Virus record (IMG/VR): IMGVR_UViG_3300020050_010858
From: an uncultured virus (IMG/VR IMGVR_UViG_3300020050_010858)
Lineage: Duplodnaviria > Heunggongvirae > Uroviricota > Caudoviricetes
Length of the DNA stretch: 64,000 bases
Direction: 5' to 3' (one strand)
In this document: piece after piece, positions 1-64,000 of the stretch
Layout: every line of letters begins with the position of its first letter
Position numbering within the stretch: the stretch's first letter is position 1
Program-made: the position numbers and the translations under genes
The notes under the pieces: generated by a model
Seen by the model: only the letters and a program-made list of their open reading frames with translations
Told to the model about the DNA's origin: nothing
Database searches by the model: none

Positions 1-1
1 A

Positions 2-802
2 CTTTCGACCGGCATCGACGCCATAGATTCGATCATGGGAGGCTTGGAGCCTGGATGCCTGACCGTTATCGCCGCAGAGTCTAGCGACGGCAAAAGCTCG
101 CTCTGTCGCCAGATGCTCGAATCTGTCGCAAGCGAGGGACATCAAGCCGTTGATTACACATACGAGATGATGCCGAAAACGGAAGCGAGGCGCGTGCTAT
201 GTTCGCAGGGCCGAATCGACGCCAAATCGCTCAAAATGGGCATGCTAACACGCGGGGAGCAAATGGCGCTTGCGTCTCATGCTGGTAAAGTCAGCCGATG
301 GGACATGCACATCGTTGACGTTGCAGGTAAAACGATCGAAGCCATCTGCCGTGATATTGCCCGCAGATGCCGCAAGCTCCCACAAGGCAAGCGCATCGTC
401 GCAATGATCGACTACATCCAACTCTGCAAAACAGCGGCAGCCAGCAAAAACCGCGAGCGCGAGGTTGCACACATTACCGCGACCGCTAAGCAGTGCGCGA
501 AAATGACCGGCGCTCACATCCTCATGCCGTCGCAGCAAAACAAAGAGGGCGAAGTGCGCGAAAGCATGGCGATTGAACAGGACTGCGACAACCTGATACA
601 AATTCAGAAGATCGAAGGCAAGAGCGGCGGCAAAAAACCAGCTTGGAAGCAGGACGATGAAAAGCAGGAGCCAAACAACAGACGGCGCATTTTCTTCAAG
701 AAATTGCGAGACGGCGAGCGATACGCCAGCGTGATGATGGAGCTTCGCGGGCAGTTTTACCGATTCGACCTGATACCGGGAGACGACCCGTTCCAAGAAT
801 AA
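2..802 (+). CDS. dnaB: Replicative DnaB-like helicase, C-terminal part (5' truncated by window)
   Basis: STGIDAID..GGL, Walker A-like AAESSDGKS, IDYIQL, SQQN, RESMAIEQDCD motifs. Confidence 0.85.
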   Translation, partial: LSTGIDAIDSIMGGLEPGCLTVIAAESSDGKSSLCRQMLESVASEGHQAVDYTYEMMPKTEARRVLCSQGRIDAKSLKMGMLTRGEQMALASHAGKVSRWDMHIVDVAGKTIEAICRDIARRCRKLPQGKRIVAMIDYIQLCKTAAASKNREREVAHITATAKQCAKMTGAHILMPSQQNKEGEVRESMAIEQDCDNLIQIQKIEGKSGGKKPAWKQDDEKQEPNNRRRIFFKKLRDGERYASVMMELRGQFYRFDLIPGDDPFQE

Positions 803-902
803 ATGCGGTTTTTTCATTTTTCCGTTTTACAAGCTCCGATCATGTGGCAATCTTCCGCATTGCCAAACGGCACAACAACAACAACACGAACCGCACACGA
901 AT

Positions 903-1115
903 ATGACACACGAAACCGAAAATCAAATCCGACTCCGCCGAGCAAAGGAAATACTGGCAACCAACCGCATGATGGAAAATCAAGCGCGAAAGGCGTTGGC
1001 TGAAGCGATCGAGGCGTCAAAGCTTGCCAAAGAGCGATATGAAGAATTATTTGTGGCTGAAGATAAAGCCGAGTTCGCTCGCCGCAAAGCAGCCTATTAT
1101 CACTGCACGATCTAA
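903..1115 (+). CDS. Small hypothetical protein
   Basis: ORF with ATG, helical charged sequence. Confidence 0.5.
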   Translation: MTHETENQIRLRRAKEILATNRMMENQARKALAEAIEASKLAKERYEELFVAEDKAEFARRKAAYYHCTI

Positions 1116-1504
1116 GTATAATCACAAACGGGGGCCGCGCATCCTACACGCGGGAAAACAACACGATGAAAACAAAAGCACGCTTTGCCATTCGATACCG
1201 CATCGCCGGCAGAATCTACCAAATCACAATGCCGGGCATTTCAGCCTGTCACGTTCGCCGCGACTGGAATCGACCAGGGGCGGAACTTTTGAGCGTGGAG
1301 GAATGCGAGGAATGAACGGCATTTGTTCCGATCTTGTGGAGGCCTTGCAATCTAGCGCCCAAAATGAAGGCGACAGCGAGCGCCTGCGAATTGCGCTGAA
1401 CGGCATGGACTTTCTGGCCGTTGATCCTGCGAGCGAAACGCTTATGGTGATGAGGGCCGCGTCCGTGCAGGTTAAAAACGGAAGGCCAACAATCACGATG
1501 ATTC

Positions 1505-1603
1505 GCCAACGTGGCGCAACCGGGAATGAATACCGGGACTGGCAACAGTCTGGAAGCGTCCCGCTTATTGCGGGGGATGCAGGTTCGAATCCTGCCGTTG
1601 GTG
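1505..1603 (+). ncRNA. tRNA-like element with inserted D-loop hairpins
   Basis: Acceptor GCCAACG/CGTTGGT, T-arm GCAGG-TTCGAAT-CCTGC, stem CCCGC-TTATT-GCGGG, D-stem GCGC/GCGT. Confidence 0.55.
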
Positions 1604-1882
1604 CGGTGGGCATGATGGCCGCGCTCATCGACATTCAAAAGGTGGCCACGACAGCCCGCTCGAAACATTCCGTGCAGGGCCATCAATGCGAGCTTCGTGC
1701 GGCACTGGATTCGATCTGTGACCGTGCCGCATCAGGTCTAAAGGCCGAGTTGGAGCACCGAAGAAATCAGAACAAAAAGCTCGGCAACTGAGCCAAAGCG
1801 AAGCTTGCCGCAGCGTGCGTTCTGCTCTTGTAAATTAACCCTTGCCATTTTTTGCACTTGACGCAATCTCGCCAGACACGAC

Positions 1883-2341
1883 ATGCTAGACGACGAGACA
1901 ACAGACTGGCGCACGCCGGATATTGAAGCTGGTAAAAAGATTGCCCGCGAAGATTTGGAGCGCATTGTAGCGAAGCTTGAGAAAGCTGAGCTTGCGCTGC
2001 TTATCCAAGGCATTCAGCAGCACTTGTCAGACAAGCTAAAGGGCAAATATGAAGCAATCGCCAGATTCATTTCCGAATCAATCGTGTTTTGCGTCTTCCC
2101 GTCGCCTTGCATGGTCAAGGTAATGGGAATGGCATATGCACTTGATCTTCCTTTCCACATGGGCCGGTCAATGGCGGCGCAAGCTCGCTCCATGGGCGTC
2201 ACACGCGCCGCAATCTCAAACGCAGCTTGGCAATTCACCCGCCGAATGAAAATCCCGCCTAGCCGCTGGCTACGCACCGAAGAGACGACAGAGAACAACC
2301 GAAAAGCACGATTGAAAGCGTGCAAACCTGAAACACGATGA
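1883..2341 (+). CDS. Hypothetical protein with C-terminal HTH-like motif
   Basis: SMAAQARSMGVTRAAIS HTH-like segment. Confidence 0.55.
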   Translation: MLDDETTDWRTPDIEAGKKIAREDLERIVAKLEKAELALLIQGIQQHLSDKLKGKYEAIARFISESIVFCVFPSPCMVKVMGMAYALDLPFHMGRSMAAQARSMGVTRAAISNAAWQFTRRMKIPPSRWLRTEETTENNRKARLKACKPETR

Positions 2342-2513
2342 AAGAACAACGTCCAGAATTTAAGGCGTGGTGCGATTTGCAGCGCCATCAAATCAAAGCG
2401 AATGAAAGCGCAATCGAGATGCTAAACGTGGAAATTGACGCCACAATCCGCCTCATAACGGCTCAAAAGAGGGCGCTGGCCCTGGCAATCAAAAACGAGG
2501 AAAAGAATACGCC

Positions 2514-2831
2514 ATGAACGCGCCATACCAAGGAAAAACCGTTTACATCGCCGGAGCTATTTCCGGCGATCCGGACTATAAGGCAAAGTTTGCAGCCGCT
2601 AAAGCGCACTTACTAGCCAATGGGGCCGCTCGCGTTTTGAATCCTGCGGAATTGCCGGACGGATGGACTTACCAGGAATACATGGCGCATTGCATGCTTA
2701 TGGTGCAACGGGCCGAGATGATTGTCCCGCTGTCTGACTGGGATAGAAGCCGCGGCGCAATCGCTGAAGTCGGCTATGCGCAAGCGTGCCGCATCCCTGT
2801 TGACTACTCCTACCCATACCAACTCCCATGA
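2514..2831 (+). CDS. DUF4406-family protein (nucleoside deoxyribosyltransferase-like)
   Basis: VYIAGAISG...LNPA...W..SRGA..E pattern. Confidence 0.8.
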   Translation: MNAPYQGKTVYIAGAISGDPDYKAKFAAAKAHLLANGAARVLNPAELPDGWTYQEYMAHCMLMVQRAEMIVPLSDWDRSRGAIAEVGYAQACRIPVDYSYPYQLP

Positions 2832-3979
2832 ACACAGACAACACCGAGCTACTCGCCAGCCTTGAGAGCGAGATTCTAACGTTGCACGAAACCGTAGCAG
2901 CGAAACTAGATGACCTGAAAGCCAACGTCATCGAAACGGCCACACTTGGCGCAAATTTGGGTGATTACGTTGAGCAATGGATTAAAGCCTACAAGCTCAA
3001 GACATCGGAAGAAGTGACTAATTGCCTCCGAGCATTTGGGCTTCGGGACGATGTGACGAGGTTTGCAAAACTATTCACTGGTCAGCTCGGATGGGGAAAG
3101 GCCCTGGACTCCGCCTATATTCAACGCCGGATGAAGGAAATGCCTCCGGTCGTTCAACAGGCCGTGCAGGGGTTGAGACAAACGAAGCCAAATCTGTTTC
3201 GGCACGCAGTTCAGAAACTTGGAAGCCTCATCAGTGGCGCGGATGCCCTTTTCACCGCCGGCACGTACGCGATGGTTTATGACTATCAGTTGTCGCAGGC
3301 AAAGGATTCTGGACTGATTGGACAGGAGGCGGAAGAATTCGCCCGGAATGAGGCAGAAAAGGTCACTGACCGTATCGCACAGCCAATCCGGCCAGGAGCT
3401 CGTTCACTGTTTGAAAACACATCCACACAGCCACTAGCGCGCGCCGCGTGGGCATTTGCATCTGAAGCGCGCAAGAACCTAGCCCTTTCCGCGTTCGCGA
3501 TGGCGCAAAGACCAATGGAAGAGAAGCTCCGGACGCTGGCCTATGTTGTTATATTTAACTCGGCGCTGGCCGCAATCATCCGTAACGCATGGCGGGATGC
3601 AAAGGACAATGACGATGACGAGGCATTTGATGAGAAGAACTGGAATCTAAAGAAATTCGCAGTCTCAACACTGACTGAGCCGTTTTATGGAATACCCGTG
3701 ATCGGAAATGTGATCCAGTCTACCGCATACAACGCAGCGGGAGTGTATCAGCAAAACGGAGATTTGTTCTCGTCGTTCTCGAATGTCGTAGGGCCAGCAA
3801 CTCGGCTTCCTGATCTTGTAACCAGCAACCAATCGGCAGAACAATCATTCAAGGATGTAGACGCTATCTTGAGTGCTGCAGGCTTGTTCAATCCAGACAT
3901 GGCCGCCGCGGCATCACTGTCACATCTGGCAAATGACCTTTTCCGTGTAGGGAAAAACGCAACTCATCCTGATGAATAG
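2828..3979 (+). CDS. Possibly chimeric ORF; C-terminal part resembles the end of a large internal virion protein
   Basis: Composition changes after ~aa 80; sits directly upstream of a T7-like tail fibre. Confidence 0.4.
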   Translation: MNTDNTELLASLESEILTLHETVAAKLDDLKANVIETATLGANLGDYVEQWIKAYKLKTSEEVTNCLRAFGLRDDVTRFAKLFTGQLGWGKALDSAYIQRRMKEMPPVVQQAVQGLRQTKPNLFRHAVQKLGSLISGADALFTAGTYAMVYDYQLSQAKDSGLIGQEAEEFARNEAEKVTDRIAQPIRPGARSLFENTSTQPLARAAWAFASEARKNLALSAFAMAQRPMEEKLRTLAYVVIFNSALAAIIRNAWRDAKDNDDDEAFDEKNWNLKKFAVSTLTEPFYGIPVIGNVIQSTAYNAAGVYQQNGDLFSSFSNVVGPATRLPDLVTSNQSAEQSFKDVDAILSAAGLFNPDMAAAASLSHLANDLFRVGKNATHPDE

Positions 3980-4061
3980 GCATTCGATAATTTTTGCCCA
4001 TTTAACGCAAGTGAATCCTATAAGATATTTACTTTCACATAATTTAATCTAGAACAAAATC

Positions 4062-7016
4062 ATGTCCCTGCCATCTGAACAATCTGAAGTTTCCTATGTG
4101 GGTAACAGCTCAAGCGCCGTACCGTATCCGATTCCATTTAAATTTTTCTCGTCAACCGATATCGTTGTTATTGTTACGGATTTGATGGGGGTGGAAACAA
4201 CCCTCGCCTTAACCACGGATTACACTGTTAGCGGTGGTGATGAAGAAGCCGGGGCGACTGGCGGAATGACTACGGCAGTTGCGGTTCCTGCGACAAGCAC
4301 AGTTAGGATTCTGCGCACGGTTCCTCTCACGCAAGATACCGTATTTACAGATATTGGGAAATTTCCATCGGCTTCGGTGGATCGTTCTTTTGACAAACTG
4401 ACAATGGCTTTACAGCAGGTTCAAAGAGATTCTGATGCAAACTTTGAACGTGTTCAGCCATTTGCACTTGTGCCGCTTGCAACCGATTCGGAAACCATCG
4501 CCGGCGCCAGTGATGAGATTGCAACCTCTCCCGCCGGCGTAAGAGCCGCTGTGGATCAAGCTGCGTTTGAGGCTGGCAGCTATTTACTATCAACTCAAGC
4601 CCAGGCGCAAGGCGGTACGAATAATACGACCGTTATGAGCCCGTTGCGTGTGGCTCAAGCGATGCTCCCCGAATTCCGTTGCGCATCTTCTGAGGCTGGT
4701 ATCTTGGCGGCGGTTTCCGCTGCTACAGCGGCTGGGGGCGGAATAATTCTTCTTCCCAATGCAGACATTACCCTTACTGCTCCACTGCCGGTGAGAAGCT
4801 CACTGATCTACAAGGGCGTTCCAATGAAGATCACATATACCAATGGGTATGACGGTCAGAACAATCTTCCGCCTTCGGGCGATGGGAATGGCACAATTCT
4901 CCGTGGCGATGGAACTTTCAATGGATTTGAGGCAAACGCGGTTGATGCAACCGTAGGATTCAACGGAACCGGAAACGATACCGCGAACGCTGCGCTCACT
5001 AACTGCGGAATCGAAGATGTCGCTTTGGTCAACTTCTTGAACGGAGTGAAGATTGGCGCTCGCTGCCAAGCCGGGCCTTTTTACTCCACATTCCGAAACA
5101 TCTATGCTTTTGGGTGCGTCAATTGGGGCCTCTATTTCGAGAACGGCATTCACAATTCTTATCACCGAATTTATAGCTTCGGATGTGGGAACGGGTTTGC
5201 AATCTGGCAATCGAATGCGCAGACCGGAAACTCCTATTTGGAGGATATTTTTGTTCAGCCGACGACGGCCACGGCCAATGCTGGGAGGCAGGCGCGCGGA
5301 ATTTCGTTTCGAGCCAGAAATTCTGCTATTTTTGGGGGATTGGATGGAACCAGGATACAATGCAATCGGTTCCAAGCAACTCCGTTAGGTGGTGGATCCT
5401 TTCCCTTCGGCACCGGAATCACATCGAGCGCTCTCACAATCGGCTCTGCAGAGATACCGGTTGCCGATGTCACTCAGTTTATTCTTGACTTGCCAGTCTC
5501 AGTCTCAGCGACCACAAGCGGATTCACGACCCGCAAAATTTATTTTGTTCGAAAGATTACAGGCACAACAAGCGGCACCATCCAACTTAGCCTGACGGTG
5601 ATGGGCGCACCTGTTTTGGCGTCCGGAACAACCGCCATAAATATTGTGTCGCAGGGATTTTCTCCCCTGGAAGTTGTTGGAATCGCTTCGCACGACACTA
5701 TCGGAGCGCAAACGCCGTCAAGCAATAGCGTGGTTTCCGACGGTAATGGCTACAATCCAGATTTTGTAACAGGGCAACCGGTGGTGGTGTCGACTACCGG
5801 CACTTGCCCTGGCCTTACCAGCGGAGGCACATATGCTATCATTGTTGTTTCTCCTGGAGTTTACAAGTTTGCGACTACCGCAGCGAACGCCTTGGCCGGA
5901 ACCGCAATTACCCTCTCGACTGCATGGACTGGCACATTGACAGTTGGCTTAACTTGTTCAATGCCAACCAACCATTTTACCGGACTAGACCTCGAGGCAA
6001 ATGGAACGGCGGCAATCATCGCACAAAACGCCACAGACAATACTTACGTCTGCGGGGGGGTCCTGCGCGGCGGCTCGAATTCTGATGGTATCCAAACGCT
6101 CGTCGGCCGGAACTTCACCGGCTCGTTTTACGCCAGGGGAAATTACACGACGGACGTGGATTCAGGAGATATTTTATTTACGGGTGTCCGTGATTTATCA
6201 AAGTCGCTCGGAGCGGTGGGAATCGGCACATGGCGCGATGGCGTGAGCCAGATTGTATCTAATCTCAACTCGGGATTATTGACGACCAACTATACTGCGG
6301 CCTCTTTCAAAACTCGCTACAATACCGGAAGCCAATTTATCGCAAAGGGGGGTTCTGAAGCAGAGTTTGTTTATGCGACAAATTCTACTTCCCTAACCTT
6401 TGTAGGAATATCTGCCGGAACCATTGTTTACAATGGGAGCGCAGCTTTTTCTTGGACGCTCCCAACGGTTACTGACGCCAATGATTACGAATCATTGGTG
6501 GGCATTAAATTCAAAATCATGAATGCCACCGGTTTTTATGGCACGTTGAACACTGACGGGACGCAACAGTTCAATCGTGAGAGCAGCCACTCGGCAGAAA
6601 ATATCCCGGCATTTACGACAATTGTAGTGGTTGCGGTTAAGGCGGCAGACGGCACCTTGTTCTGGCAGATTGAAAGCAAATCGCCGGATAAGTATTTGCA
6701 ACAACTCGCATACTCCGCGACACGGTCGGTCGATTTCCGTGTGTCGAAAAATGTGCTCATCGGAGCGGTTACAGCTGACATGACGATCAGCAACCCGCCC
6801 GTGACGGTTGCAAATTTCTCGGACGTGACCGTCGAGATCATCCTAGACTCTTTCGCTTCTGGAACTCGCAATATTACGTGGGGTTCTGCCTACAAATTCC
6901 CGGTTGCTTTCGTGCAGCCCACTGTCATCACGGATGGAACGCGACGCACGGTCGTTCACTTTCAAGCAGGGTCAAACGGCGCCTTCTTTGCCCTTGGCAC
7001 GAACGTCTGGTATTAA
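4062..7016 (+). CDS. Tail fibre/tailspike with T7 gp17-like N-terminal adaptor
   Basis: Y.GN....YPIPFKFF...DYTV...DRSFDKLTM N-terminus; Gly/Thr/Asn-rich beta-helix-like body. Confidence 0.8.
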   Translation: MSLPSEQSEVSYVGNSSSAVPYPIPFKFFSSTDIVVIVTDLMGVETTLALTTDYTVSGGDEEAGATGGMTTAVAVPATSTVRILRTVPLTQDTVFTDIGKFPSASVDRSFDKLTMALQQVQRDSDANFERVQPFALVPLATDSETIAGASDEIATSPAGVRAAVDQAAFEAGSYLLSTQAQAQGGTNNTTVMSPLRVAQAMLPEFRCASSEAGILAAVSAATAAGGGIILLPNADITLTAPLPVRSSLIYKGVPMKITYTNGYDGQNNLPPSGDGNGTILRGDGTFNGFEANAVDATVGFNGTGNDTANAALTNCGIEDVALVNFLNGVKIGARCQAGPFYSTFRNIYAFGCVNWGLYFENGIHNSYHRIYSFGCGNGFAIWQSNAQTGNSYLEDIFVQPTTATANAGRQARGISFRARNSAIFGGLDGTRIQCNRFQATPLGGGSFPFGTGITSSALTIGSAEIPVADVTQFILDLPVSVSATTSGFTTRKIYFVRKITGTTSGTIQLSLTVMGAPVLASGTTAINIVSQGFSPLEVVGIASHDTIGAQTPSSNSVVSDGNGYNPDFVTGQPVVVSTTGTCPGLTSGGTYAIIVVSPGVYKFATTAANALAGTAITLSTAWTGTLTVGLTCSMPTNHFTGLDLEANGTAAIIAQNATDNTYVCGGVLRGGSNSDGIQTLVGRNFTGSFYARGNYTTDVDSGDILFTGVRDLSKSLGAVGIGTWRDGVSQIVSNLNSGLLTTNYTAASFKTRYNTGSQFIAKGGSEAEFVYATNSTSLTFVGISAGTIVYNGSAAFSWTLPTVTDANDYESLVGIKFKIMNATGFYGTLNTDGTQQFNRESSHSAENIPAFTTIVVVAVKAADGTLFWQIESKSPDKYLQQLAYSATRSVDFRVSKNVLIGAVTADMTISNPPVTVANFSDVTVEIILDSFASGTRNITWGSAYKFPVAFVQPTVITDGTRRTVVHFQAGSNGAFFALGTNVWY

Positions 7017-7181
7017 TGAAGTAAGCTACTGCCGTCTAAATTTGGCCGTCATAGAGGCAATGCCACCGTAATTTGCCCGCGCTCTCCGCTTCACTCAATC
7101 TTGATCAACAAAAGCTCGCCAAGTCCGTATTGCGCTGGTTTAGCGAGCCACACGCGAAAAAAAATTTGCGTGGTGTGGGGC

Positions 7182-7673
7182 GGTGTGTTACACCTTTGAA
7201 ACATACGCACACCCATGCCAAACCAGCGCTCAAAAAAGAAAAAGCATTTCACCGCAGCAGCGGAAATTAAGCTGTTAAATGCGATCGAGAAATACGCAAA
7301 GATCAACAATCTTGATCGCAACACCGCCTTGAGAAAGATCAGTTGGGAATCCTCGGTGCGCGAGGGTGTAATTTCCGAAATTCCTGAAGATTTTCTCGAA
7401 GAAGTGAAACTGACTCAGAAAAAAATCTTAGAGAAAAAGAAGTTATCTCGCGCAAAGAAAAAATAAATCTTGACGGTGTGACACGCCTGATGCAAGTTAA
7501 CACCAAGATGTCGAAGAAAAGATTCTCGGTAACAATGGAACTCACCCTCTTAAATGCTGTTGAAATATTTAAATCGCGCAACCGACTTATCAAATCGCGT
7601 TGCGTCGCTCTTAGTGAGCTTTCATACACGCACCCAGCCATTAAAAAAATTTTAGCCGAAGGTGTGACACGCC
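7182..7673. promoter_or_regulatory. Three putative operators GGTGTG(A/T)(C/T)AC(G/A)CC at 7182-7194, 7475-7487, 7661-7673
   Basis: Imperfect palindromes upstream of starts 7215, 7508, 7711; the second overlaps TTGACG. Confidence 0.5.
7215..7466 (+). CDS. Ribbon-helix-helix-like regulator
   Basis: KHFTAAAEIKLLNAIEKYAKINNLDRNTALR pattern. Confidence 0.5.
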   Translation: MPNQRSKKKKHFTAAAEIKLLNAIEKYAKINNLDRNTALRKISWESSVREGVISEIPEDFLEEVKLTQKKILEKKKLSRAKKK

Positions 7674-7714
7674 CAAAGTACTCCGCTCGTGTCAATCGCC
7701 GCAAGAAACCATGA
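7508..7714 (+). CDS. Ribbon-helix-helix-like (CopG-type) regulator
   Basis: MSKKRFSVTMELTLLNAVE...SR pattern. Confidence 0.5.
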   Translation: MSKKRFSVTMELTLLNAVEIFKSRNRLIKSRCVALSELSYTHPAIKKILAEGVTRPKYSARVNRRKKP

Positions 7715-8046
7715 AATCTCGCGCTGAAGAATTGGACGCTCTGGCCGCAAGCGCAAAGCCAGGGGACCGCATTTCCTACGAAGCATGGCTTCCCGAGCCG
7801 ACGGCTAAAGGGACTCACAGTCAAGCTCACAGAAAGGCAGATACAGCCATGACCGGAGCCGGATTAGAAATCTTAGACAGGGCCTTGCTGAACCTGGATG
7901 CGGCCATCAAGGTTGTGGCCTTTGTGCGTGCTGAAAATTTCTCTGACGCCGCAAAATACGCGGAAGCTCAAGGGTCTTTGGCTGCTCATATCGAGCGCGA
8001 TTCGATGGCCTTACAAAATTCAATCAAGGGGGATGAGCGGTTATGA
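7711..8046 (+). CDS. Hypothetical protein
   Basis: ATGA-coupled ORF. Confidence 0.45.
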   Translation: MKSRAEELDALAASAKPGDRISYEAWLPEPTAKGTHSQAHRKADTAMTGAGLEILDRALLNLDAAIKVVAFVRAENFSDAAKYAEAQGSLAAHIERDSMALQNSIKGDERL

Positions 8047-8363
8047 ACAAAGATCGCCGACTTTGCCGAGTCTCTGACCTGAGCGGAGAGATACTGAGAT
8101 GCGAGTTTTCGTTGTGGATTGTGGCTCCCTATCTACAGGTGCAGCGAGATCCAGAAATCACGTTATGCACTGTCCTATTTGAGGATTTAGGTACGCTGGT
8201 CTACGGCGGCACAGATCACGCCCGCTTTCTATCAATCGTGCGAGAGGATCGGGATTTTTCGCACCATCTCAACTGGTCCCAAATCCAATCCAAATGCCGC
8301 GACGCCTACCTCCACGGGCAGTCTGAATCCCTACCAAAAACCATGACCGAAGCATTAGTATAA
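8043..8363 (+). CDS. Hypothetical protein
   Basis: ATGA-coupled ORF. Confidence 0.45.
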   Translation: MNKDRRLCRVSDLSGEILRCEFSLWIVAPYLQVQRDPEITLCTVLFEDLGTLVYGGTDHARFLSIVREDRDFSHHLNWSQIQSKCRDAYLHGQSESLPKTMTEALV

Positions 8364-8999
8364 TGAACACATCTATCTACCAAACCTACGACGACTTTTT
8401 AAATCGGACCGATAAAGAATCCAACGGAGTATCTACCTCGTTCGCTGAGACTAATCCTAATTGGGAGGCGAACAACGAAACTAATAAAGGGTGTTGGAAC
8501 TGCTCCGACTGCTCCGACTGCTCCCGCTGCTCCGGCTGCTCCGCCTGCTCCCGCTGCTCCCGCTGCTCCGACTGCTCCGGCTGCTCCCGCTGCTCCCGCT
8601 GCTCCGACTGCTCCGCTGCTCGGCTGCTCCCGCTGCTCCGACTGCTCCCGCTTGAAAGACGCAAGACCCGTAGAGGGCTCAAACGCGAACACTGTCCCAG
8701 AAATTCCAGTCATAGAGAATATTCACACGAAAGTTTTTGAAGCGTGTAGCAATCCGAACGCACTTGACATGGGAAACTGGCACACATGCGAAACGACCCA
8801 TTGTCGCGCAGGTTGGGTTGTTACGCTCGCCGGCGAAGCAGGGAAGAAACTTGAAGCGTTTCACAACACCGCCCTGGCTGCATCTTTGATTTACAAAGCC
8901 AGCTCACCGTTGCCAGTTACGATGCCTCGGTTCTATGAGACTGTACCGCAAGCAATGGCAGACATGAAACGCCTGGCAGATTTGGAAAATCTTACATAA
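8363..8999 (+). pseudogene. Cys-Ser-X repeat protein with TTHCRAGW domain, frameshifted within the repeat
   Basis: 17 TGCTCCnnC units at 8501-8651; two units are 8 bp (8609-8624). Confidence 0.7.
8501..8651 (+). repeat. 9-bp tandem repeat TGCTCC(GAC/GGC/CGC)
   Basis: Read directly. Confidence 0.95.
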
Positions 9000-9295
9000 G
9001 AGGTTGTTATGACAGGCAAATTGAACTTGCGTAAAGGTGGGGAGGTTAATGCGTGAAAAAATCAATTCAGCTTTGTCTTGGTGTGTTGTGTGACCCTCTT
9101 TCAAAACAATTGCGCGGTTCAGGGTGTTCTAAACATCGGATAGCGATCTGGCAACAAGTGAGCGATTCGATAAGTCTGCTGTCAATCAAAGGCTATATCA
9201 CGCCTTCGCAGGCAATGAAGGCAAAAAATAGACTCCACAAACAAATTGCTAAAACGGTTCTAGAGAAAAATCTTACATAAGAGGTTGTTATGACA
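8986..9295 (+). repeat. 29-bp direct repeat (8986-9014, 9267-9295) containing dif-like sites
   Basis: AAAATCTTACATAAGAGGTTGTTATGACA occurs twice. Confidence 0.9.
9053..9280 (+). CDS. Small basic hypothetical protein between the direct repeats
   Basis: GGAGG RBS and GTG start. Confidence 0.55.
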   Translation: MKKSIQLCLGVLCDPLSKQLRGSGCSKHRIAIWQQVSDSISLLSIKGYITPSQAMKAKNRLHKQIAKTVLEKNLT

Positions 9296-9499
9296 AGTAG
9301 AGAAATGAAGCCGGCGAGCAAAAAGGCTCAAATGCTAATAGATCGCCTAACGTTAACCACCGCTTTACGATTTCCTGAAAAAGAATTAGAAGCTGAAGAG
9401 AAAGCAAAAGCCGATTTTCGCTGTCATGAAGCAGAACATGCGCTTTTACAGTACATCGCAAAGCTGGAAAATAAACTGACGCAAGCCGATGGAGGATGA
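9290..9499 (+). CDS. Hypothetical protein
   Basis: GAGG RBS and ATG. Confidence 0.5.
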   Translation: MTSREMKPASKKAQMLIDRLTLTTALRFPEKELEAEEKAKADFRCHEAEHALLQYIAKLENKLTQADGG

Positions 9500-9663
9500 G
9501 AGATGAGTAAGAAGAGACTGAGGGCGGCATTGCAGTCGCAGGGATTCACAGAGAAGGAAGCCGCGCACATGACGCGCTTTTCAATCATGGACCACTTCCC
9601 GACGATCATGGGCATTGGTGGTTTTGCTGTCGGTGTTACGGTTGGCCGGTTGTGGGGTCTGTT

Positions 9664-9984
9664 ATGAGTGAACCTCTCACGCCCGATCAGGAGGCGATCG
9701 GATTAGTTGAGCACGCCAGGTATATTGCGGAGTGCCTTTACCTGGAAGAAATTCCCGACGATGCGGATTTTAATTGCAGGGATATTTATGATAGACTAGC
9801 TCCCGTAGCCGACCTGATCCGCACGCTTGCAGCCAGGAACGCGGAGTTGGAGACGGAGCGCGAAGAGTATATGTTTGATAACGGTGTATATCAGGCGGGG
9901 CTTGTAGCTCGCATCCGTGAACTACAAAAGGACCTGGATCGGGATCGGGAGGAGCGGCGTGGAAATGAAAGCGAGGAAGGGTGA
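9664..9984 (+). CDS. Hypothetical coiled-coil protein
   Basis: ORF in a chain of coupled small genes. Confidence 0.45.
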   Translation: MSEPLTPDQEAIGLVEHARYIAECLYLEEIPDDADFNCRDIYDRLAPVADLIRTLAARNAELETEREEYMFDNGVYQAGLVARIRELQKDLDRDREERRGNESEEG

Positions 9985-9987
9985 GGT

Positions 9988-10752
9988 ATGAGGATTGAAA
10001 AAGATTTGGCTACGCTGCGCGGATACCTTGCCACTATAACTCCTCGCGACGAGAACCCAGACAAACTAAGAAAACATCCAGACAATGACTTCCCAGACGT
10101 TGCAGGGGTGGCATGGGAAAAGCTCGTGGAATCGATCGAGGATATTGGAATCCGGCACCCTGTCATAGCTGATATTAAAGGAATGGTTTTATCTGGATGG
10201 CAGAGGACGCGGGCAGCGGCAAAACTTGGAATCCCTGTTCCAGTCATACGAATCCCTATCATGCAAAGGGCCGTCACTCGTCATGTCATCATAACGATGA
10301 ATCTTGCAGGCAGACAGCTATCAAGCGAGCAGTTCGACAAGTTTTGGGGCGAGGCGTACGGCAAGCGCGTAGAAACGATGCTGGTCAAACAGCACTTACC
10401 GCCAGGAACAATTTCCCGGATGTTGTCCAAGGAAACCGGAATTCCTAAAACCAAGATACATAAAAGAGTCGAGGCCGCGAGAATCCAACTCGTGAAAAAC
10501 CGGTCTGATCTATCAAGTGATACCGTGCAACGCCTGATCAAGAAAGCAAAGAATCTTTTGACGCAAATGCACGAATTGCGAGACCAGTATTTCAAAGTAA
10601 GGTCCAAGATTGGGGAACACATCAAAATGACGGACACAGACTTGCCTGCGATTCAGATACGCGAGGACGATTCCCTACCTATTCCGCGCGTAGTGTTTGA
10701 GAAACATCATGGAACAAGCAAAGGCAGGCTAAAGGTAGACTTTACAAAATAG
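9988..10752 (+). CDS. ParB/Srx N-terminal domain protein
   Basis: LVESIEDIGIRHPVI...VLSGWQRTRAA..LG motif. Confidence 0.8.
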   Translation: MRIEKDLATLRGYLATITPRDENPDKLRKHPDNDFPDVAGVAWEKLVESIEDIGIRHPVIADIKGMVLSGWQRTRAAAKLGIPVPVIRIPIMQRAVTRHVIITMNLAGRQLSSEQFDKFWGEAYGKRVETMLVKQHLPPGTISRMLSKETGIPKTKIHKRVEAARIQLVKNRSDLSSDTVQRLIKKAKNLLTQMHELRDQYFKVRSKIGEHIKMTDTDLPAIQIREDDSLPIPRVVFEKHHGTSKGRLKVDFTK

Positions 10753-10941
10753 CGTATTATGTAAAGTTTTGAGTTGACGGGCTCGAGGCGGCGTGGTACG
10801 TCCTAGTTTCAACATGCTATTGCATACGATGGAGGGCCTATGTGTCGCGCTACAGGGTAAGCCTAAATGCGATTGTAAATCGAGTTTTTCGGGAGTAAGC
10901 TTTTCGCGTAAAAAAGCCAGCCACCTTAAGAAAATTAGATA

Positions 10942-11793
10942 TTGGCCGTCCCTGCTTTGGTATGTGGGGGCGGCCTCTTGACCACATCCCTCACCGTCCT
11001 GGCACCGTCCGCCCTGCCCCTCCTTCGTCGCGATGACTACGACTCTGTCATCAAGCGGTTCAACATTTTCCTTGCCGGGCGTACTGCGAACGAGGAAACC
11101 ATTCGTGAGTTTTTCAAATCCGAAAAACGGACTTACAAGGCCCGCTCGATTCAAGTTCACAAGTGCGCAATCAAAGCCGCTGTCTACAAAGCGTTTCCTA
11201 CGCACGATACGCGCATTAAAGCGGGCATGGATGAAATTTTCAAGTCTATCAAGATCCCGAAGCCGGAACCCCGGATACAATCTAAAGACCTGTTTTCTAA
11301 AAAAGAGATCCGCACAATTATCAAAGCCAGCCCCCTGCACATTGGCCTATTTATCCAAACGCTGTACGATACCGGCGCGCGCGTTTCCGAAGCTCTGTCA
11401 ATGGAATATCGAAACTGCGAAGAAACCCCGGGCGCGGTTCTCTGCAAGATTACGGGCAAGGGTAGCAAGGAGGGGGCTCTGACCCTGACGAAAAAGCTTT
11501 TCCAACAAATCAAAAAGGTGTTTGGTGGAAAGGTGTTCCTATTCGAGCACGGCGGGAAAGTGTACGGACGTCAGCACATGTGGGCAACCTGCCAGAAGTT
11601 CGGTAAGATCGCCACGGGCAGAAAGATCCATCCGCATTCATTAAGACATTCCCGCATTACGCACATGATTAAGGATGGCTTACCGCTCGGGGCCGTGTCT
11701 CGCTTTGCCAGGCATTCGAACGTAACGACTACGTTACAGTTTTACGAACATAACATTTTGGATGAAAGCGCGATTACGCGCGGGGCGCTCTAA
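10942..11793 (+). CDS. Tyrosine recombinase (XerC/D-like)
   Basis: TGARVSE, GKG.K, HSLRH, RH, TT.QFY catalytic motifs; no obvious IntI-specific insertion. Confidence 0.9.
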   Translation: MAVPALVCGGGLLTTSLTVLAPSALPLLRRDDYDSVIKRFNIFLAGRTANEETIREFFKSEKRTYKARSIQVHKCAIKAAVYKAFPTHDTRIKAGMDEIFKSIKIPKPEPRIQSKDLFSKKEIRTIIKASPLHIGLFIQTLYDTGARVSEALSMEYRNCEETPGAVLCKITGKGSKEGALTLTKKLFQQIKKVFGGKVFLFEHGGKVYGRQHMWATCQKFGKIATGRKIHPHSLRHSRITHMIKDGLPLGAVSRFARHSNVTTTLQFYEHNILDESAITRGAL

Positions 11794-12617
11794 GTCAGAA
11801 TCTCGATAATCTTTTTTTGCCAGTCTACCGAATTCCTGTAGCCCGTCGCCGCGAGGATTCGCGCAGAACTGAGAGAGCTGTCAACAGGCCTTTTCACGCT
11901 GTCCGGGGTGTTTCCTGGGTTTATCAAGTCTCCTCTATGATAGTATTCCGCAACCTTTAACGCAATGGCATACCAGGAGAGCGGGGGCGAGTTTGCGAAG
12001 TGGTAAATGCCCTGTAAGTCGCGCTCAATGGCCCTGAGCGTCACGCGCGCGAGGCTTTCCGCGTCAGTGATACAGGTGGTCAGAATATCAGTTACGGTGA
12101 AAGGGGCCCCGAGCTTAACTTGATCGGCAATGCCCTTGACAAAGTTCTTTCCGTATGGGGAGTATAGCCCGGCGGTACGGATGACGAGTGCCCCGGGGTT
12201 AAGCCTGGTCACAAGGTTTTCACCTGACAGCTTGGATCTACCGTAACGATTTAGCGGGCCGGTTTCGTCGGCTTCTATATATGGCGATCCTTTCTTTCCG
12301 TTAAAAACGTAATCCGTTGAAAACGTGACAAACTTTTTCCCCGAGGCTTTACAGATTTGAGCCAGCGAACCAGGTAACGCGCTGTTAAGCTCCTGCACTT
12401 TTTCCTCGTTGCCTGGAAGCTCTGCCCCGCGCACGTCTGTCCATGCAGCGCAATTAATGACGGTGCCGGCATCGGTGCGCTGGACAAGTCTGTAGAGAGA
12501 TCCGAAACCAGTGTCACGGATGGCAGGCGCGAATATGAGTTCAACGTCTGTTGCCAGGCTTTGAAACGTGCTCCCGAGTTGCCCCGCGCTACCGATGATT
12601 AGAATTTTGTCAGGCAT
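11790..12617 (-). CDS. rmlD: dTDP-4-dehydrorhamnose reductase
   Basis: GSAGQLG, INCAAWTDV, STDYVF.G, YGRSK. Confidence 0.92.
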   Translation of the reverse strand: MPDKILIIGSAGQLGSTFQSLATDVELIFAPAIRDTGFGSLYRLVQRTDAGTVINCAAWTDVRGAELPGNEEKVQELNSALPGSLAQICKASGKKFVTFSTDYVFNGKKGSPYIEADETGPLNRYGRSKLSGENLVTRLNPGALVIRTAGLYSPYGKNFVKGIADQVKLGAPFTVTDILTTCITDAESLARVTLRAIERDLQGIYHFANSPPLSWYAIALKVAEYYHRGDLINPGNTPDSVKRPVDSSLSSARILAATGYRNSVDWQKKIIEILT

Positions 12618-12887
12618 TAAAAGCACGTCTTGAAAAAGTACATGAACGTTAGACCCGCAACCAGACCGCAAGCACCAAAGAACAGGTGCCACGCAATGCA
12701 CGACGCGTCATTTTCAAATTCAATCGGGGCCGGGGTAAAAGGCTTTCTCATTTGCGTTTTCCTTTTTTCTTTGCCGCTTTCTTCGCAGTCTTCTTTTTGA
12801 CCGTTTTACGTTTCGATTTTTCGGCGGGCTGTGTTTCTACTTCGGACATTTGATTTTCCTTAAGGGTGTTTTTGAAATGTGGTTGAA

Positions 12888-13229
12888 TCATAGGAGTGAT
12901 AGAATCCAGATAAGGGCCACGCCCCCGCCACCTATCCAGAAGCCTTGCAGGAATCCAGAATTTACTTTTGACTGGTTCGCGCCCGCAATTTCTGCATTTT
13001 GCAAAGCAGCGGTTGCAAGTTCAGCGGTGCACTTCTTATTGGCTTGCTGGATAGCTTCGTAAGTATGTGCTCGCACAGCACGCCCGGCCAACTTCTCCGG
13101 GTAGTATTCAGGGGGGTCGAGTTCATCGGCTACGCAGTGTTCTTTTGCAACGTCCCCGACGTCAACCGGCGACTGTGTTTGCACGACCGCGCAGGAAGTG
13201 AACGCCAGAAACAAAAGAACGAATCTCAC
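12888..13229 (-). CDS. Lipoprotein, possible o-spanin-like
   Basis: MRFVLLFLAFTSC lipobox; follows the endolysin. Confidence 0.45.
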   Translation of the reverse strand: MRFVLLFLAFTSCAVVQTQSPVDVGDVAKEHCVADELDPPEYYPEKLAGRAVRAHTYEAIQQANKKCTAELATAALQNAEIAGANQSKVNSGFLQGFWIGGGGVALIWILSLL

Positions 13230-13402
13230 TTTCTGCCCTCTAATACGCGTTTGAGTTCGGGGGCGCATTCGACGGGCTTGTCCGCCGTTGCATTCGAGCC
13301 CCACTTGTAGCCGCCGAAAAATCCCGCACCCAGCCCGAGGGCCAGCGACAAAATCGCGGACAAAAGAAGGGTCATTTTTGACACGTTTTCTGGCATATTC
13401 AT
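13226..13402 (-). CDS. Small membrane protein of the lysis module
   Basis: Single TM helix. Confidence 0.45.
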   Translation of the reverse strand: MNMPENVSKMTLLLSAILSLALGLGAGFFGGYKWGSNATADKPVECAPELKRVLEGRK

Positions 13403-14037
13403 TTTCCTTTTATTTGAGCGAGTCGGGTTTGCACCTGACTTCGATACCACGGGATTTGTGAGGTGCCGTTGTACAGGGCTATAAAGCCATCAATGTTTCC
13501 AGCCTGCAAGGATTTTACGAGCGCGCCGTTACTGTAGGCAGGCAAGAAATGTATAAAAGCGGCAACCTGGTTATCCTTGCTTTCCTGCATGGCTTTGAAC
13601 ATGGCTTCAGACGAATCAAACCCGGAAGCCTTCGCATTGAAACCCATAATCTGAGGGAAGCCCATTGAAATCGAATTGTAGGCCGCCGCGGCGTTTTTCT
13701 CCCGGGCCCATTCAAATACCATGTACTCCCGTTCCTGGCCTTCGTGCTTTGTGCGGGTTGCCGGGTCGTCTCCGATGTGAATCCACTTCCACGGAGAATT
13801 TACATCAAGACGAAACCGCTGGTCCGCCAGTTGCTGGGTCGTCATCCCAGGTATGTAAAAATTTTCCTTAAATGCCGGAGCGTACCGAATGAACCATTGA
13901 GGTTCAAAACGGATTAGCAATTTTCCGTCAGGACCAAAAGCCTGGCCGCCTGACTCTACCTGCACGACGGCAAGTAGAAAGTCAGGATCAATGCCCCATT
14001 CCTTAGATTTTGTCTGGATTGTTTGTAGCAGGTCCAT
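13399..14037 (-). CDS. Endolysin, N-acetylmuramidase (DUF3380-like)
   Basis: AVVQVESGG, IRFEP, SISMG.PQIMGFN, YNG. Confidence 0.85.
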   Translation of the reverse strand: MDLLQTIQTKSKEWGIDPDFLLAVVQVESGGQAFGPDGKLLIRFEPQWFIRYAPAFKENFYIPGMTTQQLADQRFRLDVNSPWKWIHIGDDPATRTKHEGQEREYMVFEWAREKNAAAAYNSISMGFPQIMGFNAKASGFDSSEAMFKAMQESKDNQVAAFIHFLPAYSNGALVKSLQAGNIDGFIALYNGTSQIPWYRSQVQTRLAQIKGK

Positions 14038-14353
14038 TCATGTTTTCCTTTGGTGCTTCGGGTTCCTGGGCGTTCGGGTTCATAATGTCGGGCACCTGGT
14101 CTATTTTCGTCCCATTCTTTGCCATCAAAAGAGTGTAGGCCATGCCGGGCAGATGAGTGATAAACCATCCAACCCCGCGACCAAGCACGGCAACAAGAAT
14201 TCCGACGATAGACAATGCGCCTGCGAGCGTTACATCCCAGGCAATTATGAAATCCAGTTTAGCGTACGTGACGCCTATCGCTGACAGAATGAGCGCAACC
14301 CCGCCGACAATGTACGGCAAGTGACCCTTTTTCAATTCGGTTGTGTCTGGCAC
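14003..14353 (-). CDS. Putative holin
   Basis: Multiple TM helices adjacent to the endolysin. Confidence 0.55.
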   Translation of the reverse strand: MPDTTELKKGHLPYIVGGVALILSAIGVTYAKLDFIIAWDVTLAGALSIVGILVAVLGRGVGWFITHLPGMAYTLLMAKNGTKIDQVPDIMNPNAQEPEAPKENMNGPATNNPDKI

Positions 14354-14356
14354 GCG

Positions 14357-14692
14357 TTACGCTCCTTTTTTTAGTACTTCAGCAATTCGTGAGGGAAGGC
14401 TTACCAGGTGGCCCCCGAGGTCGTCAAGCTTCCCTTTAATTTCTGCGATGTCTTCGCGTGAATCGACAAAATGGGCTTCGAGGGAAGCGACCCTTTCGCG
14501 CACGCCGACAAAATCCCCGAGCATTTCAGAAGTTGCCATATTCACCGCCGCGCTAACCTGCATGCTCAGTTTTTCGTCCAGGCGGTTTGAATGCCATTTG
14601 AACAGAAAGAAGACTCCACCCCAGGCAGTAAGAAAAAGCCCCCCTGCCGTACTGATAACCGATATGAAATTCGTTTTCAGCCATTCATCCAT
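14357..14692 (-). CDS. Membrane coiled-coil protein (holin/antiholin-like)
   Basis: N-terminal TM followed by coiled coil. Confidence 0.45.
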   Translation of the reverse strand: MDEWLKTNFISVISTAGGLFLTAWGGVFFLFKWHSNRLDEKLSMQVSAAVNMATSEMLGDFVGVRERVASLEAHFVDSREDIAEIKGKLDDLGGHLVSLPSRIAEVLKKGA

Positions 14693-14705
14693 TCCCGCGT
14701 AAGAA

Positions 14706-16076
14706 CTACAGATAGCCTACTACAGGCAAAAAGATTTCAAAGGAAAACGTGTAGATTGTCCCGGACGGCCCGAGCGGGTTACGTGCCGAGCCCCAATTGT
14801 CGCCATTCGTCGCACTCGCATTCGCTACCATGAATTGAGTGAGTACAGTTCGTGCTGCGAGATTATACAGATAGCAATAGCCTGCGAAAAGGTCGCGGGA
14901 TGACATGCTCGACATTGTCCCGCATTGTCCCCCGACGTAACCATTATCGACCTGCATTGAAGACCCGTCCACGTTCCCGACGCTTGCAGGCAATGCGAGC
15001 AGGTAAGCACCGGACCCGGCGGTCGGACTCCCCCCACTTTGCTGGTAGGAACCCCACATCCGGGCAATAGGCCCGTTTTGTTGCGTCCAGTAGTTATCAT
15101 AAACGACAGTGCCCTTTGTCGGTGGCGTCGTAATGGCTTTAATTGGTATTGCTCCCTGACTCGTAACCGATCCGTGAAATTGTGCACCCTGCTCGGCACC
15201 GTTTCCGAACGGTACACAATACTGAGTGTTAGGCGTCGCGTCAGTGAACCAGCGGCCCAGCACGCGCCAGGCAGACGCGCCGGAACCATTGACACCGTTC
15301 GCGTCCAGGTAGTAACCGTTCAGCGTCGGGTTCAAAGTAAGTGTCATGTTCGCATTCGACGTAACGCTGAGAGCAGCGTAAATCGTATACGTACCGACAG
15401 CGCCCGTATCCACGTTGCCAGAAGTCAGGAACGTGCAAACGCCCGCGCCCCCGTTAGTCGCAATAACATACACGCCGTCAAATTGCGTTGTACCGCTGAC
15501 TACGATAATGTTTCCGGCGTCCCCGCTGATTGTGCCGGTTGCCGCTGTTAGCGTTGCGGTTCCGCTGAATTGAGTGATTGACGTTATGTTTCCGGTGTGC
15601 GAAGAAACCGCCGGGCCCATTGCAAGCAACCAGTTCAGCGTCCCCGCCGTACTCATCACAACATGATAAACGCGGGAAGCCGCGAGGGCCTGGCTGGATT
15701 TTTTAAAAACGTCTGTCGTAAGGGAAAGCGCTGTCTGTGCAGTTTTGGAAACCCTGGTCCCTGCAATATCGTACACCCCGGGAAGCACAGAAGGAGGCAG
15801 CGCCGAGCTGTTGAAAACAATGCCGCCCGTGTTCAGACCGTTTGCAATCGTTTGAATTTGCAGGTCTGCAATTTCGGCTTCGATGTCTACAATGTCCGCT
15901 TCGATTGTAACGATGTCGTTTTCGGCAACGCCGAGACGTTCGTCAAGGTCCGTAGTATTGGCCCAGATTTGAGAATTGTTCGCGCGCATTTGATCGCCGC
16001 GCACGAAGCCGTTATCAGGAAAATACGGGTTCGGGGCCGAAGGGCTCGCCGGGTCATCAGGAAAAGGAAGTGCCAT
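14706..16076 (-). CDS. Tail fibre protein
   Basis: Coiled-coil N-terminus, Gly/Thr-rich body, follows baseplate genes. Confidence 0.65.
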   Translation of the reverse strand: MALPFPDDPASPSAPNPYFPDNGFVRGDQMRANNSQIWANTTDLDERLGVAENDIVTIEADIVDIEAEIADLQIQTIANGLNTGGIVFNSSALPPSVLPGVYDIAGTRVSKTAQTALSLTTDVFKKSSQALAASRVYHVVMSTAGTLNWLLAMGPAVSSHTGNITSITQFSGTATLTAATGTISGDAGNIIVVSGTTQFDGVYVIATNGGAGVCTFLTSGNVDTGAVGTYTIYAALSVTSNANMTLTLNPTLNGYYLDANGVNGSGASAWRVLGRWFTDATPNTQYCVPFGNGAEQGAQFHGSVTSQGAIPIKAITTPPTKGTVVYDNYWTQQNGPIARMWGSYQQSGGSPTAGSGAYLLALPASVGNVDGSSMQVDNGYVGGQCGTMSSMSSRDLFAGYCYLYNLAARTVLTQFMVANASATNGDNWGSARNPLGPSGTIYTFSFEIFLPVVGYL

Positions 16077-16087
16077 TGTCTGTACCT

Positions 16088-17173
16088 CTAGTTTATCGCT
16101 TCAGAATCTTTAACGTCAATCACATATATGTCATCGCCGTACGTAATGTACAGGACAACCGCCGTGCCATAAGGTTTAATTTTTCGGAACAGTAGGATAA
16201 TTATCCCCAGATTAGCGAAACCGTCCGCTGTAAGAGTGAGGACCATTTGCACGATTTCCGCCGTAGGGTTTACCCCCCACATGCCATAAAAGCCATACCC
16301 CTTCGAAGGGCCGTCCACCGGGGGCGGGGTTTGCGAGGTGATTGTCGGATCGTCCGGCGCGAAGATCCCCGACGAATCAAGGTAGGTGTTCGTGAAAACA
16401 CTACCCTGAAGACTGTAAATCGTGCTCACCTTATACCAGACGCCGCCGTAAAAGGAGTAAATCGCCCCTTGATCCCCGGAGCCGTCATCAAACACACCCG
16501 CAACGTCCCCGTTGTTTGCTGGAAGCGGATCAAGGTCTACGAGTTCCGCAACGTCATAATAAGAAAACGCGGTGGCCGTGCTCAAAGGAGGCAGCCAGAC
16601 AATATCGCCGTTGTACAAATACCCCCGGCTGAGGTACGTCGAGGACGCTGGCCCTTTGGTCCAGCCTTCAGGAGCGGCCCACGCACGGCGCACGTAAAGA
16701 GTGTTTGCGGGTGTGTCGGGAAGCGTCGGCGAATTGCTAAAAATAATCAGGTTTTCAGCAAAGTTGATCGGCGTCCCTTTCCCTGCGATGACCTGCCCCA
16801 TATCGGTCGACCAATCAATGTCAACCAGCAAATTGTAAAGCTGGTTAATACATTCAGCGAAAGATCCGGGGCGCGGTGCGAGCAAATAGGAAAGCAAATC
16901 CCTTTCGACGTTCAAGTTATTTTGTAACCAGGTGAACCCCACCGACTGACTGAGGTAATACAGATACATTTGAAGGTTGGAAGTCAGTCCGGTGTAGTCC
17001 CGCGTAGCCCATAAACGAAACGTTTCGTCAAACAGGTTCACTTGATTCTGAAAATCTAAAGTGATCCCGTCGAACCAATCCACCATCGCCGCCGTTTTTG
17101 CATTCTGCGACGTTGTGAAATTGAAATAGCCGGGGGCTGTCAGCTCACGAAATGTTTTTCTTGTGAAACTCAT
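16088..17173 (-). CDS. Baseplate wedge protein
   Basis: Position after baseplate J; C-terminal KIKPYG motif. Confidence 0.55.
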   Translation of the reverse strand: MSFTRKTFRELTAPGYFNFTTSQNAKTAAMVDWFDGITLDFQNQVNLFDETFRLWATRDYTGLTSNLQMYLYYLSQSVGFTWLQNNLNVERDLLSYLLAPRPGSFAECINQLYNLLVDIDWSTDMGQVIAGKGTPINFAENLIIFSNSPTLPDTPANTLYVRRAWAAPEGWTKGPASSTYLSRGYLYNGDIVWLPPLSTATAFSYYDVAELVDLDPLPANNGDVAGVFDDGSGDQGAIYSFYGGVWYKVSTIYSLQGSVFTNTYLDSSGIFAPDDPTITSQTPPPVDGPSKGYGFYGMWGVNPTAEIVQMVLTLTADGFANLGIIILLFRKIKPYGTAVVLYITYGDDIYVIDVKDSEAIN

Positions 17174-18567
17174 TGTTCAGTAATTGAAACCGTTATTTTA
17201 GAAGGATCAAGGAAAATGAATCGATCATACCAGGACGTGCCGTCAGAGAATAGCGCGTCCAGTACAAAATCTACCGTCGCCAGCGTGCCTTCATACGGTG
17301 CAAAGATGCTTAACAAGATTGGATTTTGTTCGTACTCATTCGGGTCAAATTCGATTGAAAGATTATCGCAGGAAATCAACTTCATTCCGCCCTGACTCCC
17401 GGTCGTCTGCGCACCTGAGATAAGCCCGCGCACCGCTTCGATTGAAATGAAAGGGGCGAGTGTCGGACCGGTTGCGCTCGCTTCCACCGTAAGCGTTTCA
17501 ACGGTAGGATCTCCGACAGCTGGCGTGAACGTAAAATTGAAACTCCCCGCGGCGCCTGTTAAAAGGTTGACCAGGCGTTGCACGAACTGAGACGCGAAAG
17601 ACTCGGTTATAGATACTTTCTCGGCGGCTAACGTTTCGGGAGGGAAAGAAACCGTAACAGCACAATCCACGGCGGAGTCCACGACCTGGCCAACGGATAT
17701 GGAGTAAGCTTGCGGGAAAATCCCGGTGTAAGATGAACCCTGCAAAATCGGGTGTAACGTTGAATCCTGATTGTTAAGGTTCCCGAATTCAAAACGTCTT
17801 GTGATAATGTCGATTGCCGCTTGAATTTCTTCGGGCCCTGCGTTGACCCCTGAGTCAAGAATCAGAACGCAGTTAAGCCCCTGCGGCGGGATTGGAATCG
17901 GCACCGTTGTTCCATCGTTATCGCTGTTTACATATATTTTTGCATCCTGATAGAATTCTAAAAACTCTTTCTGGGCGGCAACGGTTGCTTGTTGGCTCGT
18001 ATTGTTTGACTTGTAGAACGTTAGACGATTAGTATAACTTGAATCTGTTTCAATGTCAGCGCCCCCGGTAAACGGTTGCGGGTTTGTAACGACCCCGCCA
18101 GGGCCACCGGTGAACGTCTGGTCCGCTGGCAGGTTCTGGCTTGCGCCGGTCTCGGATGACTGAACGCTCAGGAAACCGATTTCTCCGATTGCCACCGAAA
18201 GAACCGTGGACGCGTTCGTATAGGTATTACCGTTAGGCGCCGTAAAAGTCGTGTTTTCCGGGAAGTTGAGCGTTTCGTCCCCGTCCGTGTTGTCGATCTC
18301 AAGGAACCCTTTCGAGACAGAGGCGACCTTTCTAGGGAAGCCCGGGTTTTGAATGTCCAGGCCCGACCCCGCTGGGTTAAACTGCTTTACAATAACCGCG
18401 TAAATTGCTGAATCTATGTCCTGGTAAACGAGGGCCATCCATTCTTTTAGCCGGTCCTCTACGCTGCCAGCTGGTACTTCCACGCCCGCCGCCGCCGCTT
18501 TTTGCAGCACGATCGTCCGGGCATCGTCTAACGTTAGTTTTACATATTTTCCATTAGCGTCTAACAT
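17170..18567 (-). CDS. Baseplate J-like protein
   Basis: VTNP...GGADIETD..Y..R motif. Confidence 0.8.
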   Translation of the reverse strand: MLDANGKYVKLTLDDARTIVLQKAAAAGVEVPAGSVEDRLKEWMALVYQDIDSAIYAVIVKQFNPAGSGLDIQNPGFPRKVASVSKGFLEIDNTDGDETLNFPENTTFTAPNGNTYTNASTVLSVAIGEIGFLSVQSSETGASQNLPADQTFTGGPGGVVTNPQPFTGGADIETDSSYTNRLTFYKSNNTSQQATVAAQKEFLEFYQDAKIYVNSDNDGTTVPIPIPPQGLNCVLILDSGVNAGPEEIQAAIDIITRRFEFGNLNNQDSTLHPILQGSSYTGIFPQAYSISVGQVVDSAVDCAVTVSFPPETLAAEKVSITESFASQFVQRLVNLLTGAAGSFNFTFTPAVGDPTVETLTVEASATGPTLAPFISIEAVRGLISGAQTTGSQGGMKLISCDNLSIEFDPNEYEQNPILLSIFAPYEGTLATVDFVLDALFSDGTSWYDRFIFLDPSKITVSITEQ

Positions 18568-18848
18568 TAAGCCACCTGCGCGTTATACTGTTTTTTCAAT
18601 GGGTCGTACACGACCGAAATGCAGGTGGCGTACTTGGTAATAATGCGGTTTATGTCGAGTGCGCGGTCCTGGGTCGATTGCGAGATTGTCCATATCAATT
18701 GATTGCGCCCGAAGTACGGGTCAGCATCCCAGGAACCCTGAATACAGCGAAGCTCACTTTTCGCGTTTTGCACCGCTGGCGTTCGGGTCGTTTGCAAATG
18801 GTTGTTTGCGTCGGTCGTAAAATTTCCATTATCGTCGATCTGGATCAT
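18567..18848 (-). CDS. Baseplate wedge small subunit (Mu gp46/gp25-like)
   Basis: LR.IQGSW..DP.FG motif; synteny. Confidence 0.6.
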   Translation of the reverse strand: MIQIDDNGNFTTDANNHLQTTRTPAVQNAKSELRCIQGSWDADPYFGRNQLIWTISQSTQDRALDINRIITKYATCISVVYDPLKKQYNAQVA

Positions 18849-19531
18849 GTTGGGGGCCCTGTTACCCCGGGCGCAGTTGTTACTGCATGCGTATGCGTTG
18901 CAAAATTGACCCCACCAATGACAGCGGATGCGGCGGTAAGAGCGCCGTTGACTGTCAGGGCGCCGGTAACCAGCAAGGCCCCTGTCAACGGGAGCGGTCC
19001 AGGTGCGCTGGTTTGCAAACCTGCGACAGTCAGGTTTGCACAAGATGCGTTCCCGGTGATAACAGTATTTCCGGTAACGTTCAGATTCGCCATGAGCGTA
19101 ACGTCGCCAGTTACATCAAGGGTTCCTTCAATTTCGGCGTCCCCGCCTACAATCAAATCTCCTTCGAGTTCTGAATCTCCTTCGACGTTTAAGTCCCCGG
19201 TGATTTTGACGTCCCCGTCAAAAATGAGGTCCCCAACAAATTTGTAGTCTCCAGTAAATATGAAAACACCGCCTTGCGGTTTGACTACGTGTACGATTCT
19301 GCCAGTAGCCTCAGACGCGTCATAATAACGGCTTACAGCCTCGTCGTCCAGGGCATTACGCGCGGTTACTACCAGTACAAGATCCCCGCTTTCCGGGGTG
19401 ATGCCCGCAAGGGGGGCGGCGGAAACGGTCGGATGGTCCGTGCCATCAAGTTCAACGATAAGCGGCTTTACGTCCGCAACGTTCAAAATCGGGTCGAACG
19501 TCTCGACGGTTGCAAGGAAAGCGTCAGTCAT
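18845..19531 (-). CDS. Baseplate spike (gpV/gp45-like)
   Basis: Beta-helix repeats; C-terminal THTH...TGPP. Confidence 0.8.
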   Translation of the reverse strand: MTDAFLATVETFDPILNVADVKPLIVELDGTDHPTVSAAPLAGITPESGDLVLVVTARNALDDEAVSRYYDASEATGRIVHVVKPQGGVFIFTGDYKFVGDLIFDGDVKITGDLNVEGDSELEGDLIVGGDAEIEGTLDVTGDVTLMANLNVTGNTVITGNASCANLTVAGLQTSAPGPLPLTGALLVTGALTVNGALTAASAVIGGVNFATHTHAVTTAPGVTGPPT

Positions 19532-20751
19532 CTAATCCCCGAGTAAACCGCGTTTTCAAACAGCGTGTCAAGTTTAAAATTGGAAATTAGCCAGTTGTTG
19601 GTCCCGGTAATCGTGAGGGTCGATTCGGTGCGCGAAATGGTGAGAATCAATTGCAGTATGTAAAAATTATAACCTTTCACTTTCTTGAGCCCGTAGGGTG
19701 CGGGGTCTGCCCTGAAGTTGCCGAACAGGTCTGACGCATCCGAATCGTTGTAAATTCTCACTGAATCGAAAAGGCTTAAATCCTGGGGTTCAGTTTTGAA
19801 AGTCGCTGTTGCATAGTCCTGCACAGAAAACGTTGAAATAATACTTGACCCGCTCACGTACCCGCGAAAGGAAAATTTCGTAGGGATCAGACTGAGGTAA
19901 GCCGGATTGTTTTCCGAATTAAGGGAAATCAGTTTTACGGTTTTATTGTCCGAATCCAGGTCAAAAAAGATTCCGTTGTCCCGGCAAACATTCGCAAGGA
20001 TCTTATTCACAGGCGCCGGCGGATAGTAACGCGAAGCGACCGGCAACTTGGCCGCCATATCGGCGGGAGCCGTAATTTTGAAACCCGTGGGCGCGAGCGC
20101 TGCTTGTATTTGCGCAACCAGGGGTTTCGCTTTATCGATGTTCATCCGCATTTGTAAGCGCATCACCATTGAGTCAAACGACGCACCCCGGATTTGTAAC
20201 GTGCTGTTTATACGTTTTGCGTCAAAGTTGTACGTCGTCCCGTACACCATGAACTTTTTCATGACAGTTTTCTTCGTGCCTGCGGGGCCCGGAATATCAT
20301 AAATCAAAACCCCGTAAGGAAATTGATTCTGGGCATCCACTACCTGTGCGGTGGCGTTGCCGAGCGACAAAACGCTTTCCTGTCCTACGATCTGTTTGAT
20401 ATTTACGAGCGAGCTGAGTTCCGGCGGCGCGTTACTAATTGAAATGCCCACTGAAGTTTTCAGCGCATCGCCGACCGTAACCCCTGTATGTTTGTAAATG
20501 ACCGCATAGTCAAGGGAGAACACTGAAAGAAGCGCGCTATTGTACCCGACATTCACAAGGTTCCCCGCTTCTATGACCAGGGCTTCTATCTCTTTTCTAG
20601 AATACTGGTCATCTGATCGCGTGTAATCCAGCACAGCGAAAGGAGTCGCAAAAACGTTTTCGGTACGACTCTGTTTGAAAAAAATTATCAAACGTAGTCC
20701 ACCTGAAAGAATGTGACGCCCGCCGCCATAGGGTCGCCCGTACAGAAACAA
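19528..20751 (-). CDS. Baseplate hub-like protein
   Basis: Synteny and size; start uncertain. Confidence 0.5.
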   Translation of the reverse strand: MFLYGRPYGGGRHILSGGLRLIIFFKQSRTENVFATPFAVLDYTRSDDQYSRKEIEALVIEAGNLVNVGYNSALLSVFSLDYAVIYKHTGVTVGDALKTSVGISISNAPPELSSLVNIKQIVGQESVLSLGNATAQVVDAQNQFPYGVLIYDIPGPAGTKKTVMKKFMVYGTTYNFDAKRINSTLQIRGASFDSMVMRLQMRMNIDKAKPLVAQIQAALAPTGFKITAPADMAAKLPVASRYYPPAPVNKILANVCRDNGIFFDLDSDNKTVKLISLNSENNPAYLSLIPTKFSFRGYVSGSSIISTFSVQDYATATFKTEPQDLSLFDSVRIYNDSDASDLFGNFRADPAPYGLKKVKGYNFYILQLILTISRTESTLTITGTNNWLISNFKLDTLFENAVYSGIR

Positions 20752-21008
20752 CCACTGGAGAACATCCCCCCGGTAAGATCGATTTCTGGAATTACCGAAA
20801 CCGTACCCAGGAACACCGGCGCGCCGGTCGTGTAATCAAATACCTGTGAGACCATGAACGAAACGCCGTCCACGACAAGGTTCAGAATCTTAAACGCCCC
20901 GCGCTCACCATTTTTGCAGTTGAACATTTGCATGGTGTTTTCATTCACCGCCGGAAAAGTCAGAAGGTTTACGACGACCGCCGTTTCATTGTTTGCGAAG
21001 TATGCCAT
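20688..21008 (-). CDS. Small baseplate protein
   Basis: Synteny. Confidence 0.45.
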   Translation of the reverse strand: MAYFANNETAVVVNLLTFPAVNENTMQMFNCKNGERGAFKILNLVVDGVSFMVSQVFDYTTGAPVFLGTVSVIPEIDLTGGMFSSGCFCTGDPMAAGVTFFQVDYV

Positions 21009-21011
21009 ACG

Positions 21012-21716
21012 TTAAATGGCCCCCTTTACGATTCGCCCGGCGGTCGCTACGGAAGACCCAACCCCCGGACCAAGTAACTGATTCGCCAGATTTTCAACAA
21101 CCGACGTTGCACTTCCGAAAGATGTCTTATTTAAAAGTTCCTTCAGGGTTATCGTAACAGTGCAACCCCTTTCAGCCTCGCCCTTGACGGGCTCGATGCT
21201 TTCAATGTACCAGGATGACGAAAGGTAAGAACTGCGAATAGAGAAAGCGCTTAACGGCATGTAAAGATTGACCGCAAAAATTGGCTGGAAACCATCTTTC
21301 ATATTTTGAAGGGTTAATAACTGAGACGTTACAAAACTAGAAGAAACCCCGGTCAAGTTCAGCGCTTCAAAACTTCCGCTGTTGCCAAAAAGCGAGTTAG
21401 CAACATTTGAAATTTGCTGCACAAGTTTTGTGACCTGTACGGTTTGCTGGTTTTTTGCGGCGGGAGTTTCAGAAATGATAAACTCGAAAGAATAAGCACC
21501 AGGGTTACGCGCGGACTTCATAACTAAATCGCCGTCAGTGATCGGCATTCCCGTTATCTGACTTGTGCTTCGCGCGTGTTCCGTGGTTGAAACACCGATT
21601 ACGAAAGACGGGAACGGGTTCACTTTTGAAGGCAAACCGATAATGACAGGGAGGCCTGTAATCCCCTGGCTTGCAGCACCCAGCGAGGCTTGAGGATCGA
21701 ACGTTAAATTTGCCAT
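21012..21716 (-). CDS. Tail tube initiator / Dit-like baseplate protein
   Basis: TEH...SQIT.MPI.DG motif directly after tape measure. Confidence 0.55.
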   Translation of the reverse strand: MANLTFDPQASLGAASQGITGLPVIIGLPSKVNPFPSFVIGVSTTEHARSTSQITGMPITDGDLVMKSARNPGAYSFEFIISETPAAKNQQTVQVTKLVQQISNVANSLFGNSGSFEALNLTGVSSSFVTSQLLTLQNMKDGFQPIFAVNLYMPLSAFSIRSSYLSSSWYIESIEPVKGEAERGCTVTITLKELLNKTSFGSATSVVENLANQLLGPGVGSSVATAGRIVKGAI

Positions 21717-22825
21717 TAGTCTATCAGTCTCCGGGCACCGCTCGCCGAGGGGGATTTTACAAAGTCTGCAAACTCTACGCTGCGCAGTTTTTTAGAAAGA
21801 TCCCGCAACGCAGTGATGAGCGAGCCTGCCGCGTCGGCCAGCCCCTGGTCAATTTCGTTTTGGGTTTCCTGTATCGCCTTTGCGTTACTAATCCGCTTCA
21901 TGTCCTTCCCGCTTTCGCCATAAAGTAAGCGAGATTCTCTCTGGCGGTTCAAGTCGTCGAATTCAGTATTGGTTGCACGGATTCCCGCGTCGTTCTGTTT
22001 GAAGCGGTCTGCGTCCGGAATCATTGTCCAGAGCTGGGGCATCAGTTCCTTTTTAGCGGAAGGGGGTAAGTTTTGCAGGCTGTTAGCAATCTTCTGCATG
22101 AAAAAACCTTGATCGGTTCCGAGGGCTTCAAAATTTCCTTGAGCTATAGCGGTCGTTTGTTTCACGTCGTACGGGTTGTCTCGCGTGCCGTACAAAGTGC
22201 GAACCGCGTCCTTAAATTCTAATGAAAACTTTCCGTACTGCGATCCAAGTGCTTCAATAATCCCCCGTTGCTCATTGGTTGAAATATCCCCGCGAGATTT
22301 GAAAGGCGTCTTATCCCCTCCACGTAAAAATTGTTCGTCCCCTGCGTAATTCGCGGCGGTATTGAGAGCATCCTTAGTATCGGCATAACCTTGCGCCGCC
22401 GCTTTGATCTTGTCTTTGAACGTGAGGGCCGCTTGCCCCATTGTAGCAAGCACGCCGGAAACCCCGAACGATACCAGGTTAAGCGCATTCCCGAGCCCTG
22501 CGAGTAGCGCGCCCGTGTCGAGCGAGGCCGCGCCCTGAAAAGCCTGGTTGGCAGACTGACGAAACTCTTTCGCGTAATCGTGTTTTTCAGATTTGTCTTT
22601 TCCGCTGTCCTTGTCATCGGGTTTCGGTGGCGGTTTCGTGGGTTCCGTATAAGACAGCGGGCGGTTTTCTGCTAACTCCTGACCGGTGACGCCCTTTGTC
22701 GTACTGATCGCCATACGCACGTTAGAAATCTGCGCGACGCGCTTTTTGATTTCCTGAATCTGCTTGAGCTGACGAAGCACAAGGTCAGAACCCTTAATCC
22801 CTAACTGTAGAATTTCAGTAATCAA
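21716..22825 (-). CDS. Short tape measure protein
   Basis: Helical Ala/Gln-rich; follows tail chaperone. Confidence 0.55.
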   Translation of the reverse strand: MITEILQLGIKGSDLVLRQLKQIQEIKKRVAQISNVRMAISTTKGVTGQELAENRPLSYTEPTKPPPKPDDKDSGKDKSEKHDYAKEFRQSANQAFQGAASLDTGALLAGLGNALNLVSFGVSGVLATMGQAALTFKDKIKAAAQGYADTKDALNTAANYAGDEQFLRGGDKTPFKSRGDISTNEQRGIIEALGSQYGKFSLEFKDAVRTLYGTRDNPYDVKQTTAIAQGNFEALGTDQGFFMQKIANSLQNLPPSAKKELMPQLWTMIPDADRFKQNDAGIRATNTEFDDLNRQRESRLLYGESGKDMKRISNAKAIQETQNEIDQGLADAAGSLITALRDLSKKLRSVEFADFVKSPSASGARRLID

Positions 22826-22979
22826 GAATTACCCCGGCGGGCGTTGAGCCAGCGAAAGTAGATTTCCCTGAGCTGTCGTATTTTAAGGGAGCGCATTTCC
22901 GTTACTGATATTACCCGATGGATAACAAGTGCCGTCAAGTCCATTCCAGCCGAAACCAGACGACCCGTTTCCGGGTCTC

Positions 22980-23456
22980 CTAAGTTAAGAAAGTCTGAAA
23001 AAAAAACCGGTCTGCCACCTTTTCTAAAATGCGGATCTCATCCACTTTCAGCGTGCCAGTTCTTACGCTCACGTTTTCCCCGTTTTTGTAAACGCATCTT
23101 TGCGCGTCCAGCTCCAGGAACCCATCAAGAACGCTTTTTTCGATTGCCTGGCACAGCTTGAGCGGGTCGGTCGGTTCGGTAAGGGTGTACAGGTCTTTTC
23201 CGTACTCGAAAGAAACTTTCTCTTCTTCAAGTTCTTTCACTTCTACAATGAGACACACGCTCATCTTACGCTGAAGGCGCGCAAGCTGGGCATTCTTTGA
23301 CCTGAACACTTCAGCAAAATCTTTCTCTTCTTCTGAAGGGAGAAAGGCTTTTACTTTCTTGAATTCGGATTTCGAAAGCTTCTTTTCGTCTACGTCAAAA
23401 AGCTTTTCAGTAAACGAGGCCTTCGAAACCCGAATCAGTTTGTCAAAAACTTTCAC
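22980..23456 (-). CDS. Tail assembly chaperone; -1 frameshift extension to 22822
   Basis: T9 slippery run before the stop; -1 frame open up to the tape measure start. Confidence 0.7.
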   Translation of the reverse strand: MKVFDKLIRVSKASFTEKLFDVDEKKLSKSEFKKVKAFLPSEEEKDFAEVFRSKNAQLARLQRKMSVCLIVEVKELEEEKVSFEYGKDLYTLTEPTDPLKLCQAIEKSVLDGFLELDAQRCVYKNGENVSVRTGTLKVDEIRILEKVADRFFFQTFLT

Positions 23457-23457
23457 G

Positions 23458-23931
23458 TTATGACACCGGGTTTCCCGCCGCGTTAAGGATGCTCAGATTC
23501 ATGTAGTGAAAATTGAATTTCACCGTGGCAATGTCGTTACTGATAACGCGCGCCGGGTGATTCATGAATTTGCAATCCTGGTGCAAATACGTCCTGACTT
23601 CTGAGGAATCTTGATCATTCCGTTGATATGTAAAAGCAAGGTCAAACATTGGCTGAGGGTTACGGAGCGCCCAGCCTTGCAGCTTGTCCGCTTCCGGCCC
23701 GTCAAAAATTGTTAGATCACGTTTACCCGATACTGCAAAAATATCGATGTACTGGCCGGTGGCCCCGTCATTTGACATAAAGGGGCGCGCGCGGTCTTTA
23801 GTCGGTTGCGCTTCCCCTAAAATTTCTTCTTCGTTAAAAAACGTGTCCGCGCTAAAAGTGATTGGCGCAAGACCCGGAGTCGTCGGGGTCATCGTGACCG
23901 TGACAGTTGCAAAGTTCATTGATGTTGACAT
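23458..23931 (-). CDS. Tail tube protein
   Basis: Follows sheath; size. Confidence 0.65.
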   Translation of the reverse strand: MSTSMNFATVTVTMTPTTPGLAPITFSADTFFNEEEILGEAQPTKDRARPFMSNDGATGQYIDIFAVSGKRDLTIFDGPEADKLQGWALRNPQPMFDLAFTYQRNDQDSSEVRTYLHQDCKFMNHPARVISNDIATVKFNFHYMNLSILNAAGNPVS

Positions 23932-23962
23932 TCTGTTTTCCTCCCTCTACCTTTCTAACTCG

Positions 23963-25132
23963 TTACGCCGGATACGTGAAGTTAATCGTCACGTAGTGAG
24001 CTGCACCAAAACGCAGAATCGAAGCGAACACCGTCCCGCTTGGCCAGACTCCGGTTTGTCTCCAGTTAGGCGAACGGATCGTTACTTGAACCGCCGTCAG
24101 GCAGCCTGCATTAAACGCAGGGGAATTGTCTTCGTTTGATAGAATCAGATTCAAGTCGAAACAATCCCTGAGCCCCTTACGCACGATAGCGAGTAACGTT
24201 CTAATGCCTGAGTCGTCATTGGGCAAGCCTTCCTGACCGGCGGCCTGCAAGGTGTTGTGAATCAAAACGTAAGTGTAGTCTTCGATATAATCCCCGGCGA
24301 GAACCGTTTCCACCTGATCAGTAGTCGGCGGGTTTACATCGCTGTTCATTTGTGTATCATACACGAATAGCGAGCCCGCACGGTCCTTCGCTCCGTTGTA
24401 CTGCGCAAGGCTATTGTTCGCAATGTCAGAGCGCGTGGAATTCGAATAAGTGTCGCTGTCAATCAATTCGAAGTCATGCGCGTCAGACAGAGAACCCCAC
24501 GAACGCGAAATCGCCGGGCCGTTAATGCAATAGCTCGCCCACGCAATCGCGATATTGTCGTAAACGGTTTGCGCAGTGATTGTCGATTTTGAATCTGAAA
24601 CGATCGTCAAGAAACCGTTGTCAGAATTGATCGAGCCGCCCAGAAGTAGTTTGGCCGGCAGTTCTTCGCCTTCTTCCATTGAGTAGGTGTGCAAAACTAC
24701 TTTCTTGTGTGACCTGACACCCCATTCCGCGATGACTTCAAGGTCTACAAAATACGGGTAGGCGTCGCCGCCATCCCCGCCCCCGTTGTAACGGTCGACA
24801 AGCGTTATGATCGACCACGCGCGCGGGTCGCGGTTTGCGTCGTTCAGTGCAGCGCTTGTCACGCCGTCCGGGTCCGACAAAATGTAAACGTAAGTGTAAG
24901 CGTAGCTTTGCGCGAAACAAACGCGCAAAGCATTGATGAGGCCCAGGCTGGTCGCGTTTGTCTCTGCGAAAGTATCTTCATCGGTAGAATTGATTTTAAT
25001 CAATCCGGTTTCCGGGTCTGGCGTGTAGCCGGTCACTTCTTCCCGCGTTACGAGCAGGAGCGAACGGGTCAGCGCGGGTAGTGTCCCCTGGGTTGCGACT
25101 GACTGAATCGTAATAAATTCGGCGTTAGACAT
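23963..25132 (-). CDS. Tail sheath protein (DUF3383-like)
   Basis: Synteny; C-terminal GAAHYVTI pattern. Confidence 0.65.
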   Translation of the reverse strand: MSNAEFITIQSVATQGTLPALTRSLLLVTREEVTGYTPDPETGLIKINSTDEDTFAETNATSLGLINALRVCFAQSYAYTYVYILSDPDGVTSAALNDANRDPRAWSIITLVDRYNGGGDGGDAYPYFVDLEVIAEWGVRSHKKVVLHTYSMEEGEELPAKLLLGGSINSDNGFLTIVSDSKSTITAQTVYDNIAIAWASYCINGPAISRSWGSLSDAHDFELIDSDTYSNSTRSDIANNSLAQYNGAKDRAGSLFVYDTQMNSDVNPPTTDQVETVLAGDYIEDYTYVLIHNTLQAAGQEGLPNDDSGIRTLLAIVRKGLRDCFDLNLILSNEDNSPAFNAGCLTAVQVTIRSPNWRQTGVWPSGTVFASILRFGAAHYVTINFTYPA

Positions 25133-25141
25133 TTTATTCTC

Positions 25142-25714
25142 CTATCGGGCAGTGTAAGCAATTGCAATATCGAGATCAGTAGAGATCCCCGGGTCTGGCG
25201 TTCTGACAGGGTAAGCACAGACGGCGGCCATTTCGGCAATCATGACGGCTTTCGGAACCGGCGCACCGGAGACCATAGAAAAAGACGGGTCTTCTCTCAA
25301 GCGTAGCAAATCCGCTATAGTGACAGTCTGTTCCGTATTTTCGTCAATCCTTAAAAAGACGTTCAGCGAAATGTCAGAAAAAGCCATTCGCGCTAAGTGG
25401 TACGGCAACCATTGCTCCGTATCATTTTGGATTTCAGTTTCCGGGGATGTGAAAAACGAAAGCTGATATTCAAACCTTGTGTATATCCCGCCCGCGTCTG
25501 AAGTCCAGCCCGACGGTCGCGGATTCATGATAAAGGATTGCATGTAAGGGTAACGAGGGGCGACCGTTTGACTTTTGGTAACGGCCTGAAGCGTTTTTGG
25601 ATCTACTCCAAATTTGATAACGGGACAGTTTACGCCTTGCGCGGTCAAGAAAGCATTGAGCGCCGCATTGAGGGCATAATACTTTTCCGTAATTGTCTGG
25701 GGCGCTAAACTCAC
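25142..25714 (-). CDS. Tail terminator/neck protein
   Basis: Synteny. Confidence 0.45.
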   Translation of the reverse strand: MSLAPQTITEKYYALNAALNAFLTAQGVNCPVIKFGVDPKTLQAVTKSQTVAPRYPYMQSFIMNPRPSGWTSDAGGIYTRFEYQLSFFTSPETEIQNDTEQWLPYHLARMAFSDISLNVFLRIDENTEQTVTIADLLRLREDPSFSMVSGAPVPKAVMIAEMAAVCAYPVRTPDPGISTDLDIAIAYTAR

Positions 25715-26085
25715 GGTGAGTAAGTGCCCCCGTCACTGCCAAGTCCTGGCACGTCTGCAATCATTACGGTTACGTTTTCTTCCACGGTGTATTGAACGAC
25801 TTTTAGCAGTGTCCCGTCTGCCCTGATTATGCGGTCAGGAATTTTTACGAGTTCGCCCACGATTGCAATAGAAACCCCTTGCTGTAAGGTTATGCCTGCC
25901 ATTGCAAGACGCGTGATTTCAGACTGAACGAGGGCTACCACGCGCGCGAATGCCTGGGATTCGACGGGCTGAGGGTTGTATGACCCGTCACCGTTCGCCA
26001 CAGGTTCCTGCGTTATCAAAGTAATTTCTTCGGACACGTTGCGCCCGATTGCGTACGAAAGTAAATCTCTGGTAATCGCTCCCAT
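25711..26085 (-). CDS. Head closure protein
   Basis: Synteny. Confidence 0.45.
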   Translation of the reverse strand: MGAITRDLLSYAIGRNVSEEITLITQEPVANGDGSYNPQPVESQAFARVVALVQSEITRLAMAGITLQQGVSIAIVGELVKIPDRIIRADGTLLKVVQYTVEENVTVMIADVPGLGSDGGTYSP

Positions 26086-26091
26086 CGTGTG

Positions 26092-26394
26092 CTATCTCAT
26101 GAAAGCGTTTTGCCTGCGCGAGGCCATACGCCGGCGATAACGCTCCGGGTCATTCAGGGAAAAGCTGGTTGAAACTCCCTGAGATTGTACAGAAGAGATT
26201 TCCGGGAATTTATTGTCTATGGCTAAAAGATGACAGGTAGTGTCCAGAATTTGAGCGACGTAATCGTCAGGGCTGTAAAAAGACGGGCTCACGTCTCGGC
26301 CCGCCTCCGTAATGTAAAGGAGTAAGTCCGCATCGGTTACAGCGGGATTCTGTAACCGTATGCGGACTTCATCAAGGTAAAGCGTCGGGTCCAT
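26092..26394 (-). CDS. Head-tail adaptor
   Basis: ISS.S.GVS.SF motif directly after the capsid gene. Confidence 0.6.
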   Translation of the reverse strand: MDPTLYLDEVRIRLQNPAVTDADLLLYITEAGRDVSPSFYSPDDYVAQILDTTCHLLAIDNKFPEISSVQSQGVSTSFSLNDPERYRRRMASRRQNAFMR

Positions 26395-26403
26395 TACCCC
26401 CCG

Positions 26404-27909
26404 TTATGACGCTTTGCTGAATTCCATAATGAACGCCCCGCCGTACTGCATGACCATTGGCCCGCCGAACAGGTATTCACTACGGAAATTCATAATCGCA
26501 GGCGAAACGTTTTCGCTTGAGATAATCGGCATTGCAGTTTGCCCCGGCATGATTACCGGTTTGTTTTCGGAACGGCAACCCATCGCAATCAATACCATGT
26601 AGTTGTATTCGTTACTTTGACCGTTTCCAATGTCTGCGCCATAGTTCAGAAGCGAAGAAGGGAGGACCGTAATTTTCTGCACGATCTTTCCAGCCGTTGC
26701 ACTCTGAACCATTTCCTGAAGTTGCTTGTTGAAAGTTCCAGAACCTGGATACTTAACAGCGAGTGCATACCAGGTTGACGGAACATAAAGCACCCATTCA
26801 CGCGGTGCAAAGTCTACGTTCTGCTGTGCTGGTAATTGGAACAACCGGATCAAATCCGCATACATTAACGCAGGGTCTCCCGACGCCGGCAATTGCTGGT
26901 TCGCAGGAGCCAGGAAAAGCTTGTTCTGGATTTGCTGAATCAATGTCGTCGGAGCCGCGCGCCAGTCTGCCCCGGTTGCAACCGATGGAGAAGCCGCGTC
27001 CCAGTCACTCAGTTGAAGCCGAATGTCGTCGGACAGAAGCCCGTAAGATCCGCCAATGCCCGGAAGGTAATTTCCCGCCGCACGTTGACCGCCTACAAAA
27101 GCAAGTTCGGCAAGCTTCATTACTTGCTTAATGCCCGCTCCGAAGTAACGGTTTTGCAGAATGAACCCGCCAAGCGCCGGGCTTACCGCTTGCGCGTAGC
27201 CGAGAACCTGGTCACGCATCGCTTGCGTAATCGAGAACACTGTGTCCAGCGTGATCGCGTCTTTGAACTCATTGTACAGGTCAATTTGCGTACGATTATT
27301 ATCGTCGCGCATACTTGACGATGGGTTGATGTCTCCTTGCGTTACTTTCGCCGAACCTGTCACGGATTCAACAGGCGCACGGAAACGAGACTTGGCAAGA
27401 CCGGTCGCACCTGGTTCAAGTGGAACCGCGAACGCATCGCCGTAACTCTGGAAAGCTTCCATGAACGTTTGTTCCTGGTAGAGCTGCCCGGCAAGCAGGT
27501 TCAGGTTTCCGAAATGATCGAAAACCGGATTACCCGCAAGCGAGTTAAAAGCAGACTCGACAGCCTTTTCAGGTGTGAGACCGTTTTTAACGTACAGCGC
27601 TGCAAGTTCGCGCGAATCTCTAAGGAAAGATTCTCCGATCGATTGCATGTTGTCAATTGCTTCCGAACCACGGCCAAGCTCCGATTGCAGGGCGTTAAAG
27701 ACTTCGTTGTGTCTTGTGTGCCCTGGATCGGTAAGAGCCATCGCCATTTTCATTAGCTTCTGGTACATGCCCGGCGCGTTACGCGCGGACAAGAATTCTG
27801 CACTTTCGCCGGACCTGATTTTCTGGTCGGCGAGCGCATTGGCGGCGGTCAGAAAGTTTTTTACATTCTGCTCCGCCGGGTTTCCGTTAAGTCGTTTAAT
27901 GCCTTTCAT
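26404..27909 (-). CDS. Major capsid protein
   Basis: Position and size; AGGAG RBS before ATG at 27909. Confidence 0.65.
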   Translation of the reverse strand: MKGIKRLNGNPAEQNVKNFLTAANALADQKIRSGESAEFLSARNAPGMYQKLMKMAMALTDPGHTRHNEVFNALQSELGRGSEAIDNMQSIGESFLRDSRELAALYVKNGLTPEKAVESAFNSLAGNPVFDHFGNLNLLAGQLYQEQTFMEAFQSYGDAFAVPLEPGATGLAKSRFRAPVESVTGSAKVTQGDINPSSSMRDDNNRTQIDLYNEFKDAITLDTVFSITQAMRDQVLGYAQAVSPALGGFILQNRYFGAGIKQVMKLAELAFVGGQRAAGNYLPGIGGSYGLLSDDIRLQLSDWDAASPSVATGADWRAAPTTLIQQIQNKLFLAPANQQLPASGDPALMYADLIRLFQLPAQQNVDFAPREWVLYVPSTWYALAVKYPGSGTFNKQLQEMVQSATAGKIVQKITVLPSSLLNYGADIGNGQSNEYNYMVLIAMGCRSENKPVIMPGQTAMPIISSENVSPAIMNFRSEYLFGGPMVMQYGGAFIMEFSKAS

Positions 27910-27935
27910 GTTATAGCCTGTTACTCCTTTTCTCG

Positions 27936-28478
27936 TTATGGCTTGAGTGGTGTGTAAAGTTTGTAGAAGACACAACCCTCAGTAAGCTGACCGGAAAGCT
28001 GATTTCCTGGCACTGCCTGAAACACAGAACCCAGAAGCGCAAGGTTGCCACCGCTCGAAACCGATGTGATACGACCGAGGCTATCGAGGTAAGCCGTATT
28101 GATTCCGTTTATCGGATCGTTTGAACCATCAACGTCAATCTGATAAACATCGTCTACGTCTGAAAGCACGGTAACGAGGTCTCCGTCTACAAACGTATTA
28201 ACGTCAGGCGCGATCGAAGCGAGCCCGCCGGATTGTAGCGCTTGTTCAAGAACACCCCAGCCAATGATAATATGGCTCGCGAGTGCAGTTCTTGAAATCA
28301 CTGCAAACATATTGAATTCGGCGTCTTGCTGAATTGAAACAATTCGACGATTGGTGACTTCAGTGTCGCCCGCATCGTCAGGGATTACCAGAGGCAAGCC
28401 CTGAATTCTTTTCGTGGACCATTGATAGGTTCCACTTTTTGGGTTTGTTGACCCGATCGTTTGTGGTGCAATAGGCAT
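27936..28478 (-). CDS. Capsid decoration/cement protein
   Basis: Between protease and capsid genes; strong RBS. Confidence 0.55.
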   Translation of the reverse strand: MPIAPQTIGSTNPKSGTYQWSTKRIQGLPLVIPDDAGDTEVTNRRIVSIQQDAEFNMFAVISRTALASHIIIGWGVLEQALQSGGLASIAPDVNTFVDGDLVTVLSDVDDVYQIDVDGSNDPINGINTAYLDSLGRITSVSSGGNLALLGSVFQAVPGNQLSGQLTEGCVFYKLYTPLKP

Positions 28479-28505
28479 TTTAAATTTCCTCCTGATTTCC
28501 CTTGA

Positions 28506-29891
28506 TTAGAACGTGCGAAGGATTCCGTCAATGCTTGACTCGGATTCCTTCCCGCTTGAATTCTTCACGCCTGCTAAAAGTTCGGTGCGTTTCGCATTGA
28601 GCGCGCCAATCAATTCAGCGTCGGTCGCTCCCGTTACGCCAACCAGTGACGCAAGGCCCTTGATTGTCGGAGCCGTCGGAAAAGTAATTCCAAGATGTTC
28701 AGAGAAATCTTTGAGCATCGCGTCAGACGGAAGCGCGTTTGCCGCATTGGCGGTTTCGTCTTTCTCTTCTTTCTTTTCGGTGTCTTCGTTTTTGGTCTCT
28801 TCTTTCTCTTCTTTTTTCTCGGCGTCTTCGTTCTTACCGCCCTTGTTCTCACCTGCGAGTTTTTCCATTACGTTATTCGTAATTTCATCAGTCAGCTTTT
28901 TGGCTTTGTCCTGTTCCTCATTGTAGGTGTTCATGTGACCTTTAAATTCATCGTAGTCCATGTTTTTCGCTCCGTTGTTTTTTGATTCGTCTTGATTTAA
29001 TCCAAGTTCTTTGCGTTTCGCTTCGTAATCCTTGTCCTTGTGCCAGGGCCCGGACTTCTCAGCTTCGCGTTTCAATTTTTCAATTTCCGCCGCTGACTTT
29101 CCTTTGTAGGCTTTTTCAAATCCGCCGACAGGAATCTTTTCCGAGTTTTCACTTTCAGGCTTATCAAGCGCATTCATCGCAAGCACAATGTTACGCGGGT
29201 CGCGCGGGTTCGGCAAAATTGCAAGATGATTGTTCACAGCCTTGCGAACTACTGCGTCATAAGGCTGGCCGTCTGGCGTCATGCCCGCTGTGTGATCTAC
29301 TTCCAGAAATGAAATGAAAGCAGACGTTCCAAAATCTGGTTTGTCTTTGTTGGCTTCGATGTATGCGATATTGTCTTCGCCGTGAACGACCCCGCGAATC
29401 TTTACGCGCTTCTCTTTTTCATCCCAGAAAGCTTTATTAGGCCAACCGTCAACGCCACGGTTAAATTCTGACGTGTTCTTTTCATGCGTTTCGATTTGCA
29501 GAGGCGAGCGCATAACGGTATCAAGATAATCTGGATCTTTGAGAGCTTCTTCGGAATAGTACAGGCGGGTTTCTTCAGGGTAGTCTTTTCCAAGCTCCCC
29601 GGGTTTGTAAGTCAGCACGGTTGCAGCAATTACAGGCAGTTCAATTTCTGCCGTCTTGACTTTCTGGTAAACAGCGGACGCGCCATTTTCAGCGGCCAGG
29701 GTTGGCGCTGCATTACGCGCTTCACCACGCTTCAAGGGCTTTTTAGGGTTTTGCAGAGATTGCACAAGTTGGATTGAGAAGTAGAAAATAGCGAGGCCTG
29801 TCACAACGCCAAAGATGTAAAAAACAGGGCTGAGAAGCGTGTCGGCCAATTCACACAGACAAAATGAGTTTTCCAGAATCGTGTCAATCAA
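28506..29891 (-). CDS. Prohead protease/scaffold (DUF2213-like)
   Basis: G.TPDG.PYDAV.R...NHLAIL..PR; acidic scaffold-like C-terminus. Confidence 0.75.
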   Translation of the reverse strand: MIDTILENSFCLCELADTLLSPVFYIFGVVTGLAIFYFSIQLVQSLQNPKKPLKRGEARNAAPTLAAENGASAVYQKVKTAEIELPVIAATVLTYKPGELGKDYPEETRLYYSEEALKDPDYLDTVMRSPLQIETHEKNTSEFNRGVDGWPNKAFWDEKEKRVKIRGVVHGEDNIAYIEANKDKPDFGTSAFISFLEVDHTAGMTPDGQPYDAVVRKAVNNHLAILPNPRDPRNIVLAMNALDKPESENSEKIPVGGFEKAYKGKSAAEIEKLKREAEKSGPWHKDKDYEAKRKELGLNQDESKNNGAKNMDYDEFKGHMNTYNEEQDKAKKLTDEITNNVMEKLAGENKGGKNEDAEKKEEKEETKNEDTEKKEEKDETANAANALPSDAMLKDFSEHLGITFPTAPTIKGLASLVGVTGATDAELIGALNAKRTELLAGVKNSSGKESESSIDGILRTF

Positions 29892-29899
29892 TTTTTACA

Positions 29900-30589
29900 C
29901 TACTCTTTTGCGATGAAATTCAAAAGCGGTTTTTTGTTCGAGGGCTTCTCATAACACCTGCAGCCCCAGTCTGTCCCCGGGTTTCCCGTGTGACGGTGCC
30001 CATATTTGTCTACAGTTGTCGGGGGGTTCAGGTAAGAGAAAGTTTTCCGATTCAAAACGCGGTGCGTTGGCCTGACGTCGCGGTCTTCCTGGCTCGTCCA
30101 ATCATAAGTATCACTGGTATCTGAAACCGCTGCATGATTCAAATCCCGGCCAAACTCAAAAGCAGAGTCCTCACCAATCTGAATTGCACGCGCTTCCAGG
30201 TTCTCGGCAAAAGAAACAACCGGGGCAACCCTGCCTTCCACGCGGCCACCCTGAAGCAATCGCAATACGTCCGTGCGCGTCTCCTGGTCCAGGTCTTCGA
30301 GTTTTTCGGTTAGCTTCCCTTTCTTGAGATCCGTAAGCGTGACCAGTTTGCGCGACGTTGTAACCTGGTCGGCAAACCAGCGATTGGAAAGGGTCTTAAT
30401 TCGTTGCAAGTTGAACGTGTAGCCCTGTTCCCTGAAATACGCAACAAGCTCTCTTTCATAACGTCGCCGGAAGTAATCCGCTTTATGCAAAAAATCATTT
30501 ACGTTCGCCCGATCGTACCAGGTATCTAAAGCGAGCTTACGAACTACTCGCCCATAAGACGGAGCGAGTCTTTCAAAAATATCAATCAT
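29900..30589 (-). CDS. Head morphogenesis protein (SPP1 gp7/Mu F)
   Basis: W.S.ED.DVRPTH...PG.DWGCRC. Confidence 0.85.
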   Translation of the reverse strand: MIDIFERLAPSYGRVVRKLALDTWYDRANVNDFLHKADYFRRRYERELVAYFREQGYTFNLQRIKTLSNRWFADQVTTSRKLVTLTDLKKGKLTEKLEDLDQETRTDVLRLLQGGRVEGRVAPVVSFAENLEARAIQIGEDSAFEFGRDLNHAAVSDTSDTYDWTSQEDRDVRPTHRVLNRKTFSYLNPPTTVDKYGHRHTGNPGTDWGCRCYEKPSNKKPLLNFIAKE

Positions 30590-32217
30590 TCATTTTCTGG
30601 CGGTTCGGTCGGCGGTTCCGGGGCCGCTGGCAAAACATAATCCTTGCCCAGTAAATCTTCATCCCTGAAAATCTTCTGTAACTCAGGGTAAGCCGCCATC
30701 TTTGTTATGTTATCAATCTTCTTCGCCGCAATATCCGCCGCTTCCTGGTCGGTAGGCTCATAGAGTGAAAGGAACTTTAAATCAAAATCGTCTTCAAGAT
30801 TTTTGAACTTCGCAAAACGCTCGTCTTCGCGAATGTACTTGTTGATTATGAAACGGTAAATGGGTTCAATCTGCCCTTCCTGAATTTCACTCCTGATTGT
30901 CTGGTGCGTTGAATGTATATTGAACGAGTTAGCATTGTACGCAGTGTCGGACCCATAAAAGTAATCAGCGTTCACGCCTGACAGCATCCCCTGGTATTCT
31001 TTAATAATCGGGGAGACTTTCGCAAACCCTTCCGAAAGGTTATTGTTTACGATGTCAAGGTCTGCACCCTCAGGCAATTTTTGAAGCGTATTCAAGGAAA
31101 GCTTGGAATCAATGTCGGCTACCGTTGCGCGTAAACGCTCGATAGCCGTATCGTTCTGAGAATCTCCGCCCCACTTCATTGTCAGAATCTGCGCGCGAAT
31201 GCAAAGGACCTTGACCGTGTAAAGGTAGATGTTCACAGCTTCCGCCGCATCCTTGAGCGGGTAGATTCTGTTTTTCCCGATTGCGTAGATTGGTTCAAAC
31301 CCGGGGCAAAGGAAATGAGCTGTCACACCGTTACGCAGAATGTTTCCTAAAACATAAATCTGCGTGACACCGTCCGAACCGTCATCGCGAAAATCCATGC
31401 GCGTGTATTGATAGCCTGTCGCGTACGTGAATTGCGTATCATTGAAAATGTTAAACCGAATTCTGTTCGCTTCCTTGATTGGGACGATAAGCGATCCGCG
31501 CGGGGACAGGTGAGAGAACAAAAGCATTCGACGCAATTTCTCAACGAACCTTGAGCGCTTCAAAACACCTTTAACCATTTCTTCCAGTTCTTCGTTGTTC
31601 CCGTCTATATTCGGAGGCTGACGTGTTGCAATCTGAATCGGTTTGTCTATCGTCTGCGAGAGCGTAGGAATCGAAAGGTAATACTGATAGTTGTAAATGT
31701 AAGGACTATAGTCGATATAACTACCGATGCGTGTCGGATCTTGTGCGGTCCCGATTTGCAACGCATGATCGGAGAAAATCGAATTGAAAACTTCTTTAAA
31801 CTCTTTCGCTTCGCTCGTCTGCTTAATACGACCAATAGCCTTTGCGTACTTGCTCGCGGTTTCCTTGCTATTGAATGCCGTGGCTTCGCCTAACGTTACA
31901 GGCTGGGTGTACTTCGTGTTTGCTTCTTTCAAGCCGCCAGTAAAGATTTCATGTGCGCGAGTTTTAAAACGCGCGAACGTGTGAAGAAACTCCGTAGACT
32001 CGGGGCCCGGTCCTTCAGGCTTCGCGCGAGCGCGCTCCATACGTTCGCTGTTGTAGTCTTTTTGAATCTGAGCAAGCAAGCCGCCAAGATTCTTTGCATT
32101 GAGTACAGACTTGATTTCTTTCATCAGGGTCTGGTTGTCCGCCAGTTTCTTGACAGGCAAATCTTTCAGCGCCTGAATTGCGCTTAGCATTATTTCTAGT
32201 TGTTTGATAGCTTGCAT
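30586..32217 (-). CDS. Portal protein (DUF1073-like)
   Basis: Position; F.SLYEPTD.E.A C-terminal motif. Confidence 0.7.
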   Translation of the reverse strand: MQAIKQLEIMLSAIQALKDLPVKKLADNQTLMKEIKSVLNAKNLGGLLAQIQKDYNSERMERARAKPEGPGPESTEFLHTFARFKTRAHEIFTGGLKEANTKYTQPVTLGEATAFNSKETASKYAKAIGRIKQTSEAKEFKEVFNSIFSDHALQIGTAQDPTRIGSYIDYSPYIYNYQYYLSIPTLSQTIDKPIQIATRQPPNIDGNNEELEEMVKGVLKRSRFVEKLRRMLLFSHLSPRGSLIVPIKEANRIRFNIFNDTQFTYATGYQYTRMDFRDDGSDGVTQIYVLGNILRNGVTAHFLCPGFEPIYAIGKNRIYPLKDAAEAVNIYLYTVKVLCIRAQILTMKWGGDSQNDTAIERLRATVADIDSKLSLNTLQKLPEGADLDIVNNNLSEGFAKVSPIIKEYQGMLSGVNADYFYGSDTAYNANSFNIHSTHQTIRSEIQEGQIEPIYRFIINKYIREDERFAKFKNLEDDFDLKFLSLYEPTDQEAADIAAKKIDNITKMAAYPELQKIFRDEDLLGKDYVLPAAPEPPTEPPENE

Positions 32218-32218
32218 T

Positions 32219-32656
32219 TCATTTACTCCAGTCTGGCCAGGTGCGGTCGCGCTTGTTCATAATCGGACCTGAGACGCCCCAATCAATTCCAAGCGCCGGG
32301 TCGTCCCATCGTAAGCCCCGTTCTGCTTCAATGACTCGGGGCTCATTCATTTCATAATGTAAAACAGTGTTCGGCAGTAACGTCAAATAGCCCACGCCGA
32401 AACCTTTCTCGACAGGGAGGATCGCGCCCGCCTGTAAAATATCGTTCGTGTGTGATCCGGTTGCCAGATTCACAATTACCAGGCGCACAGCTCCGGATAT
32501 GACGCGGACAATCTTAGCGCACGCATGGGGGACTTCCTGATAGTGAATACCGCGTAACGTATGCGGACGCGGATTTGTTACAATAACGGAAAAATCGTTT
32601 TCGTGACTTCCAATTTCACGCGCTCGCCAGACAAAACCCCTTGCGTCAAAGTACAT
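32219..32656 (-). CDS. rmlC: dTDP-4-dehydrorhamnose 3,5-epimerase
   Basis: D.RG, TLRGIHYQ, K.VRV.SG, E.GLRWDDPALGIDW. Confidence 0.9.
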   Translation of the reverse strand: MYFDARGFVWRAREIGSHENDFSVIVTNPRPHTLRGIHYQEVPHACAKIVRVISGAVRLVIVNLATGSHTNDILQAGAILPVEKGFGVGYLTLLPNTVLHYEMNEPRVIEAERGLRWDDPALGIDWGVSGPIMNKRDRTWPDWSK

Positions 32657-33082
32657 TTACTGCGTTACCTCGTAATCTACAGAAGCCAGTAACAAACCGG
32701 TTTCATAAAGCGGATGATTGAATCCTTTCTTTGCAACCGTGGCGGGTGCATTCGGTGCTTCGTCTCCAGTCTTAATAATTTCTTGAGTCTTCGCCTTTGC
32801 GCTTTTTCCGATTTGAGTAAGAAGCACAGTCAAACTTCTGTTTATCTCTGGCGTGCGCCCGCGCAAGATTCGTTGCGTAATGTTTCTGAGCTGTGCTTGC
32901 GTTAGCTTTTTGTTTTTGGTAAGCGAGTGTTCAACGCCTCGACGAAATGCCGGGCGAGGCGGAATCTTTTCTGTACCGTACTCCAGATACAGCGCAACGT
33001 CGGCAACGTTAACCGGCGTTGCACTTCCTTTCTTCGGATACGTTACGGGGTTAACGCCAAAACTTAAACTGGGTGTGCTCAT
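32657..33082 (-). CDS. HK97 gp10-like tail completion protein
   Basis: EYGT..IPPRPAFR...PNAP.T..KKG...PL.ETG. Confidence 0.8.
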   Translation of the reverse strand: MSTPSLSFGVNPVTYPKKGSATPVNVADVALYLEYGTEKIPPRPAFRRGVEHSLTKNKKLTQAQLRNITQRILRGRTPEINRSLTVLLTQIGKSAKAKTQEIIKTGDEAPNAPATVAKKGFNHPLYETGLLLASVDYEVTQ

Positions 33083-34356
33083 CGTCTCGCCCTCCCTTTC
33101 CTTTCTGCCAGATTGATAAATTCAGAAAGCACCTTACTTGTCCGCCATTGGTTCACCGCACCAGCAAGGGCATCCGCCTCGTCATCATGCGGCACGCCCT
33201 TGACATAATTCACGATAGGATTTAAGAAAGCGGGACTCGTCCCTTTGATGACCCGAAGCCGATCTTTGTTGCCTGCAATGTTCACCATTATCTTTTCATG
33301 TTTCTTCTCAGTCTGGTGTAGAAATGTCCAGTAGTTTTTTGTAGTAAGCCCGAGTTCGTTTTCTGCCTGTCTAAAGTTATCAAGAAAAATCTTTGTAGAG
33401 TCTCCAAGTTGAGATTCAAGACACGTTTCAACAGGGGCGTGAACATCTAGAAACCTGAGCATTTCTAAAATCGTCGGCTTGTCAGTTATCGACTTTTCCC
33501 AGGTCTGCCCCGTAAATTCAATCGGCCAGTAGAGCTTATCGATGCCCGGTTGCGGCACGTAACAAACGATAGCAACAGACGTTCGATCAGACTTTTGTTT
33601 ATCCGAGAAAGATCCGTCGATAAACGCGACCCTGTATTGTGAAGAGAAGCCGTCGCATTCAAGAAAAGCCCCGATTGCGTTTTCGTTGAAGTCTCCCCAC
33701 AACCCTTTCACGCTTCGCATGTACTCCCCGGGGCGAAGTTTTTCCAGACGCGCAAGCTGGGCGAGGTAAGACGCCGGCAACGTGAAATTGTCGAACGATT
33801 CTGTATTAATGTAATGCACGGACGGGTCAGAACCGTCAAGCGCAGGGGCTATGAAACGTTTGTAAATATAATGCTCTTTGCTGTCCGGGTTTGTGGTCAT
33901 GCAAAGCACGTTTGGCATTCCTTCCTGCCTGAGACGTTTTTCAATCTCTGCAAGAACGCCTTCCGGCATTTCTGTCACTTCGTCAATGATTGCAGCACCT
34001 ACCGTTATGCCCTTCGGTTTCCCCGGATCATCGAACGAACGAAAACGGATTGTAGAATGACGACCAGCGTTCGCGTGAAAGATGACTTCGGGGTAGTTGC
34101 CTTTAAAAAAATCTTGAATCAGGAAAGCCGGGCAACGCGACTCGAATTCCCTCATAACGGTATCCTTGAGCATTGCGTAAGTTGGAGCGGCTACAAGGAT
34201 TTCAATTCCGGGAAACTCAATCGCCAGTTTAATTGCTTTAATGACGTTTGCAATCGTCTTGCCAGCACCCACACCCCCGTTGTATATCTGAACGAGTTTT
34301 GTGCTATTTACATACTCAACCTGTTTCGGGAGAAGTGCAGCGCGAAGGGTGTACAA
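33079..34356 (-). CDS. terL: Terminase large subunit
   Basis: GGVGAGKT, IIDE, TTNP, HDDEADA. Confidence 0.92.
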   Translation of the reverse strand: MYTLRAALLPKQVEYVNSTKLVQIYNGGVGAGKTIANVIKAIKLAIEFPGIEILVAAPTYAMLKDTVMREFESRCPAFLIQDFFKGNYPEVIFHANAGRHSTIRFRSFDDPGKPKGITVGAAIIDEVTEMPEGVLAEIEKRLRQEGMPNVLCMTTNPDSKEHYIYKRFIAPALDGSDPSVHYINTESFDNFTLPASYLAQLARLEKLRPGEYMRSVKGLWGDFNENAIGAFLECDGFSSQYRVAFIDGSFSDKQKSDRTSVAIVCYVPQPGIDKLYWPIEFTGQTWEKSITDKPTILEMLRFLDVHAPVETCLESQLGDSTKIFLDNFRQAENELGLTTKNYWTFLHQTEKKHEKIMVNIAGNKDRLRVIKGTSPAFLNPIVNYVKGVPHDDEADALAGAVNQWRTSKVLSEFINLAERKGRARR

Positions 34357-34358
34357 CG

Positions 34359-34730
34359 TTAGTTGGCTTTGTCCGGCGGCTTGAGCAAATCGACGATAAC
34401 GTTTGTTCCGGTCAGGTCAACGCTGGATTTGACGGTTGCCGTTGGCATGCCCTCTGCACGATTAGAAACAAACTCGGCGGAACCTTTCTCGCCCTTCACT
34501 GCTTTCTTGATTTGTTCAAGCGCGATCTTTTCAGCGTACGTTTGCGGCTCGTAAGTATTTTTTAAATCGTTGTCGAGAATGTAACGCGTTGCTTCAGAAA
34601 TTTTCCCGTAACGTGGACGCCCGCCAGGGTTTCCGCTAACACCTTTTGGAAAGGGCTTTAAGTTTTGAAGATTCAGTTTTCCACGGGGCTTGCCTTTACG
34701 CTGTGCCATCCTCGCTGTTTTCAATGGCAA
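34359..34730 (-). CDS. terS: Terminase small subunit (DUF5681-like)
   Basis: NLKPFPKGVSGNPGGRP. Confidence 0.75.
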   Translation of the reverse strand: MPLKTARMAQRKGKPRGKLNLQNLKPFPKGVSGNPGGRPRYGKISEATRYILDNDLKNTYEPQTYAEKIALEQIKKAVKGEKGSAEFVSNRAEGMPTATVKSSVDLTGTNVIVDLLKPPDKAN

Positions 34731-34741
34731 ATTCTATTCTG

Positions 34742-35092
34742 TCAAGCTCTAATTTGCACTATGTCAGCAATCAATTCATGCGCGTAATTTTCCGGCACCC
34801 TTACCCCTTTCACTGTCCTGAAGTGTTTGCCGGTTAATCTGAAAAACAAATAGCCGGACATTACGGCATGGTTCCCTTTTCGCGCATCGCGCTCTCTACT
34901 CTTTACACTGGTGTGCCCCATACCATTACCGTCTAACTCAATCAGGATTTTCGTTTCTCCCCGGGTCAGCCTGACGTCATATTCGAAACGCTCGCCGGGG
35001 ATTGTCTTTTGAGTCTCGTACTTGAACCCGGCTTTCTGCAAAGGCTTTTTGAAATTCAAATCAAAACAGATTTCCAGTTCTGACTTTTTCAT
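34742..35092 (-). CDS. Vsr/DUF559-like endonuclease
   Basis: RFEYD...LIELDG...H......D..K.N.A. Confidence 0.75.
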   Translation of the reverse strand: MKKSELEICFDLNFKKPLQKAGFKYETQKTIPGERFEYDVRLTRGETKILIELDGNGMGHTSVKSRERDARKGNHAVMSGYLFFRLTGKHFRTVKGVRVPENYAHELIADIVQIRA

Positions 35093-35313
35093 TTCTTCTT
35101 TCCCCGGGGAAGAAAAAGAAAACGGTCCTCGACGCGAACGCGTTTGACAGTGTAAGCCTGACACTCGGCATTCACTCGCTTGCCGGTCTTCATGCTTGAA
35201 AGCCATGTATGGATGGCGCTAACACTGGTTTCGAAATGCTTTGCAAGTTCGGCAACCGTGAAACCGCTTTTCCGCGATGGAAGTTTTGACGGGTCTAAAA
35301 GAATTCTACTCAT
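35089..35313 (-). CDS. HTH DNA-binding protein
   Basis: FTVAELAKHFETSVSAIHTWL. Confidence 0.65.
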   Translation of the reverse strand: MSRILLDPSKLPSRKSGFTVAELAKHFETSVSAIHTWLSSMKTGKRVNAECQAYTVKRVRVEDRFLFLPRGKKK

Positions 35314-35362
35314 GTAGAACACTAACGGCGAGTGTTGCACAGTTTCAAGCGAAATTTTCTTT

Positions 35363-35596
35363 CTATTTCTTAACCTCCTTAAGAGTCGCTTTCTTAAATA
35401 CGTAACGCGTTTCGGTCTTTACTTGCTCTACAAAGTATCCGACTGAACTGGAATTTATACCCCTGCCAGATTTCAAAGAGGACAGCCAACCATTTATGAC
35501 GTTTGGTGTCGTTCTAAAAAGCAAAGCCAGCTCCCATTTCGTGTAGCCGTTCTTTTTAGCGAGTAGTTTGGCGGGGTTAAGTTTTGAAGTTCTCAT
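35363..35596 (-). CDS. HTH DNA-binding protein, paralog of the adjacent gene
   Basis: YTKWELALLFRTTPNVINGWLSS. Confidence 0.6.
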   Translation of the reverse strand: MRTSKLNPAKLLAKKNGYTKWELALLFRTTPNVINGWLSSLKSGRGINSSSVGYFVEQVKTETRYVFKKATLKEVKK

Positions 35597-35656
35597 AACC
35601 GTCAATATGAACAGCGTAAATGTAAAGTAAACAAAATTTATGTGTAAGATAAGCCT

Positions 35657-35795
35657 CCCATTATCCCACAATCCCAAAACGGTTCTACCCTTCTGTATAC
35701 ACCCCCTATACTAACATATGTATACATACACATTTGTTAGTATACATACCTTATACTTTAAATATAAGAAAGAGAAGGGATTATGGGATAGTGGG
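35657..35795. other. Nested inverted repeats around an AT-rich core at the transcriptional divergence point (possible origin)
   Basis: 19-bp IR (17/19 match), 10-bp perfect IR, 12-bp palindrome. Confidence 0.5.
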
Positions 35796-35908
35796 ATTTA
35801 CAGAAAATCGCCGATTGCGAAACCGCTTGCAGCTAGCTGAAAAAAATTTTTAGGTCTAAACTAAATTTTTCGTTTGACGACTTCGTGCGCTCGTGTTTGT
35901 TGTAGTTC

Positions 35909-36190
35909 ATGGGCACACCAATAAGAGAGCTGAACGAAATGGACTTAATTGAGATTGCAAGGTATCATGATTACAATCAGGAAGACACTTTTCTTCCAAA
36001 ACATATAGAAGGGTCTGGCGCCGGGCAGACAATTCACGAATTATTGAAAGTGATTTTTAAGCAACGCGCAGAAATCGCAGATTTGAAAACTGAAGTGACC
36101 TGGCATGAAACGGAAAACAAAAGACTGACCGATAAAATCGAAGAATTGAAAGACGATTTTGAACGAATGACAGGAGGGCGGCCAGAATGA
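35909..36190 (+). CDS. Hypothetical coiled-coil protein
   Basis: First gene of the plus-strand module. Confidence 0.5.
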   Translation: MGTPIRELNEMDLIEIARYHDYNQEDTFLPKHIEGSGAGQTIHELLKVIFKQRAEIADLKTEVTWHETENKRLTDKIEELKDDFERMTGGRPE

Positions 36191-36435
36191 GCTCAAAAAT
36201 GGTTTTCACGGGCTTCGATGGCGAAGCGTTTACAATAGAGGAAACGAAAGTTTTCTCAAGTTCGGTAGGGATGAAAAAAGCTCTGGCGTCCGGCGGGATT
36301 ACGTATGCCGCTAATTATTCGCGCAAGCGCATAAAGATTGTTCACATTAAAGACGGGCTGCTTTTTGAATATTCAGGACCGGAAAAGTCAGGCCGACAAA
36401 TGCTTGCCGGGTATCCGGTAAGGGAAAAGAAGTGA
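36187..36435 (+). CDS. Hypothetical protein
   Basis: Translationally coupled on both ends. Confidence 0.5.
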   Translation: MSSKMVFTGFDGEAFTIEETKVFSSSVGMKKALASGGITYAANYSRKRIKIVHIKDGLLFEYSGPEKSGRQMLAGYPVREKK

Positions 36436-38627
36436 AGCTCGAAGAATACCAGAAGCCACACGTCAAGCGGCTAATCGAAGTTCTTAAGACTAAACGTGGT
36501 GCGCTTGACCTGAGCCATACAGGAACAGGTAAGACTGTTACGGGTTGCGCGGTCGTCCAGAAACTGGATAGACCGCTTGCCGTGGTTGCGCCCCTTGCAG
36601 CGTTGCCTGGATGGGAACGAACCGCGAAAGCGTTTGACCTGGACTTCAAAGCGGTCAACTATGAATCGGTGACAAAGAAACGCGGGTTCGTGTCTGCGTC
36701 CAGAATTGACATTCCTAAAAATGCAATCGTCATCTATGACGAAGGGCACAAGTGTCTGACGGGTTCCAGTCTAATTCAAACTGAAGTAGGGCTTATCCCT
36801 ATTGAAGAACTGGTCATGGAAAGGCTTGACGTAAAGGTGGCCAGTTATAACTTTAGCTCCCATGAGATTGAATACAAACGCATCAAAGCAAGATTCTATA
36901 AAACAAGTCCCATCGAGTTCTACGGTATTAAAGCAGGGCAGACGAAAGTCTTTTGCACGGCGGAGCATAAAATCTGGACGGACTCCGGGTGGAAAACTGC
37001 GAAAGAAATCCTTGAAAGGAATCTGCAAGGAGTGCGGGATTGTGTTCTATTATATGCGCCCTGGAAGAAAGCTCTGTTCGAGGAAGTGTTCCGCCGTTTG
37101 GAGATACAGGCAACCCGATTTGTTGGAAGCGCACCGGGAGCGATGCAAGAACAACCCAGGGAACGCGAAACTCTTGCGAAGTCCCGCTATGAGAGCCGCC
37201 AGCAAGAAAAGGATGATCGAAAGAAACCCTATGCGCTTGGAAAAAAACCGCCTCAAAGTCTCTCAGACGTTACGGAGGATTGGCCACGGACCGAAAGTTC
37301 GGGGCGGAAATGGAAAGCCGTCACCGTTATCACACAAGCGGTTCTGGCGTATAATTTCATACGACAAACGTTTCAAAGAGGAATTTCCAATCTCTATTGT
37401 CGGGCACAGAATACTAAAAGCCCCGACGTGTTACAAACTGGATTTTGCAATCCCGGCGTTACGCCTGGGAATAGAGATAGATGGTGGTTCGCACAACTCC
37501 CCCAAACGTCGGGAAGCGGACCAGAAGAAAACTCGAATACTCGCTGGACTCGGGTGGACAGTTGTGCGATTTACGAACGAGCAGATACGGAAGGAACCGG
37601 AGAGGGTAAAGAACGAAATCAATACGTTTTTGACATTGAAGTAGAAGATAATCACAATTATTTTGCAAACGATATTCTAGTGCATAATTGCAAGAACTAC
37701 AAAACGCAGAACGCGAAAACAATGCTTCGAGTTTCGAGAGCAGGTTTTAAGATCCTGACACTTTCCGCAACGCTTGCCGACCATGCCGAACAGCTCCGCG
37801 CATGGAATGACGCTTTTCGTTTTTCGGATGCTTACTCGTTTTCTGAGTTCATGTACCGTTGTGGTTACTACTACGAAAAGAACCGCTGGGGCGGGTCGTG
37901 GCTTCCACGTTATGAAAATGCGATTGAGCGCACCAAACGGGTCATAGCACCTTTCAGTTCTATTATGACCCGCCCGCCAGGGTTCAAGAATCAAATCAAC
38001 GTGACAGTGATTTCTTCTAAAGAAGACAAAGCACTTGCAAAACTGTATGAGGATACGTTCAAGCTTCTCCGATCTGGCGATAAGAAGCGAGACGGGGACC
38101 ACCTGACAAGAATGCTCAGGGCTCGTCAGGCGAGTGAGCGCGCAAAGATTGACTACGTCATTGAAAAGATTGTGGACTTGATGGCCGAAGGGTTTTCGGT
38201 TCCCGTGTTTTGCAATTTCAATAACACGATTGACGAGCTTGCAGCGCGCCTGTCAGGTTTCAATCCTGCAATCATCCGGGGCGGACAGAAGCCCGGCGAG
38301 CGTGAAAGTGAGCGTGTGAGATTCCAGGAGAACAAAGCCCGCGTCATTCTATGCAACATAGCATCCGGGGGCGTGGCGCTTGACCTGCATGACGTAAACG
38401 GTCGCCCGCGTTACTCTTTGTTCTTCCCGCCATTGTCCGGCGTGGAGTTAAAGCAGGGTCTCGGGCGGATTGACCGCCGGGGAAGTCTCAGCGATTCAAC
38501 GCAGGAAATCATTTTTTCGGACGTGCCCGCCGAGGTCCGTGTCTATGAAATCTTGAAAGAAAAATTAAGTGCACTTGATACGCTGCACGATAGCGAAATT
38601 GACATCCTGGGAGGGGTGAACGTATGA
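36432..38627 (+). CDS. SF2 (SNF2-like) helicase containing an intein
   Basis: TGTGKT, DEGH, LSAT, Q.LGRIDR motifs. Confidence 0.9.
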   Translation: MKLEEYQKPHVKRLIEVLKTKRGALDLSHTGTGKTVTGCAVVQKLDRPLAVVAPLAALPGWERTAKAFDLDFKAVNYESVTKKRGFVSASRIDIPKNAIVIYDEGHKCLTGSSLIQTEVGLIPIEELVMERLDVKVASYNFSSHEIEYKRIKARFYKTSPIEFYGIKAGQTKVFCTAEHKIWTDSGWKTAKEILERNLQGVRDCVLLYAPWKKALFEEVFRRLEIQATRFVGSAPGAMQEQPRERETLAKSRYESRQQEKDDRKKPYALGKKPPQSLSDVTEDWPRTESSGRKWKAVTVITQAVLAYNFIRQTFQRGISNLYCRAQNTKSPDVLQTGFCNPGVTPGNRDRWWFAQLPQTSGSGPEENSNTRWTRVDSCAIYERADTEGTGEGKERNQYVFDIEVEDNHNYFANDILVHNCKNYKTQNAKTMLRVSRAGFKILTLSATLADHAEQLRAWNDAFRFSDAYSFSEFMYRCGYYYEKNRWGGSWLPRYENAIERTKRVIAPFSSIMTRPPGFKNQINVTVISSKEDKALAKLYEDTFKLLRSGDKKRDGDHLTRMLRARQASERAKIDYVIEKIVDLMAEGFSVPVFCNFNNTIDELAARLSGFNPAIIRGGQKPGERESERVRFQENKARVILCNIASGGVALDLHDVNGRPRYSLFFPPLSGVELKQGLGRIDRRGSLSDSTQEIIFSDVPAEVRVYEILKEKLSALDTLHDSEIDILGGVNV
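36753..37688 (+). mobile_element. Intein (312 aa) inserted just after helicase motif II
   Basis: N-terminal CLTG, block B CTAEH, block F/G VFDIEVEDNHNYFAN.ILVHN followed by Cys. Confidence 0.93.
36862..37644 (+). CDS. Zn-finger plus Vsr/DUF559-like endonuclease nested in the +1 frame of the intein
   Basis: CKECG...CSRKC; YKLDFA...IEIDGGSH...D.KK..L...GWTVVRFTNEQI; true start uncertain. Confidence 0.85.
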   Translation: MRLNTNASKQDSIKQVPSSSTVLKQGRRKSFARRSIKSGRTPGGKLRKKSLKGICKECGIVFYYMRPGRKLCSRKCSAVWRYRQPDLLEAHRERCKNNPGNAKLLRSPAMRAASKKRMIERNPMRLEKNRLKVSQTLRRIGHGPKVRGGNGKPSPLSHKRFWRIISYDKRFKEEFPISIVGHRILKAPTCYKLDFAIPALRLGIEIDGGSHNSPKRREADQKKTRILAGLGWTVVRFTNEQIRKEPERVKNEINTFLTLK

Positions 38628-39655
38628 AAAAGAATCAATACTATTTGTCGGGATCTTCCTTTAGCATCGCGCAGAAATGCGCCGCGTCCGTTACAATCGA
38701 GTTTTCAAAGAAGCTTATGAGCGATGGGCAGGAAGCGAGCGAAGGAACCGATGCCCACGAAGTCATCGCAAACGATATTGAATCAATGCGCCGATTTCTT
38801 CCAGTGAAACACGACAAGCTCACAGAGTACGTAGAACGCAGGCTAGAAACTGATTACGATAAGTTCTGGTTGTCTGGCGGAGTGGATTATTTCGCAATCG
38901 ATTACCGTGACGGTGTGCTTTATGTGACAGACTGGAAAACGGGTCCGATGGGCATCGATCATTTAGGGCCAGCCCAGCTTGAGTTTTACGCCTACTTGAT
39001 TCTAATGGATCTTGCAGCGTCCCAGCGTAAAAAGATTACGAGCGTTATCCTGGCGCTCGTGTCCCCTCGCCTGAATCAAAAGAAAACGTTTACCGTTTCG
39101 GTTAATGAAATTCTGGCACTGTCTGAGAAGTTTGACGCAATCCTGCAAGCAATCGAGAAAAAACAGAAGCCTCAAACCGGGGAGCATTGCAGGTACTGTA
39201 ACAAAAGCGTGGTCTGTCCTGAATTGCGCGCCGAGCTGATCCGATTTACTGAGCCGAAATTCCAGGGCCAGCTTGTGAAGCTCACGGCCCAGGACTTAAA
39301 GCTTTTGACGATTGCGGCAACCAAGATCGATGACATAAAGAAATACGCGAAAGAGCTAATCGAGCACGGAACACCGATTCCGGGTACGCGTCTTGAATGG
39401 CGAAACTCTGCCCGCGTGTTCTCTCAGGACATAGACGGCGCAAGCATTGCAAAGGCCCTCGGGGTCAGATTGGACAGCATTTCCGAGGTTAAAATAAAAT
39501 CCCCGGCCCAGCTTGAAAAAGCGGGTTTCACATTGGACAAAGTAAATGACTTTATTACGCTGACCGGCGGAATGCAATTAAAGATCGATGTAGAGGGAGG
39601 GGCAAAGGCACAAAAGACGAAACCGCAGAAAATCAAAGTAAAAGGAAAAAGCTAA
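38624..39655 (+). CDS. PD-(D/E)xK exonuclease (DUF2800/Cas4-like)
   Basis: EGT.AH, GGVD, DWKTG, QL..YA, GEHCRYC..C. Confidence 0.85.
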   Translation: MKKNQYYLSGSSFSIAQKCAASVTIEFSKKLMSDGQEASEGTDAHEVIANDIESMRRFLPVKHDKLTEYVERRLETDYDKFWLSGGVDYFAIDYRDGVLYVTDWKTGPMGIDHLGPAQLEFYAYLILMDLAASQRKKITSVILALVSPRLNQKKTFTVSVNEILALSEKFDAILQAIEKKQKPQTGEHCRYCNKSVVCPELRAELIRFTEPKFQGQLVKLTAQDLKLLTIAATKIDDIKKYAKELIEHGTPIPGTRLEWRNSARVFSQDIDGASIAKALGVRLDSISEVKIKSPAQLEKAGFTLDKVNDFITLTGGMQLKIDVEGGAKAQKTKPQKIKVKGKS

Positions 39656-40308
39656 TGAAACAGCAAGGAAAAGCAAAGAAGTTTACAGGAAAGCCGGGGA
39701 TTGAGTCCGTTACGGTTTCCGAAAAATCCGTGGAAGTGATGTTTAAAAACGTTCGCCTTGTCTATGACGGAATTTCGGAAGTTTGTGAGTCAGAGTTTGA
39801 AGGGACAAAGGCTTACAATTTCAAAGCAGGGCTTGAAATCCCGGAAGGGAAAGAACTTACCGCGCTCAAGAAAACGATCCGAGACCACTTTAAAGCAATG
39901 AAGCTTAAAGGCTTTGCGCCTGACGTAGCCATCGAGCATTTCGACGAAAAGAAATTCAAAGCATCCAACCAGGAAGGCTTTGCGCTTCTCTACCCGACGT
40001 CACCAGCGATTGAGACAGAGGACGGTTTCCAGCCAAAAGGGAAACTGTTTGTAAACCCGTCGCACGAAGCGCACTATGCTGGTTGCTACGTTGACGCAAA
40101 GGTTGCGTTTGTTGCAAACACGCGCGGTGCGATTACCATTAAAGACTACCTGAACGCAATCAAGAAAGTTGGTGATGGCGATCCGATTTCAGGTGCTCAA
40201 GATCCGTTTGGCGATTCGCAATCGAAAGCCACGGTCAAGGGCGTTCGCCGTCAGGAAAAGCCAGACGAAAAACCAAAGTCCGGTAAGAAGCCGGTAAAGA
40301 AGAAATAA
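39655..40308 (+). CDS. ssDNA-binding protein (DUF2815-like)
   Basis: NVRL.Y, YAGCYV, LNAI.KV.DG.P. Confidence 0.75.
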   Translation: MKQQGKAKKFTGKPGIESVTVSEKSVEVMFKNVRLVYDGISEVCESEFEGTKAYNFKAGLEIPEGKELTALKKTIRDHFKAMKLKGFAPDVAIEHFDEKKFKASNQEGFALLYPTSPAIETEDGFQPKGKLFVNPSHEAHYAGCYVDAKVAFVANTRGAITIKDYLNAIKKVGDGDPISGAQDPFGDSQSKATVKGVRRQEKPDEKPKSGKKPVKKK

Positions 40309-40342
40309 CAAGTTTCTCCAGAATAAGAGATTGTGACCATTG

Positions 40343-40378
40343 GCCCCGGGTTTCCTGCCAGATCCCGGGGCATTTTTT
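40343..40378 (+). terminator. Rho-independent terminator
   Basis: GCCCCGGG...CCCGGGGC stem followed by a T run. Confidence 0.75.
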
Positions 40379-40575
40379 CCCGGAGGGTAACGAATTGAAA
40401 AACGTGTGGCTATTCATTGCGGCGCTTTACACGTTGCTCGGCATTTTGCTTATCACTGATCGCTTGCAATGCGGGCGCACCATGTGCTACGCGAAAGCGC
40501 CGCACAGCAATAACGTTTATTTTACCTGGGATTGCAGCCCGGAGACGTTTCGGAAAAAGTGAAAAAGGAAAAGAA

Positions 40576-42489
40576 GTGAAACGCATTTTTATAGATTTTG
40601 AGACTTACAGTAACGCCCCGATTACGCTGGGCCCCCGCGCTTACGTGAACGGGTCCGCATTCCGCGCGGTCGTGCTGGCGTATGCAATCGACGGTGGGAA
40701 AGTAAAAACGACTACGGATTTTAGTAAGATCCCGAACGACATTCGCGCGGCGATGAAAGGTGAGTACGTTTTTATCGCGCATAACATGCCGTTCGATCGG
40801 GCCGTATTTGCGAAGACTTTTAAGGAAGAACTGGGAAACACCCTTGACACGCTGGCTATGTGCCGTTACGTTTCCGTGCCCGCATCGCTTGACCGTGCTT
40901 CGGAGTTTTTCGGGCTCGGACGTAAGTCAGAAACCGGGGCCCCGCTCATTAAGAAAATGGTTGCGGGGTCTGCCCTTGATGCGGACGAAATGCGCGAGCT
41001 TTGTCGTTACGCGAAACAGGACGTGGAATTGCTTCGCAAGCTCTACAGGGTTCTGCGACCCCTTGACACGTTTTCTGAATCAGTTCACGGGCTCCATGAG
41101 AACATGAACGAAAGCGGGATGGACGTTGACCAGGTTCGCGCGCGAAAGCTTCTTTCCATGATCCAGAACGAAAAAACGAACGTCGAAAAGAAGTCTCGTA
41201 AATCGTTCGGCGTGTACGGGAAAGACCAGAAAGCGATTGCGACAAGTGCAGCGCAGGTAAAGGCATTCCTTGCGAAAGCCGGTTTTGAAGTCGAATCGAT
41301 TGCAGAGAAAGAACTTGAGGACTTTTTAGCCGTGTCCGGGTCCAAGCTCCCGAAACGCTGCAAGGATTTGATTCTTGCTTACCGTGAATTGCAAAGCCGG
41401 GGCGCTGACAAGCTGGCCCTGATAGTAGAGAACAAAGTTGAACGTATATACGATTCCAGCATTTACCACGGGGCACACACGGGCAGACCGACCGGCGGGG
41501 GAATCAATCTTCTAAACGTAAAGCGGTACACTGACGGCGATGACCTGGCACCGTTTGACAAAGCGCTAAAGCGGATCGTGAAAGAAGCGAAACCGGGTGA
41601 ACGGGTCAAACGGTTGAGCTCGCTTTTGTGGGGTTGCCTGATTCCTGACACAGAAAAGGAAGTCATAATCCGGTCGGATCTTTCAGCCATTGAGCCCCGT
41701 GTCGGCGCCTGGCTACGGGATGACCTGAAGACTCTGGACATTTACCGGCGCGCGGATGACGGGGCGGGAAAAGACGAGTACACGATTTTCGGAGAGTCTA
41801 TGAATTTCCCCGCAAAGATTAGCCGGAACCTGTCTAAAATCGTAATCCTCGCCGCCTGTTATGGAATGGGCCCCCCGCGTTTCCAGGCGCAGTGCAGGCA
41901 ATGGGGAATGCCTGACCCCGGAGAACAGGAAGCGGCAAAGATCCTTGAGGGATACCATAGAAGAAACCCGAGCGTTAAGCGCGTCTGGTTCAGTCTGATC
42001 AAGATGGCCGTAAAAGCCATTGAAGCGGGCCCCGGGACAATCAAGGGCGACAATTTCGAGTCAGGCCATAATCTGGGGATGTGCGCGGAACAGATTGGCG
42101 GCAAACTGTTTCTGGCGGTTCGGCTGCCATCCGGGCGGGTGAAGCGTTACGCTGACGTAAGGATCGAAACGCGGGGAACCAATGGGTGGAAAACCTTTTC
42201 CTATATCGACCCGCTCAAGGGTTTCAGGCAGACCGTGCCCGCCGCCGGGCTCTATGAGAATATCGTGCAGGCAATCGCCGTTGACGTGAGCTTTGAAAAG
42301 GCCCTTCAGATTCAAACGTTCGCAAAGGTCAAGCTGATTATTCACGATGAGATTAACGTTTCAACCGTGAAAAAGAACGTCGAGCGCATGAAAAAGATTA
42401 TGCGTGAACCGGTTGCATGGTTGCCCGGAATGCCGGTAAGTTCTAAAACGTCCGTATGCAGAACATTTCACAAAGGGGACCTGGTATGA
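40576..42489 (+). CDS. polA: DNA polymerase family A
   Basis: Exonuclease DFET, AHN..FD; polymerase DLSAIEPR, K...LA..YG, HDEI. Confidence 0.92.
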   Translation: MKRIFIDFETYSNAPITLGPRAYVNGSAFRAVVLAYAIDGGKVKTTTDFSKIPNDIRAAMKGEYVFIAHNMPFDRAVFAKTFKEELGNTLDTLAMCRYVSVPASLDRASEFFGLGRKSETGAPLIKKMVAGSALDADEMRELCRYAKQDVELLRKLYRVLRPLDTFSESVHGLHENMNESGMDVDQVRARKLLSMIQNEKTNVEKKSRKSFGVYGKDQKAIATSAAQVKAFLAKAGFEVESIAEKELEDFLAVSGSKLPKRCKDLILAYRELQSRGADKLALIVENKVERIYDSSIYHGAHTGRPTGGGINLLNVKRYTDGDDLAPFDKALKRIVKEAKPGERVKRLSSLLWGCLIPDTEKEVIIRSDLSAIEPRVGAWLRDDLKTLDIYRRADDGAGKDEYTIFGESMNFPAKISRNLSKIVILAACYGMGPPRFQAQCRQWGMPDPGEQEAAKILEGYHRRNPSVKRVWFSLIKMAVKAIEAGPGTIKGDNFESGHNLGMCAEQIGGKLFLAVRLPSGRVKRYADVRIETRGTNGWKTFSYIDPLKGFRQTVPAAGLYENIVQAIAVDVSFEKALQIQTFAKVKLIIHDEINVSTVKKNVERMKKIMREPVAWLPGMPVSSKTSVCRTFHKGDLV

Positions 42490-42664
42490 ATCAAGGGGTG
42501 CGAGACTTATTAAGACTTCTGGTCTACACTAAAGCTAGCGGGATGTTTGTCGGATCTTTGGAGCATTCAGACGTTATTCGGGATTTAAACACGATTGATG
42601 ATTTCCAGCGTTTTTGTGAACGAAACGGAATTGAAATCGAAATCAAGTTGAAAAGCGAGCAAGA

Positions 42665-44797
42665 ATGAAGCCGCGCGAAATAACGAGTCAGTTTCTTTCT
42701 GACATTTACCGGGGGCTCGGGGGCGAAATCGTTCTGGTTTCGGCGCTGTCCCCTTTCCGCTGTGAAGTCGTCCCCGTTTTGAAGCTTGCAGACGCGGCAA
42801 AGAAAATCGATTTCACGAAAGAGCTTTTCTTTTCTGTCGCTTCCTACAAAGCCGGGGTTGTCCAGAAATCCGGCAAGGGTCGTGGCAAGGGCGCATTGTC
42901 TGGCGTTGAAATCCTGCATTTCGACTTTGACAAAAGGAAGTTTGACGACCCGTCTAAGTACTTTCAGGCGAAAGGCTTCCCCGAACCGTCCTACGCTTTC
43001 ACGCGTGCGGATCGTTTTCATGTTTACTATTTGCTTTCCGAACCCTGCACCGATATGCAGGATTACGAACAAACTCTAAAGCGTCTGGCCAAACTGGTTA
43101 GCGCCGATGTGCTCCCCGCGCACCCCGCCGCGTTAATGCGCGTCCCGTTCACAGCCCATAAGAAGAAAGGAAAGACGGGCCCCGGATATACGCCAGTCAT
43201 TAGCAACCGGAAACGTTACCCGCTTTCAACGTTTAAGAACATCGGAGCGGCTACAAAACAAACTGAACCGGGAAGCCCTGAAGCACAGCGCCCGGCTGGC
43301 GACTGGTTAGAAAAGATCCTTCTGAAAAGCCGGGCAAAGATTGAGCCAGGGGCCGGGCGTTCGTCCGCGCTCTACCAGTTCGCGCTACGTTGCCGCGACT
43401 TCGATATGGACGAAAGGCAGGCGCAGGGGTTAGCCCGTCGGTTCAATGAATTGTACTGCGAACCCCCGGAAGCGTCGCCGGTCGTGGTTCACCAGGTATC
43501 AAGTGCCTACAGGTATGCAAAGCATCCCCCGGGGCGCTACCTGTCAGAGAAGCCCGAACGTCAGGCGCTCAAGTTCGAGGCTGACTGCAAGATTTCAGAA
43601 AACCTGGCAGACTTTGTTTTCATTGCTGAGGCTGAAATCCTGATAAACGTAAAGAATGGACTCCGTTACACCAAAGCCGCCCAGATAGAAAACGCAATCT
43701 GTGCCGCAACAGGGGTTAAAACTTCGCTGCAATACGCGCTCACGTTTCGGCTTATTGCTCTGAAAGACCGTCTGGCGTTTCGCCCGGATGAGGAACCCGA
43801 ATTTTTGCTCGCTGACGTTTCGTACTTTAACACGTTCGAGAAAGTTCGGTTAATTGAGAAAACGAAAGTACGTAAAGCGGACGTTTCCACGTTTGAGAAG
43901 CACTTGCAGTACCTGACGAACAATGACGAAGAGTTCGAGCACTTGCGAAAGTGGTTAGCTTGCGCGCTCCTGTTACCGGGACAAAAGATCAAGCACGCGT
44001 TGCTTTTGATTTCTACCCATGAGGGAATCGGGAAAAGCGCGCTCGAAGCTTTGTCAAAGAATATCCTTTGTAGCGTGCGGGAACAATCCTACGTCATCCA
44101 GGCGACCAATACAGAGATTGCGCGCGGGAATAACTCGTGGATTGAATCGAAGTTTTTGACGTTCGTCCATGAGCTGGGGCAATCGGAGAAATACGCGGTC
44201 ATGGACCAGCTTAAAAACTGGATCACTGAGCCCCGCGTCAGGATCTCTGACAAGTACGTCCGAAGCTACGAAATAGAGAACTTCTGTAATTTCGTATTCT
44301 ACTCGAATGCGGTCAACGCCCTGCCCATTTCCGGGACAGACCGCCGGTTCTTTATCGTGGTCAACCGCAAGGTGCCGATGGAGGCCGCATACTATCAGAA
44401 CCTGTTTCAGACCTTTGACGAGGGCGTGTATTCAATCGTGGACTACCTGGGCAAGCATGCCGGGAAACTCGACGTTAACGCCCCGCCGCCGGTCACAGCG
44501 TCCAAACTGGAACTGCGAAATTATAGCAAAAACGAGTTGACCATTTTCCTTGATGAGTGTTTAAGTGATTCAGCTTACAAAGATTTTTTCAGCTCCGGGT
44601 TCACGATCCGCGCGCTGGCAGAACGCATACAGGATTCGGCGCACGCGTCCAACATCCGGTTCAGCCAGAAACAGGCGGCAATGTGGCTCAGGGAAAACAA
44701 CTACTTTGTAAGGGAACTGCACCAGGACGGAAGGCATGTAAGGCTTTACAAGTCCGACAACGTGGTCAGGGGTAAGTTCAAGGAAGGGAAGAAATGA
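42665..44797 (+). CDS. Primase-helicase (AEP, PriCT and P-loop domains)
   Basis: HFDFD, FHVY, MRVP; GIGKS, HE, YSN...DRRF. Confidence 0.85.
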   Translation: MKPREITSQFLSDIYRGLGGEIVLVSALSPFRCEVVPVLKLADAAKKIDFTKELFFSVASYKAGVVQKSGKGRGKGALSGVEILHFDFDKRKFDDPSKYFQAKGFPEPSYAFTRADRFHVYYLLSEPCTDMQDYEQTLKRLAKLVSADVLPAHPAALMRVPFTAHKKKGKTGPGYTPVISNRKRYPLSTFKNIGAATKQTEPGSPEAQRPAGDWLEKILLKSRAKIEPGAGRSSALYQFALRCRDFDMDERQAQGLARRFNELYCEPPEASPVVVHQVSSAYRYAKHPPGRYLSEKPERQALKFEADCKISENLADFVFIAEAEILINVKNGLRYTKAAQIENAICAATGVKTSLQYALTFRLIALKDRLAFRPDEEPEFLLADVSYFNTFEKVRLIEKTKVRKADVSTFEKHLQYLTNNDEEFEHLRKWLACALLLPGQKIKHALLLISTHEGIGKSALEALSKNILCSVREQSYVIQATNTEIARGNNSWIESKFLTFVHELGQSEKYAVMDQLKNWITEPRVRISDKYVRSYEIENFCNFVFYSNAVNALPISGTDRRFFIVVNRKVPMEAAYYQNLFQTFDEGVYSIVDYLGKHAGKLDVNAPPPVTASKLELRNYSKNELTIFLDECLSDSAYKDFFSSGFTIRALAERIQDSAHASNIRFSQKQAAMWLRENNYFVRELHQDGRHVRLYKSDNVVRGKFKEGKK

Positions 44798-45373
44798 GCG
44801 AACTTTTTGAGACGGGCCCAGGAATCGATAAAATTACGGACGTCATGAACGCGGCTTTCAAAGAAGCTCAAGAGAAAGGGGTTCTGACCATTTCCGTTCC
44901 GGTCCCTGTTCCTGCGCAATATATCGAAATATCTTTCGTGGTTGCAGGGCCGCTGGACGACTAGACAAAATATCCAATTATGTAAAGTTTTAGGAGTAAA
45001 CACGAAATGAAAGCAATCGAAGAAATCAAAAGAATCTACGACACGCCGGGCAGGCAGTGGGAAAAGGGCGCAATGCGCGGGGCTCACAATCCGAAGTCTG
45101 TTGCAAAGACTCGCCAGTCTAACTTTGACGATATGCTGAGGGAGGCCCTTTTGCTCGGGGAGCAAATCACTATTATCGATTCACGACGGGCGGCGCTGAA
45201 ATGACACCGCAACGTTTTTCGGACATCTCTAATGCTATCGTAGAGGTTGAAAAGCTCTCAATTACGCTACCCCCTGTAGACCAAAGAATTTGTACTACTT
45301 TCTGCGTAGTGCTTCGCGAGTTGCTAGCCGAAGTACCAATCACTGATGACTTGATAAAAGGGGTACCGATTCA

Positions 45374-46666
45374 ATGAAAACGTCAACGGTAATCGTCTGG
45401 AATTCGCGCGTCAAGAATCTTGATTTCTGGGCCACGATCATTTCAAGGGTCGACCCGAAGGAAACGAGCTTTACCGTTATCCACAATCTCAAGGGCTCGC
45501 CAGTTTCTTCTAAAGAAGTGCGTGAGAAAGTCGAGGCTTGCGGGGCAACCTACATTCCACGGAAGACCCCCGGCATGGACATAGGCGCATTCCAGGAAGT
45601 TTGCAGGCATAGACTCGAAGGTTTTGACTATAACTACGATTTTCTAATCTGGTTCACTGATGACTGCTTTCCAATGACGCCAGATTTCGCGCAGTCCTAC
45701 CGGAAACCTTTTTCTGACCCTGCGATGGGGCTTTCTTGTCTTGAGATTTCTTCTCAGGGGAGACGGCACGTTCGCACTACAGGTTTCGGAATTAGACGTG
45801 CAGTCGCGGAAAGTCTAACCTTTCACGTTGACCCGATTTCTACCAAGGAAGAGTGCTATGTCTTCGAACACCGGGACAAGCGCGCGACGCTGTATTTGCA
45901 GATCCTGGCGAAAGGCTTAAAGGTCGCTCAGATTGCGCCGATACGGCAGTCTCCGGTCTGGGATTCAGGCGGGGGCGGGCACGGCTGGGTCAACCGGCGA
46001 GAAGAGTTTGAAAAAGTCTGGGACCTTAAAAAGAAGGGTTCGAAAGTTTTGATCCTCGCAACGTGTTTTGAAAGGTTCCCCCCGGTTGTCGCGTCTTTCC
46101 TTGCCCAGACTTACCATAACTGGGAATTACGTTTAATCCACAACGGACCTGCCCCGACGCTCTACCCGAAATTTGATGACCCACGAATCATATTTGAGGA
46201 AACAGACCAGAACAGGGGAAATTTTGGACACCCTAACCGGGAGCTATTCCTTAACCGGATTCGCGCGGGCACGCTGGCCGGGGATTACGCGCTCATTACG
46301 AATGATGACAACTACCACGCACCGTTTTTCCTTGAAAAACTGGTCCGGGCGCTGGACGAAAACCCGGACGCCCCCGGCGCTTACTGTTCGGCAATGGTCC
46401 ACAATTACGCGGGCATCAAAGGCGATACGACGGTCAGGATGGAAGACGGTCACGCCGTGGATGGCTACGGGGTAATCAATGTAAAACCCGAGCGCGGACA
46501 TATGGACGTTGCTGGGGTCCTCATTCGCGCGGAAATGGCCGGGCGTGCGGGCTGGCCCGACTACACGCATTCCAGTGATTGGACGTACCTCGACCGGGTA
46601 GCACAGCAAAACGGAGGGTGGGGAAAATTCAAAGTCGTCCCTGGCGTTTTGCTTGTGCATAATTGA
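45374..46666 (+). CDS. Two-domain glycosyltransferase (C-terminal GT2)
   Basis: GMDIGAF, TDD; AQTY.NWEL, TNDDNY, SDW. Confidence 0.75.
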   Translation: MKTSTVIVWNSRVKNLDFWATIISRVDPKETSFTVIHNLKGSPVSSKEVREKVEACGATYIPRKTPGMDIGAFQEVCRHRLEGFDYNYDFLIWFTDDCFPMTPDFAQSYRKPFSDPAMGLSCLEISSQGRRHVRTTGFGIRRAVAESLTFHVDPISTKEECYVFEHRDKRATLYLQILAKGLKVAQIAPIRQSPVWDSGGGGHGWVNRREEFEKVWDLKKKGSKVLILATCFERFPPVVASFLAQTYHNWELRLIHNGPAPTLYPKFDDPRIIFEETDQNRGNFGHPNRELFLNRIRAGTLAGDYALITNDDNYHAPFFLEKLVRALDENPDAPGAYCSAMVHNYAGIKGDTTVRMEDGHAVDGYGVINVKPERGHMDVAGVLIRAEMAGRAGWPDYTHSSDWTYLDRVAQQNGGWGKFKVVPGVLLVHN

Positions 46667-46686
46667 AAGCCGGGGGAGAATGAAAA

Positions 46687-47907
46687 ATGGGTGGTTACAG
46701 TCCTTCACATTGGAGATTTGAGGAAGAAGAATTGGAAAGAGTGGAAAGAGTGGAAAAAGTAAAGAAGCACACCCAATGCAGGTTATGCAGCGGACCCCTT
46801 GAGCTGGTTTTAGATTACGGTGCAATGCCGCTTGCAAACGCCCTTGCCGATTCGCGTGACGCCGCCCTTGTAAGCGAGCTGTTTGAACAAAAGCTAATGT
46901 TTTGCAACGAGTGCTTGCTGGGTCAGCTTTCCGTAGTCGTTAGCCCGGAAACTCTTTACAAGGATTACGCGTACAGGTCCGCAACGTCAGGCGCTTTTCG
47001 GAAACATTGAGAAGGGCTCGCACGGGAGCTTGTAGCATGGGGGCCAATCGAAACGGTGCTGGACATTGCGGGCAATGACGGAACCATGATAAAAGAAGTT
47101 CTGAAAAGAAAACCGGTTCAGGGTTTCGTGTGCGACGTTACGCAGGACGAGAACCCGGAGGACTACGTGAAAGTTAAACGCTTCTGGAACGAGGAAACTG
47201 CAAGCGACTTTTTGAAAGAACACGGAACCGTTGACGCGGTAATCGCTCAAAACGTCGTCGGTCACGTTGACCACGTAATTGAATTTTTTAAGGCTGTGCG
47301 CAAAGTCCTGACCCCCGGCGGGGTCTTTGTTGTAGAGGTGCCGTCTTTCCCCGAGCTTGTAAGATCCGGGGCGTTTGACACGGTCTATCATGAACACCTG
47401 TCCTATTGGACCGCTACGGCGATGCGCGCGCTTGCGGAAAAGTCCGGGCTTGTTCTGTGCAGCACCGAATTTTCAAACGTGCATTGCGGGTCGTTCAGGT
47501 TCTGGTTGACTGACCAGCGTTTCGCCAGCGTGCACGGGCAATCGATCGAGCTGGCGGAAAGGGAATTTTTTCAAGGCCCCGGATGGGGGGAGTCAGTTTT
47601 CCAGAAGTTTGGGGCGGGGCGATTTTTTCAGGAATGGTTGCGCAATGAAATAGTAATTGGCGTAACGGCGAGCGCAAAGGCAACAGTCCTTTTAAATGCC
47701 TACGCTGTGCCCGTTGACTACGTAGTGGATAGCGCCGCATCAAAACACAGAAAGTTTATTCCCGGGGTTGGCCTCGAAATAAAACCATTCACGCGTGAAA
47801 ACCTTATTGGTGCAACGGTGGCTTTGATCCTGTCTCGTAACCTGGTCGGGGAACTTACCGAACAGTTAAGGCAGAACGGTTTTAAGGGCATAATTGTAGC
47901 CGTTTAA
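46687..47907 (+). pseudogene. NDP-sugar C-methyltransferase interrupted by one in-frame TGA (47008-47010)
   Basis: CRLC...MPLAN..C..C Zn site; LDIAGNDG, YHEHLSY, ASAKA; both ORFs are in the same frame. Confidence 0.8.
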
Positions 47908-47978
47908 AGCTGAACTTTTTTTCCTTCTCTTAACTTTTTTTTGCTTGCTATTTGTCCCGCCCATGCTATACTGTTTGC

Positions 47979-48395
47979 ATGGACACAAAAAAGGTAGTTA
48001 TTGGCAGATATTACCGGGAACCGCTCAGGAAGTTTCTGACGGCGTTAAACGTGGCGGCGGTCAAATCCCGTACGCTAACCCAGACAGAAAGAGCCGTTCG
48101 CAAAGTCGAATACTCAATCGAGCACGACTTTAAAGACGGGTTCGCCCCAAGATCCCACGGGCTGGATGCTCAGTCATTGGCCCGGCGGGAGCTTGACAAA
48201 CTGAATCAGGTTTTGCCCGATGATTTGAAACAGGCAGAACTTGACCAGGTGCGGGCACAGCTTGTAGCGGCGGAAACGCTGGTTGCAGAATTGCAACGCC
48301 GGGTCACTGAGCTGGACCATTCACGCGGGTCTATGGAATTCATCGCCAGACAGCGAGAAATTCAGGAAGCGCGCGCGAGGGCAAACGCATCATGA
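47979..48395 (+). CDS. Hypothetical coiled-coil protein
   Basis: TTGCTA-16-TATACT promoter directly upstream. Confidence 0.5.
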   Translation: MDTKKVVIGRYYREPLRKFLTALNVAAVKSRTLTQTERAVRKVEYSIEHDFKDGFAPRSHGLDAQSLARRELDKLNQVLPDDLKQAELDQVRAQLVAAETLVAELQRRVTELDHSRGSMEFIARQREIQEARARANAS

Positions 48396-49375
48396 GAACG
48401 GTAATACTGGCCATTCTGGTAATCTGTGCCGGGTGTGATTCTGCAAAGAATCCCCCGGTTCAGTTTCCCTTTCCTGCCTCCGTACTCGAAAGCATGCCAT
48501 ACGAGACGCACCCACTTGTCCAGAAGCAACGCGCCCTCCCGGCGATCAATGGTGAGACGACCCCGATAGTATGGAATGGCCGGATCGTAACCATCACGAC
48601 AGGGCTCTATTTCATGGACCTGGAAACCGGCGCAATCATCGGGACGCATCCGGTCGACATGAATCAATTCGCGCTCATCAGTGCGATCGTTCATAGTGGC
48701 CGCGTTTACGTGTTCGGATCGGATCAGTTCATGCTTGACGGTCGATATGCAACGCAACCCGGGAACGCCGTTCAGATGATCTCGTCCGCGGACCTGGTAA
48801 CGTGGACGGCGCCGGTCGAGGTTTTGCGTGCGCCGGACAACATCCGCATTTTGAATACTTCCGTTGCCCCTGACGCTAACGGGTTCGTCATGATAATGGA
48901 AATGAATACCGAAAACGAATGGGGCACCTACCACGAAATGTTTGCGCGGTCTCCTGATTTGCTCGCATGGACGTTTACCGGTGGCATTCTTGAGCCGGCT
49001 CGATACTCGTCATGCCCTTCGATCCGTTACATGCCGGACGGGTTTTACTATGTAATTCACGACTTGCAGTATTCCCGAGCGCAAGCGGCTTTTGTTTCCA
49101 GAAGTGCCGATCTTATCGTCTGGGAACACCAGACCAGCCCTTATGCCGTAGTGTCACCGAAAAACGCCCCCGGGTTTGAATGGAAGGACTCAGCAAACTC
49201 GTTTACACCAGGGCCCCGGATCGCGCCTGATAACAATTCAGACGTTGACCTGGTAGAGTTTAGTGGGCAGACGCACGTTATTTACAATTATGGCGATCAG
49301 TCTACATTCGGCGGGCAAGCGTTCGCAGTCTATGACGGACCGATGCAGAACTTTTTCCAGGAGTTTTTCAAATGA
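48392..49375 (+). CDS. Lipoprotein with glycoside-hydrolase-like beta-propeller
   Basis: Lipobox CAGC; repeated S.DL..W Asp-box-like motifs. Confidence 0.65.
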   Translation: MRTVILAILVICAGCDSAKNPPVQFPFPASVLESMPYETHPLVQKQRALPAINGETTPIVWNGRIVTITTGLYFMDLETGAIIGTHPVDMNQFALISAIVHSGRVYVFGSDQFMLDGRYATQPGNAVQMISSADLVTWTAPVEVLRAPDNIRILNTSVAPDANGFVMIMEMNTENEWGTYHEMFARSPDLLAWTFTGGILEPARYSSCPSIRYMPDGFYYVIHDLQYSRAQAAFVSRSADLIVWEHQTSPYAVVSPKNAPGFEWKDSANSFTPGPRIAPDNNSDVDLVEFSGQTHVIYNYGDQSTFGGQAFAVYDGPMQNFFQEFFK

Positions 49376-50671
49376 GCCAGCATCTAAAAGAACAGCTAGA
49401 ACAGGCGCGGGAATATGCCCAAGCTTTGTACGATAACGGGGACGATACATCAGACGAGATTCGTGCTGCTTGGATTAGGAGCCATCGGAAAATCCTCGAC
49501 TCCATCCTGCACGACATGAGCCGCCCGTTTGATCCTACTGGGTGCGGGTTCGAGAATGTAGAGAGCGGCGGAATACTGAATCGTCAACAATGGGCAAATG
49601 GAATGTATGCGATTACCCTCGATGGTGGATACGGATTGATTGAAGAAATCGGCGGATCATCTCAATGGGAATTCCCATGGCCAGAATCCCACTTCGACGG
49701 CATCCAGTTGCTAATCAGTCTCGGGGTGGTGGAGAAATGAAAGACGTATTGAAATTTTTGGGTCTGCTTTTGGCTATGCTATCCCTCCCGTGGTTGTTCT
49801 ACGTTGCAGATGTTCTCACGCGTGGGCCAGTCGAATGCGAAACGAACATTGACGGCATTACGTATTGCAGGCCCGCCCCCATGACCCCACTTACAGCGCA
49901 CGAGCAGCAGCAGTGGAAACAGCTACGCCTTGAAGGCTATAAGGTAGAGCAGTGCGGAACGCTCGTAACGCAGAACGGCAAAGCCTGGCGCTGGTATAAT
50001 CCGATTGAGAAAGGATTTGCTTACCTGAATCGAAACGCAGCAATTCGAGATTGCATCAAGAGGAAACACAGATGACCCCCACCCTCCAGGACTTCTATGC
50101 GGAGTGCGTGGCGAGTTTGGAACAGGAAGAGAAGCATTCTTTATCTACCATCTTCGTGCTGAAACGTTTAGCTCTGGCAGTATTGATACCGGAAACTGAG
50201 GCGATTCATGTGATGGTAGGCTACCCAGACAGTCTGGACTTGCTTTATGGAGGTAAGGACATTCGCCGCGCCGCCTCCATTCTCTACGGGATCACCGGGA
50301 ACGAGAACTGGCTGAGGTTTGTCAGTAATGCGGGGAGCGTTTGAGAAATGAGTGTCAAGCCATACAAATATCTGGTGCAGGCCGTAGTCGATGGCGACAA
50401 GGAAGCATGCAAAGAAATTATCGAACTGATTGGCCGCCAGAGGAAAGCGACGGCGATTCGTCTGCGGTGCGAAAGAGCCCTCGTCAGGACGTGGCGCAAC
50501 AGCTACTATCACGAAACGCGCCGCTTGGGCAGACACCTGGATGCAATCGCCGAAGAGATCGAAGAAACCATGTCCGACGACAACAAGGAAGACATGATGA
50601 GGGTTCACGCGAAACGGCGCGGGGAAATATTACGCGAGGCCTTTCCGGTCTCAGGAGGTAGTGAGAGATGA
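49372..50671 (+). other. Four small coupled hypothetical CDS (49372-49740, 49737-50075, 50072-50344, 50348-50671)
   Basis: ATGA overlaps. Confidence 0.45.
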
Positions 50672-51792
50672 TGAAGAGAACCAAGATCAAGCCCACACTC
50701 TCCCGCGTTAAGCAGGTTCTCGACTACAAACCTAAATTTATTAACGCGGATTGCGTTCATGCTCTAGCAGAAATGTCTGCAAGCTCCGTCGATTCGTGCA
50801 TAGTAGATCCACCTTACGGTTTAGGGATTCACGGTTTAGAATGGGACACAGACGTATTCAATGCGTCTGTGTGGTCGCAGGTTCTACGGGTGGCAAAACC
50901 TGGATGTCATCTTTTAGCATTCGGATCAACTAGAAAGTTTCACCGCCTGGTCACGTCTATAGAGGACTCAGGATGGGAAATCCGTGACACGCTCGGTTGG
51001 ATCTACGCGACTGGTCTCCCAAAGAATTTCAATATCAGCAAGGGTATAGATAAGTTTCGCAGGAGAGATTTTATCGAAGCAGCCATGAAGATGGGAATGC
51101 AAATACCAGGAAATAGATTGCACGATTGGACTAAATCGACCCATGCACCATCTGATAAATGGTGGGCCGAATTCAAAAAATTTATAACACCCGAACAATG
51201 GATTTCCGTGGAGAGAAAAGTAATAGGCACCAGAAACAAAGGTAAGGCTATCTTTGGGAGTTGTGATGGAGAATACGAGATAACCGAATCTAAACACCCT
51301 GACGCACGTAGATGGGATGGTTTCGGCACAGCTTTGAAGCCGTGTTGGGAACCAATCTCATTGGCGCGTAAACCAGTGGAAGGCTCCGTAGTAATGAATG
51401 TTTTGGATCATGGTACCGGCGGATTGAATATAGATGGATGCCGATTCGATGGAAAATTTCCTACCAACATCGTTAATGACGGTGACACAGGTATTTTTAC
51501 CGAAAATGTCAGCAGGTTCTTTTACTGCCCAAAACCATCTAAAATCGAGCGGCAGGGGAATACGCATCCAACGATTAAACCGGTAGAATTGATGCGTTGG
51601 TTGTGTCGGTTGATCACGCCACCTGGAGGTACTGTCCTAGATATTGCGAGCGGCTCAGGTACGACTGGTATTGCTTCATATCTTGAAGGATTCAATTCTA
51701 TTTTGATTGAAAGAGATGGAGTGACATTTCTTGAGGGAAAGAAAAGATTTGCTAATTACGTTCGTTCACATAATGGACCAGACAAAATATGA
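50668..51792 (+). CDS. DNA N4/N6 methyltransferase
   Basis: DPPYG, HPT.KP, GSGTTG. Confidence 0.88.
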   Translation: MMKRTKIKPTLSRVKQVLDYKPKFINADCVHALAEMSASSVDSCIVDPPYGLGIHGLEWDTDVFNASVWSQVLRVAKPGCHLLAFGSTRKFHRLVTSIEDSGWEIRDTLGWIYATGLPKNFNISKGIDKFRRRDFIEAAMKMGMQIPGNRLHDWTKSTHAPSDKWWAEFKKFITPEQWISVERKVIGTRNKGKAIFGSCDGEYEITESKHPDARRWDGFGTALKPCWEPISLARKPVEGSVVMNVLDHGTGGLNIDGCRFDGKFPTNIVNDGDTGIFTENVSRFFYCPKPSKIERQGNTHPTIKPVELMRWLCRLITPPGGTVLDIASGSGTTGIASYLEGFNSILIERDGVTFLEGKKRFANYVRSHNGPDKI

Positions 51793-51831
51793 GCATATGT
51801 AAGATTTTTTAGAAAAAAGGAGAATTGAGAA

Positions 51832-52556
51832 ATGAAGTACGAATCTAAGAAAACAGAGATGGGAAACATCGGCGTTTCCTACGAATCGCAAGAGTTGGCA
51901 GACAAGCAAGCCGCAGAGATGGATGCAGGAAAAAACCGAAATTGTTATAGCTGCTCCGGCTGCTCCCGCTGCTCCGACTGCTCCGACTGCTCCGGCTGCT
52001 CCGGCTGCTCCGGCTGCTCCCGCTGCTCCCGCTGCTCCGACTGCTCCGACTGCTCCGCTGCTCCGACTGCTCCGACTGCTCCGGCTGCTCCGGCTGCTCC
52101 CGCTGCTCCGGCTGCTCCCGCTGCTCCGACTGCTCCAAAGTGGCCTCTAGCGAAAATCTGAAAAATGCACGACCAACAGTCGACTCCGAAGATTCCGAGC
52201 CTGCTGTTGCGCCTGTGCCGGTCATCGCCAATATCCACCGGCGCGTGCTGGAGGCAATTACCGCCGATCCTGACACGTTCGATATGAGCCAGTGGCATGG
52301 CAAGACTGCCTGCAAGACGACGCATTGCCGGGCGGGTTACGTGACCTTCCTGGCTGGTGAGGCCGGCCGCAAGCTGGAGGAGCAAACGTCAACTCTTCAC
52401 GCCGCAATGCAGATTTACCACGCATCGTCACCCGACATCCAGGTCTCGCCTCCCCGCTTTTTCGAGCCGAACCCAATTGCCCTTGCGGACATCAAGCGAT
52501 GTGCTGCCGAGGAAGCTGAAAAATTAAACAGGGCTCGACCCCTTGGCCGTCCGTAA
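51832..52556 (+). pseudogene. Cys-Ser-X repeat protein with TTHCRAGY domain, frameshifted within the repeat
   Basis: 21 units at 51952-52139; one 8-bp unit at 52051-52058. Confidence 0.7.
51952..52139 (+). repeat. 9-bp tandem repeat TGCTCC(GAC/GGC/CGC)
   Basis: Read directly. Confidence 0.95.
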
Positions 52557-52592
52557 TGGGCGGCGAGCCTACACCGGAGGTTAGTGAATAGT

Positions 52593-52955
52593 ATGAGTCC
52601 ACAAACATTGGGCCTGATTGCACTTACGATCGCAACACTTATCTCCGTTCCTATCATCGGATTTATCTGTCAACGAAAAGGCCAGATTTACGGCGAGAAA
52701 CTTGGTGAGGAGCGGGGACGCTTATTTGGCTGGGTGGACGCTCACGACCGCGTAGCTGAGGCATTGCGCATCGATGCCGATGCACTAAGGCGAGCGCTCT
52801 TAGAACTGGAATCAGCGGATCACTCATCCGATCCAAGCGTCACCTTTGGAAAATTTGTGCGCTCTATTTCGGTGCGCAAAACAGCAGCCAATAAAAACGG
52901 CCCCGGAGTGTTAGAGCACCACCGAGGCCAAGAAATCCCAACCGACAAAAGTTAG
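52593..52955 (+). CDS. Membrane-anchored hypothetical protein
   Basis: N-terminal TM; GGAGG RBS. Confidence 0.5.
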   Translation: MSPQTLGLIALTIATLISVPIIGFICQRKGQIYGEKLGEERGRLFGWVDAHDRVAEALRIDADALRRALLELESADHSSDPSVTFGKFVRSISVRKTAANKNGPGVLEHHRGQEIPTDKS

Positions 52956-52961
52956 AATCCT

Positions 52962-53882
52962 ATGAGCACTGAAACCACTGAAACCGCCCCGGCGCAAGTA
53001 AAAAAAGCGTCTAAGCTTAAAGCGCGCGACCCCAAAACCGCCGAACCGTCGAAACCGAAAATCCTTCTTTTCGGCAAACCAGGTATAGGCAAGACCTGGT
53101 TCGCACTTGATTTTCCAAACTGCTATTACTTCGATACTGAGGGAGGGGCGAACCTTGAGCATTACTCGGCCAAGCTTTCGGCGGCCGGCGGCAAATACCT
53201 CGGACCAGAAGACGGGACTCTGGATTTCAGCTTCCTGCTTAGTCAGATCGAAGCCCTGTGCACGGAAGATCACGGCTTCAAGACACTGGTCGTTGATAGC
53301 ATAAGTAAGATCTTTAACACGGCGGTTGCGGTCACGAGTGAACAGCTTGGAGAAAAGGATGCCTTCGGCGCCAGCAAGAAGCCCGCTGTTGCAATGATGC
53401 GCCGCTTGATTGCCTGGCTTGGACGTCTCGACATGAACGTTCTTTTGATTGCTCACGAAAAGCCCGAATGGGGCTTAAACACAAAGGGTGAGCGGGTTGA
53501 AATGGGCGCCACCTTCGACGCCTGGGATAAACTTGAATATGAGCTTCACTTAGCGGTGCACGCACAGAAGCGCGGCAACTCCCGAGTCATGATTGTGCGT
53601 AAGTCGCGCCTACTCGGATTTCCAGACGGAGAGACTATGCCTCTCGACTTCCTCGACTTTGCAAAGCGCTACGGCCGCGACGTTATCAACAAGGATGCGG
53701 CAATGATCGTGCTGGCTTCTACAGAACAGGTCTCAGAAATCCAACGCCTAGTGTCGGTGCTCAAGGTTGCGGACGACGAAATTCAAAAAATCTTCACAAA
53801 AGCCGGCGTCGATTCATGGCACGAGCTGACGCGAGATCAGGCTGAAAAGTCAATCTCATGGCTTAAATCCAAACTTAACTAA
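52962..53882 (+). CDS. AAA_24 / Sak4-like ATPase
   Basis: GKPGIGKT, DTEGG, TLVVDS, IAHE. Confidence 0.85.
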   Translation: MSTETTETAPAQVKKASKLKARDPKTAEPSKPKILLFGKPGIGKTWFALDFPNCYYFDTEGGANLEHYSAKLSAAGGKYLGPEDGTLDFSFLLSQIEALCTEDHGFKTLVVDSISKIFNTAVAVTSEQLGEKDAFGASKKPAVAMMRRLIAWLGRLDMNVLLIAHEKPEWGLNTKGERVEMGATFDAWDKLEYELHLAVHAQKRGNSRVMIVRKSRLLGFPDGETMPLDFLDFAKRYGRDVINKDAAMIVLASTEQVSEIQRLVSVLKVADDEIQKIFTKAGVDSWHELTRDQAEKSISWLKSKLN

Positions 53883-53886
53883 TTCA

Positions 53887-54360
53887 ATGAAATTCACACC
53901 TAAAACCCAGGAACAAATCGACACGGAAAATCTACTGCCAGAGGGCGCATACGATGCTGAAATCACGAGCGCGGAGGAGAAGACCAGCAAGAAGGGAAAT
54001 CCAATGATCGAGGTCAATCTTAAGGTCTATGGCGCTAATGGAGGGTTCCGCATCGTTCGCGATTGGCTGATGGAGGCGGTTCCTCACAAGCTTCTTCACT
54101 GCGCTGAAAGCCTTAACCTGCGCGCTGAATACGACGCAGGGGAAATAACATCTGTTCTATTACAAGGCAAAAGCACTGCCGTCCTAATTGGCCAGAATGC
54201 AGCAATCGGCGACTTTCGTGCGTCGAACAAGGTTATCGACTACCTAACCGCCACGCAACTCGCGGACCATCGATCGCGCCCGCCAAAGGCAACAAAGCCT
54301 TCGGTAACATCGGCGGGCAATTCGCTTCCTACGTCCGAGGACGACGACATTCCATTTTGA
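53887..54360 (+). CDS. DUF669-like ssDNA-binding protein
   Basis: LPEG.Y...I..AE.K.SK.GN.M; C-terminal DDDIPF. Confidence 0.8.
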   Translation: MKFTPKTQEQIDTENLLPEGAYDAEITSAEEKTSKKGNPMIEVNLKVYGANGGFRIVRDWLMEAVPHKLLHCAESLNLRAEYDAGEITSVLLQGKSTAVLIGQNAAIGDFRASNKVIDYLTATQLADHRSRPPKATKPSVTSAGNSLPTSEDDDIPF

Positions 54361-54371
54361 GGGTCTAAGCC

Positions 54372-54842
54372 ATGCGTCGCAAATCCAAATTATCAGGCAA
54401 GCTCAGGAAGTCCTCAGGTTGGGACAGGCATAGCGAACAGCGAAAGGCGGTGCGCTGCCTCTGCATTCGGAAATATTGCCGACGAACACCCAGGCGAAAC
54501 CGGCGGGTTTGCGACACTTGCGACTCGCGAGAGAAGTTTGCGAAGCACCCAATCTTGCGACTTTTCCACAACCTAAAGACTCACGCAAAGATGCGAAAGA
54601 AGCCCTTCGCTCTGAAATACGAATGGTTCAAAAAGTGGGCGATCCGCTGCGGATACGATCGCCTACACGGCACGTCGGCAAGCTCCCTTACTGTAGATCG
54701 TCGCGACCACAAAAAAGGCTATGTCGTCGGAAATATCCGGCCTCTTTCTCATTCGGAAAACTCGCGCAAAGGATATTTCGAGCGCTTCGAGAAACCCTGG
54801 GAAGTCGCTTCCTCACCATCAGATTATCCACACCCATTCTAA
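54372..54842 (+). CDS. HNH-like endonuclease
   Basis: TVDRRD..KGY..GNI......N..K. Confidence 0.65.
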   Translation: MRRKSKLSGKLRKSSGWDRHSEQRKAVRCLCIRKYCRRTPRRNRRVCDTCDSREKFAKHPILRLFHNLKTHAKMRKKPFALKYEWFKKWAIRCGYDRLHGTSASSLTVDRRDHKKGYVVGNIRPLSHSENSRKGYFERFEKPWEVASSPSDYPHPF

Positions 54843-55428
54843 ACCTATGTTCAAAATCACTATCACGGAAATCCCTAGTCCAATCGCCCCTCGTCCAATC
54901 GCCCCTCGTCAGCTCGAAATCGGAGAGGTTGCCGAATTGCCACTAATTCAGCCGGTCGAGCGGTATTCGCAAACCGTCGATGCAATCAACCTTCCCGCTG
55001 TCATGGCGGCCGTAAATCGGCAGCCGAGGCGGAAGCGCTCTCCAAATATAAAAGCATGAAATACGAGGACATGAGCCCGCCTGAAACATTCGTCTTTTTC
55101 AGAGAAGGATTCTTTTATCCCGTGGAAATTCCTGTCGAATCCATCGCCGATAACGCCGCTCTGAATCCCGGAACGCTGCGGGTTGAAGATTTGTGCGGTC
55201 GTGTCATGTGGTCACATGCGCAGGTCTAGGACAGTAGGGCGACCGGAACTAATCGATGAGCTCCATTTTCTCTACGGATCAACAAGCGCAAACGACCTGA
55301 TGAATATTCTAACCGACCTCGCCCAAATATCCGATTTAGCCGTCGATCTATCCGACGTGCCGGATTCGGATTTGATGCGGGCTAGAAATCGCGCGCTTAA
55401 CTCTGAAAGGAAGGCGGCATGAAAGTTT

Positions 55429-55748
55429 ATGCAAAAAATCAACCTTCACCTGTGGCTTCCGCTCTACCGTACACCCAGCCTCAACGAATACAGAGTCGGA
55501 CACTTCCGCCGCCGTATGAAGCTGAAAGAGGAGGCGAGGTGCGCATTGACGTCGTCATTACTCGACGCTCTTGCCGACTACTCGACGACGACAATCTGTA
55601 CGGAGGAGCGAAGCCGCTTATTGATAGCCTGCGCGAGCTTGGCCTCATCCCGGACGACGACACGAAAACGATCAAGCTTGAATGCCGGCAGGTCCGGGTC
55701 TCGAGTCGTGCACAAGAAGGTGTTGAGCTTGAAATAAAGCATCCATAG
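55429..55748 (+). CDS. RusA-like resolvase split over two overlapping frames
   Basis: PSLN N-terminus in the 55429 frame; DDDNL..K...D.L..G.I.DD in the 55419 frame. Confidence 0.65.
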
Positions 55749-55750
55749 TA

Positions 55751-56674
55751 ATGGCCTCACTGCCCTATATGCAGTTTTTCCCCTCCGATTGGATGGCAGA
55801 TTGCCAAGTTCTGTCGTTGGCTGCGCGCGGGGCATGGCAGACGATTATTTGTAAGGCATGGCACCCTTCCACAAGGGGTGTAATCACCATGAAATTACCG
55901 GCTATAGCCAGGCTATTAGGGGCTACCGTGGAAGAGGCGGAAAAAGCAATATGTGAGATTTCAGAAACGCAGATCGGCGACGTCAAAAACAACGAAGACG
56001 GAACGATTACCATCATTTGTCGCCGTGCAAAACGCGACTGGGAGAGTGCCGAAACTCGTCATTCTTCTCTGTCGGAGGCCGGATCTAAGGGCGCGGCAAA
56101 ACGTTGGAAAAAGCCCGATAGCCAGGCCAATAGCCACCCCATCGAAAGGCCAATGGCAATCCAGAAGCTAGAAGCTAGAAGCCATATTATACCCCCAACC
56201 CCCAAAGCGAAGACGCCGAAACCCGATCGAATCCCAACCACTGAGTCAGCCAAGCGAATCGCTTCGCTCTTCGCGCGCCGTCTGACGACGGCTTGGAGCG
56301 AGAAAGAGGTCAAGGCTTTCAAGTCTCTCGGAGATGTGGTTCCAGACGACCTGGCTGCAATTGAACGCTACTATGCCGTAGAGCGCGCCAAGGGACCTGA
56401 CGCCGGCCGACATCGGAGGGACCTACTAACGTTTCTGAATAACTTTCCTGGCGAAGTTGATAGGGCGAGAGCAAAACAGCCGCGCCCATGCACAGGAGCC
56501 ACCTCGACGCTCGAGCTTGTTCGCCAGCGCGCCCTGGTCTTCGGGCTTGTAGCCTTCCGCGAGTGGATGCGGATTGAGTACGGCGACAGAGCTGAAGGCG
56601 AGGACGATCTACACACTGTCACTCGCGAAGGACTGATCGTCGATTTTCTACGTTCAAAAGGAGCATTAGCATGA
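55751..56674 (+). CDS. Replication initiator (DUF1376/YdaU-like N-terminus)
   Basis: PYMQFFPSDW..D...LS..ARGAW; G.KGA.KRW. Confidence 0.8.
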   Translation: MASLPYMQFFPSDWMADCQVLSLAARGAWQTIICKAWHPSTRGVITMKLPAIARLLGATVEEAEKAICEISETQIGDVKNNEDGTITIICRRAKRDWESAETRHSSLSEAGSKGAAKRWKKPDSQANSHPIERPMAIQKLEARSHIIPPTPKAKTPKPDRIPTTESAKRIASLFARRLTTAWSEKEVKAFKSLGDVVPDDLAAIERYYAVERAKGPDAGRHRRDLLTFLNNFPGEVDRARAKQPRPCTGATSTLELVRQRALVFGLVAFREWMRIEYGDRAEGEDDLHTVTREGLIVDFLRSKGALA

Positions 56675-56699
56675 ACCCATCCGACCCTATTACAATTAT

Positions 56700-57215
56700 A
56701 TGAAAGCTCATCAAAGCAGTACTGGAAAAAACGACGAGTGGTTAACGCCGCGATGGATATTGGAACCGCTTGGTGCGTTCGATCTCGATCCTGCCTCACC
56801 CGTGAGGCGGCCATGGCCTACCGCTCGCCATCACATGACCGTTGAGGATGATGGTCTGGCTAGCAAGTGGTTTGGTCGCGTATGGCTAAATCCTCCGTTC
56901 AACCGCTATCAACGGCCTAAGTGGATGCAGGCAATGGCGGGGCATGGTAATGGGATCATGCTGATTCCTGCTGCCACAGAGACCGCGGCCTTTACGAAAT
57001 GGGTCTGGAAAGAAGCGAATGCAGTTTGCTTTGTGGCAACCCGGCCACACTTTCACTTAGTCACCGGCGAGCGAGCAAAGGCCAACTGCGGCTGCTCAAT
57101 CGCGCTAGCGGCCTATGGCGAGGACAACGCACGAATCTTAGAGCGTAGCAGGCTCGGAGCCACACTCCGCCTGCGCGCCCACCACCCAACCCATCAACCG
57201 AGTGAGCGAAAATGA
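56700..57215 (+). CDS. Phage adenine methyltransferase
   Basis: DEWLTP, FDLDPA, DGL...W.GRVWLNPPF. Confidence 0.85.
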   Translation: MKAHQSSTGKNDEWLTPRWILEPLGAFDLDPASPVRRPWPTARHHMTVEDDGLASKWFGRVWLNPPFNRYQRPKWMQAMAGHGNGIMLIPAATETAAFTKWVWKEANAVCFVATRPHFHLVTGERAKANCGCSIALAAYGEDNARILERSRLGATLRLRAHHPTHQPSERK

Positions 57216-57522
57216 GTGATGCGCAAACTTGTGTTTGTCGAAACGAGACACGCTCTGGACGCTCGCCGTGTGCGCGTTCGCTGGATGGTGGGTGTGGTGG
57301 GTGCCGCTGGCACTCTTCGCAACGCACTTCGCGCAGGATCGAACGAACATCATCATGTGGTGGATGAAGCTGCCGTGGAAGGATCAAACCGCCTTTACAA
57401 CTGGACCTTGCTCGCCGTGGTCGATCATCGTGGTCGATAACGTCTGGCACATCGTGACCCTCTACGTGGTGGCGTATGTATTGGTCTAACGCAGAGGTCA
57501 GGAATCCTCACCCAGAAAAACC

Positions 57523-57930
57523 ATGAATATGAATAAAGCAATCAAAACAAAATCGGCCTCATCGAAGCCCCAAGTCGCGGCGGGTGGGGATTCCCTGGAC
57601 CGCCTTGTTCGCCTGCGTTTGGCGATGTGGGCGGAGGGGTGGACATCCGAGGATCAACTCACGACAAACGGATGGGGAAGCGGACTTGGATACTCTATCT
57701 GGTTCAACCGATGGGACTGGCACGGCAAAAGGCTGACGGCCTTCCGCGCAACCTACCACGCGCACGGGCTGGCCAGGGATGGAATCCTGAGCGTCGCAGA
57801 AAAAGCGGCGGCACTGGCGCGGGAGGCGTGGGAGAGGTTCCCAGACGAACCACCAAATCAGATGGCTCATTACGTGCTGCAATCGCCGGGGGATTATGTC
57901 TTGGCGAACGATCAGTTATGCCAGCCATGA
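57523..57930 (+). CDS. Cassette hypothetical protein
   Basis: Starts and ends inside attC sites. Confidence 0.55.
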   Translation: MNMNKAIKTKSASSKPQVAAGGDSLDRLVRLRLAMWAEGWTSEDQLTTNGWGSGLGYSIWFNRWDWHGKRLTAFRATYHAHGLARDGILSVAEKAAALAREAWERFPDEPPNQMAHYVLQSPGDYVLANDQLCQP

Positions 57931-58496
57931 GCGCCAACGACGATCTTTTCACGCTAGAGCCAGCCGCGAAGGGCTTGGCATCAGCGTCTTGTTCAGCGGT
58001 TCTTTCGAGCTGCGGACAGTATCGCTACGAGCTTTGGAGGCGATGGGCAGAGGGGCCGCATGTGCTCTTCATAATGCTCAATCCATCGACCGCCGACGCC
58101 ACGAATGACGACGCCACAATCCGCAAGTGCGTGGCTTACGCGAAGCGGTGGGGTTTCGGGGCGCTGTGCGTTGGGAACCTCTTCGCCTTCCGTGCGACTG
58201 ACCCGAAGGACATGAAAGCCGCTGCCGATCCAATTGGGCCGGAGAACAACGCCACACTCGCAAGGCTGGCAAGCGAGGCAGGTGTGATCGTGGCTGCTTG
58301 GGGAGCGCATGGCACGCACATGAGCCGCGACAAGTCAGTGATGAAGATGCTGCCGACAATCAACGCCCTGCACGTCACGAAAGACGGCTCGCCGGGGCAT
58401 CCGCTCTACCTCAAAGGTGACGCCACGCCCTTTCCGCTGAACGCAGAGTTAACGCGCGGCGTAGCCGTCGCGTTGAACGCCGGGTTAGAGCCATGA
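57927..58496 (+). CDS. DUF1643-family protein (cassette)
   Basis: YRYEL.R.W...FIMLNPSTAD...DD.TIRKC...NLFA.RAT.P...HPLY. Confidence 0.88.
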   Translation: MSANDDLFTLEPAAKGLASASCSAVLSSCGQYRYELWRRWAEGPHVLFIMLNPSTADATNDDATIRKCVAYAKRWGFGALCVGNLFAFRATDPKDMKAAADPIGPENNATLARLASEAGVIVAAWGAHGTHMSRDKSVMKMLPTINALHVTKDGSPGHPLYLKGDATPFPLNAELTRGVAVALNAGLEP

Positions 58497-58906
58497 CGCA
58501 CCACCGCGTGACGCCGATGGGCCAGGCGATGGGGAAGAGCGCCGCGCGACTGGCGCAGCTTGGCCGCCTACGGCTCGAAGCCGCTGGGCTGACGAACCTG
58601 AAGCTGCCCGCGATGCGCGACGAGATGTGCAAAACCTGCGCTGGTCGAGAGGGAACCGTGCCGAACGGCTGCCTGCAAACGCAGCTCGATTTTCTGAAAG
58701 CGGTGGTTGATGGTCAGAGATTTTTATGTCATTCGCCAAAAGATGGCCGGATGTGCGCTGGTTGGGTGGCCGCACGCGCTGAGCATGTGGCAAACCCGCT
58801 GCCGAGCGAGGCTCAGGAGTTTTTAGCGCGCTGGGAATATTCACCGCCCGATGCCGATGGCTCTAACACCACGATGAGCTGCACAGCCCCGAAGGAGGAC
58901 GCATGA
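58493..58906 (+). CDS. Cys-rich hypothetical protein (cassette)
   Basis: C..CA, FLCH, CAGW. Confidence 0.6.
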   Translation: MTHHRVTPMGQAMGKSAARLAQLGRLRLEAAGLTNLKLPAMRDEMCKTCAGREGTVPNGCLQTQLDFLKAVVDGQRFLCHSPKDGRMCAGWVAARAEHVANPLPSEAQEFLARWEYSPPDADGSNTTMSCTAPKEDA

Positions 58907-59151
58907 ATCCAGAGCAAAGCGTGGACGGGGCTGTGTTAGCTCCATCGACTGTTCGGCCTATGCCGATAGAAATGAGGCGATGGCTGAAATATCAACTCGA
59001 AAAAGCAAGGCAGCCGATTCCGGAATCTGATCGCAAATATCCACTCAGGGTCATGCTGTATGAGTCCAATCGTGAAATGATGGAGGAGTGGGATAAATGG
59101 ATCGAATCGCTGCCCTCTTTTGATCAGCCGAACGATAAAATCCTGCCATGA
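58903..59151 (+). CDS. Cassette hypothetical protein
   Basis: RBS AGGAGG and ATG lie inside the attC loop. Confidence 0.55.
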   Translation: MNPEQSVDGAVLAPSTVRPMPIEMRRWLKYQLEKARQPIPESDRKYPLRVMLYESNREMMEEWDKWIESLPSFDQPNDKILP

Positions 59152-59921
59152 CTCCCGCGCCCTTCCAGCTCGATTCTGAACCGACTCCCTCGCGGGAGTC
59201 ATTGGCAGCGATGCCTTGTTGTGGATCTTTGGATCTGCGCTTGGCTGACTGCATGGAGGTGATGAAAACCTTCCCGGATGGCCACTTCGACCTTGCGATA
59301 GTCGACCCGCCTTACGGACTCGGTGACGCTCTGGTCGCTGGTGGAACATGGTCGGTTAAGTATCAAGCCAAGGGGGCGAAATGGGACGTGAAGCCGGAGG
59401 CTGAATACTTCGAAGAACTCCAGCGCGTGGCGAAAAACTGGATCATATGGGGCGCGAACTACTACTCGCAACACCTCCCGCCAACGCGGGGCTTCGTCGT
59501 CTGGCACAAGCCGAACATGGAAGGAATGCACACGATGGCGAACTGTGAGCTGGCATGGACGAGCTTCGACCGGAATGCCAAGACGGTATCAATCACGCGG
59601 CCAAACGAAGACAGAATCCACGTCTGCCAGAAGCCGGTGAAGCTCTATGACTGGCTCCTGGCAAACTTCTCGAAACCGGGCGAGCGGGTGCTGGATACGC
59701 ACATGGGAAGCGGAAGCATCGCCATTGCGGCTCACTACGCCGGGGTGCATCTGACGGCCTGCGAGATCGACCCGGAATACTTCCACGCGGCCAAGGCGCG
59801 AATCGAAAAGGAGACGCGCCAAATGGACTTCTTCAATCTCCACAACGACGGAACTCAGCGACCCGGCTCACCGGACGGGTCGCTTGCAACTGAAACGCGA
59901 AAGCCGGGTTCGCTGAAGTGA
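59148..59921 (+). CDS. DNA N4/N6 methyltransferase (cassette)
   Basis: DPPYG, WGANY, ELAWTS, H..QKP, GSGS. Confidence 0.9.
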   Translation: MTPAPFQLDSEPTPSRESLAAMPCCGSLDLRLADCMEVMKTFPDGHFDLAIVDPPYGLGDALVAGGTWSVKYQAKGAKWDVKPEAEYFEELQRVAKNWIIWGANYYSQHLPPTRGFVVWHKPNMEGMHTMANCELAWTSFDRNAKTVSITRPNEDRIHVCQKPVKLYDWLLANFSKPGERVLDTHMGSGSIAIAAHYAGVHLTACEIDPEYFHAAKARIEKETRQMDFFNLHNDGTQRPGSPDGSLATETRKPGSLK

Positions 59922-59952
59922 CTGGTTAGACCACGGCAACAACACCAAAAAT

Positions 59953-60273
59953 ATGACAAACCAAAGACTAAGAAACCTGACTACTGGCCGACTCCACACG
60001 GAAATGGGCCACATCTACGAAGACCTCGGAATCATCACCGGCGAGGAAGGGCTGATGACTCACATGCTACCGAGAGCAATGCGCGCCTGTGAACCGTGGC
60101 TGCGCGAGCACGTCACCGACCCGCGCTTCTGGGATGGCGAATACGATACAACGCACACCGGAGAAACCGAACTCCCGACGCCAAGCGAGGCCGACCGCAA
60201 GGCGATGTTCGAGCGATACGCGGAACAACCGAATCCACTCGCTGGCAAAGAGGTCATAGGCGTAGTGGTCTAA
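59953..60273 (+). CDS. Cassette hypothetical protein
   Basis: Stop TAA lies inside the R'' box GTCTAAC. Confidence 0.65.
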   Translation: MTNQRLRNLTTGRLHTEMGHIYEDLGIITGEEGLMTHMLPRAMRACEPWLREHVTDPRFWDGEYDTTHTGETELPTPSEADRKAMFERYAEQPNPLAGKEVIGVVV

Positions 60274-60616
60274 CAGGTAGAAAACCAAAGAAACTTCGTA
60301 TAAACGAAAAATCACTCTGTTAAATAACCATAGACATACGCGCATGTCGTGATAGATTGAATGAAATGAAAGTAACAATTTGGAAAAATTTTGGAAAACG
60401 GAAAGGGCTATCTATCTCAAAAGATTGCTCGCCGATTGGACTTGTTGAAATTTGGAACAGTATTTCCAATATGGGAAATCTCAAATCTGATGCCGTATCA
60501 GATCTAATGTTCATGCGAGCCAGTAGGATGCTTCGTCTATCTATCGAGGCTGGGGCAACTCCATTCAATCTTACTGAAAGAAAAGGATACCAAATCATCC
60601 AGGCGGAGGTTGAGTT

Positions 60617-61003
60617 ATGAGTGTTTATCCTGACTGTCCTCACGGGGAAGAGCAGCTTGAATCTGGTGTTCTTAACGACCCTACTCCCAAATCTATCGAG
60701 TGGGGCGATCTCGCGGATTTCGACGAAATGTTCAAGCATATTTGCGAACACTCTGACGGATTTACATATGCTCAAATGGAAACAGTTCGAGCGTGGATGC
60801 ATGCGGGGATTTCGTGGAAACAAATGCAACATGTTAACGAAATTCATGATTTCAAATCCATCTTGTTAAGATGTTACAATAACGGAATTGATTCTGTAAA
60901 TTTCGATGGTCGTCTTGCTTCTGAAAATAAACTAGCGACCGAAGAAATTCTGAAATTCCCAATATCCGATTGTTCGTTAAATAATAACGAGGCCTACAGA
61001 TGA
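60617..61003 (+). CDS. Hypothetical protein
   Basis: GGAGG RBS; coupled. Confidence 0.45.
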   Translation: MSVYPDCPHGEEQLESGVLNDPTPKSIEWGDLADFDEMFKHICEHSDGFTYAQMETVRAWMHAGISWKQMQHVNEIHDFKSILLRCYNNGIDSVNFDGRLASENKLATEEILKFPISDCSLNNNEAYR

Positions 61004-61153
61004 AATGCCCTCAATGCGGCTACGAAATCGAGTCCCAGCAAAGGCGAGCTGCAAATTCTCGCTGGTCAAAAATGACCCCCGAACAGAAATCCGCCCAAAT
61101 GTCCAAAATCCGCAAAAAGGGGATTAAGAAAAAGAAGAAACCCCTTAGCAAGA

Positions 61154-61465
61154 ATGGATACGACAACACAGACCCCTTCCGTTGCCACCAGTGCCTTGTT
61201 AGGATGCCCGTTCTGCGGTGGCGAAGCGAGCGCAACCGGTGAAGTGAAATACTCCGAAACCCATGAAGCGTGGTGGAAGGATGGAACACGCATCCGTAAA
61301 TCCTACTTCTGCAACTGCATGAAGTGCGGAGTAACCAACAAGGGTCTGTGCGGACATCAGACGCCTGCGCTGGCTGTCAGACATTGGAACACCCGCAGTC
61401 AGGCTAACGCAATAGGTGAGGCACGGGCGGACACCGACACCTCGCCGCAAGATCAAACTCTCTAG
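61154..61465 (+). CDS. Lar-family restriction alleviation-like Zn protein (cassette)
   Basis: CPFCGG...C.KCG...A...WNTR. Confidence 0.75.
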   Translation: MDTTTQTPSVATSALLGCPFCGGEASATGEVKYSETHEAWWKDGTRIRKSYFCNCMKCGVTNKGLCGHQTPALAVRHWNTRSQANAIGEARADTDTSPQDQTL

Positions 61466-61778
61466 CCACCATGCCACTCCGAAACAACACCGCCCCGCCC
61501 GTTGCTCTCGACCGACTTGTTCGGGATCTCATTTCGCGGGCGAGAGATCAGAAACGCCGCACCCGCCAACGACTGCGTGACATGGAGGGAGATTTCATCG
61601 CGGAGCCGACTCGCGGCCCCATCCAACGCAATGGCAGGCGGTGCATCCGCTGGCACTTCTGGCAGGCATCCCGCGCCAAACATCAGGCCATCACCGACCA
61701 AATCACGGCGGTCAAATCATGTATCCCGAACACCGTAACGGTGTGGGACACGAAGGCGGACAAAGAAGTCTATCGCGC

Positions 61779-61994
61779 ATGAACTGGGCTGCACAATTCG
61801 TCGAAGCACGCGGCAGCCTCACTCAAGCGGAGGCTGCCGCTTCCATTTCCGCGCTCCTCTCTGTGCGCACCGTTGAAGATTGGGAACTCGGTCGCAGGCA
61901 ACCTCCAGCTTGGGTGCAAGCTCTCGTGCTCGCTGTTCTTCGGCGGGCGGCGGGGAGGAAAACCGCTCGCGCGAAAACCGGAGCAAGGAAATGA
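61779..61994 (+). CDS. HTH transcriptional regulator
   Basis: LTQAEAA...SVRTVEDWE.GRR.P. Confidence 0.75.
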   Translation: MNWAAQFVEARGSLTQAEAAASISALLSVRTVEDWELGRRQPPAWVQALVLAVLRRAAGRKTARAKTGARK

Positions 61995-62378
61995 ACGACG
62001 ACATGAGCCACTGCGAAGCCAGCCCCGCCGCAAAATGACCGCCCAAGCCACATCCCGGCCCGAGTCCAACCGCGTAGCGGTTGGCTCGATGGGCTTGTTG
62101 GGCGATGTCCTCCCTGGTCAAAAATTCCGCTTCCCTCACAGGAAAGAAGGCGCGCCGGTCTATGAAATGCTATCGCGCGGAAGCTGGAAGGCTGGAATGC
62201 AGGTCCGCAGAACGTGGCCGGATGGATGCTCTGACGAGGTGACGCTCTCAAAGAAATACCTGCGCGAGGAAGTTATATTTATTCAGCCCAACGATAAGGT
62301 CAGCGACGGCGGGCCGCTGACTCCCGAATCCAAACAAGACGCGAACCCGCCGTTCGCTGCACCGCTTGGTTAGCCCTT

Positions 62379-62624
62379 ATGACACTACAACGCAAACTCA
62401 CTCAATGGACGGAATGTGTGCCGGAAGAAATGGCGAAGATGTCGCCAGCGGCAATCCAATACGCACTGGCCGACGCCAAGGCGGACATAATCACAATGGC
62501 GAAACTCCTGTGCGAAGCCGGATACCCGCGCCGTGGAACGCCGGAAGAATCCCAAACCATCTATGACTACGCCGAGAAGGTGCAAACGCTCATCCCGCAC
62601 GCCGATGCCGTCGAGTTGGGCTAA
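62379..62624 (+). CDS. Cassette hypothetical protein
   Basis: Bounded by GTTAGCCC and GGGCTAAC. Confidence 0.6.
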   Translation: MTLQRKLTQWTECVPEEMAKMSPAAIQYALADAKADIITMAKLLCEAGYPRRGTPEESQTIYDYAEKVQTLIPHADAVELG

Positions 62625-63146
62625 CGCAATAGGTGAGGCGCACGGGCGGAAAGCGCCACGTCGCCACGCCAGAAAGGAATGAAATGACTCCTGAACATCT
62701 GACGCGATTGCAGTTCCAGTTCGCGTCGATAAAATCATGGATAGAAATAAAGCCAAAAGAAGCTCAAGCAGCGCTACTAGCATTAATTCCTAAGCGCAAC
62801 GATTATCGAATTTGGGCCATACTTGAAATGGTCTGTTTATATGACTCAGAAGATAGCGCCGAGAAGAAAAATATTGAGCGCACAATTTTGGAGATTTTAA
62901 GAAATAAATTATGAGTGAAGAATCGAAATGCGAATCTATGTGCGAGGGGAGATATACAGCCACTGGGCATTGCTTGTGTCACGCCACACATAGCGAAGAT
63001 GTAGTGCCTAGAGAGCTTGCCATAAGGCTCGAAAAAGAAGTCCACATTCTAGAGGCGGCATTAAAGGCGACTAAAGGTAAACGCATGGGGCATGTTGAGG
63101 ATATTGTAAAAAAGGCCCTCCGTGAAGTAGAGAGGATGAGGAAATT

Positions 63147-63587
63147 ATGAGTGTTTGCAGAAATCACAATCCCTACGACAGATGGACGTATGACCACCAA
63201 TGCCCTGTTTGTTTATCAAAGACCATTGACGAGAAAGACGCGACCATCGCCGAGCTGAATGCGCGGGTTAAGGAGCTGGAGGAGAATGTGCGGGAATCTC
63301 AAAAACAAGACCAGAGCACTCTCTCCGAGTCTAACGAGCGGCTGAGAGAACATATAACCTCCCTAAATTGTGGTGGCCGCGATGGAATTGATGTTTGCAC
63401 GGAAGATAGTGCATGTTTTGTCCACTCAGCACTCTCCGACACGCCATCCGGCCAGCGGTTTGTTAAGAGGGAGGTTTTGGAGGGCGTTATGGCAGTTGCC
63501 AGATTTGGAAGTATGGAGCAGTCGCCACCCGGATTTTCGGACGATCAAATTGATGCAGCCCAGGCCGAGCTGGATAGGACGAGGTGA
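63147..63587 (+). CDS. Hypothetical coiled-coil protein
   Basis: Coupled ORF. Confidence 0.45.
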   Translation: MSVCRNHNPYDRWTYDHQCPVCLSKTIDEKDATIAELNARVKELEENVRESQKQDQSTLSESNERLREHITSLNCGGRDGIDVCTEDSACFVHSALSDTPSGQRFVKREVLEGVMAVARFGSMEQSPPGFSDDQIDAAQAELDRTR

Positions 63588-63675
63588 GTTAAACCCGAAT
63601 CCTTAATTGGTAATACAGGGGATTGATAAGGGGTTCTTGACGAAGTATGTCAAGCCTGAAATGCTATCTACACTT

Positions 63676-64000
63676 ATGGGCCGCCCTTCAAAATATACTC
63701 AATCTCTTGCTGATGAGATTTGCGAGCGACTTTCTAAATGTGAGCCCCTGGCTGGGATATGCAGGGGGGAAGGGAAGCCAACAACTCAAACAGTCAATGC
63801 TTGGGTTCGTGATAATGAATCTTTCGCCATCGCATACGCGCGCGCGAGAGAGGAAGGGTTTGACGAAATAGCAATGGATTGTCTACATATCGCTGACGAG
63901 ACAGGGCAGGATACTAAATACACTGACTCAGGCGAACAGGCAGATAGCGAATGGATCACTCGCAGCCGACTACGTGTTGAGACGCGCCTGAAACTTTTGG
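63676..64000 (+). CDS. terS: Terminase small subunit (Sf6 gp1-like), 3' truncated; absent from the ORF track
   Basis: MGRPSKYT...DEICERL...IC...P...TV..W......F...YARARE...IAD...RLRVETR. Confidence 0.85.
   Translation, partial: MGRPSKYTQSLADEICERLSKCEPLAGICRGEGKPTTQTVNAWVRDNESFAIAYARAREEGFDEIAMDCLHIADETGQDTKYTDSGEQADSEWITRSRLRVETRLKLL

Follow-up and report, generated by a model that had tools for sequence, protein, structure and literature searches.

Dif-like 29-bp sites and an adjacent Xer-type tyrosine recombinase gene in the accessory run of an uncultured myovirus

The question raised by this locus is what role five dif-like sites play in a tailed phage that has a tyrosine recombinase gene next to one of them. 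In the window, a stretch of 64,000 nucleotides from an uncultured virus (IMG/VR IMGVR_UViG_3300020050_010858), the first-pass annotation had described five 11-7-11 bp sites from 8989 to 51805, each overlapping a stop codon, and had proposed them as a second, Xer-type gene-cassette system of this phage.

Five sites in one accessory run

Two phages are most likely combined in the window as a chimera, and all five sites are part of one of them, a myovirus of ~44 kb (phage B), which stops near 52535 in this contig. The sites are contiguous in independent assemblies, as a single accessory run of ~9.5 kb that ends in the recombinase gene, and these joins led to rejection of the earlier picture, in which one phage had its sites dispersed along 43 kb. 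Calling them a second system of the same phage is most likely mistaken as well, since the attC-like array at 57.9-62.4 kb belongs to the other phage of the chimera. The run includes the following features:

44960..44988, plus strand: site 1, ACTAGACAAAA-TATCCAA-TTATGTAAAGT, the invariant D-like arm on the right
44989..51776, plus strand: block between sites 1 and 2, with small ORFs, a GT2-like glycosyltransferase, a C-methyltransferase, unknowns and an N6/N4 DNA methylase
51777..51805, plus strand: site 2, ACCAGACAAAA-TATGAGC-ATATGTAAGAT, the D-like arm on the right
51806..52556, plus strand: first CxxC-repeat gene, phrog_31265 C-terminus
8363..8999, plus strand: second CxxC-repeat gene, ending in site 3 and found after the first copy in G001 and G002
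8989..9017, minus strand: site 3, with the D-like arm on the minus strand and plus-strand spacer GAGGTTG
9018..9269, plus strand: 252-bp unit between the same-spacer sites 3 and 4, with ORF 9053-9280
9270..9298, minus strand: site 4, spacer and orientation as in site 3, 281 bp apart
9299..10738, plus strand: block between sites 4 and 5, with three small ORFs and a ParB-like gene (9988-10752)
10739..10767, plus strand: site 5, ACTTTACAAAA-TAGCGTA-TTATGTAAAGT, 210 bp upstream of the recombinase
10978..11793, plus strand: tyrosine recombinase P0002, 271 aa, two-domain Xer/Cre type, starting at TTG 10978

All five sequences are present at these positions, and the 11-7-11 sites are confirmed as real, beyond chance and overlapping stop codons (TAG 44962-44964, TGA 51790-51792, TAA 8997-8999, TAA 9278-9280 and TAG 10750-10752 in sites 1 to 5). 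The stops lie at differing offsets within the sites (3, 14, 9, 9 and 12), therefore the reading frame is not locked, and a frame-locked overlap was rejected. The overlap at site 5 was also rejected as a property of the ParB-like gene, as strains X6, X7, X8 and X10 have other DNA between the two, 74 to about 350 letters where measured. Start signals are likewise contained in the sites: site 3 has a Shine-Dalgarno sequence within its plus-strand spacer and an ATG within its right arm, and site 4 provides the RBS and ATG of ORF 9290-9499.

Every spacer is 7 bp, with four spacer classes among the five sites; sites 3 and 4 are a 29-bp identical repeat, and the unit between them is predicted to be excisable as a 281-bp circle. 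The arms are asymmetric, one near-invariant and XerD-like, with a single departure across the five copies when an outer-triplet allele is set aside, the other variable (C-like). Site 5 is the most symmetric (10/11), compared with 6-8/11 for sites 1-4. The arm TTATGTAAAGT has 31 occurrences in the predicted-dif table of PMC3025954, and two of the five sites carry a D-like arm identical to these.

The consensus pattern gives 11 matches on both strands (the five sites twice and a three-mismatch match at 12852), where shuffled sequence averages 0.39; this count is circular because the pattern was built from the sites themselves. A de novo repeat search finds the sites independently, as families D2 and D3. 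Leave-one-out matrices, scanned over 73.5 kb on both strands with spacers of 4-10, scored the held-out sites at 29.3, 26.5, 19.6, 24.0 and 26.4 bits, each above its best non-site (17.1-20.0 bits), and no spacer length other than 7 bp scored in the five sites or in the relatives. Among 185,579 species genomes, an exact-site scan returned eight loci, none from a spirochaete, and therefore no listed host dif at that pattern. A loose viral scan returned 89 loci, mainly single AT-rich matches, treated as chance-like by judgement rather than by a formal null. This phage alone was returned by a scan for the AGAT arm allele, as well as by single-protein locus searches with the primase and ParB.

The recombinase and its relatives

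The recombinase is an intact Xer-type enzyme by its sequence. It has the catalytic set R135, K161, H220, R223, H246 and Y256, six residues that are invariant or nearly so across 16 family members, and it consists of a core-binding and a catalytic domain only, without an arm-binding domain; the R-K-H-R-H-Y set and the two domains are those of single-subunit Xer-type resolvases. PF00589 is its sole Pfam match, the best relative among solved structures is 4a8e, an archaeal Xer (E 5e-28), and its fold is similar to those of IntI4, Cre, XerH and archaeal Xer. A site had been reported just upstream of this gene, which holds for site 5, while the start proposed at 10942 is moved to TTG 10978.

The nearest named homologues are encoded by a Brachyspira plasmid (34%) and Leptospira elements (27-41%). 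Searches for a host with the terminase, sheath, primase, GT2 and RmlD proteins gave no informative named relative, so that the link to spirochaetes comes from the recombinase. A core match of at least 14/16 was found upstream of the recombinase in 4/20 family loci. These include like sites ~100 bp upstream of the gene in a Leptospira element (15/16, 0/60 shuffles, spacer of 6 bp) and in locus L105 (14/16, 1/60 shuffles), the latter with ordinary symmetry (242/300 shuffles). A dyad in the Brachyspira plasmid was dropped as evidence, being compatible with chance (79/300 shuffles). The metagenome scan found four close recombinase loci, of which two extend just ~200 bp upstream of the gene; a matrix trained on the window scored in none of them.

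In the motif scan proposed for related genomes, the matrix, built from window sequence only, selected exactly one 11-7-11 site, at 27.0 bits, in G003 and likewise in G004, two complete relatives whose recombinase is 52% identical to that of the window. This single site is the counterpart of site 5, with a terminator before it and a start codon after it; both relatives lack site 1 and ORF 44794-44964. Recombinase and site are both found in G001, G003 and G004, and the recombinase is absent in all 10 more distant relatives (five of them at least 90% complete), with a best site score of 19.4 bits in the 9/10 that were scanned, against 29.6-32.7. This co-occurrence is confounded by kinship because G003 and G004 are near-identical, and an HTH-like gene co-occurs too, in G003. 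Additionally, an unrelated phage contig, from a 38%-complete record without a tyrosine recombinase, has three 11-7-11 sites with the same arm.

Strain breakpoints and candidate roles of the sites

In four independent metagenome runs (X6, X7, X8 and X10) the sites are kept and the flanking genes replaced; runs X1 and X3 yielded short pieces only. Strain breakpoints are found in or within 1 bp of 5/5 sites. At site 1, homology in X7 returns 1 bp ahead of the site, past a replaced ORF; in the right arm of site 2, divergence from the reference begins at base 8 for X7 and base 4 for X6, and in that of site 3 an X6 contig diverges at base 8. Site 4 is a 26-bp island in X7 and X8 with new genes on either side, and site 5 is retained with replaced flanks in X6, X7, X8 and X10, the upstream break being 12 bp beyond the arm and the recombinase start having no coverage at 80% likeness in X6 and X10. 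Five breakpoints (site 2 in X7, site 3 in X6, site 4 in X7/X8, site 5 in X6 and in X10) coincide with the boundary between the inner eight and outer three bases of an arm, and the outer-triplet alleles go along with the flanking gene.

Piece ends in X7 lie at most 5 bp from a site in 4/29 cases, versus 0.55 expected by position. Against site-free gene junctions as the proper null, there is no enrichment at sites: X7 has breakpoints at 4/5 site junctions versus 9/14 site-free ones, therefore site-specific swapping falls short of demonstration. The breakpoints expected at the sites are thus seen in or beside all five, and at most site-free junctions too; of the proposed cassette system, the Xer character is retained (dif-table arm, intact enzyme, breakpoints), and working cassettes are not established by these counts. 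The RBS/ATGA linker motifs likewise persist as islands. Among the strain pieces examined, no joint corresponds to a clean excision between sites 3 and 4, and no host-phage junction was found among the strain joints examined or in G001-G004.

Here it is tentatively proposed that the sites are binding and crossover sites of the phage's own recombinase, whose spacers would let co-infecting relatives swap blocks in register without self-deletion; this is the reading we prefer, at somewhat less than even confidence. An ancestral resolution site would have been multiplied into spacer-addressed module junctions. The reaction would involve two sites bound by four recombinase subunits, cleavage where spacer and arm meet, and spacers that match. 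The single ancestral site, here site 5 and likely the working resolution site, would resolve multimers of a circular or replicating genome, as would be expected of family members on the plasmid-like replicons of spirochaetes. Additional copies whose spacers differ would be unable to recombine within one genome, with the exception of sites 3 and 4, which could release the 281-bp circle. If a second genome offers a site with the same spacer, one crossover there would swap everything beyond it, and two crossovers would swap one block. That the resolvase has in this way become an addressing system, with four orthogonal 7-bp spacers as fixed slots for slot-for-slot exchange without self-deletion, is a more doubtful step.

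It is rather unlikely, in our estimate, that the recombinase-proximal site alone works, in resolution or attachment, and that the other four are module-borne copies with donor spacers, now serving as microhomology like the RBS/ATGA linkers. The single site of the complete relatives, the lower symmetry of sites 1-4 and the equally common breakpoints at site-free junctions fit this account, as do the four GGAG..GAGA(A/G)ATGA linkers, confined to the accessory run, and the phage genes for an exonuclease and a gp2.5-like annealing protein. It leaves unexplained why copies from one post-terminator position reached five junctions, and it is countered by the near-constant D-like arm and by the independent strain X7, which holds sites 1, 2, 4 and 5 together despite different genes between them. 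A role for the host enzymes is also unlikely; in that account XerC/XerD would bind the sites or use them as substrates, as with pdif or the 29-bp attP of VGJphi, and the phage recombinase would act elsewhere. An invariant D-like and a variable C-like arm are the dif pattern described in PMC3025954, and such asymmetry is at least as compatible with a host enzyme of two subunits; PMC4246890 describes recombination of a dif-like attP of 29 bp by XerC/XerD, and the unrelated contig has its three sites without a tyrosine recombinase in its record. With the caveat that Leptospira may not be the host, the left arms of the relatives' sites and of site 4 agree with ACTTCCCATAA, the XerC arm of Leptospira, at 9/11, whereas the D-like arms have at least 3/11 mismatches to Leptospira XerD arms. 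Other points against host enzymes are the lack of TTATGTAAGAT in the dif table of PMC3025954, the orientations without pdif-style alternation, the failure to find another target of the recombinase, and the absence of sites in relatives that lack the recombinase.

Operators of a phage regulator (e.g., the HTH-like ORFs 35089-35677) or phage promoters had been named as the alternative explanation. Every site either precedes an RBS or start by 0-45 bp or stands before a TTGACG hexamer, the relatives' site is between a terminator and a start codon, and the HTH-like gene of G003 (weak Pfam matches) co-occurs; on the other hand, the 11 promoter-like matches, where chance predicts 10.1, all lie outside the sites, and a distance of 15 bp separates the -35-like and -10-like hexamers within them. 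Sites 3 and 4 are reversed though every gene is on the plus strand, the divergent control region lacks a full site, and a scan of 99 ORFs yielded neither an RNA polymerase nor a sigma factor. The 18-bp distance between arm centres is suited to a recombinase and not to an HTH dimer spanning one turn. We consider promoters or operators unlikely and give this explanation only a slight chance.

Phage mosaicism is usually credited to illegitimate or microhomology-driven recombination. If the preferred reading, crossover by the phage's own enzyme, is true, a phage-encoded recombinase with spacer-addressed sites would be a programmed route to mosaicism, related to the Acinetobacter dif modules yet host-independent and with a 7-bp spacer. 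Its enzyme would also be a small recombinase whose orthogonal site variants occur naturally, and the uncharacterised family to which it belongs, found on spirochaete plasmids and elements, would gain a candidate function. The finding reduces to a new resolvase-site pair if one site alone is active. No report of multiple dif-like sites in a tailed phage was found in open-licence PMC and bioRxiv text.

Comparison with known systems

Acinetobacter Rep_3/OrfX plasmids carry pdif sites and dif modules acted on by host XerC/XerD, as described in PMC13141974. Both systems have several dif-like sites between accessory genes, a conserved D arm, a variable C arm and position-dependent spacers, and module replacement through two same-spacer crossovers has been proposed there as it is here. 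The phage sites have the 11-bp XerC and 11-bp XerD arms of pdif and are not counted as pdif because their spacer is 7 bp (6 bp in pdif) and their orientations in the reassembled run (C/D, C/D, D/C, D/C, C/D) do not alternate. They also differ in belonging to a tailed phage with a dedicated adjacent recombinase gene rather than to a plasmid, and in overlapping stop codons, RBS and start codons.

The attP of VGJphi, an IMEX, is likewise a 29-bp dif-like site in a phage genome; as presented in PMC4246890, VGJphi is a filamentous phage that lacks an integrase, carries a single site and inserts at dif. The present phage has five sites (its relatives one), its own intact recombinase and no prophage junction seen. 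PeSL cassettes of T4-type phages, promoter plus stem-loop elements in the account of PMC2839356, are similarly short repeated intergenic motifs of hypervariable regions associated with module exchange; the phage sites differ in having the geometry of recombinase sites, and they are free of overlap with any promoter- or terminator-like match. In XDS, the sites of XerD-only SMC unloading covered by PMC9226527 and PMC11840125, a full XerD arm also stands opposite a partial second arm, in a chromosomal setting with a centre of 5-6 bp instead of a 7-bp spacer.

Integrons are characterized by IntI and long hairpin attC sites with RYYYAAC...GTTRRRY ends, unlike these 29-bp 11-7-11 dyads. Archaeal XerA/dif, XerH/difH and P1 Cre/loxP are single-subunit resolvases with a cognate site, one per replicon. 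The phage shares with them a two-domain recombinase without an arm-binding domain and a near-palindromic site adjoining its gene, and differs in that four spacer variants punctuate its accessory run.

Anatomy and detection of the sites

The five 11-7-11 sequences claimed by the first-pass annotation were all found in the window exactly as given, and so was the stop codon said to overlap each, the stop of the upstream ORF lying inside all five.

44960-44988, site 1
51777-51805, site 2
8989-9017, site 3
9270-9298, site 4
10739-10767, site 5
10978-11793, tyrosine recombinase, 271 aa

These stop codons are at site positions 3, 14, 9, 9 and 12 (sites 1-5), and the frame is therefore not fixed. When the best-conserved arm is used to set the direction, each site consists of a XerC-like arm, 7 bp and a XerD-like arm, and sites 3 and 4 are oriented opposite to sites 1, 2 and 5. 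The XerD-like arm is TTATGTAAAGT in sites 1 and 5 and in the sites of relatives, TTATGTAAGAT in sites 3 and 4, and ATATGTAAGAT in site 2; the XerC-like arm is variable. There are four spacers among the five sites, sites 3 and 4 being the only pair with a common one and the remaining pairs matching at 4 of 7 positions at most in either orientation. In the available part of the predicted-dif table of PMC3025954, TTATGTAAAGT occurs 31 times and the dif of Leptospira is mostly ACTTCCCATAA-6-TTATGTC(A/C/G)..T, close to the XerC-like arms and at least 3 of 11 positions off the XerD-like arms.

The consensus pattern gave 11 matches on both strands versus 0.39 expected in a test that is circular, and de novo repeat finding recovered the sites independently, as two families. 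With leave-one-out matrices, each held-out site scored 19.6-29.3 bits, above every other position of the 73.5-kb record at spacers of 4-10 bp. In each of two relatives the window-trained matrix picked out a single 11-7-11 site (27 bits); across 80 recombinase loci, only these and the phage's own locus exceeded 23 bits. The best non-site in most scans was a weak dif-like sequence whose spacer is 6 bp (12853-12880, minus strand, 17-20 bits).

Gene order, recombinase and distribution

The window most likely comprises two phages. A myovirus-type genome with terminase, portal, sheath, baseplate, PolA, primase and helicase occupies about 8.3-52.5 kb, and the flanks, which differ from it in trinucleotide signature, carry a second replication gene set (DnaB, Sak4, RusA). 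An ORF at 64080, judged by eye, resembles a second terminase. The flanks are missing from G001 and G002, independent IMG/VR assemblies (about 99% identical); G001 joins 52136 to 8499 within a 9-bp CxxC repeat, and G002 continues to 52535, then a short ORF, then 8305. These joins give the order primase, site 1 (44960), site 2 (51777), site 3 (8989), site 4 (9270), site 5 (10739), recombinase, all five sites and the recombinase lying within 9.3 kb in G001. The positions near 8300 and 52535 are probable chimeric joins via accessory genes common to both phages, the inner phage being closed by G001 and G002. A scan of the flanking phage found no site, and the sites most likely do not form a "second" system in the same phage, as had been proposed, because the attC-like array at 57.9-62.4 kb sits in the flanking phage instead.

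The paralogous genes at 8363-8999 and 51832-52556 have long CxxC tandem repeats with a 9-bp unit. Both are frameshifted within the repeat in the window; the fused single copy of G001 and the first copy of G002 are open, so the frameshifts are probably assembly slips. Inverted TGGGAT-like repeat clusters in the divergent region (35657-35790; L183 10757-11300), also in G003, are candidate origin iterons. Tandem paralogous small HTH-like ORFs were found at 35089-35340 and 35363-35677 (minus strand), the second absent from G001 and G002.

The recombinase keeps R135, K161, H220, R223, H246 and Y256. In profile comparison the nearest protein of solved structure is the archaeal Xer 4a8e (E 5e-28), and the predicted model of the recombinase (mean pLDDT 86), with matches to IntI4, Cre, XerH and archaeal Xer, leaves no room for an arm-binding domain. 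Named relatives occur in Leptospira (39-41%), on an extrachromosomal element of Leptospira (27.5%) and on a 36-kb Brachyspira plasmid (34%). The phage also has rmlD, rmlC, a GT2-like gene and a sugar C-methyltransferase (11790-12617, 32219-32656, 45374-47907), partly conserved in G003/G004, which may serve to glycosylate its DNA or virion; rhamnose genes also lie next to the recombinase of the Brachyspira plasmid. At 46687-47907, an in-frame stop separates zinc-binding and methyltransferase domains, with identical layout in G001 and a single ORF in G003/G004.

Whole-record searches found five sites in G001, two in G002, whose contig stops before site 3, and exactly one in each of G003 and G004, complete relatives that have the recombinase. 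The single site follows a terminator and is followed by one gene and then the recombinase; ORF 44794-44964 and site 1 are missing, the primase directly adjoining the 45007 homologue. Ten more distant relatives (five at least 90% complete) had no tyrosine recombinase, and the nine scanned had no site of at least 20 bits with a matrix including the G003 site. The co-occurrence of recombinase and site is confounded by kinship. An upstream core match of at least 14/16 was present in 4 of 20 recombinase-family loci: this phage, G003, the Leptospira element, whose site has a 6-bp spacer, and L105. By symmetry alone, the Leptospira dyad beats shuffles (5/300); L105 (242/300) and the Brachyspira candidate (79/300) were not better than chance.

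Additionally, G005, an unrelated phage contig, has near its end three 11-7-11 dyads (L008 167, 1993, 2732) that are near-perfect and whose arms are of XerD type. Perfect 11-7-11 dyads of two spacer classes occur on separate contigs of Dehalococcoidia MAGs (L093, L095, L096, L097 = G006; L092), one adjoining a recombinase-like fragment. On L104, a contig that is not phage-looking, a dyad (about 4360, 8/11 symmetric) is directly 3' of a 53%-identical recombinase.

Breakpoints among strains

Contigs from six public runs were aligned to the G001 accessory run, four of which (X6, X7, X8 and X10, from three studies) were informative. In a 12-kb X7 contig, the ORF ahead of site 1 is replaced and homology returns 1 bp before the left arm, the contig departs at base 8 of the site 2 right arm, and site 5 is kept. 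Site 4 is a 26-bp island amid new genes in X7, and likewise in X8. In X6 and X10 a 38-bp island survives that comprises site 5 and the 12 bases upstream of it, and both depart into other sequence at right-arm base 8; one X6 contig departs at the same arm position of site 3. The outer three arm letters have two alleles and change along with the flanking gene, which is the outcome expected of a crossover in the spacer.

By position, 4 of 29 piece ends in X7 lie at most 5 bp from a site versus 0.55 expected (hand-compiled, among the ends listed). The fair null is the gene junction rather than position, and by junction X7 has breakpoints at 4/5 site junctions versus 9/14 site-free ones (likewise hand-compiled, among the ends listed). 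RBS/ATGA linkers make up the other islands; the accessory run has four of them, and 32 kb of core genes has none.

GGAG..GAGA(A/G)ATGA linkers, accessory run only, persisting as islands in other strains (locus L001, approximate coordinates)
5812-5834
6136-6154
7303-7319
8492-8505

The sites are thus junctions that stay conserved within a mosaic. With breakpoints about as common at site-free junctions, and with linkers forming islands too, nothing here points to site-specific exchange in particular. Neither a clean site 3/4 excision nor a prophage junction was seen in the contigs of the six runs.

Possible mechanisms and known systems

Here it is tentatively proposed, at somewhat less than even confidence, that the phage recombinase acts on the sites. 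Site 5 would be the ancestral multimer-resolution site and sites 1-4 spacer-addressed exchange points. It is less probable that the sites are relic copies serving as microhomology. Their use by host XerC/XerD, a rather unlikely reading, would agree with the asymmetry of the arms, with the 29-bp attP of VGJphi (PMC4246890, in the part available) and with the three sites of G005, a 38%-complete record in which no tyrosine recombinase was found. That the sites are operators or promoters is improbable, as no promoter match overlaps any site, two sites point backwards, and the divergent control region lacks a full site.

IMEX, integron and, from the available text of PMC2839356, PeSL were rejected as classes for the sites. 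The centre of XDS is 5-6 bp in the accessible portion of PMC9226527, shorter than the 7 bp here. The feature is real and best classed as Xer-type module junctions of a new form, with putative enzyme role and cassette function. If the recombinase does act on the sites, the system most alike in working would be the Acinetobacter dif modules, in which, according to the available part of PMC13141974, same-spacer pdif pairs drive module replacement; however, the phage sites have a 7-bp spacer and their orientations do not alternate, and therefore they are not members of that system.

Follow-up and report, generated by a model that had tools for sequence, protein, structure and literature searches.

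Inteins with an endonuclease encoded outside the intein frame have already been described in print, for nuclease classes or orientations other than the one presented here. Phillips, DeSimone and Gogarten (bioRxiv 10.64898/2026.09.14.751524) report a LAGLIDADG endonuclease in a "+2 ORF" of a bacterial dnaX gene, and they credit Gorbalenya 1998 with the first proposal of this layout. Gosselin, Arsenault and Gogarten (bioRxiv 10.1101/2025.01.02.630785) describe non-canonical actinobacteriophage inteins, and predict that elements of this type are under-annotated. In the fractured genes of Dassa et al. 2009 (PMC2677866), the intein is split and a free-standing Vsr-like endonuclease gene lies between its halves. 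Taylor et al. 2011 (PMC3239194) present I-Bth0305I (PDB 3r3p) as the prototype EDxHD homing endonuclease.

We have analyzed a sequence of 64,000 nt (the window) from an uncultured Caudoviricetes virus, IMG/VR IMGVR_UViG_3300020050_010858. It contains a helicase gene interrupted by an intein, and a nuclease ORF is found in the +1 frame inside this intein. The dnaX case, as described in the preprint, is similar in several respects: The intein is contiguous, its own frame is open and its middle part is predicted to be disordered. The endonuclease ORF overlaps on the same strand, with a low dN/dS and values above 1 in the intein frame (in our family, this is found in the relatives), and intein-free and intein-bearing alleles coexist. 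The N-terminus of the window intein has 36–39% identity with cyanobacterial DnaX inteins, over 12–13% of the query. The enzyme and its host are different: In our family the enzyme combines a zinc finger with an EDxHD/Vsr-like domain, is read in the +1 frame and is found in phage SF2 helicases.

The actinobacteriophage inteins, as reported, also have their endonuclease outside the intein frame and an in-frame middle without recognisable structure. Nevertheless, their Vsr-like endonucleases are antisense, and the same-strand case is endonuclease VII-like and lies in frame 3. They are found in genes for DNA polymerase, minor capsid, terminase and thymidylate synthase, rather than in a helicase. 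The fractured genes share with our locus the nuclease superfamily, hosts which are phage replication or repair genes, and an overlap of the nuclease 3' end with the C-terminal intein part (6–69 bp in the 15 loci of PMC2677866). On the other hand, they are two trans-splicing genes, while the window contains one 731-codon ORF; since no stop is present in the intein frame, the window intein would be a single cis-splicing polypeptide. I-Bth0305I is the best structural match of our nuclease, with a profile match (E 0.02) and the conserved E, D, H, D residues. It comes from a group I intron and has N-terminal NUMOD/HTH motifs for DNA binding, whereas the window nuclease carries a zinc finger with four Cys and is encoded within the coding sequence of an intein.

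As comparable arrangements with other nuclease classes have been published, the novelty implied by the original prediction was too high. Among the papers listed by our literature search, we have found no published example of a contiguous intein with a Vsr-like/DUF559 nuclease in the +1 frame of the same strand, although the supplements of the preprints might hold some.

The helicase gene and its intein

The features of the locus are listed in Table 1. The helicase is encoded by a single uninterrupted frame, which in a profile search matches ResIII (E 2.8e-4) and Helicase_C (E 6.3e-7). We have detected intein-less helicase orthologues (P0019–P0024), with 415–421 amino acids and 58–61% identity. 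When compared with P0019, identity is 59% for the N-extein (residues 1–108) and 61% for the C-extein (residues 418–729), and the insertion site appears in this orthologue as DEAHRC-KNHKT, without an intein. An intein-less allele is also found in a contig of run X9, where position 36752 is joined to 37689 and exactly 936 nt are absent. Contigs with and without the intein co-occur in this run, so a target for homing exists.

Table 1. Features of the helicase-intein-nuclease locus. Positions are those of the window.
Feature	Position	Strand	Evidence
Helicase ORF, 731 aa	36432..38627	+	ORF list
N-extein: N-terminal part of SF2 (ResIII/SNF2-like) phage helicase, end ...VIYDEGHK	36432..36752	+	ResIII, Helicase_C, P0019
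Contiguous class-1 intein, 312 codons, Cys1...His-Asn312, then +1 Cys	36753..37688	+	Intein_splicing 51.3 bits, TIGR01443, TIGR01445, X9 contig, P0019
Intein N-terminal splicing domain, blocks A-B (TAEH), residues 1-90	36753..37022	+	AF2 and alignment
Intein-frame linker, residues ~91-265, stop-free	37023..37547	+	No Pfam domain, low pLDDT, dN/dS of relatives
Intein C-terminal splicing domain: RVDSCAIYE strand, blocks F-G, VHN; 5' part co-encoded with the nuclease C-terminus	37548..37688	+	AF2, consensus
C-extein CKNYKTQNAK... up to the helicase C-terminus	37689..38627	+	Helicase_C 6.3e-7; P0019 identity
+1-frame ORF inside the intein, 260 aa	36862..37644	+	ORF list
Putative homing-endonuclease gene, +1 frame, 210 codons and TAG, start taken as TTG 37012	37012..37644	+	Homologue starts, AF2
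Zinc finger CKEC...CSRKC (FCS/MYM/L24e-like) of the nuclease	37024..37089	+	Conservation, weak profile matches
DUF559/Vsr-like (EDxHD-type) catalytic domain	37432..37632	+	PF04480, 3hrl, Foldseek
Upstream ATG as alternative start of the +1-frame ORF; zinc finger 54 codons further on	36862..36864	+	ORF list

The intein boundaries are DEGHK/CLTG...TAEH...VHN/CKNYK (slashes mark the junctions). All class-1 motifs are present: CLTG at 36753, TAEH in block B, and VHN/C at 37688. Pfam Intein_splicing (PF14890, E 1.6e-12) gives 47.9 and 51.3 bits, compared with a curated cut-off of 35.8. The intein C-terminus profile TIGR01443 (E 2.2e-8) gives 34.1 bits for a cut-off of 15.6, and the N-terminus profile TIGR01445 (E 4e-5) 24.5 bits for a cut-off of 24.5. 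C1, H72 and N312 are invariant across 54 aligned inteins, whose C-terminal consensus is RVDSVEVLE...VYNLEVEG...LVHNC. In the AF2 model, pLDDT is 91–96 in each ten-residue block of residues 1–90. It falls to 45–64 in the middle (residues 91–260), and it is 95–97 for residues 291–312, in a C-terminal splicing domain with a strand at residues 270–275. A Pfam search of the intein frame at E≤1 matched the splicing domain alone and no further family. From the intact motifs and the selection against stops in its frame, we infer that the intein splices in cis.

The nuclease encoded in the +1 frame

The nuclease stop, TAG at 37642–37644, is 16 codons upstream of the last Asn of the intein. Residues 191–257 of the 260-aa ORF match DUF559 (PF04480) with E 3.6e-14 and 53 bits, the cut-off being 20.6; PF18741 gives 37.6 bits, slightly under its cut-off of 38.2. 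A PDB profile match to 3hrl has E 1.2e-12. The AF2 model has a pLDDT of 91.6, and its top Foldseek match is I-Bth0305I (3r3p, E 9e-4, TM 0.77), followed by 3hrl (TM 0.70) and Vsr (1cw0/1vsr, 0.51–0.53), with all TM values normalised on the target.

Thirteen residues (C5, C8, C22, G99, G101, Y141, D144, E155, G158, H161, D170, W182 and N189) are invariant in the 61 nuclease sequences we have compared, and the window nuclease keeps all of them. They include three of the zinc-finger cysteines, the fourth (C26) being conserved in at least 90%. Profiles of L24e and MYM zinc fingers also match the nuclease zinc finger weakly (E 0.02–0.2). D157 is likewise conserved in at least 90% of the sequences and kept in the window. 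According to the composite motif given in PMC3239194, the conserved E, D, H, D residues, with D144, E155, D157, H161 and D170 as candidates, would be the catalytic set. The protein is a predicted homing endonuclease, which would cut the intein-less helicase allele.

These results agree with most of the original prediction. Splicing-domain profiles, empty orthologues and the X9 contig all point to a contiguous helicase intein at DEGHK/C, its middle has neither stops nor a recognisable domain, and the +1 frame does encode a zinc finger and a DUF559/Vsr-like nuclease. When both frames are searched with HMMs, as had been suggested, intein and nuclease domains fall in different frames.

Related loci

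A search of one viral collection gave 412 matching stretches, of which we have examined the best 80; the analysis covers 79 viral loci that encode relatives of the nuclease. They form 61 clusters, defined at ≥80% nuclease identity. In this sample the intein frame is stop-free across the nuclease in 71 loci, or 55 of the 61 clusters, with open host frames of 512–1878 aa; the nuclease is in the host frame in none of the 79 loci. A Hint/intein Pfam match at E≤1e-5 is found in 50 of 54 host ORFs; the exceptions at this threshold are L006, L019, L048 and L077. An SF2-helicase family is matched by 43 of the 54. In 53 of 55 cases, the host frame reaches HN[CST] 4–19 codons past the nuclease stop.

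In four clusters (L043, L055, L072/L074 and L075/L078) the intein is split, as in the "fractured genes", and the +1 frame relation is kept. Contiguous and split forms also share the overlap of the nuclease 3' end with the C-terminal intein part. In a quick, midpoint-drawn and unrooted tree of the 61 nucleases, the split clade has a support of 100 and its nesting among open forms a support of 86. No direction of evolution is claimed, since this tree is unrooted. The overprinted form had been suggested as a possible intermediate between contiguous and split inteins: The presence of split forms with the same frame relation in this nuclease family is no more than a hint in this sense.

The window nuclease is on a long branch (2.16) of this quick tree. 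Its nearest other relative has 41% identity, in the trimmed alignment of the tree itself. A scan of viral contigs with the window protein gave only the same phage as a close relative; record G001 is this same phage and is not independent of the window.

Start of the nuclease

Genes neighbouring the helicase in the window carry ribosome sites of the GGAGG/AAGG type. Near the zinc finger, the window has neither an ATG nor a Shine-Dalgarno sequence, and the sole candidate is TTG 37012, found behind gcgaaagaaatcc. No Shine-Dalgarno is found either before this TTG or before ATG 36862. In 45 of 54 relatives a start codon is present at most 10 codons upstream of the first Cys, in 35 of them ATG, and eight have Shine-Dalgarno cores of 5 nt. 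Free-standing homologues (143–259 aa) start 3–12 residues ahead of CxxC. By analogy, the most likely start is TTG 37012, with ATG 36862 as the alternative.

The weak initiation context, a TTG without Shine-Dalgarno, might also mean that the +1 ORF is a silent relic. The intein would be fixed, its frame kept open by selection on the helicase alone, at a late stage of the homing cycle. The long branch of the window nuclease agrees with this idea, and it has no close relatives in which selection could be measured. Against it, the ORF has 210 codons free of stops, keeps every residue that is invariant in 61 sequences and has a confidently predicted fold, and the intein-less allele in run X9 is an available homing target. 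We consider this explanation unlikely.

A programmed +1 ribosomal frameshift after block B, giving an extein-N/intein-N/nuclease fusion, appears less probable still. It is suggested by the nuclease frame of the window, open for 63 codons upstream of the zinc finger, and by nine relatives (L019, L026, L028, L034, L044, L053, L054, L065 and L068), which also have about 58–63 open upstream codons and no clear start. The opposite situation is found in 23 of 54 relatives, where a stop in the nuclease frame lies at most 12 codons upstream of the zinc finger. The nearby ATG of 35 relatives, several with a Shine-Dalgarno, and the free-standing homologues, which begin at the same place, also argue against frameshifting. 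By reading the sequence from 36990 to 37030, we have found no recognisable slippery or prfB-like site. Furthermore, the upstream codons show no protein-level conservation among relatives in which this region is open over a comparable length: When about 60 upstream codons of 12 loci are aligned in both frames, no conserved Met or protein motif is found in the nuclease frame, and conservation tracks intein block B. Internal initiation thus remains the preferred reading.

Stop codons and selection in the two frames

The intein frame of the window has no stops over the 260 nuclease codons, while 10.9 are expected from synonymous shuffles; none of 2000 such shuffles gave a stop-free intein frame. 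An intein-frame stop requires a nuclease codon ending in T before a codon starting with AA, AG or GA, so a synonymous choice of NNC instead of NNT is sufficient. In the ORF from 37012, codons which precede AA, AG or GA end in T in 0 of 63 cases, compared with 34 of 147 for its other codons and 32 of 116 in an extein control. Shuffles of the 55 open cluster representatives predict a mean of 7.1 stops (2.9–15.1), with P(0)≤0.03 for each one. In the third frame, as well as in the 6 closed clusters, the stops observed are close to the shuffle expectation. The open intein frame across the nuclease goes beyond chance.

We have calculated dN/dS for 98 pairs of relatives with ≥60% identity, none of which includes the window element. 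Values are 0.06–0.28 for the nuclease, where calculable, and 0.74–3.3 for the intein frame, mostly above 1; differences are concentrated at codon position 3 of the nuclease. In 12 disjoint pairs, dN/dS in the middle zone is 0.17 for the nuclease and 1.32 for the intein frame. The last 40 nuclease codons give 0.45 and 0.74, respectively, and nuclease dS falls there from 1.17 to 0.33. In the relatives, therefore, purifying selection acts on the nuclease frame but not on the intein frame, except for the last 40 codons or so, which overlap the C-terminal splicing domain and are constrained in both frames. This evidence comes from other members of the family, since the window nuclease has no relative closer than 41%.

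The central idea of the original prediction, a separate, overprinted nuclease in an intein frame kept open as a spliced-out linker, is supported and extends to the family. It is favoured by the stop-free frame in 55 of 61 clusters, by selection on the nuclease frame only, by a confident nuclease fold against an unstructured intein-frame middle, and by contigs of four studies free of indels. The region where both frames are constrained, however, is more than a linker.

A functional domain in the middle of the intein frame, with about 175 truly dual-coding codons, is highly improbable. Distant relatives do show motifs such as GRKWK, NRDRW and LQ again in their intein frame, but these motifs sit exactly on the nuclease motifs VRGGNG, ExDGxSH and Y-K, and their recurrence is due to invariant nuclease motifs plus codon choice. 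A dN/dS of 1.32 in the middle zone of relatives, the low pLDDT and the lack of a Pfam match also argue against a domain. Finally, an artefact in which two frameshifts from sequencing or assembly compensate each other in an ordinary intein with an in-frame nuclease had already been doubted in the original prediction. We have found nothing in its favour, and on the evidence of contigs it can practically be discarded: Two further viral-contig records (L001/G001 and L002) have 100% identity over 2196 nt, contigs of four studies show 0 gaps over the zones of the supposed frame switches (36985–37038 and 37587–37653), and the same frame relation is found in 55 clusters, with none of the 79 loci having the nuclease in the host frame.

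Proposed mechanism and significance

We therefore consider it very probable that this is a mobile intein whose homing endonuclease has a gene of its own, overprinted in the +1 frame of the intein interior. Ribosomes translating the helicase would pass straight through 36753–37688. The splicing domains, residues 1–90 and about 266–312, would fold together, and the approximately 175 residues between them would be an unselected, probably disordered loop, which needs only to remain free of stops. After this, the intein would excise in cis, leaving DEGHK-CKNYK. A second, internal initiation would give a free-standing enzyme of about 210 aa, with a zinc finger, a helical region and an EDxHD/Vsr-like domain; TTG 37012 is its most likely start, to judge from relatives with an ATG and a Shine-Dalgarno at the equivalent position. 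This enzyme would cut the intein-less helicase allele, and repair would copy the whole element into it. Staying stop-free should cost the nuclease nothing, as NNT-to-NNC swaps are synonymous. For example, the invariant Tyr-Lys is TAC-AAA in the window, and TAT-AAA would give TAA in the intein frame. The 3' end of the nuclease overlaps the C-terminal splicing domain, and this region probably has a function in both frames.

Since gene callers list the long helicase ORF alone, annotations miss the nuclease, and inteins of this type are taken for mini-inteins or for decaying ones. As this layout is found in 71 of 79 loci, from the best 80 of 412 stretches, overprinted homing endonucleases may be a common route to phage intein mobility and not a curiosity. 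The family also illustrates cleanly, in nature, how a translated frame can be selected solely for the absence of stop codons. Its contiguous and split members are found side by side, and this is relevant to the origin of split inteins, which have found wide use in protein engineering. We tentatively suggest, as a possibility that we rate at somewhat less than even, that the +1-overprinted contiguous form and the split form of Dassa et al. are two states of a single lineage of inteins with an EDxHD nuclease. If this is true, a split intein would arise once the linker no longer avoids stops, as is observed here in the most AT-rich nuclease genes, and this large and mostly unannotated phage family would be a natural series for tracing and testing the origin of split inteins.

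The overlapping nuclease and its intein

The window (GC 0.51) is a phage or prophage region. The original prediction had described an intein in its helicase gene with a Vsr/DUF559-like nuclease encoded out of frame, and this description is correct in all checkable details. The intein splicing domain is found in the helicase frame (Pfam Intein_splicing, E 1.6e-12, 47.9 bits, cut-off 35.8; also TIGR01445 and TIGR01443, the N-terminal and C-terminal intein models), and DUF559 (PF04480) in the +1 frame (E 3.6e-14, 53 bits, cut-off 20.6), together with a CxxC...CxxxC zinc finger. In its own frame, the 312-residue intein has no stops, and no Pfam family besides the splicing domain is detected there at E<=1.

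Coding features of the interrupted helicase (slashes mark the splice boundaries)
Feature	Position	Strand	Remarks
SF2 helicase with intein	36432..38627	+	731 aa; ResIII, Helicase_C
Intein	Cys 36753 to Asn 37688	+	Context DEGHK/CLTG...TAEH...VHN/CKNYK
Nuclease ORF	36862..37644	+	+1 frame within intein

Structure prediction of the +1-frame protein, based on a 61-sequence alignment, gives a mean pLDDT of 91.6. The nearest structure to its C-terminal domain is the homing endonuclease I-Bth0305I (3r3p; E 9e-4, TM 0.77 on target), followed by 3hrl, a DUF559 structure, and by Vsr (1cw0, 1vsr). Profile matches among PDB sequences are consistent with this (3hrl 1.2e-12, 3r3p 0.02) and show a weak likeness of the zinc finger to L24e/MYM-type fingers. 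Residues invariant in the 61 sequences include C5, C8, C22, G99, G101, Y141, D144, E155, H161 and D170. In the trimmed alignment used for the nuclease tree, the closest relative has 41% identity. Free-standing homologues are also found (17 at E<=0.001 among 191 candidates), with 143-259 aa and 30-48% identity, whose zinc finger follows within a few residues of the N-terminus.

The intein in its own frame is predicted with confidence only at its ends: pLDDT is 91-96 for residues 1-90, 45-64 for 91-260, 63-79 for 261-290 and 95-97 for 291-312. In distant relatives, some motifs (GRKWK, NRDRW, LQ) do repeat in the middle of the intein frame. They coincide exactly with invariant nuclease motifs and are by-products. 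For example, the invariant Tyr-Lys of the nuclease is TAC-AAA in the window. The intein frame reads this as Gln (CAA), a residue invariant in an alignment of 54 inteins; TAT-AAA would give TAA.

Directly 3' of the helicase (38624-40308) are a DUF2800/PD-(D/E)XK protein (E 2.6e-23) and an Enc34-type ssDNA-binding protein (E 6.4e-8), so the helicase lies in a phage replication module of typical make-up. A 154-aa ORF (34742-35206, minus strand), located between this module and the structural one, has a weak REase_MTES_1575 match (E 4.3e-4; 20.7 bits, short of the 38.2 cut-off) and is possibly another Vsr/DUF559-like nuclease of the same phage, free-standing in this case.

Correctness of the sequence and empty alleles

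Two compensating sequencing errors could in principle have displaced an in-frame nuclease. On the evidence of contigs, this is not the case: the same 2196 bases appear with zero differences in two further viral-contig records, and contigs (rather than raw reads) from four of the nine studies which contain the stretch bridge the frame-switch zones with 0 gaps. Runs X1 (36626-37338), X5 (36985-37284), X7 (36844-37038) and X9 (36783-37292) span the first zone, and X1 (37372-37734), X5 (37587-37947) and X7 (37506-37777) the second. No indels relative to the window are reported in contigs of these four runs.

In a 541-base contig of X9 (depth 11.5), 36752 is joined straight to 37689: Exactly the 936 intein bases are absent. 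The flanks of this contig show 34 differences from the window in 524 positions. The same run has an intein-bearing contig (36783-37292), with 1 difference. The occupied allele thus occurs together with an empty one from a related phage. Intein-less helicase orthologues (P0019-P0024) have 415-421 aa and 58-61% identity; P0019 reads DEAHRC-KNHKT across the insertion site. A 792-base X5 contig (depth 27.6) matches only 37621-37653 (33 bases, in the region of intein block F), and its sequence on either side is dissimilar. It may be another intein allele with this short stretch in common.

A family of overprinted loci

Scanning viral contigs with a profile gave 467 matching stretches, 412 of which encode a relative of the nuclease. 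We have analyzed the best 80 of these 412; one (L005) belongs to the same record as G001, a 41,950-base record of the phage in the window, and was excluded, leaving 79 loci. In 71 of them, the frame which lies one base upstream of that of the nuclease is stop-free across the nuclease, within open frames of 512-1878 aa. The other 8 have 6-29 stops in this frame. The third frame contains 2-29 stops in every locus. Clustering at 80% nuclease identity or more gives 61 clusters, of which 55 are open and 6 closed.

Apart from the window, 50 of 54 open representatives have a Hint/intein family at E<=1e-5 (none at this threshold in L006, L019, L048 and L077), and 43 have an SF2-helicase family, in some cases fused to a DNA methylase or ParB-like domain. 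An HN[C/S/T] splice junction is present in the host frame 4-19 codons past the nuclease stop in 53 of 55. Open loci cover nuclease GC values from 0.33 to 0.67, so low GC does not explain their openness. Three helicase ORFs (L015:736-4371, L045:1486-5379, L082:703-4098) contain two inteins, one canonical, with an in-frame LAGLIDADG or Hom_end, and one overprinted.

Stop avoidance and selection

As a null model, synonymous codons were shuffled within the nuclease ORF, leaving protein and codon usage unchanged. For the intein frame of the window 10.9 stops are expected and 0 are present; 0 of 2000 shuffles were stop-free. The third frame has 15 stops versus 16.6 expected. The mechanism is directly visible, since an intein-frame stop arises only if a nuclease codon with final T precedes a codon starting with AA, AG or GA: None of 63 codons in this position ends in T, versus 34 of the 147 remaining codons and 32 of 116 codons in this position in the extein control. 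The same avoidance is found in 55 of the 61 clusters from the best 80 loci: Each open representative has P(0)<=0.03, with 2.9-15.1 stops expected (mean 7.1), and the six closed clusters have stop counts near expectation.

Selection was estimated on relatives of the window element, from 98 pairs of open loci with at least 60% nuclease identity. Differences are concentrated at nuclease codon position 3. Where calculable, dN/dS is 0.06-0.28 for the nuclease and 0.74-3.3, mostly above 1, for the intein frame. In 12 disjoint pairs, the region from the zinc finger up to the last 40 codons has a dN/dS of 0.17 in the nuclease frame and 1.32 in the intein frame (nuclease dS 1.17). The corresponding values for the last 40 nuclease codons are 0.45 and 0.74 (nuclease dS 0.33). 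The C-terminal splicing domain (consensus RVDSVEVLE...VYNLEVEG...LVHNC) begins within these last 40 codons, which are functional in both frames.

Initiation of the nuclease

Among 54 open representatives with a recognizable zinc finger, 45 have a start codon at most 10 codons before the first Cys (35 ATG, 10 GTG/TTG), and in 23 the nuclease frame is closed at most 12 codons upstream. A 5-nt Shine-Dalgarno core is present in eight (L013, L014, L015, L017, L032, L071, L082, L083). These features point to independent internal initiation. In the window, internal initiation is less clear than in its relatives: The only start near the zinc finger is TTG 37012, four codons before the Cys and, unlike neighbouring genes, without a Shine-Dalgarno sequence. 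Upstream, the frame stays open for 63 codons and contains an ATG at 36862.

An upstream frame open for about 58-63 codons before the zinc finger is shared by the window (36835-37023) and the SNF2/methylase-associated loci L019, L026, L028, L034, L044, L053, L054, L065 and L068, in some of which no start codon is present within 17-37 codons of the finger. No protein conservation of this stretch is seen in the subgroup.

Split and free-standing relatives

Four of the six closed clusters are split (L043, L055, L072/L074, L075/L078), with nuclease GC of 0.26-0.35. An ORF ending in intein block B is followed by the nuclease ORF, then by an ORF which starts inside the nuclease 3' end and encodes the C-terminal intein part and the helicase. 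As worked out on L043, both halves share one frame and the nuclease is in the +1 of it; 14-29 stops lie between the halves. This is the "fractured gene" layout of Dassa et al. 2009 (PMC2677866), who report Vsr-like enzymes in this split form with a 3' overlap of 6-69 bp. In a quick, unrooted tree, which gives no direction of change, the four split nucleases group together as a single clade (support 100), lying among open forms (support 86).

The two other closed members, L033 and L079, are free-standing. The L079 nuclease (2438-3079) is immediately upstream of a helicase gene (3048-4706) without an intein-sized insert, and ends inside its start. It is possibly a free-standing homing endonuclease beside a gene family invaded by its relatives.

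Comparison with known systems

Inteins with an overprinted endonuclease have already been described in print. Phillips et al. 2026 (bioRxiv 10.64898/2026.09.14.751524) describe the cyanobacterial dnaX intein, in which an overlapping "+2 ORF" encodes a LAGLIDADG enzyme. They report that its in-frame middle is disordered, that omega depends on the frame and that alleles co-exist; the first proposal is credited there to Gorbalenya 1998. Gosselin et al. 2025 (bioRxiv 10.1101/2025.01.02.630785) report actinophage inteins whose enzymes are LAGLIDADG or Vsr-like on the antisense strand, or endonuclease VII-like in frame 3, and state that Vsr-like enzymes are otherwise known only with split inteins. 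Our literature search, which did not reach the supplements of these two preprints, found no contiguous intein with a Vsr-like enzyme in the +1 frame of the same strand. The EDxHD family was defined by Taylor et al. 2011 (PMC3239194).

In summary, the dual coding is real and, in the nuclease family, selected, and the original prediction read it correctly. The case is new in its particulars: an EDxHD/Vsr-like enzyme with a zinc finger, encoded on the sense strand in the +1 frame, in phage helicases. Also new are the large family and its split siblings with the same frame relation.

Follow-up and report, generated by a model that had tools for sequence, protein, structure and literature searches.

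The segment at 57482-62665 of the 64-kb window (the whole stretch of viral DNA analysed here) is very likely an integron-type cassette cluster without an integrase, located in a phage accessory slot between replication genes and terS. A unit begins with the C of an AAC box, ends with the AA of the following one and consists of an attC-type hairpin, a GTTxxxx box and a gene ending in the complementary xxxxAA, and the geometry of the sites places every gene opposite to the textbook cassette layout. Profile searches found no integron integrase in the 64-kb window, and the window contains neither an attI-like sequence nor a cassette promoter. Since both integrase and attI are missing from the window, the array is classed as a CALIN (a cluster of attC sites lacking an integrase), and the window does not by itself demonstrate any action of an integrase on this copy of the array. 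An earlier note on this DNA had described an attC-type cassette array without integrase in a phage accessory region, and this description was borne out across the window, including all nine box pairs that it named. To the left, outside the array, lie replication genes and a phage Dam-type DNA adenine methyltransferase gene (56700..57215, + strand; PF05869, E 8e-12), and to the right lies the Sf6-type small terminase gene terS (63607..63999, + strand; PF20901, E 1e-23; phrog_1482), which runs off the window. Both flanks are on one contig and have a similar G+C content.

Box complementarity, geometry and polarity of the sites

In all nine cognate pairs, the complementarity between the GTT box before a gene and the AAC box behind it extends over 4-8 bases beyond the triplet; these pairs are GTTCGCC (57607/57903), GTTCAGCGG (57991/58434), GTTAGAGCC(AT) (58484/58857), GTTCGGC (58951/59127), GTTGTGGA (59218/59839), GTTAGACCAC (59925/60265), GTTCGGGAT (61519/61723), GTTGGGC (62097/62286) and GTTAGCCC (62369/62618). 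At least four extra complementary bases were found in only 2 of 99 non-cognate box pairs (2%), and the two boxes within one hairpin share only 0-1 of them in the nine hairpins. Such 7-mers occur 112 times in the 64 kb, a count that is ordinary in itself; it is the chaining that is remarkable.

Nine intact attC-type hairpins were identified between 57482 and 62377, all on the + strand, together with three or four half-sites. All nine have a common geometry, which on the 5' side comprises the AAC, 5-6 unpaired nucleotides, a 3-bp L box, 6 bp and the stem with its loop, and on the 3' side an extra T, 6 bp, an extra base (C, G or A), 3 bp, 4-5 nucleotides and the GTT; the geometry of 61406-61521 was read by hand. 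A geometry scanner gave eight hits with scores of at least 12 and the extra T inside 57488-62371, all on the + strand, as compared to three comparable hits across both strands of the remaining ~59 kb. As a positive control, the scanner recovered six class 1 attC sites in L019, where they are on the antisense strand, whereas the window sites are on the sense strand. Fold z values were below -1.7 on at least one strand for six of the eight hairpins folded, and the folding energy of the long-loop hairpins 57482-57613 and 61396-61527 was unremarkable. In the site A8, both sides had changed in 10 of 14 pairs, and the observed covariation score was reached by none of 500 shuffles.

The + (coding) strand shows the geometry of an attC bottom strand, with the AAC on the 5' arm and the two extra bases on the 3' arm. 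According to PMC5027507, such extra bases define the recombinogenic bottom strand of attC. Here they lie across from the 5' AAC, on the 3' arm of the + strand, which is therefore the recombinogenic bottom strand. Furthermore, in relatives the hairpin travels with the downstream gene and homology breaks at the AAC, which means that a cassette starts with its hairpin and that its gene has the opposite orientation to that in a classical cassette. The extrahelical bases that the earlier note had proposed to look for by folding were present. Its view that cassettes open at G|TT, with the + strand on top, has to be reversed: what moves is a hairpin with its downstream gene, cut at AA|C. The opposite gene polarity conflicts with the classical definition of a cassette, and we counted it against the cassette reading.

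A covariance model, R1, was built from ten IntI-linked viral sites with the window sites excluded. R1 matched nine window sites, all on the + strand within 57482-62377, with E-values (which are rough) of 2e-13 to 7e-5, and it gave no further match in the window below E 0.01. It also recovered three true class 1 attC sites in L019, antisense to the resistance genes. The model is narrow and gave no significant hit in phage TJE1 or the Vibrio phage array L020. The training sites had been picked by a scanner that demands pairing, and the figure of 96% paired is thus partly circular. The window sites are shown to belong to the same family as sites beside true IntI genes in viral contigs and verrucomicrobial chromosomes. 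Box complementarity, geometry and the R1 model together support the view that the sites bounding the cassettes are integron-type attC sites.

Related arrays and their integrases

The DUF1643 cassette is common to the window and L021, with 89% nucleotide identity from AAC to AAC (57900-58443) and a different hairpin beyond. Likewise, L030 and L027 share a single 720-bp match of 94.7% that extends from AAC to AAC+3, the loci being otherwise unrelated. An IntI is encoded at L032:4741-5745 (TIGR02249 354 bits, cut-off 265) and aligns over its full length with VchIntIA (2a3v; E 1.6e-65), across the IntI-specific segment. Relatives are present in 16 viral contigs, and in related viral contigs an IntI gene directly follows such arrays; the IntI-bearing relatives are metagenomic contigs called viral by IMG/VR. 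The viral nature of G006 is supported by an amidase, a polyvalent protein, a DUF1376-DnaB module and an estimated CheckV completeness of 87%; 14 of its proteins had no PHROG hit. In the 16 contigs, 23 of 25 scanner hits are on the intI strand, all upstream of intI, which is itself located downstream of the genes on the same strand, ~60-65 nt behind the last AAC. In 8 of 11 pairs, the homology of the platform at the attI junction sets in 0 to -4 nt from the AAC. L066, whose flanks are 99.8% identical to those of L065, contains between them ~1.8 kb of additional cassettes, located at attI. Whole units of the relatives occur in unrelated contexts, and the arrays differ exactly at AA|C beside a conserved attI, at which cassettes have been gained or replaced. 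Cassette boundaries were thus found in relatives, but at AA|C and not at GTT, where the earlier note had expected gain and loss. Circular junctions or clean cassette deletions were not seen in public runs that hold, as contigs, only 6-12% of the words.

Verrucomicrobial chromosomes contain related IntI genes and the same site family. In these chromosomal arrays, three of four Pfam-matched ORFs lie on the other strand, whereas the gene polarity in the window agrees with that of the viral arrays. The phage may use a host IntI, as put forward previously; related viral contigs have an IntI of their own, and the verrucomicrobial chromosomes hold related IntI genes and sites.

Organization of the array and reading frames of its genes

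All features described in this section are on the + strand. The first site, A0 (57482..57615; AAC 57488-90, GTT 57607-09; R1 35.6 bits, 26.2 with filters off; scanner 12), has extra bases G and T and a long loop containing the start, at 57523, of gene 1 (57523..57930; 135 aa), an ORF without a Pfam, NCBIfam or PHROG match. Gene 1 reads in frame through the AAC at 57907 and stops in the next hairpin, A1 (57901..57999; R1 51.6 bits, E 7e-12), in which an ATGA provides both this stop and the start of gene 2. A1 displays compensatory changes between the window and L021. Gene 2 belongs to the DUF1643 family (57927..58496; PF07799, E 8.5e-45; phrog_3230). The following site, A2 (58434..58492; R1 24.3 bits, E 7e-5, with filters off only; scanner 13; fold z -3.4), is short, with 47 nt from AAC to GTT, and has the extra G and T of class 1 sites. 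Gene 3 (58493..58906; 137 aa, only a weak DUF6283 hit) and gene 4 (58903..59151; an ORF of 82 aa) have no assigned function, and A3 (58859..58959; R1 30.4 bits; fold z -3.7 and -4.3) carries in its loop a GGAGG followed by ATGA. A4 (59125..59226; R1 53.8 bits, E 2e-12) is upstream of, and overlaps, the start of gene 5, which encodes an N6/N4 DNA methyltransferase (59148..59921; PF01555, E 1.5e-14; phrog_67; 31 related viral loci); hairpins related to A4 precede methyltransferase homologues in L027, L030 and L032. A5 (59838..59933; R1 40.2 bits) is matched over 59844-59928 by a 32-kb metagenome contig, the match beginning exactly at the AAC. It is followed by gene 6, a DUF7736 gene (59953..60273; PF24875, E 2.6e-17), whose stop is the TAA in the box GTGGTCTAAC.

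The array is interrupted at this point. The AAC box at 60265..60274, complementary to GTTAGACCAC at 59925, has no hairpin behind it and no R1 hit. Next comes an AT-rich block (60290..61150; 45% G+C; ORFs 60357-60620, 60617-61003 and 61000-61242), in which R1 found no attC-type site and which probably replaced the 5' arm of a site. A 3' arm without a 5' partner was read by hand at 61182..61203 (extra T, 6 nt, extra C, AGT, GCCTT, GTT; repeat family D4). The Lar-like restriction alleviation gene (61154..61465; TIGR03655, E 1e-6; phrog_599, E 3e-11) matches, with its first 48 nt, the 3' part of an intact hairpin in L032 and L060 (81% nucleotide identity to L060 6980-7027), and R1 hits the intact hairpin at L032 3638-3772. 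The long loop of A7 (61400..61527; R1 32.4 bits) contains the stop codon of the Lar-like gene as well as the start, at 61471, of a 103-aa cassette gene with no assigned function (61471..61782), which is flanked by GTTCGGGAT and ATCCCGAAC. The helix-turn-helix-like gene behind it (61779..61994; 71 aa; weak NadS and VC1465 hits; phrog_2104) is located between two AAC boxes without a hairpin of its own. A hairpin had previously been implied at 61723, where only the AAC box is present, and an intact site that had not been listed, A8b (61988..62105; R1 27.4 bits, E 1e-5; scanner 13), closes the gap. The next gene (62089..62373; 94 aa; the ATG at 62089 was chosen by hand in ORF 61873-62373) reads through the top-scoring site, A9 (62284..62377; R1 57.5 bits, E 2e-13), to the TAG in GTTAGCC, and the last cassette gene (62379..62624; 81 aa) stops at the TAA in GGGCTAAC. 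The right end of the array is formed by a 5' half-site (62618..62665) that is 85-92% like the 5' arm of A7, contains repeat families D1, D6 and D7, lacks the 3' arm and has no R1 hit. Thus, two of the previously named boxes, 60265 and 62618, represent 5' halves only, in addition to the 3' half at 61182-61203.

A long upstream ORF shares its frame with the AAC at 7 of 9 sites in the window, at 16 of 19 viral sites and at 12 of 14 sites linked to IntI, and at 6 of the 9 window sites the stop is the TGA of ATGA. Each hairpin is overlapped by coding sequence. Our search of a limited body of literature found no report of reversed gene polarity or of stop codons borrowed from the next site.

Alternative explanations

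The junctions at 60265, 61182, 61723 and 62618 occur as half-sites or without a hairpin, and the half-sites together with the 860-bp AT-rich interruption are consistent with decay. The array might therefore be a fossil, assembled by an ancestral integrase and now immobile, with hairpins kept as carriers of stops, ribosome-binding sites and starts. The absence of intI and attI from the 64 kb and the overlap of every hairpin with coding sequence would fit this view as well, and we regard it as a real, albeit minor, possibility. However, nine sites retain the full geometry, both extra bases and perfect cognate boxes, which would decay without selection on DNA structure. In addition, related integrases exist in viral contigs and likely host chromosomes, and the DUF1643 unit is found at 89% identity beside a different neighbour.

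The hairpins are on the coding strand, they enclose ATGA overlaps and Shine-Dalgarno-like runs, and they match no Rfam family, which leaves room for an undescribed RNA element. It seems nevertheless very unlikely that they act only in RNA, as translational couplers, processing sites or attenuators in a polycistronic phage transcript, with no DNA recombination. This would leave unexplained the complementarity of cognate boxes rather than of boxes within a hairpin, the movement of units between unrelated contexts with breaks at the AAC, the cassette differences at attI beside a true IntI, and the R1 matches to class 1 attC sites. A second, RNA-level role of the hairpins is possible.

Equally improbable is the movement of the units by a simpler, Xer-like phage recombinase instead of IntI. 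The window does encode a candidate, a 283-aa tyrosine recombinase (10942-11793) with weak Xer and IntI similarity (PF00589 E 2.6e-20; TIGR02249 47.8 bits, cut-off 265), but its gene belongs to a block of 8.5-52.1 kb that exists alone, without the array, as G001. Moreover, relatives of these cassettes adjoin a full IntI that aligns across the IntI-specific VchIntIA segment, and a PF00589 search of five related contigs revealed no tyrosine recombinase in four and only this IntI in the fifth. Lastly, an assembly artefact joining a bacterial chromosomal integron fragment to phage DNA would suit the site family shared with verrucomicrobial chromosomes and the disagreement of the window with G001 at two copies of a 9-bp tandem repeat, which makes chimerism in this assembly family possible, but it is the least credible explanation, as the disputed joints at ~8.5 and 52.1 kb are away from the array, the flanks of similar G+C share its contig, the cargo is phage-typical with the same units in 30-43 kb viral contigs, and the gene polarity is that of viral and not of chromosomal arrays.

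Comparison with known systems

The cassette cluster shares its site geometry and AA|C crossover with classical integrons (class 1, Vibrio chromosomal, IntI as in PDB 2a3v), and its IntI-bearing relatives gain cassettes at attI, as classical integrons do, with the same site polarity relative to intI and attI as the class 1 array L019. In contrast to classical integrons, the window lacks intI, attI and a cassette promoter, and the genes of the relatives point towards intI, not away from it. Individual reverse-oriented cassettes, such as toxin-antitoxin cassettes, are known from chromosomal integrons. Here, by contrast, the entire array is reversed and the genes depend on flanking sites for stop and start codons. 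In the 'inverted integron-integrase group', as outlined in PMC4889954, intI is co-oriented with the cassettes; in the present relatives only the genes are flipped, and the orientation of intI with respect to the attC sites is the classical one.

Clusters of attC sites in phages had been considered poorly characterised in the earlier note, but they are already published: Qi et al. 2023 (PMC9892861) report 17 such clusters, methyltransferase cassettes included, and recombination by IntI1 of five of six tested phage attC sites. CALINs, including those reported in phages (Cury et al. 2016, PMC4889954; PMC9892861), resemble the present array in having several attC sites spaced by less than 4 kb on a single strand and away from any intI, in residing in a phage accessory region with a DNA methyltransferase in the cargo, and in their AAC/GTT boxes, L box, extra bases, unpaired spacer and variable loop. 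They differ in that here four of four family-supported genes are on the bottom strand, each hairpin lies ahead of its gene and overlaps it rather than standing behind it, and most genes end inside the next site. The TJE1 and PH101 arrays are described with a typical bacterial layout (PMC9892861), and R1 detects no site in TJE1.

Implications

For the cassette cluster, we propose that an IntI supplied in trans by a related phage, the host chromosome or a part of the genome outside the window may fold the + strand and cut between A and C, and that excised units would form circles that IntI then inserts or reshuffles. As the genes are on the bottom strand, they would be read by phage transcription running through the array and not from an integron promoter. 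The cargo, with a DNA methyltransferase, a Lar-like protein, DUF1643 and proteins without assigned function, suggests counter-defence and other accessory functions. Most genes seem to have no stop of their own; their AAC would be read as an in-frame Asn codon and they would terminate within the next hairpin, in many cases at an ATGA that doubles as the start of the next gene. With stops and starts supplied by the next hairpin in this way, any order of units would stay translatable.

Chained boxes and hairpin architecture of the sites

All nine box pairs that the earlier note had named are present in the window where it placed them. Since 7-base GTT words with a downstream complement are common by themselves (112 in the window), it was the chaining of the boxes that was tested. 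The cognate boxes, i.e. the GTT box before a gene and the AAC box of the next site after that same gene, have 4-8 complementary bases beyond the triplet in 9/9 pairs, as is the mark of gene cassettes. The two boxes of one hairpin share 0-1 bases beyond the triplet, and only 2% of 99 non-cognate combinations share at least 4. Such chained complementary boxes are the trace to be expected of units that had each been circular at one time. The pattern is real, and it goes far beyond what chance would give.

Nine intact sites (A0-A5, A7, A8b and A9) are located on the + strand between 57482 and 62377. Each is an imperfect hairpin closed by R boxes, with a 5'-AAC arm facing a GTT arm, and each contains the further elements by which PMC5027507 defines attC sites, namely an L box, an unpaired central spacer and two or three extrahelical bases, which lie on the arm that faces the cleaved AAC. 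The layout was established by hand and with a small scanner. On the outer 5' side of the + strand it reads AAC, 5-6 nt, an L box of 3 bp, 6 bp, and inner stem and loop, and on the 3' side inner stem, an extra T, 6 bp, one extra base, 3 bp, 4-5 nt and GTT, the 5-6 nt and 4-5 nt being the spacers of the 5' and 3' arms. The extra bases stand 8 nt and 15 nt before GTT, a spacing equal to that of six class 1 sites in the array L019. The first extra base is C in five sites, G in three and A in one, whereas it is mostly G in class 1 attC sites. AAC and GTT are invariant in the site alignments A1 and A8 (not to be confused with window sites of like name). Six of the eight hairpins that were folded had a fold z < -1.7 on at least one strand, and the folding energy of two long-loop hairpins among these eight was not outstanding. 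Rfam gave no attC match in the window.

Strand and polarity of the sites

According to the available text of Nivina et al. 2016 (PMC5027507), the recombinogenic bottom strand is the one in which R' contains AAC and the other arm bears the extrahelical bases, and attC is cleaved on this strand between A and C. L019, a genuine class 1 array of phage P1 isolate MH445380, served as positive control. Its six attC sites were recovered by the scanner with the same spacing and an extra T followed by G or C, all antisense to the resistance genes and each directly 3' of its gene. In the window, eight scanner sites share the strand of the genes, and a ninth, identified by hand at 61406-61521, has the same strand and spacing; only 3 scanner matches of equal quality occur outside the array (both strands, ~59 kb). 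Taken with the L019 control, the geometry of the window sites indicates that the sites are canonical and that the genes are inverted relative to them. Instead of a promoterless top-strand gene followed by its attC, the window has genes on the bottom strand with the hairpin 5' of the gene, and this includes all four family-supported genes (4/4). Third-position G+C was too noisy to be used for assigning the gene strand.

Unit boundaries in relatives

The viral locus L021 encodes a DUF1643 relative that is 93% identical to the window gene. At the DNA level the two are 89% identical over 57900-58443, a span that opens at the AAC of the upstream hairpin and closes at the AAC following the gene, and they diverge directly after ...CCGCTGAACG; the next L021 hairpin resembles window site A4. 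The hairpin upstream of DUF1643 is common to both and shows compensatory changes (ATGCCA/TGGCAT to ATCCCA/TGGGAT; L box GTT/AGC to GGT/ACC). L030 and L027, two otherwise unrelated 6-kb loci, share one 720-bp match (94.7%) that begins at the AAC of the hairpin preceding a methyltransferase gene and ends 3 bases past the AAC that follows this gene. Thus, the hairpin goes with the gene downstream of it in both comparisons, which agrees with the strand assignment. A top-strand reading of the units is ruled out by this co-inheritance together with the position of the extra bases. The earlier note had assumed that the cassettes opened at G|TT and that the boundaries in relatives would fall there. 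This view is contradicted by the hairpin travelling with its downstream gene and by the breaks of homology, which are found at AAC instead and give indirect evidence of AA|C recombination by an integron integrase.

A DNA search of cultured phages returned only short matches, to DUF1643 or the methyltransferase, and the neighbouring DUF1376 gene has two distant related loci. One of them, L009, also bears an array, at 3635-6290, with six sites of this family; in L009 it is located upstream, not downstream, of the replication gene. The circular junctions that the earlier note proposed to seek in reads did not appear: five sequencing runs contain 6-12% of the words, as contigs only, and the four of them that were analysed further gave scattered pieces with low-confidence joints and no circles.

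An independent covariance model

The covariance model R1 was built from alignment A8, i.e. ten sites taken only from viral contigs where sites lie upstream of a true integrase, and none from the window. This set was used because a MAFFT alignment of 15 sites had misaligned the 5' arms. Both-sided changes occur in 10/14 pairs, 0/500 shuffles reach the score, and pairing collapses when the partners are slid. As the A8 sites had been chosen for pairing, only the covariation counts and not the percentage paired. With default filters R1 identified eight of the window sites, and switching the filters off brought in the ninth; every one is on the + strand (E 2e-13 to 7e-5). In L019 it identified three class 1 attC sites on the antisense strand (E 6e-7 to 1e-5). 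It gave no significant match in the Vibrio phage array L020 or in phage TJE1, and R1 is therefore a narrow model. The next-best R1 match in the window, at 1765-1827 (18.6 bits, E 0.024), is lone and weak, lies between two genes and has fully complementary boxes (CAGAAC/GTTCTG); it could be a single attC-type site or a terminator.

Integrase and attI in viral relatives

L032, a locus in the virus contig G006 (33.9 kb, CheckV 87%), carries a methyltransferase cassette that is 54% identical to that of the window and ends in GCCGAAC; a same-strand gene begins 65 nt after this box. This gene encodes an integrase: its product reaches 354 bits with TIGR02249, the model for integron integrases (cut-off 265), and can be aligned with VchIntIA (2a3v; E 1.6e-65) over the whole length, the IntI-specific segment included. 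Relatives of this integrase (63-100% identity) are encoded by sixteen viral contigs. There, 23 of the 25 high-quality scanner matches are on the integrase strand, all upstream of the integrase, and five of the integrase loci have no scanner match at the high-quality threshold. Between the last AAC and the start of the integrase, the sequence is conserved and occurs as two main variants. Among loci with a common integrase platform, homology starts 0 to -4 nt from the last AAC in 8/11 pairs, and in the other three it runs on into shared cassettes. L066 contains ~1.8 kb of extra cassettes exactly at the last-AAC point, with flanks that are 99.8% identical to L065. An intI with the IntI-specific segment and an attI are thus present in related viral contigs, and the enzyme linked to this site family is a true IntI. 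Compared with the classical integron (L019), the polarity of sites, attI and intI is the same in the viral relatives and only the genes are flipped, so that the genes point towards intI.

In L030, the methyltransferase cassette is followed at 2130-2180 by AACAGTGAATTATAAC..., which by eye is like the attI variant 'AAC AGTGATTATCC'. The 35 kb of this contig (52% complete) contain no tyrosine recombinase; the stretch may be an attI left without its integrase, and the attI profile gives no score there. L074 (4728-12824, in the IntI-bearing G006) codes for a polyvalent protein of 2698 aa, one segment of which resembles an ADP-ribosyltransferase (ART-PolyVal, below cut-off).

Genes interlocked with the sites

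At 7/9 window sites the AAC is in frame with a long upstream reading frame that runs into the hairpin. The same applies to 16/19 sites in relatives of the cassette genes and to 12/14 IntI-linked sites, and in the other two frames such readthrough is far rarer. The stop is the TGA of an ATGA at 6/9 window sites, and at A1, A3 and A4 the ATG of this ATGA starts the next gene. At the half-sites 60265 and 62618 and at A0, the stop is the TAA of CTAAC. An attI can also supply the stop, as the L032 methyltransferase ends at an in-frame TGA six codons past the AAC. These reading frames suggest units that could change order and still be translated. The idea that GTT always serves as an in-frame Val codon was rejected, as by hand GTT was in frame in only 3 of the 6 genes crossing it.

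Absence of an integrase and wear in the window array

By the IntegronFinder rule, as it appears in the available text of PMC4889954, a CALIN is called when at least 2 attC sites share a strand within 4 kb and intI is absent from their vicinity. The window contains nine sites within 4.9 kb, the largest gap being ~1.5 kb. No IntI was found in the 64-kb window (best TIGR02249 score 47.8 against the cut-off of 265; tblastn for IntI gave only 21% identity, at 11293-11757), nor was an attI. With neither of the two elements of a complete integron in the window, the array is a CALIN by this rule; an intI may lie in a part of the genome outside the window.

Wear is visible at several points of the array: 60265, 61182 and 62618 are half-sites, the AAC box at 61723 stands by itself, and 60290-61150 is an AT-rich block. 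In L032, the 3' part of an intact hairpin matches the opening 48 nt of the Lar-like gene, a match suggesting that the 5' arm of this site gave way to the AT-rich block. The idea that 60265 and 61182 belong to one hairpin split by an 880-bp insertion was dismissed because the arms, inspected by hand, are not complementary. A stretch behind the AAC at 60274 looked by eye like an attI remnant and was rejected, as a profile of 9 attI regions disagrees: with nhmmer, this profile found nothing below E 10 in the window or L030 and only L032's own attI.

Phage context of the window

Scans with Pfam, NCBIfam and PHROG revealed phage genes throughout the window. A block at ~8.5-52.1 kb comprises genes for structure, lysis and replication, together with one for a tyrosine recombinase of 283 aa. 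The virus contig G001 (41,950 bases) corresponds to this block alone, circularly permuted and with 97-100% identity, and has no match to window 55000-64000. The array side (52.1-64 kb) contains, in order, an AAA_24 ATPase, DUF669, DUF1376, a Dam methylase, the small-gene region and an Sf6-type small terminase at 63607. Both joints of the G001-like block with the rest of the window lie in two copies of a 9-bp tandem repeat; the repeat arrays (GCTGCTCCG/A-type) are at 8380-8720 and 51980-52320, and G001 joins 52136 directly to ~8499. The joints could mean that one phage inserted in or recombined with another via a shared repeat-bearing gene, or that the assembly is chimeric.

The recombinase gene (10942-11793; Xer-like, PF00589) belongs to the G001-like block and not to the cassette array, and its best NCBIfam matches are XerA, XerD and XerC, far below their cut-offs. 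A helicase gene at 36432-38627 is interrupted by an intein between ResIII and Helicase_C (Intein_splicing E 1.6e-12). Sugar-modification genes are found at 11790-12701, 32219-32656 and 45374-47907 (RmlD-like reductase, dTDP-sugar epimerase-like gene, glycosyltransferase and C-methyltransferase-like genes), which may serve modification of the host surface or of DNA.

Likely hosts and chromosomal counterparts

IntI relatives on one-genome-per-species contigs were found in Verrucomicrobia MAGs (75%, ~50% identity) and one Pirellulaceae MAG, and Verrucomicrobia are the likely host group of such phages. All 42 R1 matches on these chromosomal contigs are on the integrase strand, and in L077, L078 and L080, whose coordinates were checked, they are located upstream of intI. 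Of four Pfam-matched ORFs in the chromosomal arrays, three are on the classical strand and one on the integrase strand, so that gene polarity appears mixed; in-frame AAC readthrough occurs at 15/29 sites. Reversed cassettes as a phage trait are a lead and not a result, the numbers of family-supported genes being small (4/4 in the window and 1/4 in chromosomal arrays).

Discussion

The earlier note had regarded attC clusters as not well characterised in phages, and these are in fact already in print. The available text of Qi et al. 2023 (PMC9892861) reports 3 complete integrons, one In0 and 17 CALINs from 10,705 phage genomes, IntI1 recombination for 5 of the 6 phage attC sites tested, and five methyltransferase cassettes in phage arrays. 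The window array is therefore a member of a published kind, namely a phage-borne, integrase-less integron cassette array. In our search for phage integrons and reversed cassette arrays, this was the only paper on phage attC clusters. No description of the inverted gene polarity, or of genes that borrow their stop from the next site, was found in the literature searched.

Altogether, the observations can be joined in one reading, which we consider about equally likely to hold or to fail: phages of Verrucomicrobia-like hosts would carry a phage-adapted integron, of which the window array is an integrase-less member. Cassettes would bear the attC at their 5' end, on the coding strand. Stopless genes would translate the crossover AAC in frame, as Asn, and continue into the following attC or attI, which would provide the stop and often the start of the next gene as well (ATGA). 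Any shuffled order would then give a translationally coupled operon under phage transcription, with intI at the far end of the same transcript. The window array would swap anti-restriction and accessory genes with such phages and with chromosomal integrons of the hosts.

Because of the reversed polarity, annotation tools that expect a gene and then its attC will assign sites to the wrong gene, and where a protein is predicted to end at such a site depends on the adjacent cassette. With a DNA methyltransferase and a Lar-like protein among the cargo, the small genes of unknown function in such arrays offer themselves as candidates for counter-defence. Integrons have been seen chiefly as devices with which bacteria collect resistance genes and, more recently, defence genes. 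If phages keep an integron of their own, the same recombination chemistry would serve both sides of the phage-host conflict, and the phage version, if this is true, would be tuned such that any cassette order is expressed from phage transcripts.
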